DNA from: Alphaproteobacteria bacterium
GTDB lineage: Bacteria; Pseudomonadota; Alphaproteobacteria; Rs-D84
NCBI GenBank assembly: GCA_017520675.1
Contig: JAFXFG010000006.1
Span: 1 to 53,352, forward strand
Direction of reading: 5' to 3'
Length of the DNA stretch: 53,352 nt
Shown here: piece by piece, positions 1-53,352 of the stretch
Layout: each line of letters opens with the position of its first letter
Position numbering within the stretch: the stretch's first letter is position 1
Made by a program: the position numbers and the translations under genes
The notes under the pieces: model-generated
Told to the model about the DNA's origin: nothing
Database searches by the model: none
What the model saw: the letters and a program-made list of their open reading frames with translations, nothing else

Positions 1-1
1 A

Positions 2-223
2 AGCATTTCCCATCCAGAACAAAAATACATCGGGCAAACTGATGATTTAAAAAAACGACTAACGCAACATAATGCAGGATATTCAATACATACGGCAAAA
101 TATAAACCTTGGGAATTGGTAAATTATTTTGCGTTTAGTTCCAAAGACGCTGCATTGGAATTTGAACAATATCTTAAAACAGGTTCCGGACACGCATTCG
201 CAAACCGACACTTTTGGAAATAA
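2..223 (+). CDS. GIY-YIG nuclease family protein, 5' end outside the window
   Basis: Frame 2 reads SISHPEQKYIGQTDDLKKRLTQHNAGYSIHTAKYKPWELVNYFAFSSKDAALEFEQYLKTGSGHAFANRHFWK*. It has the YIG, RLxQHN and A..FE.YLK motifs of small stand-alone GIY-YIG proteins. Missing from the ORF track because no start lies in the window. Confidence 0.9.
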   Translation, partial: SISHPEQKYIGQTDDLKKRLTQHNAGYSIHTAKYKPWELVNYFAFSSKDAALEFEQYLKTGSGHAFANRHFWK

Positions 224-362
224 TTTATCAAGGATACATAGCGCATTCCAGAGAGCAAAAATACAAGGCTTTGGCAAGTTCGAAAGTTAGGTTTTAGAAA
301 ATGTCAAAAAATTGTCATTTTCGAATTTTTGTGGTATAATTTCTCAGGAAAAGGTTGAATTT

Positions 363-908
363 ATGCGACATTTATTAAATTTTCCACAAATAATCAAAAC
401 TCCACGATTGGTGTTGCGGGTGTTGGCGCCAACAAAAGAAAATGCACAACAGATTTTTAATGCGATTGCACAAAATCGGGAGTTTTTAACTAGGTGGCTT
501 GAGCATTTCGTTTCAATACAAAGTCCTGATGATGTGATTGCATATCTGACTAAACGGCAAGAGCAGTTAAAAGATAATAAAGGCGTGTGTTTTCATATCT
601 TTTGTAATGATGATGTAATCGGCAGAATTTGGTTGTTCCGTGACAAAGATAATACTTGCGAGATAGGATACTGGTTAATTGAATCTGTAAATGGACACGG
701 TTATATGACCGAGGCTTTGCTGGCATTAGAAGGCGAATTGTTTAAATTTGGTTTTGACAAAATAATGTTGGAACTGGGTTCTGGAAATACGAGATCAGAA
801 AATTTAGCGATACGCAACGGGTATAAATTGGAAAAACGGTTACCAATGGCGTCGATGGCAAAATGTGTTGGTAAATGTGATTCTTTGATTTATGTAAAAG
901 AAAGATAA
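363..908 (+). CDS. RimJ/RimL-type GNAT N-acetyltransferase
   Basis: Motifs IKTPRLVLR, EIGYWL...GHGYMTEA and N.RSE.LA.RNGY. ATG at 363 preferred over TTG at 312. Confidence 0.85.
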   Translation: MRHLLNFPQIIKTPRLVLRVLAPTKENAQQIFNAIAQNREFLTRWLEHFVSIQSPDDVIAYLTKRQEQLKDNKGVCFHIFCNDDVIGRIWLFRDKDNTCEIGYWLIESVNGHGYMTEALLALEGELFKFGFDKIMLELGSGNTRSENLAIRNGYKLEKRLPMASMAKCVGKCDSLIYVKER

Positions 909-978
909 TATTTTAATAAAATTTCTTTTTCATCTCATCTATTCCTTTTCCTATTTCCACCAAATCGGTTCGCGAATT

Positions 979-1098
979 GCCCACACACCCCAACCACACT
1001 TCGCCTCTAGGACGCTTCGTGTGGCAGGCCACACGGACGAAGCAGTTATCGCGAAGTAGTGTCCACCGTAGCCTTGGCGTAGGCGGACAGGAATAAAA
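979..1098 (-). repeat. About 120-bp palindromic (REP/BIME-like) repeat, copy 1
   Basis: Near-identical to 2247-2371 (inverted) and 3419-3543 (direct). Contains GTCCACCGTAGCCTTGGCGTAGGCGGAC and the GTGTGGC-AG-GCCACAC hairpin. Confidence 0.9.
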
Positions 1099-1139
1099 CA
1101 ATGCCCACAAGGGGCATTTTTTGTTCGGAATACAAGTTT

Positions 1140-1889
1140 CTATTCGTGGGTTGATTGGTTCTGTTTTTGCAAAATAATTTCATTAACAATTTGTTTAATG
1201 CGTGATGGGGCCATAAATAAATTTGGCGCATAATCCAGCACAGTATAAAAAAGTTTTTGGTCTTGGTGTATCTTGTTCCACCAACCAAGCCCTTTATTAC
1301 ATTGTGTTATAAAATACTTAATGTCTTTGGGGTGAAATCTGGATGTGACACCAATCAACAAATCATACGCATTTGTATGATTGTTAACTGGGATATCTCG
1401 CAATACAGGGTTTAACATTTTTATTTCGTTAACCATGTTTTCCATATTCATTAATGCAACATTCTGATTTTTGTTGCTTGTAAAATGCGCTATTATTTTT
1501 CTTTTTTCTTCGTCATTCAATTCGCCCGTTACACTGTTCAAAAAGTCTAAATATTGCTGTTTCTCTTTGGCTGTTGCATCTGGGGCGCCTTGGAATATAT
1601 AATCGACATACAGTTCTGGATTTTCAATACGCAGTGGTTCAAAAAGATGCAGGTAATACATATTATTCATTACTTTTTTTTCATAGTCTTCCTCGGTAAT
1701 ACCATCAGGAAATTTATATTGGTGTGAAATCGGACATGCAGTAATAAAGCCATCATCGGCCAGTCGACGTTCAAAATTTACCGCAGACGACCAATGCCCA
1801 TTTTTAAACACAGCTTCCTTGTCAAGGATATTGCTTATCACCTTTTGTATTTTTTTTGCATTTGAAAAATTTGAATTAGTTATTTGCAT
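1140..1889 (-). CDS. Hypothetical protein (249 aa)
   Basis: Long ORF with an AGGGGA RBS-like site. No recognisable family. Confidence 0.75.
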   Translation of the reverse strand: MQITNSNFSNAKKIQKVISNILDKEAVFKNGHWSSAVNFERRLADDGFITACPISHQYKFPDGITEEDYEKKVMNNMYYLHLFEPLRIENPELYVDYIFQGAPDATAKEKQQYLDFLNSVTGELNDEEKRKIIAHFTSNKNQNVALMNMENMVNEIKMLNPVLRDIPVNNHTNAYDLLIGVTSRFHPKDIKYFITQCNKGLGWWNKIHQDQKLFYTVLDYAPNLFMAPSRIKQIVNEIILQKQNQSTHE

Positions 1890-1972
1890 ACGTTCCCCTG
1901 ATTCATGCTGTTTATTGTATACTATCGTCTTGTGTTTTGCAAATTTATAAACAATTATTAATATTCTTTCCG

Positions 1973-2097
1973 AATATAAACCTTGGGAATTGGTAAATTA
2001 TTTTGCGTTTAGTTCCAAAGATGTCGCGTTGGAATTTGAACAATATCTTAAAACAGGTTCCGGATATGCGTTCGCAAAAAAACACTTTTGGAAATAA
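1973..2097 (+). pseudogene. 5'-truncated GIY-YIG remnant
   Basis: 1973-2158 duplicates 99-284 (about 14 mismatches in 186 nt by eye). Encodes only YKPWELVNYF...HFWK*, with no YIG motif and no ATG start. Confidence 0.85.
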
Positions 2098-2246
2098 TTT
2101 ATCAAGGATACATAGCGCATTCCAGAGAGCAGAAACATAAGACTTTGGCAAGTTCGAAGGTCGAATTTCGATTTTTTATCTCTTCGAATACACTTTCGAA
2201 CTAACAACAATCTTATAAAACTAATGAAAATCTGCTCTAACAGGTC

Positions 2247-2371
2247 TTTTTATTCCTGTCCGCCTACGCCAAGGCTACGGTGGACACTACTTCGCCTATG
2301 CTTCTCGCCTTGTGTGGCCTGCCACACGAAGCCTCGTAGAGGCGAAGTGTGGTTGGGGTGTGCGGGCGAAA
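2247..2371 (+). repeat. About 120-bp palindromic repeat, copy 2
   Basis: TTTTTATTCCTGTCCGCCTACGCCAAGGCTACGGTGGACACTACTTCGC...GTGTGGCCTGCCACACGAAGCCTCGTAGAGGCGAAGTGTGGTTGGGGTGTGCGGGCGAAA. Confidence 0.9.
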
Positions 2372-2432
2372 AGAAGTTGTTTTCTCAAATATATCATGAT
2401 AAAATTACGCATGGTAAAGAAAGGATATTCTT

Positions 2433-3380
2433 ATGGATAACAATTTGCGTAAACGTGCCAGCCAAAGTTTTGAAAAATATTTAAGTAATTTTTTGACCAA
2501 AGGGGAGACCGTAGGTTTGCCTGACTCGCGATTGACAAAAGAAGAATGGGCACAGTTGAATAAATCTTTAATTGAAATTGGTGTTCAGCTGGTCCCTTAT
2601 ATGCAAAATGGATCTATGTACTATTGGTTCACAAAAGCCAGCAGACCTATGGATAAAATAAGTGTTTTTGCAAATGGGCGAGAAAAACTGGAAAACAAAT
2701 TAATTGAAATTATCCAACAAAACCATCCAAATTTATCAACGGTAACGATATTGAATATCCTTCGGTCTGAAAGCCCGACTGATGAGGATATGATATACAG
2801 GATGTTGCGTTACAAGCAAGATGGAGAATATACAGATGTCTCGCAAAAAGAATTTGAAGAGGCCTTTGATTATGCTTTAGCATCGTGTTCTAAACAATGG
2901 CCACAAGGTAGACATATAAACATGCATGAAATGCAAAATTGGACTTGGTGCCGATCTTGTGGCGGTAATACAGAAACCCCTGTTATTGATTCTGGTAATC
3001 CGAATGGTTTTCATATCAGTCTGAATGTTCGTGTCACAAAAGATTTAATTAAAGTTTTAGATGACTTTTTGATTAAAGATGGGGGAAGATATATTAGGTC
3101 TTACAAATTTCCCAAAACGAATTTTTACGATGAAATATTATCGCGACATGACCCTGTAACTATTTATACAAATGCTAGAAATCCAAACTTAGAAAAACAA
3201 ATCGCTACCGCAATTCAACCATTTGTGCGTTCAAACGATGGATTGGTTGGAGATATGTTAGGCAAAGGAATTTCCATCAGTCCAGAAACATCGAATGCGA
3301 ATGGTGGAAACTCTGTCGGAACAGCTGTTTCAAAAGATATCGCAAGTATTATTAAGGAATATGGTGGTAATGCATTTTAA
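2433..3380 (+). CDS. Hypothetical protein (315 aa); C-terminal half has weak OspF/HopA1-like lyase-fold motifs
   Basis: Long ORF with an AAGGA RBS. Motifs GFHISLNV, YKF and RHDPVTIY. The function call is speculative. Confidence 0.7.
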   Translation: MDNNLRKRASQSFEKYLSNFLTKGETVGLPDSRLTKEEWAQLNKSLIEIGVQLVPYMQNGSMYYWFTKASRPMDKISVFANGREKLENKLIEIIQQNHPNLSTVTILNILRSESPTDEDMIYRMLRYKQDGEYTDVSQKEFEEAFDYALASCSKQWPQGRHINMHEMQNWTWCRSCGGNTETPVIDSGNPNGFHISLNVRVTKDLIKVLDDFLIKDGGRYIRSYKFPKTNFYDEILSRHDPVTIYTNARNPNLEKQIATAIQPFVRSNDGLVGDMLGKGISISPETSNANGGNSVGTAVSKDIASIIKEYGGNAF

Positions 3381-3418
3381 ATGCTTCATTTGAAATACAT
3401 GTGCCATCTCAACTCGCG

Positions 3419-3543
3419 TTTCGCCCGCACACCCCAACCACACTTCGCCTCTAGTACGCTTCGTGTGGCGGGCCACACAAGGCGAGTAGCAAAGGCGAAG
3501 TAGTGTCCACCGTAGCCTTGGCGTAGGCGGACAGGAATAAAAA
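3419..3543 (-). repeat. About 120-bp palindromic repeat, copy 3
   Basis: Reverse complement of copy 2 with few mismatches. Copies 2 and 3 bracket ORF 2433-3380. Confidence 0.9.
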
Positions 3544-3647
3544 TCAAATGTTTTATGTATATCTTATAAAAGTATTTTCTGTTTAACAGTTGGCTTTCGT
3601 TGGGGGACAATAAAAGAAACCGCCAAATGCCGGTTAATACATGCGCG

Positions 3648-3812
3648 TTAAAAGTCAGTGCGTGATTTATCGTATGCTTGTTTTGCCTCAACCGACTCGT
3701 TATTAAGATCGGGATGATATTTTTTTGCTAATCGCTTATACGCCTTATAAACTTGCTCTGGCGTCGCGCTCTCAGATACATTTAATATTTTTGCTGTCTC
3801 GCTTAAAGTCAT
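3648..3812 (-). CDS. Minimal or truncated DnaJ J-domain protein (54 aa), possibly a pseudogene
   Basis: Own translation: MTLSETAKILNVSESATPEQVYKAYKRLAKKYHPDLNNESVEAKQAYDKSRTDF*. Has the J-domain IL.V...A...E.KAYKRLAKKYHPD pattern. Below the ORF-track length cutoff. Confidence 0.75.
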   Translation of the reverse strand: MTLSETAKILNVSESATPEQVYKAYKRLAKKYHPDLNNESVEAKQAYDKSRTDF

Positions 3813-3932
3813 TTAATACACTTTTCTTCGCAAGTATATGATAATAAAAGCCAAGATTCTACTTTTTCAGGACATTTTTCTTGTAATAACAAAATAATAT
3901 CAATATAATTTTACTGTCATACAAAGGAAAAA

Positions 3933-4220
3933 ATGATGTCATCAGATTTTGTAAAAAAACAACGCAAAGCCATCATAATTGTATATTTTCAGCTAAAATC
4001 AAATTGTCCAAAGATACACACGCACATGCATTGCGCCACGCGCCAGAAACTGCACGACTTGCATATGGTTTATGGTATTCCATACAGTATTAAACGCGGT
4101 AAAATCTATTATCCGGAAAAATGGCATGATAAAACAACCGGCATGTCTTTTGATATACGCACCATGGCCCAAGAACTTTGCGCAAAATGTAAATATGGGC
4201 AAGACCAGAAAACACGATAA
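3933..4220 (+). CDS. Small Cys/His-containing hypothetical protein
   Basis: AAGGA RBS. C-x6-H-C and CAKC motifs; ends QKTR*. Confidence 0.65.
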   Translation: MMSSDFVKKQRKAIIIVYFQLKSNCPKIHTHMHCATRQKLHDLHMVYGIPYSIKRGKIYYPEKWHDKTTGMSFDIRTMAQELCAKCKYGQDQKTR

Positions 4221-4293
4221 AAACAAAAATTATATTAAACATGTGTTGAAAAGTAAAAAAAATAAGTGTATGATAACTGCGTTTTGATACAGT

Positions 4294-4368
4294 GCTCCCA
4301 TCGTCTAGCGGTTAGGACATCAGATTCTCATTCTGGTAACACGGGTTCGATTCCCGTTGGGAGTGCCA
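4294..4368 (+). tRNA. tRNA-Glu (anticodon CTC)
   Basis: GCTCCCA...TGGGAGT acceptor stem with encoded CCA. Anticodon arm TCAGA-TTCTCAT-TCTGG; GGTTCGATTCC T arm. Confidence 0.95.
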
Positions 4369-4465
4369 AATTTAGCCAGAAACACTTTTTTTTATTGGTG
4401 TATGTTGACTTTTTGAATTTTTATGCTATATTTTATCTAAGCATAAACTATTAACCAAAGGATTT

Positions 4466-4552
4466 TACTATGGAAAAAGAAGAAATCCATACTATGGAAG
4501 AAGAAATCCATACTATGGAAGAAGAAATCCATACTCTGGAAAAAGAAAAAAT
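4466..4552 (+). repeat. 21-bp tandem repeat (TACTATGGAAGAAGAAATCCA), about 4 copies
   Basis: Directly visible and in frame with the CDS. Confidence 0.9.
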
Positions 4553-4985
4553 TAAAATTAGTAAATTCGAGGAAAAATTTAGGTGGTGCCTGCTTTCTGC
4601 TATTACACTATTGTCTGGTGGCGCGATATTTTATCATATTGTTGCTGACCGCTATATTCCGAAAGTATCTGATAAAGAAATTGAGGCAAAAGAGTTGGAA
4701 TATGACTATAAAAAAATGGTGCACGAAGGTTTTGATTCTCAGGATTTACAGCAACCTGCAAAATATGATAGTGTAAGCGGTTTTTGGTACCAAGATAAAA
4801 GTCCAGAAACAATGCAGGCACAACAATCTATGGCAAAGGCAGAACAAGAACTTGAATTCTTAAAATCAGAGAAGCATCGTGCGGATTCGTTATCCCGTAT
4901 CCCAAAGTCTACACGCTTTAAGAATAATCTAAGAGATATGCGTATTGCATACCATAAAAATCGTTTAAATGCGCTGTCGCGCTAA
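4470..4985 (+). CDS. Hypothetical single-TM protein with N-terminal MEEEIHT repeats
   Basis: AAGGA RBS, one hydrophobic segment (WCLLSAITLLSGGAIFY) and a coiled-coil-like tail. Confidence 0.75.
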   Translation: MEKEEIHTMEEEIHTMEEEIHTLEKEKIKISKFEEKFRWCLLSAITLLSGGAIFYHIVADRYIPKVSDKEIEAKELEYDYKKMVHEGFDSQDLQQPAKYDSVSGFWYQDKSPETMQAQQSMAKAEQELEFLKSEKHRADSLSRIPKSTRFKNNLRDMRIAYHKNRLNALSR

Positions 4986-4991
4986 GAAAAG

Positions 4992-5011
4992 AACCGCCAT
5001 TGGCGGTTTTT
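4992..5011. terminator. Bidirectional intrinsic terminator
   Basis: AACCGCC-ATT-GGCGGTT with A/T tails, between convergent genes. Confidence 0.8.
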
Positions 5012-5013
5012 AT

Positions 5014-6084
5014 TTATCCCAGTATTGCGGTTATTTGGTCTTGCATTTGAAAAGTTCCCAGAACAACCCATGCAATAATTGCAGATACAACCAGAATACC
5101 AATACTGTTTAATAAATTTGAAACGCGCTCCATTTTTCTGACTGATTCTTCCAGATAGTCATTTGCGATTTTGCTCAGGTTTTCATCAAATCCGTTCATA
5201 TCGGCATAAATAATCAAGTCGCCAATTATTTCATCGTCTGGGAATTTGCGCCCTGTATTTGTCAGTGCAACCCCCAGGTTATCGCCATTTGCAACATAGT
5301 GCAGTGCATCATCCAAGATACTCCGCAAATATCTATTTGCATTATCCGCCAACAGTCGCATTGCATCGGGAATTGTTCCGCCTGCTTTTACTATCGCGGC
5401 CAAAGACATTAACCAACTAACAGAAACTTGTATTTTATAAACATTCCAAGGTGGTAATTTATCAAAAAACACGCGCAGTTTTCCGGACCAATTTGCCAGA
5501 CTTAACCAGATTACCGAAATCAGGGCTGCAAACGCAACCATAAACACATACCAATAGTTTATAGATATTTCCGACACCACAACCAAAGAGCGTGCCAATC
5601 CGCGCCACACGACATTATTTCCTGCGACCTCTGCCAACGGAGGCACCAGGTATATTCCAACCATAATTATAATACCAAAAGTCAGCGCCAGCAAAAACAA
5701 AGGATACGCGATTGCACTAACCATTGCGCGTCTGATGCGTCCGGTTCCTTCTACCACGCGTCCTACATTTTCCAACGCGACTGCCAAATCAGACAAATTC
5801 CCTGATGACACCAACAGTGTTTCTTCTGGGGGCACCCAACCGCGTGTTGCCTCGGAAAAAGTCATACCGCGTTCCAGACTGTATTGCCATTGTCGCATAA
5901 CGATTGCAAAGGGTTCATGTGGTTTTGTTCCGTTCTTAGACTCAACAACTTCCAGACGTTCAAGTGCATTAATCAATGTAAAGTCGTTTCGCAGCAGTGA
6001 TGCCAACTTTCGGCACAGCGCCATACGCTTTTCTGTACTGGTTCGGAAAACCCATTTTGCATAAAGCAGTTCTAGTCTATTCAT
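5014..6084 (-). CDS. pilR: Type IVb pilus inner-membrane platform protein (PilR/GspF family)
   Basis: Two T2SSF-like repeats with TM segments (AIAYPLFLL, LERGMTFSEA). Follows the ATPase, as in R64-type pil operons. Confidence 0.8.
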   Translation of the reverse strand: MNRLELLYAKWVFRTSTEKRMALCRKLASLLRNDFTLINALERLEVVESKNGTKPHEPFAIVMRQWQYSLERGMTFSEATRGWVPPEETLLVSSGNLSDLAVALENVGRVVEGTGRIRRAMVSAIAYPLFLLALTFGIIIMVGIYLVPPLAEVAGNNVVWRGLARSLVVVSEISINYWYVFMVAFAALISVIWLSLANWSGKLRVFFDKLPPWNVYKIQVSVSWLMSLAAIVKAGGTIPDAMRLLADNANRYLRSILDDALHYVANGDNLGVALTNTGRKFPDDEIIGDLIIYADMNGFDENLSKIANDYLEESVRKMERVSNLLNSIGILVVSAIIAWVVLGTFQMQDQITAILG

Positions 6085-6086
6085 TT

Positions 6087-7721
6087 TTAATATGCCCCAG
6101 GTTCATTTACATATCCGACCCATCTTTCTAATTCATCGACACTGATTATTCCTTGCAACATCAACGAAGAAGCAGATTCTTTCAGTGTTCGTCCGTTCAT
6201 ATTTTCCAGCCAATAGCGAATTGCGCCATCTGTGTTACCTGACAAAGCGAGTCTTAAAAATTCACTGTTTGTAATAATGATTTCACCGGCTTTTATGCGT
6301 CCAAGTGTTCCGCTTCCATTACAGTGTGGGCAGCCTGCACCGCGCAGATACGCCTGACGCACCCCCAGTTCGCCATACATTTCCATTGTTCGTTTATATG
6401 CGCCGCGTTCGGGGTGTTTTTCCAGTGGTTCGCGACAATGTGGACAAACCTTTTTAAATAATCTCATAGAAACCAAGCCACGCATCAGTGTTTCTTCTTT
6501 TAGTTTAAAAGGCTCAATTCCCAAATCCAACAGACGCGTCAGCGCCGCCATTGCAGAGTTTGCGTGCAGTGTTGTCCAGACATTATGCCCAGACAATGCA
6601 CCACGCACAGTCAACTGTGCAGCGGCCAAGGTGCGAATTTCACCAACCATCAATGTGTCTGGGTCGCTACGCAATGCAGCGGCCAGGGCTTCGACATATT
6701 TTTCTTCGCGCTGTTCTTCATTTGTCGTATTAACGACAGGCATCTGATGTGCCCCAAAGATTTTCTGTTCAACGGGATTTTCAACGGTTATTAAATTGAT
6801 TTCGTAATTGCGTTCTTTCAGCATCAAAGACATATTTCGAACCAGTGTCGTTGATTTACCTGAACTTGTTGGACCTGCGACAATCACTAGTCCTGTTGGA
6901 AACGACCGCATACGTGCCAACAATCTTTGTTCATATGGTCCGAATTCTTGTTCGGTCTTAATTCCCTGCGATGGGTTATCGTATAACAGGCGCATAACTA
7001 CATATCGGCTGCCAAAAGCGATTGGGTTAAACTGCATACGAACACCCAGCACCCCAGACGGCAGGTATAAATCCTTGGTTCCACGCAGTGGTGTGCGCCC
7101 ATCCTTTTGCGCAGATTGATATTCATTTTGTGCATAGTTTGCATTTGACATATCTGACGATGCGAACGCAGCGCGCACAAAAGATTCGCCCCATTGTGAA
7201 TTATATTCCAGCACAGGTTGCATACTGCCATCTATACGAAAATAGATTGTTGTTTGGTCTGCTACTTCGATATGAACATCTGAAACTTTTTGTGATGCGG
7301 CTTTGGCGATAATATCGACAAAGTCCTTTTGCATTTGATTGTCGAAATCCATGCGTGAGCGTGCCCCACCGCCTGCGCGCATTTCTTGTGTTTTGTATAT
7401 ATTTGAAATTAATCCCAAATCAGAATAATACGGCGCATTAACCACGCGTCCGCGTCTGCGCAGTAAATCCAAGAAAGACAACACGCGCCCATCATAGCGA
7501 TGGGTACGTGATATAATAATTTCGCCACCGGTAAAGTATGCCAATAATCCTTGGGTATCGCGTGGCAGTTCAAGCGCAGCGCCAGTTGCTGTCAACAACC
7601 GATTCCCATTAGAAAACAGATAGTCTATAATGTCCTTAGATTCAGAATTTTCCAGTCCCAGTGGGATGGACGGTTTATCTGATGTGTTTTCTATATCAAG
7701 ATTATCGTTCTTTTTTGTCAT
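6087..7721 (-). CDS. pilQ: Type IVb pilus assembly ATPase (PilQ/GspE family)
   Basis: SDVHI, Walker A GPTSSGKSTT, Asp box TVENPVE, Walker B LRSDPDTLMVGEIR, His box GH...TTLHAN and two CPHC motifs. Confidence 0.85.
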   Translation of the reverse strand: MTKKNDNLDIENTSDKPSIPLGLENSESKDIIDYLFSNGNRLLTATGAALELPRDTQGLLAYFTGGEIIISRTHRYDGRVLSFLDLLRRRGRVVNAPYYSDLGLISNIYKTQEMRAGGGARSRMDFDNQMQKDFVDIIAKAASQKVSDVHIEVADQTTIYFRIDGSMQPVLEYNSQWGESFVRAAFASSDMSNANYAQNEYQSAQKDGRTPLRGTKDLYLPSGVLGVRMQFNPIAFGSRYVVMRLLYDNPSQGIKTEQEFGPYEQRLLARMRSFPTGLVIVAGPTSSGKSTTLVRNMSLMLKERNYEINLITVENPVEQKIFGAHQMPVVNTTNEEQREEKYVEALAAALRSDPDTLMVGEIRTLAAAQLTVRGALSGHNVWTTLHANSAMAALTRLLDLGIEPFKLKEETLMRGLVSMRLFKKVCPHCREPLEKHPERGAYKRTMEMYGELGVRQAYLRGAGCPHCNGSGTLGRIKAGEIIITNSEFLRLALSGNTDGAIRYWLENMNGRTLKESASSLMLQGIISVDELERWVGYVNEPGAY

Positions 7722-7730
7722 TATATACTC

Positions 7731-8450
7731 TTAGTTTCCGTTGCTGACATTCAAAGTCTGTGTAATTCCATCTGCATCAGTAAATACAACACCATCATAA
7801 ACAGAAATTGTTTTAACGGTCAAACCATCAAGTTTTTTACCAACACTTATGCGTTTTGTTTGTCCTGTTGTCAGGTCTTCGACAGTGGCCTGCAATTGAT
7901 TTCCAGCCCCAACAACATTAACCAATCTGTATTTCTGTGTAATATCAACACTTGGTGTTTCTGTAACTATTGGCGTGGCGGTTGCGCGTGCTGTTGCCAC
8001 AGGTTTTTCTGCCTCAGCCAGCCAAGATTCTTTTTCGCGTTCTATGCGTGCCGCCTCTGCCTCTAATTTTGCTTTTTGTGTTTCGATTTCTTGCTGTTGT
8101 TGTTCTGCGCGCCCAGACAAAGTATCGATTTCCATATGCAGTTTTATTTTTTCTGCTGCAAGTCTGTCCAGTTCCAAGTCCAGTTGTGCGCGTTCTTTTT
8201 CCAACTGCATCAAGATTTTTTCTTGTTCCAAATCAGTAATTTGTTGAAATAAAGAACCATCTGGTGAATAGTTTGCGATTGCATCTGCTGCAACTTCCTC
8301 GGCAGAAAAATCCTCAACGAAATCAGTGCCATCATCTTCGACATAAACATCGGCTGATTTCACATAGACATCTGCGGCCCAAGATTGATGTAACATTCCC
8401 AACAGGGCGAATAACATAAAACCAAAAGTCAACTTTTTCTTATTTTGCAT
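7731..8450 (-). CDS. PilP-like type IVb pilus biogenesis protein
   Basis: Signal peptide, long coiled coil and a C-terminal beta domain (VVGAGNQLQATV...VKTISVYDGV). Lies between pilO and pilQ. Confidence 0.55.
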   Translation of the reverse strand: MQNKKKLTFGFMLFALLGMLHQSWAADVYVKSADVYVEDDGTDFVEDFSAEEVAADAIANYSPDGSLFQQITDLEQEKILMQLEKERAQLDLELDRLAAEKIKLHMEIDTLSGRAEQQQQEIETQKAKLEAEAARIEREKESWLAEAEKPVATARATATPIVTETPSVDITQKYRLVNVVGAGNQLQATVEDLTTGQTKRISVGKKLDGLTVKTISVYDGVVFTDADGITQTLNVSNGN

Positions 8451-9702
8451 AGATAATCACCTCATAGTTCCAAGTACGGGACGATGCATCCCAAGAAGCG
8501 CGCATAAGATACACACCTCCAAATCCTTCAAAAGCCTTCATAAATTGTGCAGGCACTAATTTTGTTTCAACACCAACTTCAACGACATTAACATTTGCGA
8601 CATCGACCCCGTTTGTAATCGTATCGACAACGATTTGAGTATTTAAAACCGTATCGATTCCTTGAAATTCACTGGTTATATCGCGAACCACAGTATCAGG
8701 GTCGCGTTCATCTTGTGACGAGTAAGATTCTAACTTTGGTAATGTTGCGCTAACCCGCAGAGTATCTTCATTTAATTCTTCGACAAATCCCCCAGGCATC
8801 AGTTCAGACGCGATATTATAAAATTCAACCAATGTTCCAAATGTGCGTTTAAATTCTGTTACAACTCTATCTTCTTCGCATGAAACATATACTTGATTCC
8901 AACCAACAACTGGTTGCATCAGAAAAGCCATCGCTTTATAGCACAATTCTGCGCGTTCATCAGGGGCTGGCAGATTTTCAAACGGCATAACTAGTGGTTC
9001 TGGCGGTGTTTGTTTTTGGATTTCGAATTGCGCATCCAGTTCTTTGTTTTTTTCTTCGATTTGGCGTTTATATTCTGCCACCAATTCTGGGTCCAGTTCA
9101 TGGACTTTTGGTTGCGGTGCCAATGATTGCACGATTGAATCACGAAAGATTCCAGTTAACAGCAAGACAAATCCGCCGAATAATATCAGTGAAAAAATAC
9201 CTGCTCTAAAATGACTTATTGGTCGCAGATACGCACGCGAGTGCCCGCCCATCAAGTCCGATAAATTGCGTTCTATGGCGCGTGGCATGCCCCAACTATC
9301 TGGTGCAAACAGCGCCCCCCAATCAGGTATTTCGGATAGTTTTACATATTCCTTGCGTGCAGTATTTTCGTCTGCATACATTGTATCCTGCAGGATAATC
9401 CCATTTCGCGCAGCAACCAGATAAAACCCGTTTGCAATCTGAAACACTGCAATAAACGAGGTATATTCTGAAAACGCATCCATAACTTCTGCTGCTGCAC
9501 TAATCATCCCGACATGCAGACCATCCCGCCGCGCCCCCAGTCCAATCATTGCGCGATATTCTGTGTACAAATTCAAATGTCGATTAATATTGTGCGACAA
9601 AGTACGCGCATAATTGCGTGCGTTAAAGCCTGCGCCAATCGGTTGCCATACCAGACCAACCGCGTACTTTTTACGATTAATAGTTATTGTTTGATTTGCC
9701 AA
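8440..9702 (-). CDS. pilO: PilO-like type IVb pilus accessory protein
   Basis: N-terminal YAVGLVWQ motif, YLVAARNG.I..D, a central TM and a periplasmic GW..C domain; synteny with pilPQR. Confidence 0.65.
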   Translation of the reverse strand: MANQTITINRKKYAVGLVWQPIGAGFNARNYARTLSHNINRHLNLYTEYRAMIGLGARRDGLHVGMISAAAEVMDAFSEYTSFIAVFQIANGFYLVAARNGIILQDTMYADENTARKEYVKLSEIPDWGALFAPDSWGMPRAIERNLSDLMGGHSRAYLRPISHFRAGIFSLILFGGFVLLLTGIFRDSIVQSLAPQPKVHELDPELVAEYKRQIEEKNKELDAQFEIQKQTPPEPLVMPFENLPAPDERAELCYKAMAFLMQPVVGWNQVYVSCEEDRVVTEFKRTFGTLVEFYNIASELMPGGFVEELNEDTLRVSATLPKLESYSSQDERDPDTVVRDITSEFQGIDTVLNTQIVVDTITNGVDVANVNVVEVGVETKLVPAQFMKAFEGFGGVYLMRASWDASSRTWNYEVIIYAK

Positions 9703-9789
9703 AAATCTCTCTCTCTTAAAGTTCTTGTGTAATTATAACACAAAAACCAAAACCAAGGCAAATATTTATAATTGCAATTTTAATATTTT

Positions 9790-11127
9790 TTAATCGAACG
9801 GATTTTCTGATTTTTGATATTCGATTACGACTGGCAAGTGTTCCCACTGTAATGCAGTTGCGATACCGCGACGCAAGTACCTTGTATATGATTCAGGTAT
9901 ATCAGATGCGCCACCGACATTAATTGTTATTCGCATTGGGAAACGTCCAGTTTGTCTTGCAAATTTGATTTTCATTGGTCGTTTCAGGCGCGACAAAGGT
10001 GGCTGTCGTTCTGCAACCAATCGTTCAATTATTCGATTAATTAAACTGGTCGGTGCCTGTGTTGTTGACAGGTCGTATTGTTGATAAATTCGTTTAAACA
10101 TATTTTGCACACCAGTGCCTGTTTCTGCGGATACTGCCAATATCAGTGGCTTTACAATCTGGTGGAAAGAGTTGGCGAATTGGTGTTTTAATTTCAACAA
10201 TTTTTCATCCCGCAATTGTGGTTCGACTAAATCCCATTTGTTCAGTGCCACACATAATATTTTACCCGCATTATAAACGCGACCAGCAATTGACAGTGCC
10301 TGATTTTCAATGTTTTTTGTTGCGTCAACCATTAAAATCACAACATCTGATTTTTCGATTGCGTCCAAAGATTTTAACGCGGACAATGTTTCGACATCAT
10401 CTGTAACACCTGCCTTGCGACGCAGTCCGGCTGTGTCCATTAAAACAATATCGCGCCCATAAAATGTTGTTGGGATTTTTACAGTATCACGCGTTACCCC
10501 AGGTGCATCCATAACAATTTGTCTTGATTGTCCCAGTACCCGATTAACAAAAGTTGACTTACCAACATTTGGTTGACCAAGTATTGCGATTTTTATTCGG
10601 TTGTCTGGCGCTTTTTCAAGTGTTTGGCTGTTGGTGCCATTTTTATTTGCGATATCGTCCAGAAAGGCAAAAATTTCATCGAACCCCAGTTTATGTTCTG
10701 CGGAAATCATCACTGGTGCCCCAAAGCCTAGTTTATAAAAGTCGTGTGTTTCGGTCAGTCTTTTACCAGATTCGCTTTTGTTGACCAGTAATAAAACAGG
10801 TGCGCGTGTTTTTCTGCGAACCAGTTTTGCCCACTCTATATCATCACCCATCAGTCCCACGCGACCATCAACAACAAACAAAATTGCGTCCGCATCTGCG
10901 ATTGTATTTATCGCCATATTTGTTGAATCCTGTGCGATGCCGGAATTTGCGCGTTCCAGTCCTGCTGTGTCGTACAGCGTATATGGACGGGTTTTAAAGT
11001 TCCCAGAAATCGTGTCGCGTGTTACCCCTGGTCTGTCGTGTACCAAGGCATCGCGTGTACCGGTCAGCGCGTTAAACAAAGTTGATTTGCCTGTATTAGG
11101 GCGTCCTGCAATTACTACTTTCATCAT
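9790..11127 (-). CDS. der: Ribosome biogenesis GTPase Der (EngA)
   Basis: Two GTPase domains (GRPNTGKS and GQPNVGKS), PGVTRD twice, DTAG twice, NKxD. Confidence 0.95.
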   Translation of the reverse strand: MMKVVIAGRPNTGKSTLFNALTGTRDALVHDRPGVTRDTISGNFKTRPYTLYDTAGLERANSGIAQDSTNMAINTIADADAILFVVDGRVGLMGDDIEWAKLVRRKTRAPVLLLVNKSESGKRLTETHDFYKLGFGAPVMISAEHKLGFDEIFAFLDDIANKNGTNSQTLEKAPDNRIKIAILGQPNVGKSTFVNRVLGQSRQIVMDAPGVTRDTVKIPTTFYGRDIVLMDTAGLRRKAGVTDDVETLSALKSLDAIEKSDVVILMVDATKNIENQALSIAGRVYNAGKILCVALNKWDLVEPQLRDEKLLKLKHQFANSFHQIVKPLILAVSAETGTGVQNMFKRIYQQYDLSTTQAPTSLINRIIERLVAERQPPLSRLKRPMKIKFARQTGRFPMRITINVGGASDIPESYTRYLRRGIATALQWEHLPVVIEYQKSENPFD

Positions 11128-11194
11128 TATTTTTCCATTGATTTTTTCTAATTATAAAGCAAAAATATAAATAATCAAATCAGAGGGTGCGATT

Positions 11195-11791
11195 ATGAAG
11201 AAAAAAATTAAGAACGCATTTAAGCGTGTTAAAAACATAATAACCAATCCAAAGCGCTATTTTACCAAGATTGTCGCAGATGGTAATATGGAAGAATCGA
11301 TGTTGCGTGCATTTTTATATGGTTTGCTTGGTGGTTGTTTGGTTTTACTTATTCGTTTAATTGGCGGTGCGACAATTACGGTTGGTGCTATATTCACTGC
11401 TGTAATAGTTGTTCCTGTTTTGGCGGTTACCTTGTTATTTGTGTTTGGTGGTCTAATGATGTTGATTTCAGAAATAACAGGTGGCGAACGCGATTGGGAA
11501 ATTGCGATTAAGGGTTTGGCATCAATATTTTTTATCTATCCCCTGATATTGGTTTTAAACGCATTGGCATTTAATTGTACATCTATGTGGATAATAAGCA
11601 TACTGGTTGATTTGTATGTTCTGTTTTTGTTCTATAATATTGCGGTCTATTGTATGCGTGGCAAGAAAAGTTATGTAATAATAGTAATTTGTGTATTGTT
11701 ATTGTTTATGTTGACTGTATATGCCACAGATTATCGTATTGGCTGGTTTATGTTAAAGAATACCAGTGCGACACTTGCGTGCTTGATTTAG
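11195..11791 (+). CDS. Yip1-family membrane protein
   Basis: IITNPKRYF N-terminal motif and about 5 TM helices. Confidence 0.7.
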   Translation: MKKKIKNAFKRVKNIITNPKRYFTKIVADGNMEESMLRAFLYGLLGGCLVLLIRLIGGATITVGAIFTAVIVVPVLAVTLLFVFGGLMMLISEITGGERDWEIAIKGLASIFFIYPLILVLNALAFNCTSMWIISILVDLYVLFLFYNIAVYCMRGKKSYVIIVICVLLLFMLTVYATDYRIGWFMLKNTSATLACLI

Positions 11792-11903
11792 TTAATCGCC
11801 CCATTGTGGGCGATTTTTTATAGAAAACAATCCGTTGCAGTTTTATTGATACGACAACCATAAAATGATATAATAGCATTATTTAGGAAGCGAGAGAATA
11901 GAT

Positions 11904-12626
11904 ATGCCAAAAACAAAAGAAAACATCATATCGATGAAACATATAAACAAAAGTTTTCCGCTGGAACTGGGTGGTGAACAGCAGGTTTTATTTGATATAA
12001 ACTTTACCATAAAATCGGGCGAGTTTGTTGCGATTATGGGGCCATCAGGTTCTGGCAAATCAACATGTATGAACATAATTGGTGCGCTGGATACACCGAC
12101 ATCTGGTGTATATGAACTTTACGACAGTGATGTTACAGGTCTGACGACAGATGAATTAGCGATATTTAGAAATGAATACATCGGCTTTGTTTTTCAGCAG
12201 TTTAATTTACTGCCAAAGCGCAGTGTTCTGGATAATGTAATGTTGCCATTAATGTATCGTGGTCTGCCTATGCAAGAGCGTATTCTTCGTGCGCGTGAAA
12301 TGTTAAAGCGTGTTGGTCTGGAAAGTTTTGAATCATACCTGCCGACACAACTGTCTGGTGGTATGAAACAGCGTGTTGCGATTGCGCGTGCCTTGGCTGG
12401 TAATCCAAAGTTAATATTGGCGGACGAACCGACTGGTGCCTTGGACAGTAAAATGGGAAACGAAATCTTAAAGTTCTTCAAGCAATTAAACAAGGATATG
12501 GGTATAACTATTGTAATGATTACGCACGAATTTGATATTGCAAAATATGCGGACAGATTGATTCACATTCGTGATGGTCGAATAAATTATGATGGACCTG
12601 TGCCACTTAATGATAATAACCTATAA
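11904..12626 (+). CDS. MacB/LolD-type ABC transporter ATP-binding protein
   Basis: GPSGSGKS, IGFVFQQFNLL, LSGGMKQRVAIARAL, ADEPTGALD. Confidence 0.95.
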   Translation: MPKTKENIISMKHINKSFPLELGGEQQVLFDINFTIKSGEFVAIMGPSGSGKSTCMNIIGALDTPTSGVYELYDSDVTGLTTDELAIFRNEYIGFVFQQFNLLPKRSVLDNVMLPLMYRGLPMQERILRAREMLKRVGLESFESYLPTQLSGGMKQRVAIARALAGNPKLILADEPTGALDSKMGNEILKFFKQLNKDMGITIVMITHEFDIAKYADRLIHIRDGRINYDGPVPLNDNNL

Positions 12627-12639
12627 CAAAGGAATAAAA

Positions 12640-13857
12640 ATGACATTTAATGACATATTAAAAGAATCTTGGTTATCGATAAGTGGTAACAAAATCCGTT
12701 CATTTTTAACGGTGCTGGGGATTATTATTGGTGTTATGGCGGTTGTTATAATGGTTGCAGTTGGTGAAACTGTGCAAAAGTCCATTACAGATCAGTTTTC
12801 ATCGCTGGGTACAAATACTATAATGATACGCGCAGGTGCTGCGCAACAGGCGGGTGTCAGAACGGGCAATCGTCATACATTGACTATACAAGATGCAGAA
12901 TTTATCGGTAAATTGCCTGATGTGATGGCGGTCACTCCTGTTCAAAATGGTGCGGCACAGGCGATTTACGGTAATAAGAACTGGGGGACATCAATGGTTG
13001 GTGTTTATCCAGCCTATTCCATTGTTCAGAATATAGAAATAGAACATGGTACATTTTTTGATATGTCTGCGGTACGCAACGCGTCTACGCATGCGGTTAT
13101 TGGGCCTGAAACAGCCGAAGAACTAGGGTTGCCTAAAAATCCAGTTGGCGAAGTTATTAGAATACAAAATACACCCTTTGTAATTGTTGGCGTTACCAAG
13201 GCCAAGGGCGACAGCGCAATGGGCAGTCAAGATGATATGATAATCATTCCAATAACCACATTAAAAAAGCGTTTACAAGGTTCGCGTTTTCCGAATTCTG
13301 TTGGTATGGTCGCGATAAAGTTGTTACCAGATTCTGATAACAATCTGGCCATAGAGCAGATGACAGCGCTTTTGCGTCAACGGCACAGACTAAAAGAAGA
13401 TGCAGTTGATGATTTTCAAATTATGGATATGAAGCAAATTATGGAAACGATGACAACTGTAACAGGATACTTAAAGTTGTTATTGATTGCGATTGCTGCG
13501 GTGTCATTATTGGTTGGTGCGATTGGTATTATGAATATGATGTTGGTATCGGTTGCAGAGCGTACGCGTGAAATCGGCATACGCAAGGCAATTGGCGCGC
13601 AAGAAAAAATGATAATAATTCAATTCTTATCAGAATCTGTATTGATTTCATTTATTGGTTCTATGATTGGTTTGATTATTGGTGTTGGCTTGTCGCAGGG
13701 TGTTGGTCGTTTTATACTGGGGTATAATGTTCCGTTCAGTATGTGGCCGGTTGTCTTATCTGTATCTGTTGCGGTAATTGTTGGTTTATCATCTGGTGTG
13801 ATGCCTGCGATGAAGGCGGCAAAACTAAATCCAATTGACAGTCTGCGTTATGAATAA
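12640..13857 (+). CDS. MacB/FtsX-type ABC permease
   Basis: RSFLTVLGIIIG, GIMNMMLVSVAERTREIGIRKAIGA, LNPIDSLRYE. Start placed at 12640 after AAGGA. Confidence 0.93.
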   Translation: MTFNDILKESWLSISGNKIRSFLTVLGIIIGVMAVVIMVAVGETVQKSITDQFSSLGTNTIMIRAGAAQQAGVRTGNRHTLTIQDAEFIGKLPDVMAVTPVQNGAAQAIYGNKNWGTSMVGVYPAYSIVQNIEIEHGTFFDMSAVRNASTHAVIGPETAEELGLPKNPVGEVIRIQNTPFVIVGVTKAKGDSAMGSQDDMIIIPITTLKKRLQGSRFPNSVGMVAIKLLPDSDNNLAIEQMTALLRQRHRLKEDAVDDFQIMDMKQIMETMTTVTGYLKLLLIAIAAVSLLVGAIGIMNMMLVSVAERTREIGIRKAIGAQEKMIIIQFLSESVLISFIGSMIGLIIGVGLSQGVGRFILGYNVPFSMWPVVLSVSVAVIVGLSSGVMPAMKAAKLNPIDSLRYE

Positions 13858-13926
13858 TAAATATGAATAACAAATCACCCCAAGGAAATTTCTTGGGGTA
13901 TTTTTTTTGTTTTGATTAGTGGGTAT

Positions 13927-16185
13927 TTATTTGACAACCAATTCCTTTACAGTTTTTGTTTTTGCATCATATACCTTTGGTTTTCCTGCATATCGTAATG
14001 CATAATGGTGTTTTGGAATCATATATTCTGGAATTGGGGATGCAGCGCCCATATCAACCTTTGCGGCCAGTGCCTTTTGCACCGCTGTTTCGCGATAGAA
14101 GTACCATTCACCATCCGCTTCAATCGGCAGGTTGTAGAATCCTTGGAACAACACCAATTGTTTTCCTGTTTTCAGTGTCATTAAATCCATTGGGCTGAAC
14201 AAGTCTTCTTCTTTTTCAACTTCGACATCCTTGCCGTCTGGACCTTTCTCTTTCTTTTTAACCTTTTTTTTGCCAATCATGCGTGTAAATCTTTCTGCGG
14301 TTGCTGGGTCGTTTACGCGCAAGATAACCTTTGCGGCTGTATTTGCGATAATTGTATCAGCGGCCTTGTCGCCATATTTTTCTTGAATCTGACTGATGTC
14401 CTGACCGACAATCAGATAAGACACTTTTTGTCCACGACCAACAGCCGGCCCACGAATAATAGCCTCTAACTTATTCATTGTTGGCATTTCGTCTAACACG
14501 AACAGGGCAGGGTATGGGCCAAGTTTTTGTCCATTATTAATTGCCTCTGGTTTGTTTGCAATCAGGTAATTAGACAGCAATTCGATAAACATACTGGTTA
14601 TTGCCGAAAACGCAGGTGCGTCTGCTACATTCATTGCCAGATATATTGTAATCGGCTTCATTTTGCCGTCTGTTGGGTCAACCATACCGCGCATATCACC
14701 AAAGTGTAAATCAGAATGTCTGGTGTGTTTATTGACAGCCGGATGTCTAAAAATATTTAATCCTGCATTCATTGTTGACATAACAGACCCACGTTCTTTA
14801 TCTGGTGTATTTGCAAGGTTAATCAGTGCGGATACAGAATCGCTGTCATATGCATACAGTTGTGCTTCTTTGATTGCTTCGTTCAAAAAGTCTTTCATTG
14901 GGTCAGCCATCATAACCATCTGGTCGCCTTGGTTTTTGCGTTCTTCCAAGTCTTGTGCGACTTTGATTTGTCCTTCGACATACCATGCCAAGAACATTGG
15001 TATCGAAGCCTCGGCCCCATGCCACTCCTTGGGCAGTCCGCCCCATGTACCAACATGAACATAGTTATTAATATTCATTTGCTTATTTTGCAACAGTGCC
15101 ATTGCAGCATATGCATTTGGGTCTGTTGTCATTGTCAGATAATAGTCCATCAAGACTGCGGCATCTTGTTCGTCAAATGTCCCTGTTGCCAATCTGTTAT
15201 AGAAATAGTCGTTTGCCTTGGCGCGTTCTACTTTTGAAATGATAAAGTTAATAAATCCTGTTAACGCGGCGCGCGCAGTGTTTGACCAGTGTGGGTCTTT
15301 TGCGTTTTCTTCGACAATAGAATTAACAACGACTTGTATATAAGTACTGCGTCCTTCTGGGTTTGGTGGCAGGTTTTCAGGCGATAATGGATTCCACGCA
15401 GGGTAATAGATGCCTTTTTCTGGTTCGTCAGGTGCGGCCCAGTTCATAATAAATACAGGTCCAACTGTCGAGCGGTACCCAGATGTTGTGTAAATCAATT
15501 CTGGTTTAGGGTCGTTTACAATCATTGAAACATTATCACATTCCAAGATGGTTGGAATAACGACACCCTGTGTTTTACCGGTACCCGCAGGCGCCAACAG
15601 CAACGCAGACATACATTCGTCCATTTTAAGCGCGGTTTGCTTTCCTTTGAATTTAAAATACCCCAGCACCATCATAAAACCATTGAACAGTCCCAGTTTG
15701 TTTTTGTGGTTTTGTGCCATTTTCATAATGTCTTTTTCGTTTGCCTTGCGTGAAGTCTTTTCATCAAATTTGTCTTTGCTGTGTGGGTTGAATTCATCTG
15801 TCATTGTTGCATCTGACAGAAAGAAATAACCAATAATCGGCAACAGTGGTGTAATGCACGCAAAATCAGGTCTTAGCATACAGCGCGTTATCCAAGACGG
15901 TATTTCTGCCAACACAGACAATCCGCCACTGGACAACATATTTTCAAAGTACAACAAGAACCATTTGCTTGTTGCGGGTCCCCAACCATATCGCCACAAA
16001 TGTTCGATTGGGAAAGCGCACGCAAACATCAGCGCAGCAATCATCCATATTAATAATGTCCATCGAATAGACCAAAACTCACGTGCTTGTGGGGTTTGTT
16101 CGTGTTCCTTGTATGCTTTGGAACTAAAAATCCCCAGTCCTTTACCTTTGCCCGATGCCGATAAAAAGTTGAATTTTACTGCCAT
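13927..16185 (-). CDS. virD4: VirD4/TraG-family type IV secretion coupling protein
   Basis: N-terminal TMs, Walker A APAGTGKT.GVVIP, DPKPEL, WNPL, Walker B LDEMP, GRG...QD.SQ...YG. Start probably MAVKF at 16185. Confidence 0.88.
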   Translation of the reverse strand: MAVKFNFLSASGKGKGLGIFSSKAYKEHEQTPQAREFWSIRWTLLIWMIAALMFACAFPIEHLWRYGWGPATSKWFLLYFENMLSSGGLSVLAEIPSWITRCMLRPDFACITPLLPIIGYFFLSDATMTDEFNPHSKDKFDEKTSRKANEKDIMKMAQNHKNKLGLFNGFMMVLGYFKFKGKQTALKMDECMSALLLAPAGTGKTQGVVIPTILECDNVSMIVNDPKPELIYTTSGYRSTVGPVFIMNWAAPDEPEKGIYYPAWNPLSPENLPPNPEGRSTYIQVVVNSIVEENAKDPHWSNTARAALTGFINFIISKVERAKANDYFYNRLATGTFDEQDAAVLMDYYLTMTTDPNAYAAMALLQNKQMNINNYVHVGTWGGLPKEWHGAEASIPMFLAWYVEGQIKVAQDLEERKNQGDQMVMMADPMKDFLNEAIKEAQLYAYDSDSVSALINLANTPDKERGSVMSTMNAGLNIFRHPAVNKHTRHSDLHFGDMRGMVDPTDGKMKPITIYLAMNVADAPAFSAITSMFIELLSNYLIANKPEAINNGQKLGPYPALFVLDEMPTMNKLEAIIRGPAVGRGQKVSYLIVGQDISQIQEKYGDKAADTIIANTAAKVILRVNDPATAERFTRMIGKKKVKKKEKGPDGKDVEVEKEEDLFSPMDLMTLKTGKQLVLFQGFYNLPIEADGEWYFYRETAVQKALAAKVDMGAASPIPEYMIPKHHYALRYAGKPKVYDAKTKTVKELVVK

Positions 16186-16240
16186 AATGTTTAATATTAT
16201 AACAGAAAAATAATTAATAAGAAAACAGGAAATATAAAAA

Positions 16241-16897
16241 ATGAAAAATATTCCGCGAATATTTCTGGACACTCAGATAACTACAGGTGCGCAAATTCCG
16301 ATTGGGCGCGATGTTTCGCATTACTTGACGCGTGTGATGCGAACAACCAAGTGTTTGGTTTTTGGTGATGGTAATGAATACAGCGCAGAATTATCACCAG
16401 ATGGCGCGTCTTTGCGTGTGTTGGAACGAACTGCGCACACAGACCCATCGAATGATTTGACTTTAATTTTTTCACCGATTAAGCGAATGGATGATTTGTT
16501 AAATATGGCGACTCAAATGGGTGTTGCTTATTTTCAGCCTGTTATTATGTCGCGGACTGTTGCGCATCATATAAATTGGTCGCGTATGCACAAGATAGTA
16601 ATCGAAGCGGCCGAGCAGTCAAATCGCAATAGTATTCCGAAAATTTTACCCGAAAAGAAATTTCAAGATTTAGATTTATCAAACATTATCTTCGCGGACG
16701 AGCGCTGTGCCCACACACAAACGACATCAGGTGTTGATTTTAATTCTAAATTTATTATGATTGGTCCCGAAGGCGGATTTTCTGAATCTGAATTCAACGC
16801 GCTTGATTCTGCTGGGGCGCACAGTTTATCATTAGGCAAAACGATACTTCGGGCAGAGGTTGCATCTATCGTTGCTATATCCAAGGTGTTAAAATAA
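16241..16897 (+). CDS. rsmE: 16S rRNA m3U1498 methyltransferase
   Basis: HYLTRVMR, EAAEQSNR, IGPEGGFS, LGKTILRAE. Confidence 0.93.
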   Translation: MKNIPRIFLDTQITTGAQIPIGRDVSHYLTRVMRTTKCLVFGDGNEYSAELSPDGASLRVLERTAHTDPSNDLTLIFSPIKRMDDLLNMATQMGVAYFQPVIMSRTVAHHINWSRMHKIVIEAAEQSNRNSIPKILPEKKFQDLDLSNIIFADERCAHTQTTSGVDFNSKFIMIGPEGGFSESEFNALDSAGAHSLSLGKTILRAEVASIVAISKVLK

Positions 16898-16898
16898 A

Positions 16899-17600
16899 AT
16901 GACTATAAGAATTGCTAAATTTATTTCTGATTGTGGTATTGCGTCGCGTCGCGATGCTGAAAAGATGATTGCTGATGGGCGTGTCAGCATAAATGGTGTT
17001 GTTATTGACTCGCCTGTACATTTTGTTACACCAGATGACACAGTAAGTGTTGATGGTAATAATATTCAAGAGCGTGGTGAAACGGCTTTATATATGTTTC
17101 ACAAGCCTGTTAATTGCCTAACAACTTTGCGTGATGAGTGTGGTCGCAAAACGATATATGATTTTTTGCCACCAGAATATAAGCATTTAAAATATGTTGG
17201 TCGTCTTGATTACAAGACCACAGGTTTGCTGTTGTTAACAAATGACGGTGAATTGGCGCGAACATTAACTTTACCATCGTCTGGGATACCGCGCACATAT
17301 ATTGCGACAATATCTGGCAAAGATTCGCGTGCAGGTTTGGAAAAGGCGCGTCAAGGTATGACGGTTGACGGTGTGAATTACAAACCGATGAAGATAGAAG
17401 AATTATCCAAAAGCAAACTTCGTATTACAATAACCGAAGGCAAGAAAAATGAAGTTAGAATTGTTCTGCGCGCATGTGGTTGTCCAGTGCGTAGATTACA
17501 CAGGATTAGTTATGGGAATATATCCCTTGATAAATTGCCTGTTGGAAAAATCGAAAAAATTATGCAGAAAACAATTGACGAACTTATAAAAACTAATTAA
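16899..17600 (+). CDS. rluB: RsuA/RluB-family pseudouridine synthase
   Basis: S4 domain (RIAKF...GIASRR), catalytic VGRLD, GLLLLTNDG, EGKKNEVR. Confidence 0.85.
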   Translation: MTIRIAKFISDCGIASRRDAEKMIADGRVSINGVVIDSPVHFVTPDDTVSVDGNNIQERGETALYMFHKPVNCLTTLRDECGRKTIYDFLPPEYKHLKYVGRLDYKTTGLLLLTNDGELARTLTLPSSGIPRTYIATISGKDSRAGLEKARQGMTVDGVNYKPMKIEELSKSKLRITITEGKKNEVRIVLRACGCPVRRLHRISYGNISLDKLPVGKIEKIMQKTIDELIKTN

Positions 17601-17633
17601 TATTCTAATTAACAAAAGGAAGGGAGTTTTGAT

Positions 17634-18665
17634 ATGAAAAAAACAACTAACAAAAAAGCAAAAACGCAAACTAAGGTTCGTCCTGTTGTGTCCAGGGCAA
17701 CAATCAAAGAGGCAAAAGCCAATCGTGCAAAACCATGTTTTAGTCCATGGTCTTTATCGATTTATATTTATTGGTTTATAATTTTATTCTTTATTGCTGC
17801 GACTTTTTATATCCTGGGACGCAGTCATAATAACGCGACTGTCAAAGATATTCAAATTACCGAAGAAATTTTAATGCAGGCAAATGACTATTATGAAAGC
17901 GGAAAGACAAAACTGTTGGCTGGCAATATTGACGAAGCGGTTGCAGATTTGACTGCTGCGATTGATGCGGGTGTTGCAACTGTTGATTCGTATATTTTGC
18001 GTGGCGAAGCATATTTACAGTCTGGCGACTATCGTAATGCGATGGACGATTTTAATACTGCGTTGGACAAAGATCCTGCGAATGCGGTTGCCTACTATGA
18101 TCGTTCGTTGTTGAATACGCGCCTAGAAGATTATGCGGCGGCAATGAATGATATTAACAATGCGATGGCATCTAATGTTACGCGCCCAAGTCAGTTCTTG
18201 CAGATGCGTGATTTGTATGCAAAACGTGGTCAGTTAAACTTGTGGATGAAGAACTGGGAGGGTGCAATTGCGGATTACACAAATTCGCTTGCGCGGCCTG
18301 AGGGTGCAATCAGTCCATCTGTTTATGCAGAACGTGCCGAAGCGTATACAGCGATTGGTGATTATGCATCAGCGATAAATGATTACAGTACTGCTGTGCG
18401 TGTAATTTCTGAGCAAATCCAAGGTGCTCCAACGATTGAAGAACGTGAAGCCTTGTCCAGTAACGCGATGAGTTATTTTGAAAAATCTGCTGCCTTGAAT
18501 TTGAAGCAGGGTAATGTAGAGATGGCGCGTGTAGATTTGGAATCGGCCTATACAATTGCTGTTGCTTTGAATGATGCAGAAACTATTGAAAGATTGCAGG
18601 GATTGATTAACGGGCTAAAAGAAACAGTACCGCAGCCTGTGTCAGAACCGGTTGTCGCAGAATAA
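17634..18665 (+). CDS. Membrane-anchored TPR protein
   Basis: One TM followed by several TPRs (A..D.T.AI, AY..RG.AY). Confidence 0.85.
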   Translation: MKKTTNKKAKTQTKVRPVVSRATIKEAKANRAKPCFSPWSLSIYIYWFIILFFIAATFYILGRSHNNATVKDIQITEEILMQANDYYESGKTKLLAGNIDEAVADLTAAIDAGVATVDSYILRGEAYLQSGDYRNAMDDFNTALDKDPANAVAYYDRSLLNTRLEDYAAAMNDINNAMASNVTRPSQFLQMRDLYAKRGQLNLWMKNWEGAIADYTNSLARPEGAISPSVYAERAEAYTAIGDYASAINDYSTAVRVISEQIQGAPTIEEREALSSNAMSYFEKSAALNLKQGNVEMARVDLESAYTIAVALNDAETIERLQGLINGLKETVPQPVSEPVVAE

Positions 18666-18792
18666 GAGAAAAAAATCCGCAAAACTGCGGATTTTTTTAA
18701 AATAAGATTTTTTATATTTTGTATATATTTTACTTTAAAAATAATTTTTTTGTTGTTATAGTACCTGCATAACAAAATAAAAGGATGGAAAA

Positions 18793-19458
18793 ATGGTTAA
18801 AATCTTAACAGAAAACAAAGCGATTAAGTCATATGTAAAAACAGGTATTGTTGCAGCCGTCGTTGTCGTTGTTGCTGCCTTGGGAATCTGGGGTATTTCT
18901 GCGATGCGTTCTGGCAACACATCATCTGTATCTGACGCAATTGCAGAGGTTGGCGATAAAGCCGTAACTGCTGGCGAATTGCGTTTTGCAGTGATTCGTA
19001 TGGATGCGATTCAGGCAGAATCTGCTGCATTAAAAGATTTGCGTGCACAGAAAGAAAAATATGAAAATAAATTGCGTGACGAATTGACCAAAGATCAAAA
19101 AGAACTTGAAAAAGAAAAGAAAGAAATCGAAGAATCACAAGATGTTCTTTCGCGTGAGGCTTTACAACGTCGTGTTGTTGAATATCAAGACAAGGTTACC
19201 AAACTGCAACGCGAATTGACAGAACGCGCACAATCAGTCGAAGCGTCCTATCAAAAGGCATTAAATGAATTGCAGACAAAACATCTTGATCCAATTATCG
19301 AAGGTGTTATCAACAAAAAGAATTTGTCTATGGTAATCGATGGTCGTATGGCGCGCATTGGTACAGGTGTTGAAAATTTAGATATTACAGACGAAGTTAT
19401 CAAAGCATTTGATAAGAAAATATCTAAAATCAAAATGGAAAAACCAAAAGGTTTCTAA
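18793..19458 (+). CDS. OmpH/Skp-family periplasmic chaperone
   Basis: FAVIRMDAI start, coiled coil, DITDEVIK end. Confidence 0.85.
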   Translation: MVKILTENKAIKSYVKTGIVAAVVVVVAALGIWGISAMRSGNTSSVSDAIAEVGDKAVTAGELRFAVIRMDAIQAESAALKDLRAQKEKYENKLRDELTKDQKELEKEKKEIEESQDVLSREALQRRVVEYQDKVTKLQRELTERAQSVEASYQKALNELQTKHLDPIIEGVINKKNLSMVIDGRMARIGTGVENLDITDEVIKAFDKKISKIKMEKPKGF

Positions 19459-19558
19459 GGAAATTCCCCCGATTGGGGGATTTTTTTTAGAAAAATTGCT
19501 TTATCTATTATGTATCTATGCCTTGAAAACTAAAAACTAATATTTTATACTGCATTAC

Positions 19559-20617
19559 ATGAAGATTTTAAAGCAATACTTTTCAAGGCAATTAATTGCG
19601 ATATTTATAATGCTGTTTTTGGTATTAACTGGCTTGGCATGGATGATGCAGATTATGTCAATGATGAAGTTTTTGCTTAAATACGGCATAGATGTTACGG
19701 ATTTTCTGGGGTTAACATCATTAATGATACCTTTTATTGCATCGATAATTGTTCCGTTTGTATGTTTTATTTCGGTTATATTTGTTTATAACAAGATGAT
19801 TGCAGACAATGAAATTACTGTTATGGCGGCCTCTGGTTTATCGCCATGGCAGATTGGTCGACCTGCCTTGCGTCTGGGTGTGTTGTTAACAGTTTTTAAC
19901 TTGTTATTAAGTGTATGGATTGTTCCGCGCACGCAGGCGCTGTTTTACGATATGCAGTGGAATTTGCAGTATGGCATGGCGCATATGAAACTGCAAGAGG
20001 GTGCATTTACAGAAATATCGAATGGTCTGGTTGTGTATGTTGAAAGTGTATCTGGTCATGACTTGGGACAGGTTATGTTATCTGATATGCGCGACGAAGA
20101 TAATATCAGTATGATATTTGCAGAAAAGGGCAAATTGATTTCTACGGTTCGTGGATTATCTTTGGCGATGACAAATGGTGCGTTGCAGTCATCTGGTTCT
20201 GCGATGGCATCTGGCACATTTGAAACATTTGATATGGATTTAAATGTTGTGGACAAGGGCGGAAACAGTTCGTTTCGTGTTCGTAGATTGCCGACCATGC
20301 AGTTGATGCGTGTTGCGTTTGATGCCGCGACCCAGCGTCAGCACAAGATGGTTTTGACAGAATTGTCCAATCGCTTTATAAGTCCAATTATGAATTTAGT
20401 TTTAGCGGCATTATGTGTTGCGATATTATTGCGTTCATCCTTGTTGCGTCGTCGTACAAGTTTTGCGCCAATGGTTGCTGTTGTATCAATGGCTGGTGTA
20501 ATGGCGTTATATATGTCTGCGTCTAATATGGTTAGTACATTAACGCAATTGGCATTATTGGCGATTGGTGTTATAGTGTTGCTGGTTGTGATATTAATGG
20601 TGTTGGCAAAGAAATGA
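19559..20617 (+). CDS. lptF: LptF/LptG-family LPS export permease
   Basis: DNEITVMAASGLS motif and 6-TM layout; upstream of lptD. Confidence 0.8.
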   Translation: MKILKQYFSRQLIAIFIMLFLVLTGLAWMMQIMSMMKFLLKYGIDVTDFLGLTSLMIPFIASIIVPFVCFISVIFVYNKMIADNEITVMAASGLSPWQIGRPALRLGVLLTVFNLLLSVWIVPRTQALFYDMQWNLQYGMAHMKLQEGAFTEISNGLVVYVESVSGHDLGQVMLSDMRDEDNISMIFAEKGKLISTVRGLSLAMTNGALQSSGSAMASGTFETFDMDLNVVDKGGNSSFRVRRLPTMQLMRVAFDAATQRQHKMVLTELSNRFISPIMNLVLAALCVAILLRSSLLRRRTSFAPMVAVVSMAGVMALYMSASNMVSTLTQLALLAIGVIVLLVVILMVLAKK

Positions 20618-22632
20618 AAAAAATAGCAGGTTCTTTTATTTTATTTAGCGTATTTTATTGTGCGTATGCATATTCGTTGTCAGTTGATTTGAACGAAGCG
20701 CGTACGATTGTTGCGCCACGCATAGAATATGATGTTAAGCAAGATACGATAAAAACCATTGGTCCGACTGAGATTACAAATACATCTGGTCAGCGCTTAA
20801 CATTAGTTGATTCGTATATATCCGAACGCGGGGAAGAGATTATTGGTGATGATGTAAAATTATGGCTTGGCGATCATGTTTATATTGAATCTGACAATGT
20901 TATTCGCGAAGGTGATTTGACTATTGCGCGCCATGCGACATTTACGGCATGTGATGATTGTGATTCGTTTGGTAATGCGTGGCAAATTTCCACTTACAAG
21001 ATTATACACAACGACGACACGCGTATGTTAAGGTTTTTTAGTGCTATTTTGCGTGCTTACGAGATACCGATATTATGGTGGCCTTATTTCGAGATGCCAG
21101 ACCCGCGTGTAAAATACAAGACTGGTTTTCTGATGCCTGATTTTGAATCCACAAACAAGATGGGGACTCAGATAAACATACCGTTTTATGTGTCTTTATC
21201 AGATACACATGATATGACATTTACTCTGTCGTATCTGACCAAGGAAAATCCATTATTTCAATTACAGCACCGGTTAAATGCTCCGCACTCAGAATTCAGA
21301 ACCCAGGGTTCATTTACGCACAATCGTGCTGGTGAAAATCGTTGGCATATTTTTAACGATGATGTAATAGAATTGGGTGAAAATGCGCGTGCAACGATAT
21401 TCCTTGAACGCACCTCTGACAAGACTTATTTACAAAAATATGGTTTTTATTCTGATCAGCCATATCTTGATTCTGGTGCCAAACTAGAAGTATTTGGTCA
21501 AAGCAGTTATATTATTGCGGATGCGCATATATTCCAAGAATTGCGCAGTGGCAATGGCTATTGGGCTGCCCCTGATGGTAATATATTGCCAAACATACGC
21601 GCTGTGCATCAAACTGCACCGATATTTGGCGAAACCTATGCGACCTTTGGTGCAGATGTTTTGGGGATTTCTGGGGACAATACATCTACCCAGCGAATGA
21701 TTGGTGATATAAGATTAACGACTCCTTGGACATTGTGGGGTGGCAATCGCCTAACGGCCAGTGTTTCTGCCCGATATGACCTGTATCACTTTGACAATAC
21801 TATGATGGTAGACGGCAGTGTATATTCAGGCTTCAAGAATCGTTTTTTACCCAGTGGCTATCTTGAATGGGGGTTGCCGATGTATCGTGTATCTGGCAAA
21901 TGGACCCAGATTCTAGAACCGCGTGCCAGAATAACAATGATGCGTCATATGGACGAAGAAGAGATGGCGTTGAACAACGATTCTGCTGGCACGATATTGA
22001 CGGACAGCACATTGTTTTCAACCAATCGTCTTTCTGGCTTAGATTTATGGGAAAATGGCACTTATGCAGACTATGGTGTGCGCTGGGCTGCATTCAGTCC
22101 TCGGGGCGATAATATAGAATTATTTTTAGGTCAGTCATATGATTTCACTGACCGACCATCGATTGATTTAAACAGTGGTTTTCATAATGGGCTATCTGAT
22201 TATGTTGGTCGTGTTAGTTATAACAATATGCGTGGTTTAAATATTGCGACTCGTTTTCGTCTTAATCAGCAGAATTTATCGTTAAATCATATGGAAACCA
22301 CCGCCAGCATAGGAATTGGCAAGAATTACTTTAACATTGGTCATATTTGGTCGCAGAATTTGGATACGGCCTTGGTTGACACGACCGATGTAAACGAAGC
22401 GATTATCGGCGCCAGCATCAGATTAAGCGAGCGTTGGCGACTGGGTTGGAATTCGGTATACAGTATGGAATATGGCCAATTTATGCGTCATGGCGGCGGT
22501 GTATATTATAATCATCCGTGTTATTATTTATCTGTTGAATACAAACATGACAACACGAACAAAGACGACTATGTTGGGGACACAACATTTCAATTCAAGT
22601 TTGGTATGGCGATAAACGGTCAGCGCTATTAA
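20614..22632 (+). CDS. lptD: LPS-assembly outer membrane protein LptD
   Basis: FTACD.C, PILWWPYF..PDP.VK.KTGFL.P, SDKTYL..Y, NRLSGLD.WE. Confidence 0.9.
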   Translation: MKKIAGSFILFSVFYCAYAYSLSVDLNEARTIVAPRIEYDVKQDTIKTIGPTEITNTSGQRLTLVDSYISERGEEIIGDDVKLWLGDHVYIESDNVIREGDLTIARHATFTACDDCDSFGNAWQISTYKIIHNDDTRMLRFFSAILRAYEIPILWWPYFEMPDPRVKYKTGFLMPDFESTNKMGTQINIPFYVSLSDTHDMTFTLSYLTKENPLFQLQHRLNAPHSEFRTQGSFTHNRAGENRWHIFNDDVIELGENARATIFLERTSDKTYLQKYGFYSDQPYLDSGAKLEVFGQSSYIIADAHIFQELRSGNGYWAAPDGNILPNIRAVHQTAPIFGETYATFGADVLGISGDNTSTQRMIGDIRLTTPWTLWGGNRLTASVSARYDLYHFDNTMMVDGSVYSGFKNRFLPSGYLEWGLPMYRVSGKWTQILEPRARITMMRHMDEEEMALNNDSAGTILTDSTLFSTNRLSGLDLWENGTYADYGVRWAAFSPRGDNIELFLGQSYDFTDRPSIDLNSGFHNGLSDYVGRVSYNNMRGLNIATRFRLNQQNLSLNHMETTASIGIGKNYFNIGHIWSQNLDTALVDTTDVNEAIIGASIRLSERWRLGWNSVYSMEYGQFMRHGGGVYYNHPCYYLSVEYKHDNTNKDDYVGDTTFQFKFGMAINGQRY

Positions 22633-22651
22633 TTATCAAATGGAGAAAAAG

Positions 22652-23479
22652 ATGAATATAAAAAAAATTGTGATTTTTGCATTTTTCATAATGTTTATAA
22701 ATCCTGTACAAAGTGCGACGATTGTTGCCAGCATAAATGGCACGCCGATAACTGATACAGATATAACTTCGCGCACAAAACTGATGGCGCGCCAAGGTCA
22801 AACATCAACTGACAATCGCCGAATTGCGTTACAAAATATAATTGACGACAATATCAAGATAGAATATGCCAAGAATTTCAATGCGATACCAGACGACAAA
22901 ACAATTGATACAGAATTAAAGAAATTAAAACTAGATGACATGTCTGTATCAGAACGTGAAATGGCGCGTAATGCCCTGCGGGCAGAGATTGCATGGCAAA
23001 TTATTGTTGGGCGTACTGTTTTGCCAACAGTCAGTGTTTCTGCCGATGATATTGCGACCGAACGTGCGGGTCTTGCGCGTGAACATGGTCTGCCGATAGA
23101 AATGACTTTGGTGCGTTTAACAGATGTTCCTGCGGAAATAGCATCAAAATTAACTGCGCCAAAATCATGTGATGATGCAATTGAAATGGCGCGTTCTTTT
23201 GGTGGCACTCCCCAGAAATTTACAGCGGTACAGTATGAATTATCGCCCGAGATTCGTAGTCGTGTTGCATCATTACCATTATTGACCTGGTCAAAACGCG
23301 AAGACGATTCGATATTACTGGTATGCAGCACCCGGAAAACAGACGAATACAAGAATCTGGACGAGATAATTCGTCAAAATGCCACATACAAACAGGCGAT
23401 GTTTCTGGCAAATCAGCAATTAAAACAACTAAGGCGCAAGGCTGTAATTGTGATTAACGACGACAGGTATAAATTATGA
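22652..23479 (+). CDS. surA: SurA-like periplasmic chaperone (N-domain, degenerate PPIase)
   Basis: IVASINGTPITDTDI and C-terminal LKQLRRKAVI; follows lptD. Confidence 0.75.
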   Translation: MNIKKIVIFAFFIMFINPVQSATIVASINGTPITDTDITSRTKLMARQGQTSTDNRRIALQNIIDDNIKIEYAKNFNAIPDDKTIDTELKKLKLDDMSVSEREMARNALRAEIAWQIIVGRTVLPTVSVSADDIATERAGLAREHGLPIEMTLVRLTDVPAEIASKLTAPKSCDDAIEMARSFGGTPQKFTAVQYELSPEIRSRVASLPLLTWSKREDDSILLVCSTRKTDEYKNLDEIIRQNATYKQAMFLANQQLKQLRRKAVIVINDDRYKL

Positions 23480-24573
23480 AACCGATATTATTTAACTTCA
23501 CAGATTCAGAACTAGAAAATTATATTGTACAAATGGGCCAGCCAAAATTTCGTGCGCGTCAGTTGCGCGAATGGCTAATGCGTGGCGCGCCAAATTTTTC
23601 TGTTATGAAGAATATCCCAGAAACCCTGCGTAATGATTTAGATGCCGTTGCCCAGACTTTGCCAACCAAGATTATAAAAAAACTTGAATCATCGGACGGC
23701 GAAACGACCAAGTTTTTATTGGAATTACCGGACGGGGAACAGATTGAATCTGTATTGATGCGCACGACATACGGCAACAGTGTCTGTGTCAGTTCTCAGG
23801 CGGGTTGTGCGATGGGGTGCAAATTTTGTGCCAGTACATTACTTGGCTTAAAGCGCAATTTATCATCGAACGAGATTTTATCTCAGGTCTTAACTGCCCA
23901 ATGGGAATTGCGCAGCGCCAGAAATTCTGCAAGCAACATTCGCCCAAATGGCGATGCGAATAATGGCGATGTATCACATATTGTCATAATGGGAACGGGC
24001 GAGCCTTTACAAAACACAGAAAATGTAATTGATTTTATAGAGCGTGCAAATTCCACCTTGGGCATATCATGGCGACGCATAACACTTTCTACCTGTGGGA
24101 TTGTTGATGGCATAGACCGTTTAATTGAATGGGGCCGTCCAATAAATCTTGCGATATCATTGCATGCGCCAACTGATGAATTGCGTTCCCAGATAATGCC
24201 GATAAACAACCGCTATTGTCTGTCTGATGTATTATCTGCCGCGTGGCGTTTTACAGACCTGCACAATCGCCAATTGATGATAGAATATATTTTACTGGGG
24301 CGCAAAGACGAAAACGGTGAAACATACTTGTATAATGCCACCCCTGAATATGCAGAAAAACTATCTGAATTATTATCAGGAAAAAATTGTATGGTTAATT
24401 TGATTCCATGGAACACCGTTGACGAGCGTGATTTTGCATCATTATCAGGTAATGCGGTTCACAGATTTCAAGACATTTTGATTAAGAACGGAATCCATAC
24501 CCGTATTCGTCGCGAACGTGGTACAGACATTGGTTCTGCTTGTGGTCAGTTGCGTCTGAACAATGCAAAATAA
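23476..24573 (+). CDS. rlmN: 23S rRNA m2A2503 methyltransferase RlmN
   Basis: Radical SAM motif CAMGCKFC, MGTGEP, SLHAP, ACGQL. Confidence 0.93.
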   Translation: MKPILFNFTDSELENYIVQMGQPKFRARQLREWLMRGAPNFSVMKNIPETLRNDLDAVAQTLPTKIIKKLESSDGETTKFLLELPDGEQIESVLMRTTYGNSVCVSSQAGCAMGCKFCASTLLGLKRNLSSNEILSQVLTAQWELRSARNSASNIRPNGDANNGDVSHIVIMGTGEPLQNTENVIDFIERANSTLGISWRRITLSTCGIVDGIDRLIEWGRPINLAISLHAPTDELRSQIMPINNRYCLSDVLSAAWRFTDLHNRQLMIEYILLGRKDENGETYLYNATPEYAEKLSELLSGKNCMVNLIPWNTVDERDFASLSGNAVHRFQDILIKNGIHTRIRRERGTDIGSACGQLRLNNAK

Positions 24574-24599
24574 GTTTAGGAAATAATTTACGCACACCG

Positions 24600-25568
24600 C
24601 TACATTTTATAAATTCGCAGGAACGAAACATTTGATGTGCCTGTACTGCCTGAACCGCCATCCCCACCATCGATTTTTATGTTGTATGTTGTGCCAGAAC
24701 GTATTGCACCACCGCCCCCACCACCGCCATATGCAGTTACGGTTTCGCCACCACAATTATAAGATATGTTTTTACCGCCTTTCCCGCCTGTTGCAGTTAC
24801 AAGTTCTGAACAATCAAAAGTTGTGCATGATGTAACATTGCCACCATCACCGCCAGAATCAGTTGAACCATCTTGTCCAATATTTCTTTCAACAATATCA
24901 GAATGTGATCCGCTATTAATCCCAACTTCTTTATTTGCTGGGATATTTGGTGCCCCGCCACCGCCTCCACCATTAACATAAATAGCACTGCTACTGCTAG
25001 CCCCATAAAAAACAGCCCTGGATGTTTGGGTTTGTGTAAAATTATTACCGCCACCGCCTGCGCCATAATCAATATTAGTGATTCCTGTTGCTGTGTTTTT
25101 AGAAGTTATTGCACAAATATTCCCAACGCCACCATTTGCGCGCCATACCTTGTCATTTACAACCAATATTGAATCCACACCCGATGCACCACCACCAAAT
25201 GCCCCCGTATAGTTACCAGATGAGTTTAAATTAACGCCGCCTGCATTTCCGTCCCCGCCACGCAGTGCATAAACAGTTGTGGCCTCTGATATGCTAAACA
25301 AGGCAGATATTGTTTTGACGAAATCTAAATCTACCGCTTCCAAGCAATATTCATTCATTGTGCCAACACCACCACGCAATTCTGCACGATAGCACCCAGG
25401 TTGCAAAACAATTTCATTACAGGTATTAAAATTAGTTGCTTCAAAAACTAATTCTTCACTGCCGGTCAGTACACATTGTCCTGCTGGCACATTATCAATT
25501 GCCTGATATATATCACCTGTTGTTGTTTTAAAAAATAAAGTTTGTAATAAAATTAACGGTACCAACAT
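24600..25568 (-). CDS. Glycine-rich adhesin-like protein, paralog 2
   Basis: ELRGG, YALRGGDG, GGGASGVDS, ANGG, YGGGGGGG and GGDGGSGSTGTSN blocks shared with the upstream paralog. Confidence 0.7.
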   Translation of the reverse strand: MLVPLILLQTLFFKTTTGDIYQAIDNVPAGQCVLTGSEELVFEATNFNTCNEIVLQPGCYRAELRGGVGTMNEYCLEAVDLDFVKTISALFSISEATTVYALRGGDGNAGGVNLNSSGNYTGAFGGGASGVDSILVVNDKVWRANGGVGNICAITSKNTATGITNIDYGAGGGGNNFTQTQTSRAVFYGASSSSAIYVNGGGGGGAPNIPANKEVGINSGSHSDIVERNIGQDGSTDSGGDGGNVTSCTTFDCSELVTATGGKGGKNISYNCGGETVTAYGGGGGGGAIRSGTTYNIKIDGGDGGSGSTGTSNVSFLRIYKM

Positions 25569-25572
25569 TGTA

Positions 25573-26526
25573 TTATCCTATTTTAAATATTTTAATAAAG
25601 CTGTCGTTTGATGTGCCTGTACTGCCTGAACCGCCATCCCCGCCATCAAAACAGTCTGTTCCACAATATGGGTCTGAATAACCGTCCTTGCAAAATTCAC
25701 TCCATGGATACATACAAATTCCACCACCGCCACCACCACCATATGAAATTGCTGTTTGTCCATTACAGTTAAATGTTGTGTTTGTCCCCCCACTACCACC
25801 GTACCCCGTATTTTTATTCATGGAATTTTCTTTGGTGTTTGTAATATCTGCACCGTTTTGTGCGATTGAATCTGCAGATGCGCCATTTCCACCATCAGCA
25901 CACTTGAAAAAAACTCCCGTTACCTTCGGACCATATTTCATGAACAACCCACTTGCAGAACCGGCCCCGCCATAACATGCTTTAGAAAGTGAAGAGTTGC
26001 CTGCGATTTGACCAAGTGCATTAATTCCATTCAAACTAAATCCTAAGCATCTGGTGCCAGTACCCCCGTTTGCACGAATTGTACGATTACCAACAACCAG
26101 TATTGAATCCACGCCCGACGCACCGCCACCTGGGATTTGATGAATGTTCACTGTTGCGCTATTGTTGCCATCTCCGCCACGCAGTGCATAAAGCGTTGTC
26201 GCTGTGTTTAATTTAAATATGTTTGATGTTATATCACCCAGTGCATTTTTTGTCCCTGTTCCCGAACTACATCGATATGGCTTCCCACCTGTGCCACCGC
26301 GCATTTCCACGCGATATATTCCCGCAGGCAATTCAAAACTTTGACAAGTGTTAATTGTATTTTCTTCATAAACCAGTGTTTCGGACGCGTCAAACACCCC
26401 ACCGCCCACAGGCATAACTGCAACATGATATATTTCCCCATCTGCATTTTTTATATGCAACGCAGGCGAAGTTAATTGTTGGGCATGCGCGACTATTTCA
26501 ATATCACCGATATGTAAAACTGGCAT
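25573..26526 (-). CDS. Glycine-rich adhesin-like protein, paralog 1
   Basis: Strong AGGAGG RBS. Same Gly-rich blocks, with Cys-rich variable loops. Confidence 0.75.
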   Translation of the reverse strand: MPVLHIGDIEIVAHAQQLTSPALHIKNADGEIYHVAVMPVGGGVFDASETLVYEENTINTCQSFELPAGIYRVEMRGGTGGKPYRCSSGTGTKNALGDITSNIFKLNTATTLYALRGGDGNNSATVNIHQIPGGGASGVDSILVVGNRTIRANGGTGTRCLGFSLNGINALGQIAGNSSLSKACYGGAGSASGLFMKYGPKVTGVFFKCADGGNGASADSIAQNGADITNTKENSMNKNTGYGGSGGTNTTFNCNGQTAISYGGGGGGGICMYPWSEFCKDGYSDPYCGTDCFDGGDGGSGSTGTSNDSFIKIFKIG

Positions 26527-26550
26527 TGTGTCCTCCTATATTTTGCAATT

Positions 26551-26790
26551 AAAAAACCGCAATGGAAATCATTTGCGGTCGGGGAGTTCACAAATCACCT
26601 AAAAGTCTGATTCCGCCAGCCTTCGGGAAACCCTGTTGTATAAACCGACGGCCCCCCGACCTTTTACGGCTGGTGGGGATACAATAAAAGACGCCTCCGC
26701 GTCTTTATTCTTCTGCGGATTCAGCACCGTTTTGCGATGCCGCTTTTAGGAGAGCTTGTGACAGCCCCGAACCAAATTCCCATCTGGTTC
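26551..26790 (-). ncRNA. C4-antisense-like RNA module A (a1b1 leader, cloverleaf 26578-26660, terminator)
   Basis: Closing stem GTCGGGG/CCCCGAC; P2 CCGTCGG/CTGGCGG; P3 AATCA/TGATT with loop CTTTTAGG complementary to upstream CCTAAAAG. TTGTGA is complementary to upstream TCACAA. Confidence 0.7.
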
Positions 26791-26798
26791 TGTTTCAA

Positions 26799-26828
26799 AC
26801 TATATCATATATCCTATTTTTTTGTAAA
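26799..26828 (-). promoter_or_regulatory. Sigma70-type promoter for module A
   Basis: TTTACA-18-TATAGT with a TG extended -10. Confidence 0.6.
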
Positions 26829-26855
26829 TATAAAATTTATCAACACACAAAGAAT

Positions 26856-26887
26856 AAAAAACACCGGCGGGGAAGAATGCCGGTGTT
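26856..26887 (-). terminator. Intrinsic terminator separating modules B and A
   Basis: Minus strand reads AACACCGGC-ATTCTTCCCC-GCCGGTGTT-TTTT. Confidence 0.75.
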
Positions 26888-26944
26888 CTTTTCTGTGTTT
26901 TGGCACAGAAACTGTCTATGTGAAAAAAATCACATTATTTATAG

Positions 26945-27190
26945 AAAAAACCGCCGCAGAAAAAAATGGCTGTCGGGGTGTTAGAAAAAACGTCAACAAT
27001 TCCGTTCCCGTCGGCCTTAGGGGACAACGCCCCCTGTTTTATAACCGACGGCACCCCGACAAAAGGGGTTAAGGGTACAAAAAATAGCGCCTCGCCGCGC
27101 CATCTATGCACGGATTTCCAGTATGATTTTTTCTCATACGGATTGTTGAAAGGCTTTTCTAAGGCCCCGAAAACGCATCCCTGCGAATTC
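26945..27190 (-). ncRNA. C4-antisense-like RNA module B (a1b1 leader, cloverleaf 26972-27060)
   Basis: GTCGGGGTG/CACCCCGAC; CCGTCGGTT/GGCCGACGG; GAACG/CGTTT with loop ATTGTTGA complementary to upstream TCAACAAT. TTTTCTAA is complementary to upstream TTAGAAAA. Confidence 0.7.
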
Positions 27191-27197
27191 AAGTCAA

Positions 27198-27226
27198 ATT
27201 ATAACATATGTTTGTACAGATTTCAA
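27198..27226 (-). promoter_or_regulatory. Sigma70-type promoter for module B
   Basis: TTGAAA-17-TATAAT with a TG extended -10. Confidence 0.75.
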
Positions 27227-27229
27227 GTG

Positions 27230-28258
27230 CTAAAATACTAAGCGCAACCCCGCAGATATAAATGGTGTTCGTGATGTAATCCCCCCTGAAATCCATCCGT
27301 CAACAAATTCGCTGTACTTGTATCTGAACGAAGCAACCACCATATGGTCGGCAAAGTCATTAATATTTTTTTGCCACACACCTGTATCTGAAAACATATA
27401 AGTCATTGAAACACTATATTTTAGCAAATCATAACTAACCCCTGTGCCAACGACAAAGCCATCAGAAACAGGTCCAATTGGATTTTTATCATAAATCACG
27501 CGTGCAGTCGTGCCCCAAATCCAACTGTTATATTGCAGGTTCATCCCCAGTGATGCCTGTGCGCGCCAATCTGCTGTAACCCCTGGGGTATAAACTTCGT
27601 TATCAAAATCGTCAGGATTTTTCATAAAAGACACGCCAACAGAATATGCTGTTTTAACCTTACCGCTTGAATTTTTAATTTTTAAACCGCCATCAATTGC
27701 CCAGTCATAGTTATCTGTTAATCCTGCAACAGATATTCCGTACTGTACACCAGAAACCGGCGCAGACGCGACATTTGCCCGCAAAGAATTACTGCGTCCT
27801 GATGTAAGTGTTGTGTCTGCGATAACAGGGCCATCTGGGATAATCTTTTCGTTGAACAGTGGTCTGTCATTAATGCGCAATCCGCCCACATCTGGCAATC
27901 CTAAGCCCAGTTTTCGTGCGATTGAATCTGTAAAACCAACCTCAATCCTGCCCAAAGATTTTGATTCGACAAACGCAAATGTTTCGCGTGAAAAGTTCCC
28001 TTTATCCAATGCTGCCTGATCCATTGCATACACCAGACCAAATTTATATTCTGTATTTGCGGCATATGTTATTTGTCCGCGCACACGCCAATCCCCGATA
28101 AACAGTGGTGATTCCAAGTCTGGTTCAATCATACCAACTGTACCATATCCGGTCAATTTAACGGAAATATTATTGTAATCAAATTGCAACGCGTGTGCGA
28201 ACTGTGGCAATACAGCACAAACCGCCACATATCCCAGTATTTTAATTGTTCTTTTCAT
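27230..28258 (-). CDS. Outer-membrane porin (alphaproteobacterial type)
   Basis: Signal peptide from MKRTIKIL (28258), FVESKSLGRIEVG strand pattern, C-terminal Phe (GLRLVF). Confidence 0.7.
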   Translation of the reverse strand: MKRTIKILGYVAVCAVLPQFAHALQFDYNNISVKLTGYGTVGMIEPDLESPLFIGDWRVRGQITYAANTEYKFGLVYAMDQAALDKGNFSRETFAFVESKSLGRIEVGFTDSIARKLGLGLPDVGGLRINDRPLFNEKIIPDGPVIADTTLTSGRSNSLRANVASAPVSGVQYGISVAGLTDNYDWAIDGGLKIKNSSGKVKTAYSVGVSFMKNPDDFDNEVYTPGVTADWRAQASLGMNLQYNSWIWGTTARVIYDKNPIGPVSDGFVVGTGVSYDLLKYSVSMTYMFSDTGVWQKNINDFADHMVVASFRYKYSEFVDGWISGGITSRTPFISAGLRLVF

Positions 28259-28259
28259 T

Positions 28260-29174
28260 TTATTTATTTCCATCTGCTTCGCTAAGTATTGCATCGCGTA
28301 GTTTTTTATATGCGCGTTCTTCGATTTGTCTGACGCGTTCGCGTGAAATTCCATATTTTTGCGACAGTGATTCCAGTGTCGCAACGGGCTGTTTCAATTT
28401 GCGTGCGACCAAGATTTCCCTGTCGCGTTCGGACATTTTTGCCAGATTTTTTTTCAGCAATTCGTATCCGCGTTTTCTGAATTCGACCTGTTCCAGTGTT
28501 TCTTCGATTGTATCGCCACCATCTGTCATATTAGACAGAATATCTGATGCGCCGTCATCTGAATTCATTGGTGCGTTCAGTGATAAATCGCGCGCGCCAA
28601 CGCGTGTTGCCATACGTGCGACATCTTTCTCGGGTACTTCCAGATAATTTGCGATTTGCTTTGTTTGTTCATCGCTAAGATTATTATCCATAATCCCCAG
28701 TGCGCGTTTTGCGCGTGCCAGATTAAAGAAAACCTTTTTTTGATTTGCGGATGTTCCGATTCGAACGATTGACCAGTTGTTCAAGATTGTTTCATATATT
28801 TCTGCCTTAATCCAGAACATTGCGTATGTTGAAAATCTGAACCCTTTTTCTGGGTCAAATTTTTGCACCGCCTGCATTAGTCCCATATTTCCGCTGGCAA
28901 TCAAATCAGCAACTGGTATTCCGTAATTTTTATAGTCGTATGCAACCGACACAACCAGACGCAGATGACTGACCACCAGTTTTTCTGCGGCAAACTTATC
29001 CTGATTTTTTACCCATTGTGTTGCGTATTCATATTCCTGTTCTGCCGTCAGTACAGGTATTTTCTGAACGGTTTGTATATATTGTGCCAGTCCACTTTCA
29101 TCACTGACCCCGCGTGCAGCAACAATAGAAGTGTTTTTTAATACTGGTATTGTGTTCTTGATTTCCTTTTTCAT
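28260..29174 (-). CDS. rpoH: RNA polymerase sigma-32 factor
   Basis: SHLRLVV, KFDPEKGFRFSTYA, RpoH box QKKVFFNL, SRERVRQIE. Start MKKEIK at 29174. Confidence 0.9.
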   Translation of the reverse strand: MKKEIKNTIPVLKNTSIVAARGVSDESGLAQYIQTVQKIPVLTAEQEYEYATQWVKNQDKFAAEKLVVSHLRLVVSVAYDYKNYGIPVADLIASGNMGLMQAVQKFDPEKGFRFSTYAMFWIKAEIYETILNNWSIVRIGTSANQKKVFFNLARAKRALGIMDNNLSDEQTKQIANYLEVPEKDVARMATRVGARDLSLNAPMNSDDGASDILSNMTDGGDTIEETLEQVEFRKRGYELLKKNLAKMSERDREILVARKLKQPVATLESLSQKYGISRERVRQIEERAYKKLRDAILSEADGNK

Positions 29175-29228
29175 AACTTTTATAGTATAACATAATTTAA
29201 TAATTATCAAGCCACAGGAGAATTTATT

Positions 29229-29879
29229 ATGGCAACAATCTTAGAAAGAAATAAAAACATCAAAGCCCCCAAGAAAACATACGCAGAACATATGGAAGAT
29301 GCCCTTTATCGCGAGGTATGGGAGGATGTAAACAACGAAAAAACAATGCGCTTTATCAAGAAGTATTCGCGTCATATAATTTATGCGGTAATATTTGTTT
29401 TGTTGGTTGCGTCTGGTATTCAGATTGGTATGCGCACCTATCAGTCAAACAAGATTGCGACTGCGATTGCTTACGAAACAGCCTTGTCAAACATCGATGC
29501 AAATGCACTGGCTGCAATTTCAGAAAATACATCAGGTGCAACTGCGGACTTGGCGTTATTTCAATCTTATTTACTGGACAAGGACGAAAAGAAACTAGAA
29601 AAATTGGCGGAATCTGGCCACAGTCGTGATTATCGTGATTTGGCGCGTATTCATATTGTTGCGTTGCGTGGTGATACAATGTCTGCACCCCAGGTTGCAG
29701 AATATCTGTCAGATTTAACAACCGAAGATTCTCCGTATTATTACAATGCGATGTTGTTGATTGCACAAAAGTATTTGTCTGTTGGCGAACAAGATAACGC
29801 GAACAAATGGCTGGACCAGATTATCAATGACAAATCTGCACCGGCATCTATCGCAGGTGTTGCACAAACATTACGTTAA
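29229..29879 (+). CDS. YfgM-like (TPR_21) membrane-anchored protein
   Basis: LYREVWEDV...FIKKY followed by a TM; precedes a BamB-like gene. Confidence 0.7.
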   Translation: MATILERNKNIKAPKKTYAEHMEDALYREVWEDVNNEKTMRFIKKYSRHIIYAVIFVLLVASGIQIGMRTYQSNKIATAIAYETALSNIDANALAAISENTSGATADLALFQSYLLDKDEKKLEKLAESGHSRDYRDLARIHIVALRGDTMSAPQVAEYLSDLTTEDSPYYYNAMLLIAQKYLSVGEQDNANKWLDQIINDKSAPASIAGVAQTLR

Positions 29880-29896
29880 ATATCTTTGGGGGCACT

Positions 29897-30625
29897 ATGC
29901 GCAAGATTTATTTAGTAATATGCTGTATATTTTTGGTGTCTGCGTGTGATAAGCACGACCCGATTTTGACTGGTGTTCGAACCCCGATATTTGACAGTGG
30001 CAAGATTCGGGTTTTGAACCAGACTATAACAGATGTGCCGACAGGGGTGCATACATATGATAATTCTGCATGCAAATACACCCAAGATTCAAAAAACATA
30101 GTCTGGGACGGCACGCACAAGGTTTTTTCTGGTTTTGCAACGAATAATACAGTATCTGGCATTCGTACACCGATATGCAGTGGCAAATACTTATATGCGG
30201 GCCTATCAACGGGCGAAGTTGTAAAACTAAATCCAAAAAGTCGTTCTGTCTTGTGGATTGCAGACATATATCGTACCAGCAATTTAACCGGTGGTGCATC
30301 GATGGTTGATATTGTTGCGCCGATTGTGCCGTATGGTGATTCGGTTTATGTGGCTGGTCTGGGCGATGCTTTTTGTCGAATAAATGCGACCAGTGGTGCA
30401 AAGCACTGGTGTATTAATTTGTCTGTTGGTGTGCCGTTCATTCTGGCCGGTAATTATGCGTTTGTGGTATCTACAGATGGGAATTTGAATGCGGTTTCCG
30501 TGTCCAAGGGGCAGATTTATTGGCGTGCGCCCGTTTCTGCGCAGGTTGCACCGATTTATTCGGACGGTGTAATAACGGTTGGCAAAGAACGCATAAATGT
30601 TGCTGATGGTAAAAAAATAAAATAA
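29897..30625 (+). CDS. Short BamB-like PQQ beta-propeller lipoprotein
   Basis: Lipobox VSAC, L.G.R motif and PQQ repeats (G..HW, G.IYW). Only 242 aa. Confidence 0.7.
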   Translation: MRKIYLVICCIFLVSACDKHDPILTGVRTPIFDSGKIRVLNQTITDVPTGVHTYDNSACKYTQDSKNIVWDGTHKVFSGFATNNTVSGIRTPICSGKYLYAGLSTGEVVKLNPKSRSVLWIADIYRTSNLTGGASMVDIVAPIVPYGDSVYVAGLGDAFCRINATSGAKHWCINLSVGVPFILAGNYAFVVSTDGNLNAVSVSKGQIYWRAPVSAQVAPIYSDGVITVGKERINVADGKKIK

Positions 30626-30658
30626 AAAAAAGCGCCAATTTGGCGCTTTAAAAATTCG

Positions 30659-30735
30659 TGGTGGGTGTTGAGGGACTCAAACCCCCGACCCTCTCGGTGT
30701 AAACGAGATGCTCTAATCAACTGAGCTAAACACCC
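30659..30735 (-). tRNA. tRNA-Val (anticodon TAC)
   Basis: Reverse complement is GGGTGTTTAGCTCAGTTGATTAGAGCATCTCGTTTACACCGAGAGGGTCGGGGGTTTGAGTCCCTCAACACCCACCA. Confidence 0.93.
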
Positions 30736-30850
30736 GACAAAGCAAGCAAGATAATATAATATATTTTTTTACTTGTCTAGTATTTTTTTTGCGTTTTGTG
30801 TTTTTTTAGTTTAGAATACTTTTTGCAATAACATACAAAGGAGAAAACAT

Positions 30851-31489
30851 ATGAAAAAAATCGTTTCTGTACTTGTTTTAACTGCATTGGTATCGGGTTG
30901 TACAACTGTGAATCCTTACACAGGTCAAACCCAGACTGCAAAGTCCACATGGGGGACTGCGATTGGTGCCACAGCCGGCGCATTATTGGGCAGCACGAAA
31001 AGCAGCGAGGCCGCATTATTGGGTGGTTTGGCTGGCGCGGCCGTTGGTGGCGGTGTTGGTTATTATTTGGATGTTCAGGCGGCTGAGTTGCGTTCTGAAC
31101 TGGTATCGACAGGTGTACAGGTTATCGAATCCGATGATAATATTCGTTTGGTAATGCCTGGCAATATCACATTCAAGACAGATTCTGCGGATATAAATTC
31201 TTCTTTTTATCCTGTGCTAAATTCTGTGGCGCGCGTATTAAAGAAATACGATAATTCAACTGTATTGGTATCTGGTCATACAGACAGCACAGGTTCTGCG
31301 GATTATAATCTAAATCTATCGCGCAATCGTGCTCAGTCTGTTGCGTCTTATTTGCAAGGGCAGGGGATTAAGGCATCACGATTTGAAGTTTTGGGATTGG
31401 GAACATCGAATCCAATTGCATCAAACGAAACTGCGTCTGGACGCGAACAAAATCGTCGTGTAGAGATAAAGATTATTCCAAATAAATAA
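30851..31489 (+). CDS. OmpA-family lipoprotein (YiaD-like)
   Basis: Lipobox VSGC, glycine zipper, GHTDSTG, NRRVEI. Confidence 0.92.
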   Translation: MKKIVSVLVLTALVSGCTTVNPYTGQTQTAKSTWGTAIGATAGALLGSTKSSEAALLGGLAGAAVGGGVGYYLDVQAAELRSELVSTGVQVIESDDNIRLVMPGNITFKTDSADINSSFYPVLNSVARVLKKYDNSTVLVSGHTDSTGSADYNLNLSRNRAQSVASYLQGQGIKASRFEVLGLGTSNPIASNETASGREQNRRVEIKIIPNK

Positions 31490-31573
31490 TAAAAAATCGC
31501 CCATTTGGGCGATTTTTTATTGCAAGTTTAGTATTCTTTTTGTATCTTCAACAGGTGCACAAAAGGAAATAAT

Positions 31574-31768
31574 ATGGAAGAAAATAAATTGACATTTGAA
31601 GAAGCCTACAAGCAATTAATGGAACTGGTAAAAAAGATGGAATCTGGCGAATTGCCATTGGCTGATTCTGTCGCCGCGTACGAGCAGGGAATTAAACTAA
31701 AAGCATATTGCGAACAGTTGCTAAAAGAAGCAGAATTAAAAATAGAAACATTGAAAATAAACGCATAA
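31574..31768 (+). CDS. xseB: Exodeoxyribonuclease VII small subunit
   Basis: FEEA..L..LV..MESGELPL.DS...YEQG..L...C...L..AELKI. Confidence 0.92.
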   Translation: MEENKLTFEEAYKQLMELVKKMESGELPLADSVAAYEQGIKLKAYCEQLLKEAELKIETLKINA

Positions 31769-31801
31769 TTATCACCTGTTAATTTATATTTAGGATTTAT
31801 C

Positions 31802-34333
31802 GTGGCAGAAAAAACAAAACTAACACCTGTTATGCAACAGTATGTTGATATGAAGGCTGAAAACCCAGATGCATTATTAATGTTTCGTCTGGGGGATTTT
31901 TACGAATCGTTTTTTGAAGATGCCAAGACCATAAGTTCTGCATTGGGGTTGGTCTTGACCGCACGCGGAACAGATGGAAATGGTGCGGACATACCAATGT
32001 GTGGTATTCCATGGCATGCATCCGATAATTATTTTGGTCGTCTTGTTCGTGCTGGATACAAGGTCGCATTGGTTGAACAGATGGAAACCCCCGCCCAGGC
32101 CAAGGAACGTGGACATAAATTTATAGACCGTCAGGTTGTGCGTGTTTTGACACCTGGGACATTAACGGATGATAATTTGCTGACCCCAAAGAAGTCAAAT
32201 TTTTTGGTTGCGATATCGCCACTTGGCGGTGGCAATTTTGATGTTGCAGGTTGTGATATATCGACTGGTGAATTTTTTGTTGGTCAAACATCTGATGCGA
32301 TTGATGATTTGACTCGCGTCAATCCGGCTGAGGTTATATTTCCATTTGGCAATGCCGAAGAAAAAACGATTATGAAACTGCGTGAATTATTCAAGGCGAC
32401 CCCGGTATATGAAAAACTGTATCATCGCGCTGATATTGATATGGTTGTGTCGCGTGTCTTTGGTGGCGCGGTTGACAGCAGTACTGTATCGCGTAATTCG
32501 GACAGTGCGATATGTCTGTTGGCGGGGTATTTATTTAATACCCAGCGTGGCAGTTCGATAATATTTCGCGCGCCATACACATTTAAGTCTGGTCGTCAGT
32601 TGTTAATAGATTCTGCCACTTGGAAAAGTCTTGAAATAGACAGTTCCATCAATGATGGTGGTGCGTGCCTGATTGATGTCCTGGACGAAACAATAACATC
32701 GGCTGGTGCGCGAAAGTTGCGTGCATATTTGCGCAACTTGTCGTCAGATTTATCAGAAATCACATTGCGTCAAAGTCATATATCACACTTTTCATTAAAT
32801 CCAGATGTTCTGGCGCTGATGCGTGATGTTTTGTCGTCTATTCCTGATGTTGGTCGTTCTTTATCGCGTTTATTATCTGGTCGTGGCGCGCCGCGTGATA
32901 TGCGCAATGTTTCAGATTTTATTGCTGCATTACCGCGTGCGCAATTATTGTCATCACGCCTAGATTCTGATTTATCTGCGCGCTTTGCGGGAATTGATAC
33001 ACACAGCGCATTCGGCGTAAAGTTGCGTAATGCATTGTCTGATGATTTGCCGACATTTTTTCGCGATGGTAATGTGATACGCGATGGTTTTGATGTTGCG
33101 CTGGATAATATGCGCGGGCTGTCCAGTGGTGGTCGCGAAACGATTGCAGGCTTGCAGGCTGAATACATTGCGCAAACTGGTATAAATACACTAAAGATAA
33201 AATACAATAATATTCTTGGTTATTTTATAGAGGTTCCCTCATCGCGTGCAGAAACGATGATGCAACCGGAATCTGGGTTTATACACCGTCAAACGATGGC
33301 TGGCAATATGCGCTTTACAACATCGCGCCTGATTGATTTAGACAATGATGTTCGCAGTGCTGCGGAAAAATCCGCCGCGATAGAGGCGCAAATAATATCT
33401 GATTTTATCGAAGAAATTCGCGCAATATCAGACGATTTGTTGTCCAGTGCAGATTTATTAGCAGACGCAGATGTCTGGGCATCATTGTCGATTGTTGCAG
33501 ACCGTTATAATTGGGTATGTCCAACAATTACTGACGATTGTGCGTTTGACATTGTTGGTGGTCGTCATCCTGTGATTGAATATGTTCTGCGTTCGCGCGG
33601 GGATAATTTCATCAAAAACGATTGTAATCTAAATGAATCTGCGATTGCGTTATTAACAGGGCCAAATATGGCGGGTAAGTCAACATATCTGCGTCAAAAT
33701 GCAATAATCATAGTACTTGCGCATTTGGGATCGTTTGTACCTGCAACATCAGCGCGTATTGGTATTTGCGACCAGTTGTTTAGTCGTGTTGGTGCGTCTG
33801 ATAATTTGGCGGCAGGTCAATCGACTTTTATGGTTGAAATGGCAGAAACCGCAAATATTTTAAATCGTGCAACCAATCGGTCCTTTATAATCTTTGACGA
33901 GATTGGTCGTGGCACAGCGACTTATGATGGTATGGCGATTGCACAGGCGGTATTAGAATACCTGAATCAATTACAGCCACGCACATTGTTTGCAACGCAT
34001 TATCACGAATTGACATCATTGGTTACAAGTGGCGAATTAAATCATGTGCATTGTCTGACCATCGATGTGCGCGAGCATAATGATGAGATTATCTTTATGC
34101 ATAGAATTATTTCTGGTGTTGCCAATCGTTCATATGGGATTCATGTTGCGCGTATGGCGGGTATGCCAGCATCGGTTGTTGCGCGTGCAGAATGTGTATT
34201 AAATGCCTTGGAATCGCATCAATTACCAACCCCTGCACCTGATTGCGCACCAAAACCAACACCACAAGCATCCAAAGTAAATAAAAATTGCGTATCTGAT
34301 GAAAATCCAAAACCGCAATTAAGTTTATTTTAA
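31802..34333 (+). CDS. mutS: DNA mismatch repair protein MutS
   Basis: TPVMQQY, GDFYE, GPNMAGKST, DEIGRGT and a C-terminal clamp-binding QLSLF. Confidence 0.96.
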   Translation: MAEKTKLTPVMQQYVDMKAENPDALLMFRLGDFYESFFEDAKTISSALGLVLTARGTDGNGADIPMCGIPWHASDNYFGRLVRAGYKVALVEQMETPAQAKERGHKFIDRQVVRVLTPGTLTDDNLLTPKKSNFLVAISPLGGGNFDVAGCDISTGEFFVGQTSDAIDDLTRVNPAEVIFPFGNAEEKTIMKLRELFKATPVYEKLYHRADIDMVVSRVFGGAVDSSTVSRNSDSAICLLAGYLFNTQRGSSIIFRAPYTFKSGRQLLIDSATWKSLEIDSSINDGGACLIDVLDETITSAGARKLRAYLRNLSSDLSEITLRQSHISHFSLNPDVLALMRDVLSSIPDVGRSLSRLLSGRGAPRDMRNVSDFIAALPRAQLLSSRLDSDLSARFAGIDTHSAFGVKLRNALSDDLPTFFRDGNVIRDGFDVALDNMRGLSSGGRETIAGLQAEYIAQTGINTLKIKYNNILGYFIEVPSSRAETMMQPESGFIHRQTMAGNMRFTTSRLIDLDNDVRSAAEKSAAIEAQIISDFIEEIRAISDDLLSSADLLADADVWASLSIVADRYNWVCPTITDDCAFDIVGGRHPVIEYVLRSRGDNFIKNDCNLNESAIALLTGPNMAGKSTYLRQNAIIIVLAHLGSFVPATSARIGICDQLFSRVGASDNLAAGQSTFMVEMAETANILNRATNRSFIIFDEIGRGTATYDGMAIAQAVLEYLNQLQPRTLFATHYHELTSLVTSGELNHVHCLTIDVREHNDEIIFMHRIISGVANRSYGIHVARMAGMPASVVARAECVLNALESHQLPTPAPDCAPKPTPQASKVNKNCVSDENPKPQLSLF

Positions 34334-34353
34334 AAAAGGATTAAGGGATAAAA

Positions 34354-34797
34354 ATGGAATTAAAAACAGTTATTTATATCGATATAAATACGCAAACAAA
34401 ATTCACTATATCAGATGAAAAGACACTGCATCAGACTTTATCTGGTCTTTGGTCTCAGATATATAAATTAAAGCATTCACATCCGATTTTTTGTTTAGAA
34501 CATCGGTTAGTTGGTACGATTGATGGTTGTCGTGTGCAATCTGTTCCAGAGACAGGAAAGAAGTTACCAATTTATGTTGCGGATAACTGCGAAACAAAAG
34601 ATGGAAAAGTTTTTGTATCAAATGGTATTGATGGCAGAAAGGACATACATATTTCAAATGGCTATACGGTTATAAATACTGCTGGCAAGCAGTTGTATCC
34701 ACCGCTTGAAAAGAATCAAGAAACTGCTTTGGATAAATTTATTCGCGAAGCATATAACACAAAGTACACGATTACTAAACAACAGAATACAAAATAA
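34354..34797 (+). CDS. Hypothetical protein (147 aa)
   Basis: AAGGGA RBS. Orphan between mutS and truB; ends QNTK*. Confidence 0.7.
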   Translation: MELKTVIYIDINTQTKFTISDEKTLHQTLSGLWSQIYKLKHSHPIFCLEHRLVGTIDGCRVQSVPETGKKLPIYVADNCETKDGKVFVSNGIDGRKDIHISNGYTVINTAGKQLYPPLEKNQETALDKFIREAYNTKYTITKQQNTK

Positions 34798-35669
34798 TGA
34801 AATCAGGTTGGATAATTTTAGACAAAGATTCTGGGGTGTTTTCACGCACCGCGGGTGGTCGTGTGGCGCGAATGCTGGGGACAAAAAAATTCGGTCATAT
34901 TGGCACACTTGACCCAATGGCGTCTGGTGTTTTGCCGATTGCAATTGGCGATGCGACCAAGATGATACCCTTTGTCGAAGAAGTAAATACATCTGTCAAA
35001 GAATATTTATTTTCGCTACAATTTGGGTTTGAAACAGATACGCTTGATATAACAGGTACTGAAACGGCGCGTGATAATTTTGTACCGCGCGAATCAGATG
35101 TTGTATCTGTGCTGCCAAAATTGACGGGTCTTATTCAGCAAATACCACCGCAATATTCTGCGGTGCATGTTAATGGTGCGCGCGCATATGAAATGGCGCG
35201 TCGTGGCACAATGGTTGATATTCAGCCCCGCGCAATAGAGATTTTTGAACTAGAATTTCTGGGGATTCATAACAACAGCTGGCATTTTAGAACGCGTTGC
35301 AGTCGTGGTACATATGTTCGTTCGATTGCACGTGATATTGCGAAAATGTGTGGTGCATACGCGACTGTTGATATGATACGACGCACTCTAACGAACGGAT
35401 TTTCTATATCAAATGCTGTAAAACTTGATTTTTTGGAAAATATATTTAATAATACTGGTGCTTTTGGTGAAAACCTTAGGCCGGTTGATTATGGACTGGG
35501 GGACATTCCGGTTCTTAATCTGTCTGAAAAAGCGACTGCATTTTATAAATCTGGTGGCTTTATTGAAACTGACGCAGGCGATGGTTTGGTTCGCGTATAT
35601 TGCGGTGGGGTATTCATTGGCATTGGTACGGTATCGAATTGTATTTTGCGTCCAAAACGAACAATATAG
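34797..35669 (+). CDS. truB: tRNA pseudouridine(55) synthase
   Basis: GHIGTLDPMASGVL, QIPPQYSA, CSRGTYVRS. Confidence 0.95.
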   Translation: MKSGWIILDKDSGVFSRTAGGRVARMLGTKKFGHIGTLDPMASGVLPIAIGDATKMIPFVEEVNTSVKEYLFSLQFGFETDTLDITGTETARDNFVPRESDVVSVLPKLTGLIQQIPPQYSAVHVNGARAYEMARRGTMVDIQPRAIEIFELEFLGIHNNSWHFRTRCSRGTYVRSIARDIAKMCGAYATVDMIRRTLTNGFSISNAVKLDFLENIFNNTGAFGENLRPVDYGLGDIPVLNLSEKATAFYKSGGFIETDAGDGLVRVYCGGVFIGIGTVSNCILRPKRTI

Positions 35670-35690
35670 AAATAAACAAAGGAAAAAACA

Positions 35691-35963
35691 ATGTCCGTAA
35701 CAAAAGAAAAAAAGTCTGAATTGATTCAGCAATATCGTGTGTCTGAACAGGATAATGGTGGTTCTGTAGAATCTCAGGTTGCTGTTTTGACAGAACGCAT
35801 TCGCAATTTGACAGAACATATGAAGGCTAATCACAAAGACAATCATTCAAAACGTGGTTTGTTGTTGATGGTTAACCGTCGCAAGAAATTATTGGCTTAC
35901 ATCAAGAAACGTAATCCAGAAGATTACGACACATTGATTAAGAAACTTGGTTTGCGTAAATAA
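35691..35963 (+). CDS. rpsO: 30S ribosomal protein S15
   Basis: GSVESQVAVLT, HKDNHSKRGLL, LIKKLGLRK. Confidence 0.97.
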   Translation: MSVTKEKKSELIQQYRVSEQDNGGSVESQVAVLTERIRNLTEHMKANHKDNHSKRGLLLMVNRRKKLLAYIKKRNPEDYDTLIKKLGLRK

Positions 35964-35988
35964 AAAAATCCCCGTTTGGGGATTTTTT
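35962..35988. terminator. Bidirectional intrinsic terminator
   Basis: AAAAAATCCCC-GTTT-GGGGATTTTTT. Similar hairpins occur near 19461, 31491 and 47641. Confidence 0.85.
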
Positions 35989-36832
35989 ATTTGATTACGC
36001 CTGGCATATATCCCGCTATTACGCGTATAGAAATAGGATGTGTTCCAGAAACAGGTTCTATAAAGCAGTGTACTGTTTCAGATGTTTCTGTGCCTTCACA
36101 TTCAACATCATCTAATAAAATATAATCAGAACCAATTTCATCAACGACTTCATCACGTGCATCATCCAGTCTGCGTTGCAAATCAGGAGAGTACGTATAG
36201 ATTACATTCAATGCTGTTCCGTCTAAATTTTGGATAAACAGATTTCTTGCTACTAGTGCGTCCTGCAGATATTTATAAGATTGGCTTTTTAATGTTTGAC
36301 ATTCCGATGCATTATCATCATATTCTGGTTTTGTTGCTAGTGTTTGCACCGCTATATTATATTCGTCCAATGCCTTTTGATATTGCTCATATGCAAAAGT
36401 TTTTCTAGAAATATATTCCAATGCTGGTTCACCAGTTCTTCCAGAGATTAGTTCTTGTTTAACAATATCTGAACATTTTCGAGAAGTCTGTTCTACTCGT
36501 TTATTATGTTTTCTGATAACTTCATTGGTTATTGTCTTGCAATCATCCTCGGTTATTGTCTTGTAATCATCGAGTGAAGCGATCTCACGACATTTATCAG
36601 AAAAATCTTGTAATCTAATTAGCGTACCCGAGGCTATATTCGATTCAAATTTCAACAAGATGCGTTCTAATAAATCGCCATATATATTGCTATTAGTGGA
36701 ATACAAGGCTTCATAAAAAGCACTCCACAAAATAGACGGACTCTCGTCTGCTGCCTGTGCTGATGGGATTTTTATCAACGAAGCGAGCATACATGAAATA
36801 GTAAAAATTTTAAGTAAATTGTTTTTAATCAT
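35987..36832 (-). CDS. Secreted hypothetical protein
   Basis: Signal peptide MIKNN...AQA. Its ATG overlaps the TGA of the upstream gene. Confidence 0.7.
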   Translation of the reverse strand: MIKNNLLKIFTISCMLASLIKIPSAQAADESPSILWSAFYEALYSTNSNIYGDLLERILLKFESNIASGTLIRLQDFSDKCREIASLDDYKTITEDDCKTITNEVIRKHNKRVEQTSRKCSDIVKQELISGRTGEPALEYISRKTFAYEQYQKALDEYNIAVQTLATKPEYDDNASECQTLKSQSYKYLQDALVARNLFIQNLDGTALNVIYTYSPDLQRRLDDARDEVVDEIGSDYILLDDVECEGTETSETVHCFIEPVSGTHPISIRVIAGYMPGVIK

Positions 36833-37734
36833 TGTAGTGCCTCCATACAATTGTCTGCAACTGTTGCCACGCGTTTGATTGCGCTGATTTGTGTTGCATT
36901 AAAGACGGTTGCAACTGCGCTGGCTGCGGTTGTTCCGCCTGCCAAGACATTTGCCATCGTATTCTTTTTGTTATCTAATTCAATGCCTTTATTCGCTTGC
37001 GCACTTGTGATTGTGCCCGCCAACCCCAGCCCCGCACCCAGTCCGCTGGAAATCATTACGCCTGTTGAACGTTTATTAATTGGGCTTACATCAATTGTAT
37101 CGTACTCGCTGCACGCAGAAACAATTTTCTCTGCACGTGCCAAATCAGCATCTGTTGCACTGCCGTCAATTCTTGCCTGCATACGCGCCACAGATAATAC
37201 CTTGACAGAAGCCGTACATCTATCAATTTTTGATTTTAAATCATTATCGACTTTATTATTTTTGGCGATAACGACACCTGCGATATTTGCAGCGGTGCTG
37301 GTGGCCAGACCACCAGTTCTAATATTCCCCAGTGTTTTAGATTTCTTCAAGGCTTCATCGTCTGCGTTTGAATTTGTTTTGTTTTCGTTCGATGGCGCAT
37401 TTGCAAATGCCGCCGCCACTTCCTCATAAGTTATTGGTCTTGAATCACTGGATTCATTAACTGCCAACTTGAGTAATTTAGCTTTCAATTCTGCATCAAT
37501 TTTACTTTTTGCGATACCTGCCCCCAGTGCAACCCCAGCGGCACCTGTTCCAATTGCTGTTACGGCAGTATTAATTCCTGCCATTTTTTTCAAATCACTA
37601 ATTTCATCTGCGATTCCGATACAGGCATTACGCACATTGTTAATCACAGAGTTTAAATCTGCCACGCCTATGTTGTCAGCAGCATGTGCAGAAAATATGG
37701 CCAGCATCGCCCCCAAGAAACCAATATATCGCAT
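36829..37734 (-). CDS. Secreted protein with Gly/Ala-rich hydrophobic helices (paralog of 43610-44548)
   Basis: AGGAGG RBS, signal peptide, DLKKMAGINTA and ATVFNATQISAIK. Confidence 0.75.
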   Translation of the reverse strand: MRYIGFLGAMLAIFSAHAADNIGVADLNSVINNVRNACIGIADEISDLKKMAGINTAVTAIGTGAAGVALGAGIAKSKIDAELKAKLLKLAVNESSDSRPITYEEVAAAFANAPSNENKTNSNADDEALKKSKTLGNIRTGGLATSTAANIAGVVIAKNNKVDNDLKSKIDRCTASVKVLSVARMQARIDGSATDADLARAEKIVSACSEYDTIDVSPINKRSTGVMISSGLGAGLGLAGTITSAQANKGIELDNKKNTMANVLAGGTTAASAVATVFNATQISAIKRVATVADNCMEALQ

Positions 37735-37794
37735 GAAAAAACCTCCTAAGATACAGGTAGATTATATCATATTTTTTACTGTGAAGCAAAATAT

Positions 37795-38673
37795 TTAATC
37801 TTCGCCAAAGTCCATATCTCGCAATTTTTCTGCGCGTGGCGCGATTTTTGCGATTGATGTTTGCAGTTGTTCAATATCGTTTTGTGCCTGTCCAAAGTGT
37901 CGCGCGACATTTCCTGCGCGGTCAGACAGTCTGGCCAAATCAGTCAACAGATAATCCAGTTCTTTTTTTATCTGTGTTGCGACGCGTTTAATTTTTATAT
38001 CAGACAGCACTGCGCGAATCGTATTTAGTGTTGCCCACAGTGTTGCAGGCGAAACGATAAAGACTTTTTGTTTTGCAGCATATTCAATTGTGTTTGGAAA
38101 TTCGCGGTGCAGTGTTTCAAAGATAGATTCAGATGCAATAAACATCATTGCTGATTCTGCGGTCTGACCTGTGATTATATATTTTTCACCAATTGCATCG
38201 ATGTGTTTTCGCACATCCAGTTCGAATTGTTTTCGTGCCATAGCATCGTTTTGGTCAGTTATCATTTTGTTATAACTTTCCAGCGGAAATTTACTGTCTA
38301 TTATCATATCGCCTGGTGGGTATGGCAACCTGATGATACAGTCTGGTCGTACACCTGTATCCATTACATGCTGAAAGGCATATGTTTCTGGTGGCATAAT
38401 ATCCATAACAATATCTTCCAGTTGTCTTTCGCCAAAAGTACCGCGTGCCTGTTTATTTCCCATTAAAATATTTTTAAAGTTTGCAATATCACTGCTGATA
38501 TTTTTAAGTTCGATTGCATTCTGGCTAAGTGCCCCCAGTCGTTCTGCCAATCTTTCACGCAGTCTGGCATTGTCTTCACGCAGTGGCGAAATGTCCAGTG
38601 TTGGCTTTCGCATCAGCAATGCAAGCAATAAAACAATAATTATTCCTAACAATACAAAAATATAAGTTGTCAT
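37795..38673 (-). CDS. rmuC: DNA recombination protein RmuC
   Basis: RGTFGE.QL, RPDC.I.LP, IDSKFPL, KHI..I.EKYI, VSPATL. Confidence 0.92.
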   Translation of the reverse strand: MTTYIFVLLGIIIVLLLALLMRKPTLDISPLREDNARLRERLAERLGALSQNAIELKNISSDIANFKNILMGNKQARGTFGERQLEDIVMDIMPPETYAFQHVMDTGVRPDCIIRLPYPPGDMIIDSKFPLESYNKMITDQNDAMARKQFELDVRKHIDAIGEKYIITGQTAESAMMFIASESIFETLHREFPNTIEYAAKQKVFIVSPATLWATLNTIRAVLSDIKIKRVATQIKKELDYLLTDLARLSDRAGNVARHFGQAQNDIEQLQTSIAKIAPRAEKLRDMDFGED

Positions 38674-38717
38674 TTCCTAATCCTTTGCTATTATTGCAAT
38701 TATAAAAGGTTTTAAAT

Positions 38718-39218
38718 ATGTTGCAAATGAAACTTTGTGGTGATGTTGTTCTAAGGACTGTATGTGCGCCCGTATCTGACATAGATGGTGCATTATTATC
38801 GACCTTGGATGAAATGGTTGAAATGATGCGTGCCCAGAATGGTGTTGGTCTTGCTGCACCCCAGGTTGGCATACTATCGCGTTTTTTGGTTATGATGGAC
38901 CCAGATTCTGAGGTTGTATATCGTATGATAAATCCAAAAATTTTATCATACAGTGATGAACTTTGCACGATGGAGGAGGGATGCTTGTCTGTACTGGGCA
39001 ATGACAATCTGCCGATATTTGCAAATGTATCGCGTCCACAGTCTGTGATTGTTGAATGGACTGACGAAAATGGCGACAAAAAGACTGCCCAGATGTCTGG
39101 CACACCTGCCCGAATTGTTCAGCATGAAACGGACCATCTGGATGGCAAGTTGTTTATTGATTATCTATCGCCTGTGCGTCGTGAAATGGTAACCAGAAAA
39201 ATAAAAAAGCGTAAATAG
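38718..39218 (+). CDS. def: Peptide deformylase
   Basis: GVGLAAPQVG, EGCLS, QHETDHLDG. Confidence 0.96.
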   Translation: MLQMKLCGDVVLRTVCAPVSDIDGALLSTLDEMVEMMRAQNGVGLAAPQVGILSRFLVMMDPDSEVVYRMINPKILSYSDELCTMEEGCLSVLGNDNLPIFANVSRPQSVIVEWTDENGDKKTAQMSGTPARIVQHETDHLDGKLFIDYLSPVRREMVTRKIKKRK

Positions 39219-39220
39219 AA

Positions 39221-40030
39221 ATGAAACTTGTATTAATGGGAACAAATTCCTTTGTTGTTCCAATTTTCGAAGCAATAAGAAATGCAGGTCATGAAATAAT
39301 GGCTGTTTTTACGCGTGCGCCAAAACTGGTTGGTCGCAAACAAATTCTAACACCTTCACCTGTGCATATCTGGGCGAATGAAAATAATTTACCTGTGCAC
39401 ACAAATGTTTCTGAATATAATTATTCGCCTGATATGGTGGTTGTTATTTCTTATGGTGTGATACTGCGCGATAATGTTTTGGGGTCTGCGCCTTGTATAA
39501 ATCTGCACCCCAGTTTATTGCCAAAGTATCGTGGGCCATCACCAATTAGAACTGCGCTATACAACGGTGATAAACAGTCTGCGGTATGTTTAATGCGTGT
39601 TGTTCCAGAATTGGACGCAGGTGATATTTTAATGTGTCGCGAATTCGATATTGATATTAACGATACGAATGACAGTATTGAACATCTGGTTTCAAGTATT
39701 GGTTCTGAAATGTTGGTTGAATATTTATCGTCCCCCGACAAATATTCTGCAACCCCACAAAGTGGCGATGCGACATTCACCCATAAATGGACCAGTACTG
39801 ATATGAATATTGATTGGTCGCGCAATCCAATTGACATACATAATCAGATTCGTGCGTTGGGGGCAGGTCGCACCAAGATAAATGGCACAGATGTAAAAAT
39901 CTTGGAAACCAGGGTTAATAACAATGGCGAACTAGAAATTATAAGTCTGCAACCATCGGGTAAAAAACCAATGGATTGGAAAAGTTTTTTAAATGGTCTG
40001 CGTGGTGCAGAAATAAAATATGGGGAATAA
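39221..40030 (+). CDS. fmt: Methionyl-tRNA formyltransferase
   Basis: NLHPSLLPKYRG and LDAGDI; follows def. Confidence 0.93.
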   Translation: MKLVLMGTNSFVVPIFEAIRNAGHEIMAVFTRAPKLVGRKQILTPSPVHIWANENNLPVHTNVSEYNYSPDMVVVISYGVILRDNVLGSAPCINLHPSLLPKYRGPSPIRTALYNGDKQSAVCLMRVVPELDAGDILMCREFDIDINDTNDSIEHLVSSIGSEMLVEYLSSPDKYSATPQSGDATFTHKWTSTDMNIDWSRNPIDIHNQIRALGAGRTKINGTDVKILETRVNNNGELEIISLQPSGKKPMDWKSFLNGLRGAEIKYGE

Positions 40031-40032
40031 AA

Positions 40033-40200
40033 ATGAAACAAAAATGTAAATATTGCGAATATTACTACTTGCACAAGAATCAGCAATCATTGTGTTATTA
40101 TGGTGATGAAGTTAATATATTTATGTTTGGTCCCAAGCGCACAAGTCCCAATGACTTTTGTAAAAATTTCAAGGCGCGCCAACTACAAAACACAAAGTAA
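40033..40200 (+). CDS. Small Cys-rich hypothetical protein (55 aa)
   Basis: MKQKCKYC...C...FCKNF...QNTK*, preceded by GGGGA. Confidence 0.6.
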   Translation: MKQKCKYCEYYYLHKNQQSLCYYGDEVNIFMFGPKRTSPNDFCKNFKARQLQNTK

Positions 40201-40217
40201 TATAAAAAGGAAAAATA

Positions 40218-40445
40218 ATGGCAATCAGATTTTGTAAAAACAGAAAATGTGAAATAGTTTTAAATGAATATAATGCAGATTGTTCATGTGTCTTTTGTGA
40301 TAAAGAGGTCAAGAATTGTACTGTTATAAATTGTCCTGACAAAGGTGCAATGCATGTATCAGAGGCGCATCGTGAATTACAATCACGCAAATGTCATGGT
40401 TGTATGCAGTTTTCACGTTACTTACTATCGCAACGTAACAGATAA
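40218..40445 (+). CDS. Small Cys-rich hypothetical protein (75 aa)
   Basis: AAGGA RBS; CxCxxC...C...CxxC; ends QRNR*. Confidence 0.65.
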   Translation: MAIRFCKNRKCEIVLNEYNADCSCVFCDKEVKNCTVINCPDKGAMHVSEAHRELQSRKCHGCMQFSRYLLSQRNR

Positions 40446-40454
40446 AGAATAAAA

Positions 40455-40685
40455 ATGTCACAGATAATCAAGAATAGTACATTATGTGGTTTATGGGGGG
40501 TTGACGTTAATATGTCAGAGCACAATCGTTTTGGCAAATGCGAATGTGTCGGGTGTATTGGCAGTAACTGTAAGAATTGCGTAATATACCATGAATTGTA
40601 TACAGAAAGCGCAAATTCAACTTTTAACAAGCAGGTGTCGCGGTGCAAAAAATGTCGAACAGCAGAATTTACAAAACAAAGATAA
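40455..40685 (+). CDS. Small Cys-rich hypothetical protein (76 aa), probable paralog of 40218-40445
   Basis: CECVGC...KNC...CKKC; ends TKQR*. Confidence 0.65.
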   Translation: MSQIIKNSTLCGLWGVDVNMSEHNRFGKCECVGCIGSNCKNCVIYHELYTESANSTFNKQVSRCKKCRTAEFTKQR

Positions 40686-40689
40686 AAAT

Positions 40690-41421
40690 ATGACACGATA
40701 CAAAGTAATCTTGGAATATGACGGTACAGATTTAATTGGCTGGCAGGAAAATCGCCAAGGTCCATCTGTACAATCACTGGTCAAAGACGCAATTGAACAG
40801 TTTTGTGGTGCGCGTCCTGATATTGTTGGGGCGGGGCGCACAGATTCTGGGGTTCATGCAGTTGCGATGACCGCGCACTTTGATATTGATGGCGACCATT
40901 CCCCCGAAACCGTTATGCGGGCATTAAATTTTTATTTAACGAATAAGCCTGTATCGGTTCTGGGGTGCAGTGTTGTTCCTGATGAATTTAATGCGCGTTT
41001 TGATTGTATTGCTCGTCATTACAAGTATGTCGTATTAAATCGCAGTGCTGCACCTGTATTACAAAAAAATCGTGTATATTGGGTTCCGCGAAAACTGGAC
41101 GTTGACGCAATGCGTGCTGCGACAGAAAAATTGATTGGCAATCACGATTTCACCAGTTTTCGTGCATCAGAATGTCAGGCCAAATCCCCGATAAAGACAC
41201 TGGATAAAATAGACATAACCACAGACGGCGATTTAATAATATTTGAATTTTCTGCGCGTTCATTTTTACATCATATGGTGCGCAATATTGTTGGAACACT
41301 GATTGAAATTGGTCTGGGCAAGCCTTATGATATAGATGAAATTTTTGCGGCCCGCAATCGCAGTGCCGCCGGTCCAACTGCACCAGCAAGTGGTCTATAT
41401 TTTATTCGCGCTGATTATTAA
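40690..41421 (+). CDS. truA: tRNA pseudouridine(38-40) synthase
   Basis: EYDGT..GWQ, AGRTDSGVHA, FLHHMVRNIVG. Start MTRYK at 40690. Confidence 0.95.
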   Translation: MTRYKVILEYDGTDLIGWQENRQGPSVQSLVKDAIEQFCGARPDIVGAGRTDSGVHAVAMTAHFDIDGDHSPETVMRALNFYLTNKPVSVLGCSVVPDEFNARFDCIARHYKYVVLNRSAAPVLQKNRVYWVPRKLDVDAMRAATEKLIGNHDFTSFRASECQAKSPIKTLDKIDITTDGDLIIFEFSARSFLHHMVRNIVGTLIEIGLGKPYDIDEIFAARNRSAAGPTAPASGLYFIRADY

Positions 41422-43337
41422 TTCCACCTGCGATTTGTTTGTGTGTATTTTATTTTGTTGTTTGGATAAATTACAAACCCACCGCTTAGTATTTTATGCT
41501 GACATCTTGGCGCATTAATTTTCAAATAAGACACAATAAATTTGACAGAATCATCTGCGCATAGTTTTTCAATATTTTTCATCAGTGGAACAAACTTTTG
41601 AATATAAACAATATTCCCTTGCCTGAAAATACCTTCTGAATGTGCTTTTCGTTTATTTTTTGAATTTGTATCTTCGCCATTTACTTGTTTCCATGTATCA
41701 AATGCGAACTTATGTGCACTGGCGCGTGCTTTATTAAATACCAGTGTTCCATCATTATTCAAGAACGCGACTAATTCATTATCGTGTGTTGCATAGAATA
41801 CAGGTTTTGGACTAAGACAAACAGTTATTATTCCAGAAATTATAAACACAACAAACAAGATATAATTAAATTTTATTTTTATCGGTTTAATAAAGACCAA
41901 CGCCACAAACGCCAAGACAAACAGCATCAATGCAATATTTGAAATATGTGGCATTGTCATATTTGCGCAGGGCAATTCAGAGATATTCTGTGCGACTTGA
42001 ATCAGCCAGTTATAAATATCGTGCGCCCATATTATTGGCGAATGTATATTGAACAATGAACAGATTACACCGATAAAAACCAGTGGCATAATCGCGACAG
42101 AAAACACAGGCAACAAAATTAGATTCCCTAACAAACTATAAATTGGTATCGCACCAAAATGCGCAGCAACAAATGGCGCAGTAAATATCGTCGCAACCAC
42201 AGAAGTTAAGATGCACGCATAAACAATTTTTAAAAACTTATTGTGTGGCATTTTAGGCTTTACATCTTGGTACAGCCAGACTAAACCAAAGACCGCAGAA
42301 AACGAAAGTTGAAATCCGGCTTGCATAACACTGTGCGGATTGATTAAGAAAATAATACAGAATGCCAATGCAACATTTCGCATAGAAATCGCGTTGCGCC
42401 CAAATACCAGCGCGCCAAACACTAAACTGGTCATCAAAAATGCGCGCAATGTTGCGATATCAATTCCGGATAAGAATAAATAAAACAACAACCCAAACCA
42501 TGCGCAAATTGTCGCGGGAATCCTTGCAGGTATTCGTTTGGTTATTGGTGGAATTGTGCGAAAAATAAAATACATAATTATAAACAGCCATCCGCCAACC
42601 AAAGTCATATGAAAACCGCTGATTGACCACACATGCCCAATACCAGTTGCTGTCCATATTTCATTATCATCATCTGGCACAGCGGATTTGTATCCCAACA
42701 CCAAACTATCCACCAGAAAAGAATTTGACTTTTTATGTAATGTATCACGCAGCGAATTTATTCCATTGTTATATTTTGATTCTATTATTGTTAAATTGTT
42801 TATATATCCTGTGGCGGTGATATTATTAAAATAAGCCCACTGTGCATAGTCAAAAGTCTCGGGCGCATACGCAGAATTTGGTTTGAATACACCGGCATCA
42901 ACACTAACTTTATCACCAATATTGGGTAAATTGGTTTCGTTTTTGATTGACAATCTCAGGTTTGCTGTGCCGTCGCCTGCATTAATATCATTTGCATTTA
43001 CGGTTAAAACAATTCTTGCCTTGTCGCTGGTATAGTCAATAGATTTTACGACACCGCTCAGACTAAGGTTATGCATACTACGTGAAATTTTTGGTATATT
43101 TATAAAATTAGTAAAACAGCACGCATAACAGAACCCAAAAATCACCATACAAAACGCGCGTATCAATATTGGGCATTTTCTACACAGTAAAATCGCGCCA
43201 CTTAAAATTGCAAAAACAGCAGTATATATAAATTCAGGTTCAGTACTTGCGGTAAAATATAGTACTGCCCCACCGGCCAATAACAAAGGCACATACAGGA
43301 ACAGGTTTTGATACTGATTATCCAGCCAATCTTTCAT
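41418..43337 (-). CDS. comEC: ComEC/Rec2 competence protein
   Basis: FDY..W, GIGHVWSISGFHM, RAFLM, GFQLSF. Start MKDWL at 43337. Confidence 0.9.
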   Translation of the reverse strand: MKDWLDNQYQNLFLYVPLLLAGGAVLYFTASTEPEFIYTAVFAILSGAILLCRKCPILIRAFCMVIFGFCYACCFTNFINIPKISRSMHNLSLSGVVKSIDYTSDKARIVLTVNANDINAGDGTANLRLSIKNETNLPNIGDKVSVDAGVFKPNSAYAPETFDYAQWAYFNNITATGYINNLTIIESKYNNGINSLRDTLHKKSNSFLVDSLVLGYKSAVPDDDNEIWTATGIGHVWSISGFHMTLVGGWLFIIMYFIFRTIPPITKRIPARIPATICAWFGLLFYLFLSGIDIATLRAFLMTSLVFGALVFGRNAISMRNVALAFCIIFLINPHSVMQAGFQLSFSAVFGLVWLYQDVKPKMPHNKFLKIVYACILTSVVATIFTAPFVAAHFGAIPIYSLLGNLILLPVFSVAIMPLVFIGVICSLFNIHSPIIWAHDIYNWLIQVAQNISELPCANMTMPHISNIALMLFVLAFVALVFIKPIKIKFNYILFVVFIISGIITVCLSPKPVFYATHDNELVAFLNNDGTLVFNKARASAHKFAFDTWKQVNGEDTNSKNKRKAHSEGIFRQGNIVYIQKFVPLMKNIEKLCADDSVKFIVSYLKINAPRCQHKILSGGFVIYPNNKIKYTQTNRRWN

Positions 43338-43400
43338 AAAAAAATTATAGGCACGAAATCCCCGCCCCTGCAATAAAAAACTTTTTTTAGAAACAAAAAA

Positions 43401-43595
43401 TGATATAATTCCTTTTGACAACAGTAAGTGTTGTTGGGTGTGGAAACCCAAATTCTAGGTTGTGCTGGTATTTACCGGCACAAAAAAACTCCAATGCGCA
43501 AGTTGGAGGGCATTTGAATATATCGAATAGAATGCACTATTTTCCTAGAATAATAGTTTCCAACCTCCAACCACCTGTTGTTCAGGTGTTTTTTT
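43401..43595 (+). ncRNA. C4-antisense-like RNA module C (extended -10, a1b1, cloverleaf 43502-43571, terminator 43572-43595)
   Basis: TGaTATAAT; GTTGGAGG/CCTCCAAC; GCATT/AATGC; ACTATT/AATAGT with loop CCTAGAAT complementary to ATTCTAGG (43452-43459). GTTTCCA is complementary to TGGAAAC (43441-43447). Ends CACCTG-TTGTT-CAGGTG-T7. Confidence 0.68.
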
Positions 43596-43609
43596 GTATA
43601 GGAGAGATT

Positions 43610-44548
43610 ATGAGAAAAATAATATCGCTATTGTCACTTATGGTTGTTATTCCTGCATATTCGAATGAAGTGTTGTCATTGGATGATGCGTTGCGTGCGA
43701 CATATACTGCCTGTGTTGGCATTGATGATGCCTTGTACGATTTAAAAAAGATGGCTGGGATTAATACAGCGATAACTGCAGTTGGTACGGCTGCTGGCGC
43801 GGGCGCAACAGTTGTTGGCGTTGTGAAAAGTGGTAAAGATGCCAAGGCAGAGGCACTAGAGGCGATATTAAAAGAAATTGCAGAAATGTCCAAAAATCAA
43901 TCGGAAATGACCGAAACAGAAATTGCTACATTTATGTCTGAATTTAATTCTGCATACGAAACTGTACTAAAGAGTAAACAAGAAGCGGAAACAGAATTGC
44001 AAAAAACGGTTCAGCAATCCAAGAAACTGGGTAATTGGCGCACTGGATTGATGGCAACTGGCGCGGCAACAAATCTGGCTGGTGCAATTATTGCCGGCAC
44101 GAACAAGGTGGATGGTGATTTAGACGCACAAATAACCGCATGCAAGAACTCGCTATCTGCATTAAGAACGTCGATTATGCAGGCGCGTATAAATGGCGAA
44201 GACGTTACTGAGGCTCAAACAATCGAATCCACCTGCAGTGAATTTGAATATATTGATTTATCCAAGATTAATACGCGTGGCAAAGGCGCAATGATTTCAT
44301 CTGGGGTTGGTGCGGCAACTGGTCTGGTTGGTACATTTACGTCTGCATCCGCCAACAGTCAGAAGGTTCGTGATGACAACAGCGATTCGGGTAAACAGAA
44401 AGAAAAGAACCTAAATACTGCATCAAATGTCTTGGCGGGCGCATCGGCTGCTGCATCTGCCACTGCTACGGTATTTAACGCAACCCAGATATCTGCGATT
44501 AAGAAAGTTGCCGAAGTTGCGTCAAAATGTACGGGGGTATTGAAATGA
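43610..44548 (+). CDS. Secreted protein with Gly/Ala-rich hydrophobic helices (paralog of 36829-37734)
   Basis: AGGAGA RBS before the ATG at 43610, signal peptide, DLKKMAGINTA and ATVFNATQISAIK. Confidence 0.78.
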   Translation: MRKIISLLSLMVVIPAYSNEVLSLDDALRATYTACVGIDDALYDLKKMAGINTAITAVGTAAGAGATVVGVVKSGKDAKAEALEAILKEIAEMSKNQSEMTETEIATFMSEFNSAYETVLKSKQEAETELQKTVQQSKKLGNWRTGLMATGAATNLAGAIIAGTNKVDGDLDAQITACKNSLSALRTSIMQARINGEDVTEAQTIESTCSEFEYIDLSKINTRGKGAMISSGVGAATGLVGTFTSASANSQKVRDDNSDSGKQKEKNLNTASNVLAGASAAASATATVFNATQISAIKKVAEVASKCTGVLK

Positions 44549-47500
44549 TAAAGAAAATATTAACTTTTATTGCGTGTTTATTTTTATCGGCGCCCGTTTT
44601 CGCTGAAACGTATTTTCGTGTGCCAGACACAAATGTCTTGGAAGTTTCGGTTAAAAGATATTTTTCAACCCAGGAACAACAAGAATCTGTTCTACAAAAA
44701 TATCGTGATTTATTGACCAAAAACAACAATTACGGATTATTGGCTGTTGATATGTGGCAGGTTTGCGTGGCTGGTGGACTTGATATAACACAACTGACGG
44801 GCAAAGAAAATTGCGTACAATTTGTTAATGCTTTGGTGTCAATTGGGGATTCGTTATTTTTTAGTGTTTGTGATTCAAAAATAGCAATAGATGAGGATAA
44901 AAGAGATATATCAAAGTGCGAAGCGGATTTCTTTAATTATACAAATGTTCAATTTTCATCAGCAATTGCGTTATCGAAATTATATGCCAAAGAAAAATAT
45001 AATGATGAAATAATTTGCTCTACAAAATATAGAAAGGCGGGCAATGATGACTTTGTTCAATGTAAATCATTAAATACTGGTGCATTTTACGAATTTAAGT
45101 TTGATGATGTTCGTGAAAGTATTGATGAAACTATTCAGATAAATATTGTAAAAGCGGTGTGTGGAATTTATGGCGCTACGCAGTTTGGGACCACGACCAT
45201 GGGTAAAACGCAGTGCAAAGCAACAGAAGAACAATGCTTAAAAGTTAAAAACGCGTATAAAACACTTATTGATTCTGTTGAAATAAATTATTTATCAGAC
45301 AGGGAATTGTGTGAAATTAATTTTGGATTGATAAAGGAAGCGAAAGATTTAAAGACCGCGTGTGATATCGATTCATTCGCTTTTTGTCGCGATACTCAAT
45401 TCAATACACAACTGGAATTTATTGAGGCTTTAAAAGAATATACTGCCAGAAAATGTGGCACAGAAATGTTCAATATTCATTGCGACAGCAGTTTTAAGAC
45501 ATATACAGGGCCTGGTTGTAAAGTATCAACTATGGCCCCCAAAGACGATATTGTGTCTTGTTATTTTGGGGATCAACAAATTGACTATGTCTTTGACGAT
45601 GTAAATGAATTTTCCAAGAAACGTGCCGACGCCGGTATGCAGTCAATGAGTTGCATATTGCTAGATGGTACATTTGATGGCAAAAATTGCGTTGGATTGG
45701 GCAAGGAAGAGTGTGAATTATTGGCGAACCAAGGCAAAGTAGATTGTCCCGATTGTAAAGGTATAAGATGGGACGAAAAGAATGAGTTGTGTATCTTACC
45801 TGATGCCAAGAATTTAACAAACGGTGAAAAAGTACTTAAAATTGCCGGTGTTACAGGCGCTGTTGTTGTTGCGGTTGCTTCAAGTATTGTTTCTGCTGGT
45901 GCAGCTGCGCCAGGTGCATGGGCAGTTGTTGCCAAGATTGGTACTGGTTTGGTAATTGCTGGCGGTGTAACCACAATAACAGCAGAAGCGGTAGAGAGTT
46001 TTGGTATCTTTGAACCGTTTGTAAAAAAAGCAAATACTTGCATAAATTCTAGCGATTATGCATGTGCAATAGATTTGGTAACAAATGAGTTAAATCGTAT
46101 GCAAAGTTACTCTGAAGATCTTACAGATACAGAAGCAGATGCATTAGATAAAATATTTGCGAAATTGTTAGACAAGATTCCTGTAGAAGACCCATTTTGG
46201 GAAAATTTCTGGGGAAATCCTACATTCTTTGATTGTCCAAATCCAAATGACCTATCAACCTGTGTAGCAAAAGAGAAAATACAAGCCTGGCAAGCAGTCA
46301 GAGGTGTCGGAAATGTCCTTACTATGATTGGAGGATTACTTACTATTACTTCAAGTATCGGTACACGATTTATAAACACACGTGATGTTTGTCAGGCAAA
46401 AATCTTGGGTCATCCAAGATGGGGTGCAAAAAGTCCTGTTGTAACAATTGCACAAAGTAGCACACGTGGACGCCTTGCAACAATTGCAGAACTTGGTGGC
46501 ATGAACAACAAAGCTTTTATTGCGAAACATGGTCTTAAAATGGGACAAACATTTATGCTTAACCTAAAAACTGGCCAAGTTGTTACCAATATGGTGGCAA
46601 GCACGGGGGCGACTCTTTCAGGTTTGGTACCAATGGCTGTTGGTGCAAGTGATGCAATATACCACATTGTTGATGATGACACCGATTTTGCATATTCAAA
46701 AAACAGTAAATCGCAAACACCAGATCCAGTACCTACGCCAACGCCGGTACCAGTTCCAACGCCAGATCCTGTGGTTACACCAGACCCAGATCCTGTTGTT
46801 ATACCGACCCCAGTCCCTGTGGTTACACCAGACCCAGATCCTGTTGTTATACCAACCCCAGTCCCTGTGGTTACACCAGACCCAGATCCTGTGGTTATAC
46901 CAACCCCAGTCCCTGTGGTTACACCAGATCCAAATCCAGTGATTGACTCAACTCCGGACAACCGTACAATTACACCGTATGATGTTAAAAAGCCAAAAAC
47001 AGGTTTGATTGCGACTGCGGCTGTCTTGGGGACTGTTGGTACAGGTTTCTTGGTTGGCGGCCTGTTGAATCGCGATAAAAATGATGACGCGGCGCAGCAA
47101 AATGTTATAACTGGGTCGACTGTTGAAAATGAAATCAACACAATGCTAAATAATGCAAACAGTGTTATCGGTGTTGTTGGTGAATCCCAAATAACATTGG
47201 TACCAATGGCAACAACGGTTAACACAATGTCGCCAATAGTAAACATAAACAATAATGCGGTTGTCGTTGTTAACTATCGTGGACACAAATTGCCGTTCTT
47301 TGTTGGTGGTGTTGTTGGAACATGGACACCACTGTTGGGAATCGGGCAAACTGGTGGTTGGTTTAATATATATTTGGACAAGGTACAGCCAATATATATA
47401 ACACATATTCAGACATTGTTAAATCAAAAACTTGCACCAACAACGGTCAAGAAATACATCGGTGTAAATTCAACAGGTGTACAATTACCGTATGCGGCAC

Positions 47501-47628
47501 CTGATGCATATTCTGTAATCAATGCAGAATTTCCTAATGGGGTTGTTCAAAAATATGAAGGCAAACTTATCGGTTCCGACAAAACATTACATGACAGCAA
47601 CTACAACAAAATAAAAGCAATAAAATAA
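44545..47628 (+). CDS. Large secreted Cys-rich protein with hydrophobic hairpins and a Pro-rich stalk
   Basis: Signal peptide MIKK...VFA; repeated ND(D)..C....Y.F.FDD modules; PVVTPDPD/PVVIPTPV repeats. Confidence 0.8.
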   Translation: MIKKILTFIACLFLSAPVFAETYFRVPDTNVLEVSVKRYFSTQEQQESVLQKYRDLLTKNNNYGLLAVDMWQVCVAGGLDITQLTGKENCVQFVNALVSIGDSLFFSVCDSKIAIDEDKRDISKCEADFFNYTNVQFSSAIALSKLYAKEKYNDEIICSTKYRKAGNDDFVQCKSLNTGAFYEFKFDDVRESIDETIQINIVKAVCGIYGATQFGTTTMGKTQCKATEEQCLKVKNAYKTLIDSVEINYLSDRELCEINFGLIKEAKDLKTACDIDSFAFCRDTQFNTQLEFIEALKEYTARKCGTEMFNIHCDSSFKTYTGPGCKVSTMAPKDDIVSCYFGDQQIDYVFDDVNEFSKKRADAGMQSMSCILLDGTFDGKNCVGLGKEECELLANQGKVDCPDCKGIRWDEKNELCILPDAKNLTNGEKVLKIAGVTGAVVVAVASSIVSAGAAAPGAWAVVAKIGTGLVIAGGVTTITAEAVESFGIFEPFVKKANTCINSSDYACAIDLVTNELNRMQSYSEDLTDTEADALDKIFAKLLDKIPVEDPFWENFWGNPTFFDCPNPNDLSTCVAKEKIQAWQAVRGVGNVLTMIGGLLTITSSIGTRFINTRDVCQAKILGHPRWGAKSPVVTIAQSSTRGRLATIAELGGMNNKAFIAKHGLKMGQTFMLNLKTGQVVTNMVASTGATLSGLVPMAVGASDAIYHIVDDDTDFAYSKNSKSQTPDPVPTPTPVPVPTPDPVVTPDPDPVVIPTPVPVVTPDPDPVVIPTPVPVVTPDPDPVVIPTPVPVVTPDPNPVIDSTPDNRTITPYDVKKPKTGLIATAAVLGTVGTGFLVGGLLNRDKNDDAAQQNVITGSTVENEINTMLNNANSVIGVVGESQITLVPMATTVNTMSPIVNINNNAVVVVNYRGHKLPFFVGGVVGTWTPLLGIGQTGGWFNIYLDKVQPIYITHIQTLLNQKLAPTTVKKYIGVNSTGVQLPYAAPDAYSVINAEFPNGVVQKYEGKLIGSDKTLHDSNYNKIKAIK
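46768..46930 (+). repeat. 48-bp in-frame tandem repeat (about 3.4 copies) encoding PVVTPDPDPVVIPTPV
   Basis: CCTGTGGTTACACCAGACCCAGATCCTGT(T/G)GTTATACC(G/A)ACCCCAGTC repeated head-to-tail. Confidence 0.92.
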
Positions 47629-47665
47629 AACAGAAATATAAAAATCCCCCGATTTGGGGGATTTT

Positions 47666-49024
47666 TTATTTTACAATTTCCAACAGTTTATCTTTGATTT
47701 CTGCGATTGGAACGCGTTCTTGTTCCATTGTATCGCGATGGCGCAGTGTAACGGTATTATCTTCCATTGTTTGATGGTCAACTGTTATACAAACAGGTGT
47801 ACCGATTTCATCGTGTCTGCGATAATTCTTGCCGATATTCCCGGAATTTTCCAGTTCAATGCGTCCGATTCCCAACCTGCGTAAATCGCGCACAATTTCA
47901 TTAGAAATATTTAACAGTTCTGGAACATTACGCGCCAAAGGAATCACAGCGGCCTTAACTGGTGCTAATGCAGGCTTTAATTTCAACACAGTGCGCGATT
48001 TACCGTCGCCCAGGTCTTCTTCATTATAAGCCTCTATCATCACTGCCAACATTGCGCGATTAATCCCCATTGCTGTTTCGATAACATAGGGTAAAAATGT
48101 TTTTCCGCTTTGTGGATCGCTGAACGCAAGTTTTGTAATACTATCTTTATTTTCTATGACATTTGCGTTAATTTCCATTTCCTTTTGTCCTTTGGTATGC
48201 GAACCTAAATCAAAGTCCTGACGATTATGTATTCCTTCGACTTCGTCAAACCCATCTGGAAATTCGTATTCGATATCAACGGCGGCCTTGGCATAGTGCG
48301 CCAACTTTTCGTGTGGTGCAAAGCGCAATTTTTCTGCAGGTATTCCCAACACATTAATCCACCAAGCCAGTCTTTCGTCCATCCAGATTTTATGGAATTT
48401 TTCATCATCGGCTGGATTGACAAAGTACTGCATTTCTGCCTGTTCAAATTCACGCATACGGAACACAAATCCACGCGGAGAAATTTCATTACGGAACGCT
48501 TTACCAATTTGTGCAATACCGAATGGCAGTTTGTGTGGTTTTGCATCCAGAACATTCTTGAAATTAGTATATGTCGTTGTTGCTGTTTCTGGTCGCAGAT
48601 ATGCGTTTATTGCGCCATCTGCGGTTGCACCAATTGACAGTCCCATCATCAACTGATACGCGCGTGGTTCTGTTATTTCAGTACTGCCACAATTATCACA
48701 TTTTGATTGGTCTTTCATTTTATCCTGACGCATACGCGCGCCACATTTTTTACATTCGACCAAAGGGTCTGAAAATCCAGCCTCGTGCCCAGAATATTTC
48801 CACATAAGGCGATTTGTAATCAGTGCAGCATCCAGTCCTTCGATATCATCGCGTGAATAAATCATCGCATTCCACCATGCATCACGAATATTCTTCATCA
48901 GTTCGACACCATACGGGCCATAATCATATGCCCCGCCCAGACCACCGTATATTTCCGAGCCCGTAAATATAAAACCGCGTCGTTTACAAAGTGCGACAAT
49001 ATCATTAACTGTTTTTGCTGCCAT
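47666..49024 (-). CDS. glyQS: Glycine--tRNA ligase, homodimeric (alpha2) type
   Basis: LCKRRGF, SEIYGG, YDYGPYG, YLRPET, GKAFRNEISP, REFEQ, PYVIE and an HGTP anticodon domain. Confidence 0.93.
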   Translation of the reverse strand: MAAKTVNDIVALCKRRGFIFTGSEIYGGLGGAYDYGPYGVELMKNIRDAWWNAMIYSRDDIEGLDAALITNRLMWKYSGHEAGFSDPLVECKKCGARMRQDKMKDQSKCDNCGSTEITEPRAYQLMMGLSIGATADGAINAYLRPETATTTYTNFKNVLDAKPHKLPFGIAQIGKAFRNEISPRGFVFRMREFEQAEMQYFVNPADDEKFHKIWMDERLAWWINVLGIPAEKLRFAPHEKLAHYAKAAVDIEYEFPDGFDEVEGIHNRQDFDLGSHTKGQKEMEINANVIENKDSITKLAFSDPQSGKTFLPYVIETAMGINRAMLAVMIEAYNEEDLGDGKSRTVLKLKPALAPVKAAVIPLARNVPELLNISNEIVRDLRRLGIGRIELENSGNIGKNYRRHDEIGTPVCITVDHQTMEDNTVTLRHRDTMEQERVPIAEIKDKLLEIVK

Positions 49025-49123
49025 AATTTTTTCCCTTTATTAAAGTTTTGTTTTATATATTAAACTGATTTCTGTTATCTGCAAGATTAATTTTATTTTA
49101 AAACCCGCATTCGCGGGTTATAT

Positions 49124-50494
49124 TTATGGACACTGTTCTAATTGTTTTAACACATTTTGCACATCGTTATTAATAGACACTGTTATTTCGCGTTGTAATC
49201 CATCTTTAAAAGTATAATAGAACGGTATATTTTTAAATTCTGGCATAAATTGATAAACTTGTTGAAACGGTGCCAACATAGCCTTGAACCATTGTCTGCC
49301 ACGACATAGGCAACCATTTCTAACATCTGCTGCCACAACAGATGTTGCTGTGTTTGGATATTTGGAATCCAGGTCATAGTCAGTCATCATCAAGCAACGC
49401 GATCCGATACCATAGAAATTAGCATCGTCGACCAAGAACTTATATATAAGCCCATCAGATGCGCCGGCTTGTTTTAGTTTGTATGCCATACCGTCTGTGC
49501 AACATGCATTGGCGGATCGCATCAGCATTTTATATCTGTCCAACAAAGGTGCGGCAGTTGGGTGTGATGCATCAATATCTGGGTTACAATGTGCTGCATC
49601 CAAGAAATCTGCGATATTTGCACCACGCAACTTGGAACTGCGTGGCGAAACTGTTTCGTGCACGATTGGTTTTCTGCGCCAAATTTCGCATTCTGTAAAA
49701 GAATCAAATGGACAACCGTCATCGACCAGAACGACTGTATCAGTCTGTTTTGTAAAAGTTTTCTCTACAATTTTAGTCATATCCTGTGCCAGATATTTTG
49801 ACTCAGGTTGTGTCAGAGCCGCTGATTGTTCTGGTGTTTCGATTTTTGTTTCTGTTTGTTCAGTATTTTCGAACCACAGGTTTCCGATTGGTTTTTGCGG
49901 TGCTAACAATTCTTCAACGCGTGCGCGTGTTGCAACAGCATCTTCCATAGTACTCAGGTACAAATCTTTTGGACTTTTAATTAAATCTTCTTCAGCTGAA
50001 ACTTCGCGCAAATAAATTTCTGGTGTTGGTTTCAAGAACCAGTCGCTAAAATCCTTGTATTTATAACTTGCGATTGAGTCATCCCAGATTGGCACACCAT
50101 CTATCCAGTCCACCGTTTGTGTTGCATCAGCACCAGTATATTCACCTATGACACCGTCCCACAGTGGTGGTCTGTTATCCTCAGGTACAGGTTTAATAGT
50201 CAGCAACTTTGCCTCAACGATTGCTTCTGGTTTTTGTTCTATTTTTAACTCTGGCACTTCTGCGGCCATCGGGTCAGAATCCAGCCAAGTTGGTATTTCT
50301 TCTGCTGGAACATCAGGCAAATCAGGCGTTGCAAAGATAATCATTTCTGGTTTTTGTTCGAATTCAACTAATTCGAATTCCTCGAACATCATCGGTTCGA
50401 TATCACAGTCTGTACCAGTGCAATCAGACGCGTGTGCAGACAGCACCGTCAACATGGTCGCCAAGGACCCAAAAATCAAATTTGTGGTTTTCAT
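49124..50494 (-). CDS. Secreted hypothetical protein (acidic N-half, Cys-rich C-domain)
   Basis: Signal peptide ending AHA; CP....EC, ACC and GCLC motifs. Confidence 0.75.
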   Translation of the reverse strand: MKTTNLIFGSLATMLTVLSAHASDCTGTDCDIEPMMFEEFELVEFEQKPEMIIFATPDLPDVPAEEIPTWLDSDPMAAEVPELKIEQKPEAIVEAKLLTIKPVPEDNRPPLWDGVIGEYTGADATQTVDWIDGVPIWDDSIASYKYKDFSDWFLKPTPEIYLREVSAEEDLIKSPKDLYLSTMEDAVATRARVEELLAPQKPIGNLWFENTEQTETKIETPEQSAALTQPESKYLAQDMTKIVEKTFTKQTDTVVLVDDGCPFDSFTECEIWRRKPIVHETVSPRSSKLRGANIADFLDAAHCNPDIDASHPTAAPLLDRYKMLMRSANACCTDGMAYKLKQAGASDGLIYKFLVDDANFYGIGSRCLMMTDYDLDSKYPNTATSVVAADVRNGCLCRGRQWFKAMLAPFQQVYQFMPEFKNIPFYYTFKDGLQREITVSINNDVQNVLKQLEQCP

Positions 50495-50618
50495 ACCTAA
50501 TATTATATCACAAATTACAGTGCAATAAAAACAAAATTTACAGTCATTTTTTTAGAGAATTATTTTTCTATTTATAGTAAACTAAGAATATAATCACAAC
50601 AACACCAAAGGAAAGAAA

Positions 50619-51599
50619 ATGAAAAAAATATCAATTTTTACAATTTTGTCAGTATTAACAGTTCCTGCATTTGCAGAAGAAGCGGAAACAACAGATATCG
50701 TCCCTGCTGAAACTAGTACAGGGGTGGTCGCCACCACAGATGGGTCTCTTGACACAGACAAGGCGCTGGGTGATTCTGCCTTGGCTGAACCGACAGTAAT
50801 AGATGAAGTTGTTGCAACAGAACGCGAAAAAATGCCATTCTGGCGTGGTTTTCAAATTGGGGCTGGTATTTCTGCGACTGGTGGTGTGAACGGCTTTATT
50901 GGGTATGCAAATAAAGACTTCGATTCATTCTGGGCAAAAAGATTTGGTGTGCGTCTTGATTTTGCAACCACCAGCCCAGTTAAGTCAACAATAGATGATG
51001 GTATTGAAAGTATTCTTGGCGACGAAGGAATTGACATTGGTGATGGTTTGTCTGTAAACAATTTAAATTTATCGGCTAAGCATTTTGCTGCATTACTAGA
51101 TTTTTATCCGTTTGGCAACACATGGTTTTTGGGTGGCTGGCGCTTGACTGGTGGTTACTATATGGGTGAAATGCACGCAACTGCCAATATCGCAGGCGAA
51201 ATAGACGGTATTTCTGGTGATGTATATGAATTTGAATTAAACGGTACGCAATTTAGATATACAGGCAATTCTGTTCATGGATCTGCGGGGTTTGATTGGG
51301 ATTATCGTGGACCATACATTGGAACAGGTTTTGATATTGGTTTGTTTGCTGGTTTAAAGATTTATCTTGATGCAGGTGTGGTCTTTACAAATCGCGCAGC
51401 GCAACTGGGGCTAGATGTTCCTTTTGCAGGATTGGAAATAAATCAAAATGGGACTTGGGAAAGTGTCGAAGGCGAAAATAATCCGTTACAATCGGTTGTT
51501 GATGACATAATTGCAGATACTTTGTCGGATGCTCAGTCTGATTTAGATGATTTAAAATTCTATCCGATTGTAAAGCTTGGATTTATGTACCGCTTCTAA
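50619..51599 (+). CDS. Outer-membrane beta-barrel protein
   Basis: Signal peptide, LLDFYPF, GPYIGTGF and C-terminal KLGFMYRF beta-signal. Confidence 0.8.
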   Translation: MKKISIFTILSVLTVPAFAEEAETTDIVPAETSTGVVATTDGSLDTDKALGDSALAEPTVIDEVVATEREKMPFWRGFQIGAGISATGGVNGFIGYANKDFDSFWAKRFGVRLDFATTSPVKSTIDDGIESILGDEGIDIGDGLSVNNLNLSAKHFAALLDFYPFGNTWFLGGWRLTGGYYMGEMHATANIAGEIDGISGDVYEFELNGTQFRYTGNSVHGSAGFDWDYRGPYIGTGFDIGLFAGLKIYLDAGVVFTNRAAQLGLDVPFAGLEINQNGTWESVEGENNPLQSVVDDIIADTLSDAQSDLDDLKFYPIVKLGFMYRF

Positions 51600-51691
51600 A
51601 AAACAATAAGACCGCATTTTCTTGCGGTCTTTTTTTTATCAGGTTTTTATGCCCATTGCTAAGTGGGCTGTGTTTTATATATGATTTATTT

Positions 51692-52483
51692 ATGAAGAAA
51701 ATAATATTGCCTGTATTTATGTGTTGTTTTTGTGTGTCTGCATGGGCTAATTTTGCGGATGGTTTTTACATTGGTACTGGCGTATCGGCAACCAGTGGTT
51801 TGAATTTAATAACAGGTTATTATAATCCAGACATAAAACCGGCTTGGTTAAGTCATTTTGGTCTGCGAATCGATTTTGCGACATCGAACCCCTTAAAGTC
51901 AGTAATCGATTCGGCAATTGACTCATATATGCGCGATGGTCGTGATGTTGGAGATGATGTAAAGATAGATGATGGAAAATTGGATGCTTGGCATGCTGGG
52001 GTATTGTTAGATTATTTTCCATTTGCAGGCGCTTGGCGTATATCTGCTGGCTACATGCTGGGAAATGCGACATTGGATTCTGCTATATTTGGCGAAGTGG
52101 CTCAGGCGCCGTCCCAGCGTTTTTATTTTTACCTTGCTGGGGACCACTACTATTATAATGGGAATTATTTTGATGGGGCTGCCAAAATAAATTGGAAATA
52201 TTCCGGGCCTTATTTTGGAACAGGCTTTGATATCGGTCTGGGGTGTGGTTTTGATATGTACCTAGATGCTGGTGTTGTTTTGACAGCTAAGTCCGCGACA
52301 ATGTCGCTTAGTATTCCACACCAACAGTTGTATATATATAATAAAGATACAGATGCGTGGTCGCCTGTGGAAATTCCACAATTAACCGCAGATGTTTTGC
52401 GTGCAGAACAAGATGCGAATCGAAAATTGTCTGATATACGGGTTTATCCAATGGTAAAAATCGGTTTTTTATATCGATTTTAG
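51692..52483 (+). CDS. Outer-membrane beta-barrel protein, paralog of 50619-51599
   Basis: LLDYFPF, GPYFGTGF, KIGFLYRF. Start MKKII at 51692. Confidence 0.8.
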   Translation: MKKIILPVFMCCFCVSAWANFADGFYIGTGVSATSGLNLITGYYNPDIKPAWLSHFGLRIDFATSNPLKSVIDSAIDSYMRDGRDVGDDVKIDDGKLDAWHAGVLLDYFPFAGAWRISAGYMLGNATLDSAIFGEVAQAPSQRFYFYLAGDHYYYNGNYFDGAAKINWKYSGPYFGTGFDIGLGCGFDMYLDAGVVLTAKSATMSLSIPHQQLYIYNKDTDAWSPVEIPQLTADVLRAEQDANRKLSDIRVYPMVKIGFLYRF

Positions 52484-52661
52484 ACGAATCGGGCATAAAT
52501 TTATTGCGAATCGTGTTGTATCCCGAATCGTAAAATGAAAAAACGAATCAAAATTTGATATAATCGAAAAAAAATTAAAAAAACAAAACAGAAAAAAAGT
52601 GCGGATTTCTGCGGTTTTTAGAAAAAAATAAATTTTTTGAAAAATATTTCTGAATTTTTTC

Positions 52662-52690
52662 TTGACTTTCTGAAAGTTTAAGCGCATACT
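52662..52690 (+). promoter_or_regulatory. Probable rRNA promoter
   Basis: TTGACT-17-CATACT, preceded by A/T tracts (UP-element-like) and followed by GCGGGC. Confidence 0.6.
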
Positions 52691-53032
52691 AAGCGGGCTT
52701 TCAAGTTGAGACAACGAACAAAAAAGAAACTCAACCCCTGAAATTCTGCGGTTTACGGAACAAACGGTAAGAAACAGGTTCCTGTAGAACACGCAAACAT
52801 TGTGAATAAAAGCAGCTCATCAAAATTCAAGAAGGGATGTGCAGACAGTTGAATTTGGAAATATCCAAACTTTGACTAAGTCAAATGTGCATATCCTAGA
52901 CAGGTAGTAGGTTTACATAATAAACCTCGTTAAAAACTTGTCTTGCGAATAATATATATATGTAAAGACGAACTGATTTTTAAAAAGTCAGCTTTTGTTT
53001 TATATGCACAGGACTTAACTACAGGTTTTTTA

Positions 53033-53352
53033 GAACTTGAGAGTTTGATCCTGGCTCAGAACGAACGCTGGCGGCAGGTCTTAGGCATGCAAGTCGAACG
53101 GGTGAAACAGGTGCTTGCACTTGTGGATCTAGTGGCGCACGAGTGAGTAACGCGTGGGAAACTGCCCACCACTGGGGAATAACGTTTGGAAACGAACGCT
53201 AATACCGCATACGCCGGAAACGGGAAAGATTTATCGGTGGTGGATGTGCCCGCGTTGGATTAGCTTGTTGGTGGGGTAATGGCCTACCAAGGCGATGATC
53301 CATAGCTGGTCTGAGAGGACGATCAGCCACGCTGGAACTGAGACACGGTCCA
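53033..53352 (+). rRNA. rrs: 16S rRNA, 5' part (runs off the window)
   Basis: AGAGTTTGATCCTGGCTCAG, GAGTAACGCGTGGGAA, GCTAATACCG, GGTCTGAGAGG, GAACTGAGACACGGTCCA. Confidence 0.98.

Follow-up and report, generated by a model that had tools for sequence, protein, structure and literature searches.

Near the left end of the 53,352-nt stretch of DNA analyzed here (the window), 3 hairpin repeats lie among unrelated genes and beside 2 GIY-YIG nuclease genes, which raises the question of what the repeats are and whether they move the genes around them. Our analysis favors the reading that the repeats, R1 to R3, are gene-less or truncated leader copies of an approximately 350-bp element composed of a leader and an 81-residue GIY-YIG gene. 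Its position is exactly behind the CCA in tRNA and tmRNA genes, and it probably spreads selfishly by means of its own nuclease.

The repeats were found at the positions given by the original prediction, with 95% identity between R2 and R3 over 125 nt and 88% between R1 and R3 over 130 nt (blastn E values among the three of 1e-39 to 1e-52); as also predicted, blastn revealed no further copy in the window. Both hairpins quoted in that prediction exist in the sequence; as quoted, the first has a fully paired inner stem in R2 only; this stem contains 1 mismatch in R1 and 2 in R3. We define the element direction as running from the tRNA end through the leader to the gene, in which R1 and R3 are on the plus strand and R2 on the minus strand, the reverse of the labels given originally. 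The outer 15–25 nt of each repeat are a remnant of a tRNA-Gln 3′ end, and the remainder is the ~100-bp leader of an 81-residue Slx1-like GIY-YIG gene. Each leader has its 5′ end exactly at the CCA of a tRNA gene or of a leftover tRNA 3′ end; the repeats are real, as predicted, and this fixed start, their defining feature, had been overlooked.

R1 (994–1091, plus strand) is a leader-only copy extending from the CCA to the ribosome-binding site, and it follows a cassette junction (968–996, plus strand) that ends in a tRNA-Gln 3′-end remnant (CCA at 994–996). R2 (2248–2352, minus strand) is an inverted leader-only copy that starts at the CCA (2352–2350) of an inverted tRNA-end remnant (2350–2371). 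R3 (3438–3578, plus strand) includes the leader (to 3547) and, beginning with the ATG at 3548, the initial ~10 codons of a third GIY-YIG gene, which is broken; it follows a junction (3414–3440, plus strand) that also ends in a tRNA-Gln 3′-end remnant (CCA at 3438–3440). A tRNA-Glu(CTC) gene (4294–4368, plus strand) is the conserved right-hand marker of this variable array. A fourth leader, R0, is located on contig C11, 278 bp behind tRNA-Gln and before the intact gene at window position 1, and contig C33 carries 3 variant leader copies behind tRNA-Gln(CTG). The genome (G000) contains 7 leader copies, all behind CCA and within 2 tRNA-Gln arrays.

The gene at the window edge (1–223, plus strand) comprises the last 73 codons and the stop of an 81-aa single-domain GIY-YIG gene (Pfam PF01541, E 1.4e-13). 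Its first 8 codons are located with R0 on C11, a contig with an identical 141-nt overlap to the start of the window, and the leader and ATG are joined to window position 1 in contigs of 4 of 4 DNA runs; the gene is intact, as it had appeared to be. The truncated gene of the original prediction is the 3′ half of a second copy (1973–2097, plus strand), of which the leader and 5′ half are absent; at the corresponding place, genome G240 has a leader and a GIY-YIG gene with its 5′ end. The 81-aa protein matches PF01541 above cut-off as a single domain with no extra domain, has a predicted structure with a pLDDT of 97, and conserves the catalytic Tyr, Gly, Arg, His, and Glu positions. Its best sequence matches and its closest solved folds are both Slx1 and HIGLE, and its fold is closer to Slx1 than to I-TevI (E 1e-4 versus 0.2). 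We take the CDD label of this Slx1-like subfamily to be cd10449. NCBIfam gave no match for the nuclease or for the hypothetical proteins of the locus, and such unannotated GIY-YIG genes of about 80 residues fall into 1211 clusters (50% identity, E up to 1e-10). With a median dN/dS of 0.12 over 440 pairs of 33 genes, the nuclease is, by this sequence measure, under purifying selection.

The link to tRNA ends extends far beyond this genome. A tRNA or tmRNA gene was located within 400 nt upstream, on the same strand, in 64 of the best 80 homologous GTDB loci, which span many phyla and 26 kinds of tRNA or tmRNA; the other 16 had no called tRNA upstream. In the family loci, the leader spans CCA to ATG. 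The predicted tie between the repeats and the GIY-YIG gene held: of 56 family genomes that encode a homolog (at least 58% identity), 51 had the leader pattern, versus 24 of 144 without, kin in this comparison not being independent. Leaders, up to 13 copies, were also carried by 17 of 117 genomes without a detected homolog, in incomplete assemblies. In total, 187 leader matches were found in 201 genomes, with at most 19 per genome, and of 60 tRNA-Gln(TTG) genes, 14 were filled; the first 40 contributed 5 of these, and the last 20 had been chosen partly for the gene. Among copies chosen by the first hairpin, the 3′ ends varied: 17 comprised the first hairpin only, 2 ended mid-leader, 12 included the whole leader, 4 a partial gene, and 21 the full gene. 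Five of 26 profile matches in 60 tRNA-Gln loci began inside the leader and not at the CCA, and a last-hairpin variant occurred in 10 copies that are not near tRNAs, of which at least 8 adjoin SRM-like or related repeats. A phage origin of the element is not indicated: viral contigs yielded 0 relatives with a single-protein query and, with an alignment query, 2 loci, neither of them behind a called tRNA. Whether or not the element is present, tRNA-end remnants occur commonly in this family, and leaders could be copied independently of the nuclease by host recombination between tRNA tails.

This distribution bears on a reading that we consider unlikely, in which the nuclease serves the host and the spread of the leaders is passive. 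Hairpin-bearing DNA, either incoming and single-stranded or in the form of branched intermediates, would be cut by the protein, much as SsnA restricts transforming DNA; alternatively, the protein would guard tRNA attachment sites. Ordinary tRNA-tail recombination and island integration would duplicate and displace the leader. Purifying selection fits a host function equally well, leaders persist in genomes without a detected gene, an integrase island in genome G152 displaced tail, leader, and gene by 8.4 kb, and, according to the available text of PMC11893778, the related nuclease SsnA lowers the integration of repeat-bearing DNA. By contrast, active spread is the better fit to the patchy presence of the gene (84 of 201 family genomes), to near-identical first hairpins behind tRNAs that share little beyond the CCA end, and to near-identical proteins at different tRNAs; a tree of 54 proteins (omitting row L211, which has an internal stop) covers 13 tRNA types and includes a supported sister pair at different tRNAs (Lys/Ala, 100/96). 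Islands that still integrate at filled tRNA sites also count against the host-service reading.

The leader hairpins carry a signature of their own. The first hairpin is built onto the tRNA's own CCA, and G(N)A/G(N)A internal loops are located on the bottom strand in the first hairpin and on the top strand in the last. The 3 bases after the CCA (9 variants) are complemented within the first hairpin in 35 of 35 pattern-anchored leaders (shuffle control: mean 6.1, maximum 16), a count anchored by pattern and without picking the arms by complementarity, and the same bases are also complemented in a second arm in 21 of 26 leaders. The leader thereby has 2 mutually exclusive covarying folds, the first hairpin and a long rod. 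The apical loops on the bottom strand are C(TT)G, C(GCA)G, or C(GAA)G in 22 of 35 leaders, which the pattern did not force; the letters of the GNA internal loops were partly imposed by the search patterns used. A GNA-loop hairpin was found upstream in 65 of 82 loci versus 1 of 139 control windows, and C(GNA)G is described as a stable DNA loop in the available text of PMC3201870. Nearest-neighbor folding by ViennaRNA favors the rod over the first hairpin of the original prediction (z −1.4 to −3.9), so the first hairpin rests on covariation, and G-T wobbles favor neither strand (4 versus 4; 5 versus 3). Because the hairpins covary and have their GNA loops on opposite strands, the sequences point to DNA, not RNA, as the folded form.

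A very improbable alternative is that the leader is an RNA device, a two-state pre-tRNA trailer controlling tRNA maturation or nuclease translation, of which the DNA copies are inert duplicates. The leader is indeed placed for co-transcription with the tRNA, pairs with the CCA, and ends at the ribosome-binding site, and the 2 exclusive folds and the RNA z-score of −3.9 for R3 would suit such a device. Against it, the internal GNA loops and the C(GNA)G or C(TT)G apical loops of the first hairpin are confined to the non-transcribed strand, copies that lack the gene or are inverted have been retained and multiplied, and neither the repeats nor 20 distant leaders matched any Rfam family.

The cargo of the array consists of single-gene cassettes. 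A GNAT acetyltransferase gene (Acetyltransf_3; 363–908, plus strand) has its own sigma-70-like promoter at 312–340 and a 77% identical copy in the C33 array. The next cassette (1092–1973), composed of a terminator (1100–1118) and a 249-aa gene (1140–1889, minus strand), is common to relatives with sharp ends and 93–97% identity; its protein received no Pfam, NCBIfam, or Atlas assignment. The third is a 315-aa hypothetical protein (2433–3380, plus strand) with only a weak HopA1-like lead, an Atlas score of 0.92, and a family on 11–35% of cluster members. Defense libraries returned weak partial PADLOC matches only. Between these cassettes, a 51-bp site with inverted TTCGAA arms (2151–2201) is a separate junction motif and not part of the leader: in this genome it is limited to this locus, the C33 tRNA-Gln array, and a position behind a tRNA-Met, and it is also present in leader-less relatives. 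A tie of this site to a large serine recombinase (contig C34) was unconfirmed, being a single weak match ~740 bp outside the gene. The promoter count of the region is near the shuffle level (26 versus 17.1 ± 4.4), and RNA runs X15, X17, and X18 were rejected as transcription evidence because of small shares, contigs of up to 53 kb, and sequence from relatives.

Comparison with relatives revealed alleles with and without leaders. The left junction of the 249-aa cassette is leader-less in 9 of the 10 other genomes in which that flank is visible (G209 and 8 more), and in near-identical strains (runs X13 and X14) R1 is missing at the same junction; the segment absent from the empty alleles is 997–1091. 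Genome G255 has the 315-aa cassette with the same flanks and neither R2 nor R3, and its equivalent of junction 3414–3440 is followed by a terminator in place of the leader. For R1 and R2, the right-hand junction lies within a GAATAAAA-like match. Filled and empty R1 alleles differ, in addition, in the ~15 nt that precede the CCA, which is what co-conversion would give. The direction of change, gain or precise loss of the leader, is inferred by parsimony only.

The predicted turnover of cargo among relatives was borne out, since the genes do change; the predicted role of the repeats in it was not. The proposal that the hairpins are recombination or nicking sites at which the GIY-YIG protein captures and shuffles cargo would suit the leaders that flank 3 cargo genes here and 3 on C33, those on cassette junctions in G179, G053, G240, and G163, and the cassette order that differs among strains of this species, and copies once in place could promote secondary rearrangement, but it is largely refuted and now has little to recommend it, because the same cassettes and junctions exist leader-less, 24 of 36 tRNA-Gln to tRNA-Glu intervals are leader-less by pattern and equally variable (94 to 6673 bp, with changing genes), a second leader lies within 2.5 kb in only 13 of 64 loci of distant phyla, and recombinase islands use the same tRNA. 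Because the cassettes occur without the repeats in relatives, the repeats are likely selfish hitch-hikers rather than machinery moving cargo, and the cassette array was probably built by recombinase-bearing islands.

Our best reading is a selfish element without a recombinase, which likely nicks its own hairpins and enters by copying behind CCA ends, often with 3′ truncation. Where the nuclease gene is adjacent to a tRNA, the promoter of that tRNA would drive it. Its product would bind these hairpins when the DNA is single-stranded and introduce nicks next to them, by analogy with SsnA and Slx1 on their own substrates. The freed strand would end in the complement of the tRNA tail, which would allow it to anneal to a further tRNA gene, or leftover tRNA end, that has a CCA terminus; copying would then start at the CCA and continue until a short match takes synthesis back to the target. 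The targets here would be the tRNA-end remnants already separating the cassettes of the tRNA-Gln array. More tentatively, the element may represent a new class of minimal autonomous mobile DNA, of ~350 bp and without recombinase, transposase, or reverse transcriptase, in which an 81-residue Slx1-like nuclease reads GNA-loop hairpins on both leader strands and directs copying, primed by the target, to the position behind the CCA of nearly any tRNA or tmRNA gene in many phyla, the gene-less hairpins being its non-autonomous offspring.

The nuclease–hairpin analogy to REP/RAYT systems drawn in the original prediction holds; the element works like both Ssn/SRM and REPIN/RAYT systems, yet it belongs to neither. 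The Ssn nucleases (cd10448), which cut only single-stranded DNA and do so site-specifically, with their NTS/SRM hairpin repeats (Chenal et al. 2025, PMC11893778) share with it, in the available text, a small single-domain GIY-YIG gene, a cognate hairpin repeat, gene-less copies, and a proposed link to mobile DNA. However, the published SRM pattern is found in 0 of the 3 repeats, nowhere in window positions 1–4300, and in 1 of 80 homologous loci, while 25 matches occur elsewhere in this genome, 4 of them around an Ssn-type gene. Alignment with the protein of that SRM-flanked gene gives only 36% identity (66 of 104 aa aligned, E 1e-4). SsnA-level homology is defined in the same available text as E < 1e-10 over >75% of the length, within clade cd10448, and the profile E here, 6e-7, falls short of it, judged against this genome's Ssn-type protein as a stand-in for the CDD profile. 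The present element is instead Slx1-like, encodes 81 aa, and has a one-sided leader, internal GNA loops, and a fixed tRNA target; the word "tRNA" is absent from the main text of PMC11893778 as available.

REP sequences and REPINs with their RAYT transposases (Bertels and Rainey 2011, PMC3116915) resemble it, as far as the available text describes them, in having non-autonomous palindromic units of 2 inverted hairpins multiplied beside a single-strand-acting enzyme. The 2 inverted palindromes that form a long REPIN-like hairpin are found here too, in the paired arms of the 21 leaders and in the predicted rod. By contrast, the copies here are few and start at CCA ends, whereas REPINs are abundant across extragenic space in that text. 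The enzyme here is a GIY-YIG nuclease and not an HUH/Y1 transposase, and PF01797 (Y1 transposase) had no match in this 95% complete genome.

Free-standing GIY-YIG homing endonucleases of the I-TevI type are selfish genes whose products have DNA-binding domains and cut the empty double-stranded allele. The element shares with them a selfish nuclease gene, filled and empty alleles, and likely gene conversion with co-conversion of the flank. However, its protein has no DNA-binding domains and a fold nearer Slx1, and the element would move between non-allelic tRNA genes and has a structured leader. tRNA-integrating genomic islands and integron-like cassette arrays target tRNA 3′ ends with their own integrase and contain single-gene cassettes; the target and the surrounding array, with its tRNA-end remnants and single-gene cassettes, are alike. 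The element differs in having no recombinase, only a leader and one 81-aa gene, and sits in remnants left by others, the recombinases of this genome being on other contigs. Target-site duplication was rejected as a general feature, with the tRNA 3′ end duplicated at the far border in 3 of 64 distant loci against a background of 2.6%.

Slx1 and HIGLE, the best matches in sequence and fold, are structure-selective nucleases according to the available text of PMC6902002 and PMC1564403; by contrast, the element's protein has no RING domain or partner and is bacterial, probably mobile, and tied to a leader. The latter source, a 2006 survey, mentions stand-alone bacterial Slx1-like proteins, with no link to tRNA genes in its available text. 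Our literature search found no paper on the element, and the 224 RNA motifs of PMC5737381 may include such a motif.

The filled and empty alleles in near-identical strains provide the exact donor, target, and product of the proposed movement. If true, the proposal would explain what the hairpins behind tRNA genes do, as well as the function of a very large, unannotated group of 80-residue GIY-YIG genes. It would also add a second nuclease–hairpin family beside Ssn, with a different recognition motif and potential as a small single-strand DNA tool, and it would reveal a route by which tRNA ends can be colonized without an integrase.

Sequence comparison confirmed the three repeats claimed at the left end of the window (R1, 994–1091, + strand; R2, 2248–2352, − strand; R3, 3438–3578, + strand), which is contig C3 of a 1.1-Mb genome in 46 contigs (G000). 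C3 and contig C11 overlap by 141 identical bases. Read from C11 into C3, the locus begins with tRNA-Gln(TTG) and a terminator; a spacer of ~170 bp follows, its far end a copy of the 3′ end of the tRNA, and directly after this copy come a fourth repeat (R0) and the ATG of a GIY-YIG gene that ends at window position 223. Downstream of R3 are an ATG and ~10 codons of the GIY-YIG gene. Because R0 and R3 each run into the ATG of a GIY-YIG gene, the repeat is the leader of this gene, with a tRNA 3′-end remnant before it; leader and gene form an element of ~350 bp. The spacer (L031:283–440, on C11) is structured, occurs in many relatives behind different tRNAs whether or not the leader is present, and may be another small element. 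A second cassette array lies behind tRNA-Gln(CTG) on C33 (21500–25855, L032); it contains three variants of the leader, each without the gene, together with an empty junction and a paralog of the GNAT cassette of the window. The window array is closed by a 54-aa ORF with a DnaJ domain, possibly a fragment (3648–3812, − strand); three 21-bp tandem repeats (4477–4548) lie where the gene of a 171-aa membrane protein begins, and the ORFs listed at 5014–8450 (− strand) look like a type IV pilus or type II secretion-like platform with an ATPase and accessory genes.

The GIY-YIG protein (81 aa, PF01541; model pLDDT 97) best matches Slx1 and HIGLE, both by sequence and by fold. Tyr5, Gly19, His31, and Glu63 are invariant across 44 homologs, Tyr17 and Arg27 are nearly so, and the median dN/dS is 0.12 (33 genes, 440 pairs). 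Among the matches listed, the closest named records (94–96% identity) are mostly Candidatus Enterousia, so the host probably belongs there too; homologs occur in 84 of the 201 genomes of the family and in 1211 clusters of a representative library (E up to 1e-10).

In the family loci, the leader extends from a CCA, either in a tRNA gene or in a remnant, to the ATG, and similarity stops at the stop codon. In GTDB, 64 of the best 80 of at least 591 confirmed loci had a tRNA or tmRNA gene (26 kinds) on the same strand no more than 400 nt upstream, compared with ~1% expected by chance from 46 such genes per 1.1 Mb; these loci came from Pseudomonadota, Verrucomicrobia, Deltaproteobacteria, Planctomycetota, Patescibacteria, Dependentiae, and others. 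Labelling by the nearest tRNA (at most 450 nt away) gave 13 labels on a poorly resolved tree of 54 proteins (14 of 49 branches supported); the labels differed within one supported sister pair and among several near-identical proteins. General duplication of the tRNA end downstream of the gene was not found (3 of 64 loci, background 2.6%). At one locus (L252, G157:C32:170–590), three consecutive tRNA genes are each followed by first-hairpin-only units, some of which are doubled into tandem 35-mers where the internal CCA behind the first hairpin was used again.

The upstream GNA-loop hairpin was present at 65 of 82 loci and in 1 of 139 control windows. Of 64 leaders, 35 fit an anchored pattern and were used to count covariation. 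Nine variants of the three bases after the CCA occur among them, and the first hairpin contains their complement in 35/35 leaders, which are in part kin and thus non-independent (shuffle mean 6.1, maximum 16), and also in a second arm in 21/26. Since both arms are complementary to the varying bases, two mutually exclusive folds, the first hairpin and a rod, are conserved; ViennaRNA favours the rod. Read on the bottom strand, the first hairpin shows G(N)A loops and apical loops of the form C(TT)G or C(GNA)G; these loops recur on the top strand in the last hairpin, with the loop letters partly imposed by the search patterns. One motif in opposite orientations on the bottom and top strands is suggestive of a DNA site; wobble pairs did not discriminate the folded strand. 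C(GNA)G loops are described as stable in DNA (PMC3201870).

The original prediction held that the repeats delimit, capture, or shuffle cargo. Turnover among relatives is indeed present, the 36 intervals up to tRNA-Glu (window included) holding 98 ORFs in 65 families, 48 of them singletons. A delimiting role was not borne out: junctions exist without leaders, and the 24 leader-free intervals vary too (94 to 6673 bp). From 191 genomes with a match, 60 tRNA-Gln(TTG) loci were compared, the first 40 chosen for contig room and the other 20 partly because they had the gene; the CCA is followed by the leader in 14 of them and by a terminator in most others. The 249-aa cassette (1092–1973) is recurrent and sharp-ended in 11 loci examined; its left flank, visible in 10, is a bare tRNA-end remnant in nine and a leader in one. 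Moreover, (i) G209 has the GNAT, cassette, and truncated-gene order of the window with R1 absent; (ii) G255 has the 315-aa cassette between the same flanks without R2 and R3; and (iii) R1, present in contigs of sequencing runs X1 and X2, is skipped in those of X13 and X14, runs of two further studies, with flanks ~99% identical. Because the same cassettes and junctions occur leader-free, the repeats are inserts into junctions that also exist without them, although leaders also flank cassettes in G179, G053, G240, and G163, which counts against this reading.

Islands also occupy the same tRNA. The one in G114 (L062) carries a large serine recombinase with DUF2924 and a type III restriction-modification pair; the one in G152 (L076) carries a tyrosine integrase and a resolvase, and it has displaced tail, leader, and gene by 8.4 kb. 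The cargo scan covered 134 of 170 representatives. Sites of ~51 bp with inverted TTCGAA arms (window 2151–2201; C33:22571, 23619, and 25673; C8:9631) lie in tRNA-trailing regions only and are candidate cassette recombination sites; a search for the enzyme building the array identified none.

The element works like Ssn/SRM and REPIN/RAYT but belongs to neither. The window repeats contain no SRM, and G000 has no detected Y1 transposase, the REPIN/RAYT enzyme. The genome offers its own control, since contig C29 (49500–50300, L249) carries a genuine Ssn-type system, with SRM/NTS-like repeats on both sides of a 104-aa GIY-YIG gene (36% identity to the 81-aa protein over 66 aa; 4 of the 25 SRM matches in G000 surround it); two distinct nuclease/hairpin systems share one 1.1-Mb genome. 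Ten near-identical GAA/GAA-loop hairpins resembling the last leader hairpin lie distant from tRNAs (C11:19772, C13:5849, C18:1623, C20:14768, C22:14985 and 36293, C32:15319, C36:164 and 357, and C42:371); their 3′ ends join the GTCA that begins SRM-like repeats, and they may be part of a leader that the Ssn repeats now carry. Searches of the open literature, and passages of PMC11893778, PMC1564403, PMC11915505, and bioRxiv 10.64898/2026.09.22.753630, yielded no account of a GIY-YIG element at tRNA ends.

Among genomes with a close homolog of the gene, 51 of 56 contained the leader pattern, compared with 24 of 144 among those without, and 17 genomes had leaders with no detected gene; the association is strong but imperfect. 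The tie to the GIY-YIG gene and the nuclease/hairpin analogy of the first interpretation stood, and its cargo role did not. Copies at loci chosen by the first hairpin comprised 17 with this hairpin only, 2 ending mid-leader, 12 whole leaders, 4 partial genes, and 21 full elements. Short sequence matches lie where R1 and R2 end on the right, the bases immediately before the CCA are altered in filled R1, and no recombinase lies within the element. The fixed CCA 5′ end, ragged 3′ ends, junction matches, altered bases, and lack of a recombinase and of duplication are all consistent with copying for which the tRNA tail serves as the priming site. The nuclease would nick DNA near the hairpin, by analogy with SsnA, whose cuts in single-stranded DNA fall a few bases away from its hairpin (PMC11893778), and with Slx1, which cuts close to branch points (PMC6902002), and synthesis primed at the tail would copy the element in from the CCA onward. 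The element may be recombinase-free, tRNA-primed mobile DNA, a reading to which we give somewhat less than an even chance. This locus contributes a set of empty alleles, which sets the element apart from the cassette array.

Follow-up and report, generated by a model that had tools for sequence, protein, structure and literature searches.

The three C4-like modules in the analysed window, a 53,352-nt stretch of an alphaproteobacterial genome, belong to a family of about forty phage-C4-like RNA leaders in this tiny gut bacterium, each carrying its own private pairing code and placed in front of an accessory gene, usually for an exported protein. Models built here detected at least 41 copies in the genome, 23 of a long type (model R1, 60 bits or more) and 18 of a short type (model R3). 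Beyond this genome, the family was found in 139 of 150 other sampled genomes of the order and in 20 of 149 other alphaproteobacterial families. The modules are best read, by inference, as self-targeting, privately coded antisense leaders or attenuators on portable gene cassettes.

Anatomy of the modules and their codes

The earlier note had described modules A, B and C with matching a/b boxes that differ between modules, and this observation was confirmed, both for the boxes and for their coordinates (Table 1). Its count of three, however, was a large underestimate. The exact a..b and b'..a' patterns of each module occur only inside that module in the whole genome of 1,108,911 bases. The layout seen in all three comprises a promoter, a 5' hairpin, GGG(G), a1 in a small hairpin, b1, one or more hairpins, a core with b' in the P3 loop and a' between P3 and P1, and a terminator. 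Throughout the family an anti-P1 element precedes the three-helix core and a gene follows 10-45 nt behind the module, mostly with a signal peptide, although module B is an orphan.

Table 1. Coordinates and supporting evidence for modules A, B and C, their genes and the cassette
Coordinates	Strand	Feature	Details	Support
26799..26828	-	Module A promoter	-35 TTTACA 26828-26823; 18-nt spacer; -10 TATAGT 26804-26799	sequence inspection; promoter comparison
26743..26790	-	Module A leader, 5' part	5' hairpin 26790-26769; GGGG 26768-26765; a1 TCACAA 26761-26756 in a small hairpin; b1 CCTAAAAG 26750-26743	folding; genome-wide pattern search; long-range covariation
26668..26740	-	Module A middle part	hairpin 26740-26724; terminator-like hairpin 26703-26690 with U run 26689-26686; C-rich anti-P1 26678-26668	folding; isrK model 20.4 bits over 26684-26740
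26578..26660	-	Module A core	P1 5' strand from 26660; P2; P3 with b' loop CTTTTAGG 26605-26598; a' TTGTGA 26593-26588; P1 3' strand 26586-26578	R1 104.4 bits; sRNA-Xcc1 25.0 bits; covariation
26551..26578	-	Module A intrinsic terminator	stem arms 26578-26573 and 26562-26557; U run 26556-26551	covariation
25573..26526	-	Cargo gene of A	317 aa, glycine-rich, no evident signal peptide; a second orphan ORF follows at 24600-25568	ALK_LTK_GRD E 2e-4, below cut-off; Atlas 0.93 to viral Gly_rich_2 clusters (a lead only)
26941..27226	-	Module B	-35 27226-27221; -10 27203-27198; 5' hairpin about 27190-27169; GGGG 27168-27165; a1 27162-27155; b1 27149-27142; two hairpins; anti-P1 27070-27065; core 27060-26972 (b' 27000-26993, a' 26988-26981); weak terminator to about 26944; no gene follows	R1 91.3 bits; sRNA-Xcc1 35.0 bits; folding; genome-wide pattern search
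26856..26886	-	Extra hairpin with U run between B and the promoter of A		read by eye; weak terminator-type matches only
43404..43596	+	Module C (short type)	-10 TATAAT 43404-43409; 5' hairpin 43417-43435; GGG 43436-43438; a1 43441-43447; b1 43452-43459; hairpin 43460-43483; anti-P1 CTCCAAT 43489-43495; core 43502-43571 (b' 43544-43551, a' 43556-43562); terminator 43572-43596	R3 56.4 bits (model built without C); c4-a1b1 14.0 bits; folding; ortholog in genome G019 keeps the same boxes
43610..44548	+	Cargo gene of C	312 aa, N-terminal signal-peptide-like sequence; a 1033-aa orphan ORF follows at 44527-47628	
24589..27230	.	Cassette (B, A and two genes)	present here, absent in close relatives	comparison with relatives; a contig of run X6 joins 24573 to 27231

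Near-consensus promoters were found in 19 of 25 anchored copies, with a -35/-10 match of at least 9 of 12 and the -10 ending 26-28 nt before the GGGG. An SD-preceded ORF begins within about 41 nt of the model match in 26 of 35 copies, and 23 of those 26 look like signal peptides. The product of the gene behind module A, in contrast, has no evident signal peptide and resembles viral glycine-rich proteins, which is only a lead.

Covariation supports the core and the long-range pairing

We next studied whether the predicted structure is supported by compensatory change. On 60 cores from 4 families of the order, 95.6% of cells were paired and 27 of 29 pairs showed compensatory change, whereas slid controls gave 36-46% paired and 10-14 pairs. 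The terminator pairs covary as well. Paralogs are not independent, which inflates the covariation counts, and alignment A5 was fitted to the model's structure. On a plain MAFFT alignment of 17 modules, the long-range GGGG:CCCC, a1:a' and b1:b' pairs were 86.9% paired, against 31-55% when slid, and 12 of 18 pairs were compensatory.

The match between the boxes of a module is far beyond chance. The b'/a' segment of a copy pairs best with its own upstream region in 23 of 34 usable copies and ranks in the top 4 in 31 of 34. The longest exact complementary word averages 7.83 nt for a copy's own leader, against 4.54 nt for the leaders of other copies. By our recount, an exact b1 complement of 6-9 nt lies at the expected place in 21 of 21 copies and an exact a1 of at least 6 nt in 15 of 21. 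No own-copy excess was seen in the 400 nt downstream across 35 copies (6.54 against 6.43 nt), and no second exact a+b site exists in the genome for A, B or C. Thus, no a2/b2-type target over the ribosome-binding site of the downstream gene was found.

When the full leaders of 21 copies were folded, the predicted minimum-energy fold was the self-paired one, lying about 4-19 kcal/mol below the best fold with P1 forced. The anti-P1 changes together with P1 across subtypes and families, as read by eye. The terminator hairpin is kept in both predicted folds, so that we could not show how the choice of fold would change expression of the cargo gene.

The boxes diversify faster than the scaffold

All 35 tabulated copies have distinct codes. 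In five near-identical copies, 10 of the 12 variable core columns lie in b'/a', and in 14 long-type copies the boxes differ at 0.557 per site and the scaffold at 0.166 per site, i.e. about three times less.

These data bear on a cis-only alternative, in which the a1b1:b'a' helix is just a long-range helix of a structured 5' UTR that stabilises or insulates the mRNA, nothing acts in trans, and the codes differ only because a helix needs pairing, not sequence. In line with this, the self-paired fold is the predicted minimum-energy fold, there is no second target anywhere in the genome, and the orthologous module C in G019 keeps its code unchanged. On the other hand, the boxes change about 3.4 times faster than other paired positions (0.557 against 0.157) and than unpaired scaffold positions (0.188), and near-identical copies differ almost only in b'/a'. 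This looks like selection for different codes, which a cis-only helix does not need. Moreover, b' and a1 are displayed in hairpin loops, as in kissing antisense RNAs, and the orphan module B has no mRNA to stabilise. A cis-only leader remains possible, but we consider it the less likely reading.

Genomic context and cassette nature

The modules are chromosomal, not prophage-borne. Pfam searches of 10 neighbouring genes in the window, which are housekeeping or orphan, and of 9 other cargo proteins revealed no icd/ant genes or prophage context, and a search of the genome for the ANT domain gave 0 hits. The segment carrying B, A and two genes behaves as a cassette: the closest relative (L069) has 18 nt at this site, while another close relative (L070) has one different module plus gene. 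Homologs of the cargo gene of C in six other genomes have their own promoter and no module, as read by eye, so the leader is dispensable for expression.

The multi-copy nature, the presence or absence of the cassette at one site that holds different cassettes in different strains, and the frequent location of copies at contig ends would also fit a DNA-level element, such as a MITE-like repeat or a recombination site that moves or shuffles the cassettes, with the inverted repeats acting as DNA. This seems very unlikely. The 'terminal' inverted repeats are the most variable part while the interior is conserved, the reverse of a MITE. G-U pairs are frequent, so the structure works only on one strand. 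Promoter and terminator are in fixed orientation to the gene, and no target-site duplication was seen by eye at the cassette junction.

A further possibility, raised in the earlier note, is a library of trans-acting immunity RNAs, in which each core blocks an antirepressor-type gene of an incoming phage or mobile element carrying the matching a/b site, as C4 does for P1 and P7. P1/P7 heteroimmunity rests on such codes (PMC5320573, citing Citron and Schuster), the codes are diverse, and an orphan module exists. However, every copy carries its own matching a1/b1, the only complement of each code in the genome is in the module's own leader, and copies are tied to cargo genes in one orientation. 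The core pattern is absent from viral contigs, and module A has no blastn match in 50,697 phage records. The viral contigs were searched for the core pattern rather than for the a+b pairs, for which, with 14 specified bases, chance hits were estimated in the thousands. Together with the lack of an ANT domain, these results gave no support to the immunity reading, which appears improbable.

Relationship to known C4-like RNAs

Similarity to Rfam models had been set beforehand as a test of the interpretation, and no C4-clan model reached its threshold. The C4 antisense RNA model (RF01695, cut-off 45 bits) gave 0 matches at E<=10 in the whole genome, whereas phage P1 scored 68.8 bits as a positive control. 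The c4-a1b1 model (RF03163, cut-off 46.7 bits) matched only C, with no match to A or B at E<=10, and gave 51 bits for P1. The nearest model was sRNA-Xcc1 (RF02221, cut-off 53 bits), with 19 hits in the genome at E<=10 and a best score of 48.3 bits. The isrK match to A (RF01394) was likewise below its cut-off of 50 bits. Conversely, our model does not find P1 C4. Homology to C4 therefore rests on architecture alone.

In that respect the order of parts matches that of the P1/P7 immI leader, as annotated in phage P1. From one promoter follow a 5' hairpin, a1 in a small hairpin loop, b1, a hairpin with a U run, and a three-helix RNA with b' in a hairpin loop and a' just before the closing stem. 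The core topology, a closing stem around two hairpins with b' in the second hairpin loop and a' single-stranded before the closing stem, matches the C4 consensus, and specificity lies in two short boxes. Different from P1/P7 are the lack of an a2/b2 site and of icd/ant genes, the intrinsic terminator behind the core, P2 as a long hairpin with an inner hairpin, and the about 40 copies per genome in front of exported-protein genes.

sRNA-Xcc1 of Xanthomonas integron cassettes and APSE phages has the same fold topology and also lies upstream of a gene in mobile cassettes, symE in integrons and an ORF6N protein in APSE (10.1101/2025.06.18.660453; 10.1101/2020.03.17.996009), but the cargo genes differ and the copy number is far higher here. 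A multi-copy chromosomal C4-like family is already reported in Acinetobacter baumannii. Its 'Group 1' sRNAs are highly expressed, appear to be processed from longer transcripts and vary in the specificity loop (PMC5320573). Those RNAs match the Rfam C4 motif, unlike the present ones, and come from a different class of bacteria; in the text consulted we found no mention of a self-complementary a1/b1 leader, a private code per copy or a link to exported-protein cassettes.

IsrK of the Salmonella prophage Gifsy-1 exists as a terminated short RNA and a read-through mRNA from one promoter, and the short form acts in trans on the long form through alternative folds (PMC4825925). The isrK model weakly matches the a1b1-to-hairpin part of A and of P1 (35.1 bits), yet IsrK is a single copy that controls an antirepressor in a prophage. 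P4 CI is a processed leader RNA whose box pairs with complementary boxes in transcripts from the same promoter, one of them upstream of the RNA, and causes premature termination; P4 also has a downstream box and is a single-copy satellite phage system. By description, the Bartonella Brt RNAs upstream of Trp (XRE) genes are an alphaproteobacterial multi-copy family (9 copies) of about 200-nt, highly transcribed RNAs that terminate just before a gene, with little read-through (PMC5387305; a/b boxes are not mentioned in the text consulted). In one genome of the order studied here (G036) the modules also precede HTH genes.

A proposed self-targeting leader model

Altogether, the interpretation given in the earlier note was partly supported: the P1-like order of parts, the chromosomal location, the within-module codes and the position directly in front of genes held, whereas similarity to Rfam C4 models and the immunity branch did not find support, and the gating of surface genes remains an inference.

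In the reading that we favour, though with only moderate confidence, the modules are members of a large alphaproteobacterial family of promoter-to-terminator RNA leaders, built like the leader of the P1 immunity operon, and each is its own transcription unit. Most transcripts should stop at the intrinsic terminator behind the core and give a roughly 250-nt RNA, while read-through would carry on into the cargo gene. The RNA would target itself, GGGG+a1+b1 in the leader pairing with b'+a'+CCCC in the core and the C/U-rich anti-P1 with the 5' strand of P1, and this self-paired fold would exclude the cloverleaf fold. C4 and CI are RNase P substrates (PMC5499578). By analogy, we infer that the core is released as a stable small RNA, that this RNA kisses a1/b1 on new transcripts from its own locus, and that this sets how much RNA is processed or terminated and how much reads through, giving autoregulation. 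The anatomy, copy number, covariation, private and fast-evolving codes, lack of a downstream target, cassette nature and taxonomic range rest on the present analysis. Processing, action in trans and the effect on the cargo gene are inferred, as are the transcripts, their ends and read-through, since the contigs of the only RNA-library run cover little of the stretch.

A more speculative and rather unlikely extension, not excluded by the data, is that each cassette is an RNA-only, locus-specific bistable switch. The released cloverleaf RNA would kiss a1/b1 on nascent transcripts of its own promoter and steer them from the self-paired into the cloverleaf fold, which would make more free RNA, a positive feedback, with the two folds differing in read-through or mRNA fate. 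Dozens of surface proteins would then switch on and off independently, as in phase variation, without any DNA change, and the roughly 40 private codes would be a natural set of orthogonal RNA-RNA pairs on one scaffold.

In the favoured self-targeting model, the private a/b code of each copy would keep about 40 cassettes in one cell from cross-talking.

Validation of the three modules and comparison with known RNA families

All three modules A, B and C described in the earlier note were present with the described layout and boxes, as verified by reading the strands and by an exact search of the whole assembly (1,108,911 bases, 46 contigs, the window being contig C3). Each exact a+b pair occurred only in its own module in this genome. 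The interpretation offered in the note, a host-domesticated family of C4-like RNA switches that either gates surface or effector genes or serves as a library of immunity RNAs against phages, was only partly supported, as detailed below. Single-sequence folds gave the 5' hairpin, the small a1 hairpin, the middle hairpins and, for B and C, the three-helix core. An alignment of the three modules was not used because MAFFT misaligned C with A and B. A brute-force scan for bipartite inverted repeats yielded 2516 raw hits and was too noisy to be used, but it revealed a palindromic unit (CCCCTTCGC..GCGAAGGGG) on another contig, recurring at a spacing of about 73 nt, which may be a repeat array. The coordinates of the features are compiled in the table.

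Table. Coordinates of the modules, flanking features and additional loci (window positions unless a contig or locus is named; the contigs named C4, C5 and those under the cargo families belong to the genome studied here)
Feature	Coordinates	Strand	Remark
Module A, a1 and b1	26761-26743		a1 TCACAA, b1 CCTAAAAG
Module A, b' and a'	26605-26588
Module B, a1 and b1	27162-27142
Module B, b' and a'	27000-26981
Module C, a1 and b1	43441-43459
Module C, b' and a'	43544-43562
Gene behind module A	25573-26526	-
B, A and two genes	24589-27230		insertion or deletion relative to the closest relative found
Same site in the closest relative found	L069:4980-4999		empty; window 27231-32215 and 24588-22709 are 18 nt apart
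Same site in another relative	L070:4969-5400		one module plus gene
Two listed, overlapping ORFs near the sigma-factor gene	27230-28384 and 28260-29210	- and -
Start of a 16S rRNA gene, tRNA-Val (tac) and tRNA-Glu (ctc)	53033-53352, 30659-30735, 4294-4368		16S start at the window's end
Three short-type modules in tandem	contig C5:14174-14753		model hits at 14174, 14413 and 14658
Palindromic unit	contig C4:13490-13841
Examples of the two cargo families	L022:269-1786, L010:640-2031, L016:1851-2093
Copy without terminator in another alphaproteobacterial family	L156 (genome G249, C1:534787-534897)

At the gathering scores of Rfam, only the 16S start and the two tRNAs were detected in the window. 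With permissive thresholds, the core of B matched sRNA-Xcc1 at 35.0 bits and the core of A at 25.0 bits (cut-off 53), part of A matched isrK at 20.4 bits (cut-off 50), and the 5' part of C matched c4-a1b1 at 14.0 bits (cut-off 46.7). Genome-wide, sRNA-Xcc1 gave 19 sub-threshold matches, the best at 48.3 bits, whereas the C4 model gave none at E<=10. Curated models would therefore not annotate these RNAs.

The modules belong to a large family

A model of the core plus terminator (R1), built from an alignment of 17 copies (A3), found 36 matches at E<=1 in this genome, of which 23 were of the 'long type' with 60-115 bits. A second model (R3, from alignment A6) was built from 10 'short-type' copies without module C and found 18 short-type copies, including C at 56.4 bits (E 2.4e-8) and the tandem of three on contig C5, which is much like the B-A tandem in the window. 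R3 also cross-hit 7 long-type copies at 30-36 bits. Altogether, at least 41 copies were found in 1.11 Mb instead of the three first noticed, and since several lie at contig ends the count may be low.

To examine the structure, sixty cores from four families of the order were aligned to R1 (alignment A5). In this alignment 95.6% of cells pair and 27 of 29 pairs show changes on both sides, while only 36-46% pair and 10-14 pairs show such changes when the 3' partners are slid by 1-3 columns. Although fitting to the model favours the structure, RNAalifold had already given P1, P2 and the terminator on the plain MAFFT alignment A3. G-U pairs are common, so the structure belongs to the strand given.

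Each leader is complementary to its own core

In 21 copies inspected, an exact complement of the P3 loop (b1, 6-9 nt) was found in 21 of 21, about 90 nt (long type) or about 45 nt (short type) upstream of the core. An exact a1 of at least 6 nt was present in 15 of 21, and the rest pair with G-U. On the MAFFT alignment of 17 whole modules (A2), 86.9% of the GGGG:CCCC, a1:a' and b1:b' pairs were paired, against 31-55% when slid, and 12 of 18 pairs were compensatory, including all 8 b pairs. This holds although five rows are out of register in the b helix. Duplex energies ranked the own leader first in 23 of 34 copies and within the top 4 in 31 of 34; one of the 35 copies (C28) was left out because its segment could not be extracted. 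The own-copy complementarity upstream was 7.83 nt against 4.54 nt, whereas in the 400 nt downstream no own-copy excess was observed (6.54 against 6.43 nt). So there is no a2/b2 site.

All 35 tabulated copies differ in the 25-nt b'..a' segment by at least 2 nt; an ungapped Hamming comparison of the first 45 core bases was invalid because of indels and was disregarded. Single boxes recur between copies, but their combinations do not. Five almost identical short-type copies have 12 variable columns among 92 core columns, and ten of the 12 lie in the b' loop and a' (Fisher's test, p = 2.5e-8, with our delimitation of about 15 box columns). In 14 long-type copies the boxes differ at 0.557 per site, against 0.157 for paired and 0.188 for unpaired scaffold positions. 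The ortholog of C in genome G019 (78% identity over 1 kb) keeps all four boxes.

Predicted transcription units and cargo genes

Nineteen of the 25 copies found by our anchor have a predicted promoter with a -35/-10 match of at least 9 of 12, often with a TG-extended -10, which ends 26-28 nt before the GGGG and thus just ahead of the 5' hairpin. A G+C-rich hairpin with a U run follows P1, and its pairs covary. Contigs of the single RNA-library run examined, with a small share, gave no evidence on transcription either way. With a strict rule, an SD-preceded ORF starts within about 41 nt in 26 of 35 copies, and 23 of those 26 look like signal peptides. The misses include two contig ends, the orphan B, and C as well as the copies C25:16317 and C25:240, whose ORFs with hydrophobic N-termini were seen on inspection. 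A DNA repeat appears very unlikely as an explanation, since it is contradicted by the variable arms, the G-U pairs and the fixed orientation.

Two paralogous N-termini with conserved signal-peptide character dominate the cargo, '...SRGFLDEAL..ATTTALDLKA' (at least 11 copies) and 'MHKKLL..IPSTEYVQQQIASQI' (at least 10 copies), whereas the C-terminal parts are variable. Pfam has no family for them, and the Atlas gave nothing for the 'SRGFLDEAL' family (best 0.81, pLDDT of the Atlas model 0.50). Pfam and PHROGs left almost all cargo proteins unnamed, with the exceptions of a PLD-like nuclease and DUF4268. According to the earlier note, A and C lead into genes for adhesin-like or secreted proteins; the cargo of A has no evident signal peptide and resembles viral glycine-rich-domain (Gly_rich_2) clusters in the Atlas (0.93, a lead only), and Pfam gave only a sub-threshold ALK_LTK_GRD hit.

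Cassettes rather than prophages

The segment with B, A and two genes lies in an intergenic site between the stop of a 384-aa ORF and the end of rlmN. This site is empty in the closest relative found, and in another relative it holds one module with another code plus a gene of the 'SRGF..DEA' family. In addition, a contig of sequencing run X6 joins 24573 to 27231. The site looks like a hot spot for cassette gain and loss, with no recombinase nearby. The 80 loci around the sigma-factor gene in relatives gave only 4 model hits, and only one (L070) has a module at this site. The 384-aa ORF is an orphan directly downstream of the RpoH-like sigma-factor gene and is conserved at this place in relatives; the overlap of the two ORFs listed there probably results from listing the 384-aa ORF from a TTG start that is too early. 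Homologs of the cargo gene of C in six other genomes of the genus (L160-L165) have their own promoter but no module, as read by eye, so the leader is an optional add-on.

The genome contains six tyrosine-recombinase hits, none of them near the modules of the window, and no ANT domain. The long-type core pattern was absent from the viral contig collection (0 contigs), and module A had no blastn match among 50,697 phage records; for the a+b pairs themselves, with 14 specified bases, chance matches in viral contigs were estimated in the thousands. A phage-immunity library, the second alternative of the earlier note, seems unlikely, as it lacks any target in this genome or in the searches with the core pattern and module A, and ignores the self-complement and the gene linkage.

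Taxonomic range

R1 gave matches in 35 of 41 relatives (the genome studied here included) and in all 24 of the genus, with 1-49 matches each. A further model, R2, built from A5, matched 139 of 150 other genomes of the order (at most 25 matches scored per genome). With one genome per family, R2 matched 20 of 149 other alphaproteobacterial families, or 19 of 148 without one unpublished genome (G202), on which no other claim rests. In the phylum, 7 of 150 other genomes matched, 6 of them in the same class. Six loci from other families show the whole layout again, with matching b1 boxes of 8-10 nt, and lipoprotein, signal-peptide or outer-membrane-like ORFs follow 14-25 nt later in most of them. 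In one copy without a terminator (L156), the core runs straight into a ribosome-binding site and an ORF for a membrane protein. In one family of the order (loci L042, L056 and L059 of genome G036) the modules precede small helix-turn-helix (XRE-like) genes, which recalls the Brt RNA and Trp gene pairs of Bartonella. The genus Candidatus Enterousia, named for near relatives, is placed in order Rs-D84 and described as having reduced genomes without biosynthetic pathways (PMC12306168).

Comparison with phage P1

The annotated record of phage P1 lists P1c4, a1, b1, c4 (77 nt), a2, b2 and icd in that order. On that stretch, Rfam gave c4-a1b1 at 51 bits, isrK at 35 bits, spanning the 5' hairpin, the a1 hairpin and a hairpin with a U run, and C4 at 68.8 bits. 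The order of parts is therefore the same as here up to the end of the core, after which phage P1 has a2/b2 and icd, while these modules have a terminator and a cargo gene. R1 did not detect the C4 of phage P1. The likeness is thus one of design, and common descent is not shown.

Two predicted folds and inferred mechanism

When whole leaders were folded, the minimum-energy structure was a self-paired fold, in which GGGG+a1+b1 pair with b'+a'+CCCC (the 3' strand of stem P1) and a C/U-rich stretch 4-10 nt before the core (anti-P1) pairs with the 5' strand of P1. In the 21 copies folded, this fold lies about 4-19 kcal/mol below the best fold with P1 forced. For several copies the forced a/b constraint fell on wrong occurrences and gave meaningless energies of about -40 kcal/mol, so that only the unconstrained minimum-energy fold counts for these, and in two copies P1 was not located by the script. 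An automated search for P1 in relatives likewise mis-set several segments, and only means were considered there. The anti-P1 changes with P1 across subtypes and families: CCCUGAC with GUCGGGG, CUCCUGAC with GUCAGGAG, CUCCAAC with GUUGGAG, and 13-nt versions in two other families. This rests on reading the sequences by eye, since a 7-mer score allowing G-U pairs was too permissive (419 of 730 control pairs between different copies also scored 7 of 7). With P1 closed, a/b pairing in cis would be a pseudoknot, whereas with P1 open it is nested. A cis-only structural leader fits the folding, but it does not fit the concentration of change in the boxes or the loop display, and we consider it possible but doubtful.

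While the sequence analyses establish the layout, the copy number, the covariation and the private codes, the mode of action is inferred from precedents: C4 and CI are RNase P products (PMC5499578, PMC5320573), and IsrK has short and long isoforms (PMC4825925). In this view, the RNA would toggle between a self-masked precursor and a cloverleaf that is released and acts on a1/b1 of new transcripts from its own locus, and this would tune processing, termination or read-through. The terminator persists in both predicted folds, so the link to cargo expression, on which the gating of surface genes proposed in the earlier note depends, is the weakest step.

A multi-copy, processed, chromosomal C4-like family with variable loops has been described for A. 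baumannii (PMC5320573). What is new here are the self-complementary private codes with no downstream target, the terminator in place of a2/b2, the anti-P1 and the two-fold design, the link to portable cassettes of exported-protein genes, as judged from signal-peptide-like N-termini, the density of about one copy per 27 kb and the spread through an order of gut Alphaproteobacteria. Literature searches on c4-a1b1, sRNA-Xcc1, IsrK, Brt, C4, CI and RNase P, on Enterousia (RNA does not occur in the text of PMC12306168 that was consulted) and on C4 antisense RNA in Alphaproteobacteria (no paper) found no description of this family, although they did not extend to supplements such as Additional File 1 of PMC2864571, which describes the c4-a1b1 motif and could bear on the role of a1/b1.

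As a likeness of design, these data show the phage C4/a1b1 arrangement taken over on a very large scale by cellular genomes, in most sampled genomes of an order of gut bacteria with reduced genomes and scattered through the Alphaproteobacteria. The family offers a function to test for the a1/b1 sites, which the phage P1 record itself still labels 'putative', and gives a natural collection of many mutually distinct pairing codes on one RNA scaffold, useful for studying and engineering RNA-RNA specificity. It also ties an RNA device to the variable exported-protein repertoire of bacteria that probably depend on partner organisms.

Follow-up and report, generated by a model that had tools for sequence, protein, structure and literature searches.

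A gene-less C4-like unit within a family of about 40 two-box leaders in an alphaproteobacterial genome

Two C4-like units lie between a conserved gene and two glycine-rich reading frames

The window, i.e. the whole 53,352-nucleotide stretch of DNA that was analysed, contains two C4-like units (B and A) on the minus strand, located between a conserved 384-aa gene and two glycine-rich open reading frames (ORFs). The 384-aa gene is present in 147/151 genomes of the genus. Unit B starts with the promoter TTGAAA-17-TATAAT (27226-27198), which had been proposed in a sequence-only reading of this DNA and is indeed present, with an 11/12 match to consensus and an extended TG. Target boxes a (TTAGAAAA, 27162-27155) and b (TCAACAAT, 27149-27142) together span 27142..27162 and precede an 89-nt C4-like core (26972..27060) with a 9-bp closing stem, two hairpins and a weak match to sRNA-Xcc1. 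The corresponding anti-boxes are exact complements of b and a, with b' (27000-26993) located in a loop and a' (26988-26981) in a linker. An internal terminator (26945..26973), not mentioned in the sequence-only reading, overlaps the closing stem. It carries one mismatch at 26971 in this assembly, with an energy of -4.2 kcal/mol with the mismatch versus -10.4 kcal/mol. A 60-bp module comprising a hairpin and a bidirectional terminator follows at 26855..26914, here with no gene before it. It had been claimed that no credible ORF follows B, and none with a ribosome-binding site was found; an 85-codon TTG frame (27192-26935) runs through B itself.

Unit A has a promoter of its own, as previously suggested (TTTACA-18-TATAGT, 26799..26828), followed by boxes a (TCACAAG) and b (CCTAAAAG) within 26743..26761 and an 83-nt C4-like core (26578..26660; b' at 26605-26598, a' at 26594-26588). 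The A terminator (26551..26579) has two basal pairs in common with the core closing stem. Behind A lies a 317-aa glycine-rich ORF (25573..26526), with AGGAGG at 26537-26532, and then its 322-aa glycine-rich paralogue (24600..25568), both on the minus strand. The 317-aa ORF displays a weak match, under the cut-off, to the ALK/LTK glycine-rich domain.

The spacing between B and A is 394-400 bp. The two units are alignable over their length, in agreement with the common scaffold noted earlier. Their boxes differ, again as noted, and constitute separate codes: neither unit pairs with the other. Folding compared to shuffled sequences gives z = -7.35 for B and -5.06 for A, while the nested box match of 16 bases in B and 14 in A was reached by 0/1000 shuffled leaders. 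Promoter-like hits across the whole region show no excess (9 versus 9.0 in shuffles); promoters similar to those of A and B are found upstream of other family copies. In both units, a hairpin resembling a terminator also separates the boxes from the core. This was set aside as the output terminator, as the main subfamily has no good U-tract at this position when inspected by eye. No Rfam match was obtained within the region at the gathering score.

A and B belong to a large chromosomal leader family

When the 1.1-Mb genome was searched with an iterated profile, 26 matches scored E<1e-4, compared with a single match (E=2.6) in the reversed-genome control. A covariance model built from 71 cores gave 41 matches in the genome at E<=0.1, including one that reads as a tRNA and one that reads as a truncated unit. 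A and B are two of about 40 family copies in this genome. A third unit in the window (43400-43600, plus strand), missed by the covariance model, belongs to a short subfamily (a=GGAAAC, b=TTCTAGG) and precedes a 312-aa ORF with a signal-peptide-like start. Across the order, which is probably the reduced-genome Rs-D84 (PMC12306168), the covariance model has matches in 91/101 genomes. Records with the B-type motif that carry a name come from gut assemblies and are labelled Alphaproteobacteria or proteobacteria. Two B-specific patterns gave 0 matches to metagenome contigs. A pattern search of viral contigs returned a single match, a compact unit on L076 located before an 82-aa ORF and, by eye, ~1.5 kb from a terminase-like ORF, hence a possible phage link for the leader family. 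A literature search, covering few subscription journals, found no description of the family.

Most units lie within ~60 nt of ORFs with signal-peptide-like starts, and many of the driven ORFs belong to one family whose ends are constant and whose middle varies. The driven proteins are predicted to be secreted on the basis of these starts. Paralogous predicted secreted proteins of 206-505 aa, in which both termini are conserved and the central part is hypervariable, are each found behind their own coded leader on G000 contigs C1, C5, C11, C12, C22, C26, C27, C41 and C46, and look like a variable surface antigen family. Some downstream ORFs are small and HTH-like. Units at G000:C15:19820-19928 and C23:3965-4074, as well as L028, precede non-surface genes, and the non-surface ORFs behind units include what we take to be phospholipase-D-nuclease-like, possibly restriction-related and methyltransferase-like proteins.

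Conserved leader anatomy supports two alternative folds

All 26 annotated units possess a 5' hairpin, boxes a-b and a core of 64-89 nt, with the order a-b...b'-a' and similar spacing retained throughout, and 25/26 have a recognisable terminator. In the core, which is tRNA-like and sealed by a closing stem, b' occupies a loop and a' lies in a linker. Its first base is an invariant G (71/71), and a conserved ATA(C/A)AACA linker has no known role. Covariation analysis of 71 sequences revealed 164 two-sided cells for the core (0/500 shuffles; slid controls 11-45), with the core loop-stem partly misaligned in this set (79% paired). The terminator shows 38 two-sided cells in 71 sequences (0/500 shuffles; slid controls far lower), and core and terminator have two alignment columns in common.

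In the free leader, a-b is predicted to be paired to b'-a', with a core probability of 0.00 in 26/26 units. Isolated cores are predicted to fold, with a' and b' mostly unpaired, and blocking a-b leads to a predicted core probability of 0.99 for A and 1.00 for B. There is good support for a leader with two states. As to its putative trigger and sign, blocking a-b, which a trans RNA would do, flips the core in 14/26 models that end at the core's end and in 3/25 full-length models; modelling of the switch and of its sign is therefore weak.

Comparison with known systems

The P1 and P4 RNAs repress. The annotated P1 region consists of a1 (7 nt), a 7-nt gap, b1 (8 nt) and a 77-nt C4, followed by a2/b2 at the icd start; in P1 C4 itself, b' belongs to a stem-loop, and the 7-nt linker that leads to the closing stem contains a'. 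The leader family is similar to C4 of P1/P7 (RF01695; c4-a1b1 motif) with respect to the promoter, a1-b1 leader, ~80-nt RNA, b' loop and a' linker, and all 26 annotated units have the upstream a1-b1 target in their own leader. In contrast to C4, the family has an intrinsic terminator that overlaps the closing stem, and its ~40 chromosomal copies precede small HTH genes and genes for predicted secreted proteins rather than an antirepressor. No C4 match was found in the region at the Rfam gathering score or at E<=10, and the leader-family model R1 matches neither P1 C4 nor P4. A search of 98 units for downstream a2/b2 sites gave 13 matches for a versus 8.6 expected (P=0.064), and 4 versus 4.6 for b. 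The leader family is C4/CI-like by layout and not a member of RF01695. From the accessible parts of the published accounts, C4-type specificity is set by few bases (PMC5320573) and C4/CI-type RNAs are processed by RNase P (PMC5499578, PMC5320573). RNase P RNA is encoded in the present genome.

The leader family may resemble the P4 CI and Gifsy-1 IsrK/STnc1160 systems with respect to a leader-derived RNA, an upstream target site and premature termination. As far as the available part of PMC4825925 describes it, a processed P4 leader RNA pairs with the upstream seqA and controls premature termination. The A leader scores 20.4 bits with isrK, a weak match given the 50-bit threshold. Unlike P4 CI, which is single copy compared to ~40 copies here, the leader family has no seqC equivalent, and its predicted sign may be opposite.

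The best Rfam match to both cores is sRNA-Xcc1 (RF02221), with 35 bits (E=0.00038) for B and 25 bits for A, below the 53-bit gathering score. Five tandem sRNA-Xcc1 homologues are described in a Xylella island, ~381 bp apart (PMC12189769, in part), which is similar to the 394-400 bp between B and A, and sRNA-Xcc1 also occurs upstream of symE in integron cassettes (bioRxiv 2025.06.18.660453, in part). The accessible portions of these sRNA-Xcc1 descriptions contain no box code. A further multi-copy example is Acinetobacter baumannii Group 1, which comprises 21 chromosomal C4-like sRNAs. Their specificity loops vary, and they appear to be released from longer transcripts by processing (PMC5320573). 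In contrast to the leader family, Group 1 as portrayed in the available part of that paper has no leader a-b target, combinatorial code or overlapping terminator, and neither surface-gene coupling nor gene-less stacks.

Units carry individual two-box codes

No (a,b) pair occurs twice among the 26 annotated units, and the best pairing partner of every core is the leader of the same unit (26/26). Near-identical paralogues differ at box a, with compensation, and some cores that share b and differ in a are 94-97% identical. Boxes a and b are reassorted among units. Code sharing was assessed for 103 units from eight genomes; this set went from 107 to 103 rows after nine had been added, with four compact units lacking a parsed code dropped and most short-subfamily units left out. 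Pairs with the same b also share a in 0/13 cases within genomes and in 15/39 cases between genomes (Fisher p=0.011), the latter figure being inflated because between-genome pairs include orthologues. Within-genome permutation against independent assortment gave P=0.24 for code exclusivity, which is not significant. Interior gene conversion could reshuffle codes without selection and produce the exclusion pattern. The same code is found to drive unrelated genes in different genomes, as A's code does in G019.

An exception outside the 0/13 count is provided by two short units, G000:C20:2453-2552 and C14:4815-4914 (L228, L229), which share their upstream code and have no credible downstream gene. 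The C14 b' is mismatched, hence the C20 core matches the C14 leader better than the C14 core does, and the two possibly form a natural trans pair.

The sequence-only reading had inferred an array of specificities from A and B. Distinct codes are indeed abundant, spread over ~40 dispersed leaders, and the notion that this particular pair is a purpose-built array did not hold. It had also proposed a genome-wide two-box search for a target of B. This returned none: nowhere else in the assembly (95% complete, 46 contigs) does B's code occur.

B is best read as a leader with its gene missing

The strong terminator proposed to close B (26856-26887) is real, and is part of the 60-bp post-gene module rather than a feature of B as such. 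The module is repeated in 24 genome copies and consists of a TTTCTGTG-N5-7-CACAGAA hairpin plus terminator. Among the other 23 copies, 18 sit 3-21 nt past the stop of a long ORF, four lie close to the end of a contig, and the remaining copy is at a distance of 57 nt. Eight copies close genes that are driven by coded leaders. The module is also found after genes of two variable families. Its fusion to an inverted half-leader at C26:21377-21467 suggests a point of recombination.

The other B-type units, located in 16/256 genomes, drive an ORF within 60 nt in 20/20 cases, and the B-type pattern detected no gene-less unit among these 256 other genomes of the genus; L131 was considered as a candidate and rejected due to the presence of a short ORF. 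Given the post-gene nature of the module and the genes behind all other B-type units, B is best read as a leader plus 3' module with the gene missing. Of the earlier suggestion that B is either a trans RNA or a silent spare, the absence of a cis gene stands, with B itself appearing to be an ordinary leader minus its gene. Compared to its two closest relatives, B has kept its boxes and the loop-stem is compensated. The CGTT hinge in B was considered as a sign of decay, and this was ruled out as it is compensated by GAACG.

We assign a probability of about one half to a model in which the units are code-specific C4-like attenuators, with B an emptied cassette that is retained as donor of a coded RNA with no resident target. 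Unaided, a-b is predicted to zip onto b'-a', such that the core is unfolded, the terminator forms and the gene is off. The core would be cut out of the leader, probably by RNase P, and the mature RNA could then occupy a-b of a new transcript with the same code, allowing the core to fold and weakening the terminator. The proposed trigger for the family is thus the unit's own processed RNA, and the outcome would be a code-specific and self-reinforcing control, the sign of which is uncertain. B has likely lost its gene and is predicted still to release a C4-like antisense RNA, which could act only in trans on leaders with the same a/b code. It may supply RNA for its own code to incoming or unassembled cassettes, preserving a code that has been retired, much as the tandem stacks described below may do. 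This makes B a test case, as a unit able to work only in trans.

The main alternative, less probable, is that B is a neutral remnant following a recent deletion that removed the gene between leader and 3' module, in which case it may be transcribed with nothing depending on it. The direct junction of the B leader with the post-gene module, the presence of genes behind the 20 other B-type units, the lack of a target for its code in the assembly and the terminator mismatch at 26971 are all compatible with such an origin. Broken half-units also exist at G000:C8:1600, C26:21377 and C33:11858, with promoter and a-b kept and the core wholly or partly gone. Against a neutral remnant, B is intact in 4/4 other strains. 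In these strains, derived from 4 studies and none of them flagged as a possible source, single contigs span B, the module and the A promoter with no gene inserted. All four have the family base at 26971 and an intact terminator, in line with the earlier expectation that B is not decayed. The strains are ~98% identical, too short a time for the persistence of B to show selection. The presence of the family base in other strains also speaks against the mismatch being a specialisation for trans action.

The strain comparison proposed earlier, which was to look for gain, loss or box switching, thus finds B kept gene-less in each of the four strains and the whole segment absent from a relative. In G166, the 384-aa gene is located directly against rlmN and the segment from ~24574 to 27230 is absent, so that the whole segment is accessory. 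The same 384-aa gene/rlmN joint is also present as a minor contig in the strain data. Synteny through the 384-aa gene gave no guidance. Neighbours differ widely among the 384-aa gene loci listed, with one relative (L045) containing a unit of another type, with a gene.

Gene-less units recur in tandem stacks

Stacks of gene-less, separately promoted and differently coded units recur in this genome and its relatives, which bears out that aspect of the sequence-only reading. Behind tRNA-Val at G000:C5:14172-14832 (L230, L241) lies a tandem set of three short units, each with its own promoter and its own code. Two are gene-less, while the last unit lies before a ~62-aa HTH-like ORF. The number of units at the tRNA-Val locus is 1 in G019, 2 in G166 and 3 in G000. 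The gene-less unit common to G000:C5 and G166 is 95.2% identical between these two species, in contrast to 83.9% and 79.2% for the adjoining genes (61% at third positions). Such conservation of the unit points to selection or recent exchange, and is a further argument against neutral remnants.

Similar stacks are seen in G140, G074, G125, G206 and G097. At the L246 locus (G206:C11), at least four units of mixed subtypes are stacked; only the last of them appears to have a gene, an HTH-like ORF located behind it. Gene-less tandem stacks with different codes occur in at least 7 genomes, and at at least 4 of 30 loci in one set; this recurrence in several genomes again disfavours B being a neutral remnant. 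Stack neighbours differ in box-a code wherever this is readable, and the code of an upstream gene-less unit can be one that drives the gene alone in other genomes, as if old leaders are kept when new ones are inserted. Unlike B, the stack units could feed a gene by read-through.

Wider implications and remaining alternatives

The family-wide barcode and the gene-less stacks are of greater interest than the A/B pair itself. The arrangement suggests that, in an uncultured order, a phage immunity device has been scaled up to address variable surface genes in a combinatorial manner across the whole chromosome. A more far-reaching and doubtful proposal is that these reduced-genome gut Alphaproteobacteria have domesticated the C4/CI immunity module of phages as dozens of RNA switches that are orthogonal and self-reinforcing. 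Their recombining two-part barcodes would allow surface proteins to vary heritably between on and off without any inversion of DNA. Gene-less units and stacks would then constitute a polar memory of retired barcodes, pre-setting arriving cassettes of the same code. The RNA/target pairs, dozens of which exist naturally on a single scaffold and are predicted to be orthogonal, are potential regulatory parts, testable in E. coli.

We consider it unlikely that the family represents a cis-only two-state attenuator of the riboswitch or protein-sensing type, in which the boxes are merely a drifting long-range helix and B is a dead leader or a spare for recombination. Conservation of both folds in cis, the conserved ATA(C/A)AACA linker without known role, the non-significant exclusivity test and the lack of a2/b2 sites are in favour of such an attenuator. 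It does not readily account for the presence of two short boxes in loop and linker exactly as in P1 C4, the box-a differences with compensation between near-identical paralogues, or the different box-a codes of readable tandem neighbours.

Code-specific attenuation thus remains the preferred reading of the family, and for B it is very unlikely that the RNA was co-opted as an ordinary sRNA on unrelated mRNAs, by analogy with the Acinetobacter C4-like proposal, or that B encodes an 85-aa peptide: three loose two-box matches exist outside the unit (C18, C25, C44), but the relaxed pattern gives 165 matches, such that loose hits are expected by chance, and the 85-codon frame, with its stop 20 nt before the 60-bp module as for real genes, has no Shine-Dalgarno, starts at approximately the predicted transcription start, yields a product without family match, is open in 1/21 B-type cores and contains a 1-nt deletion in one strain.
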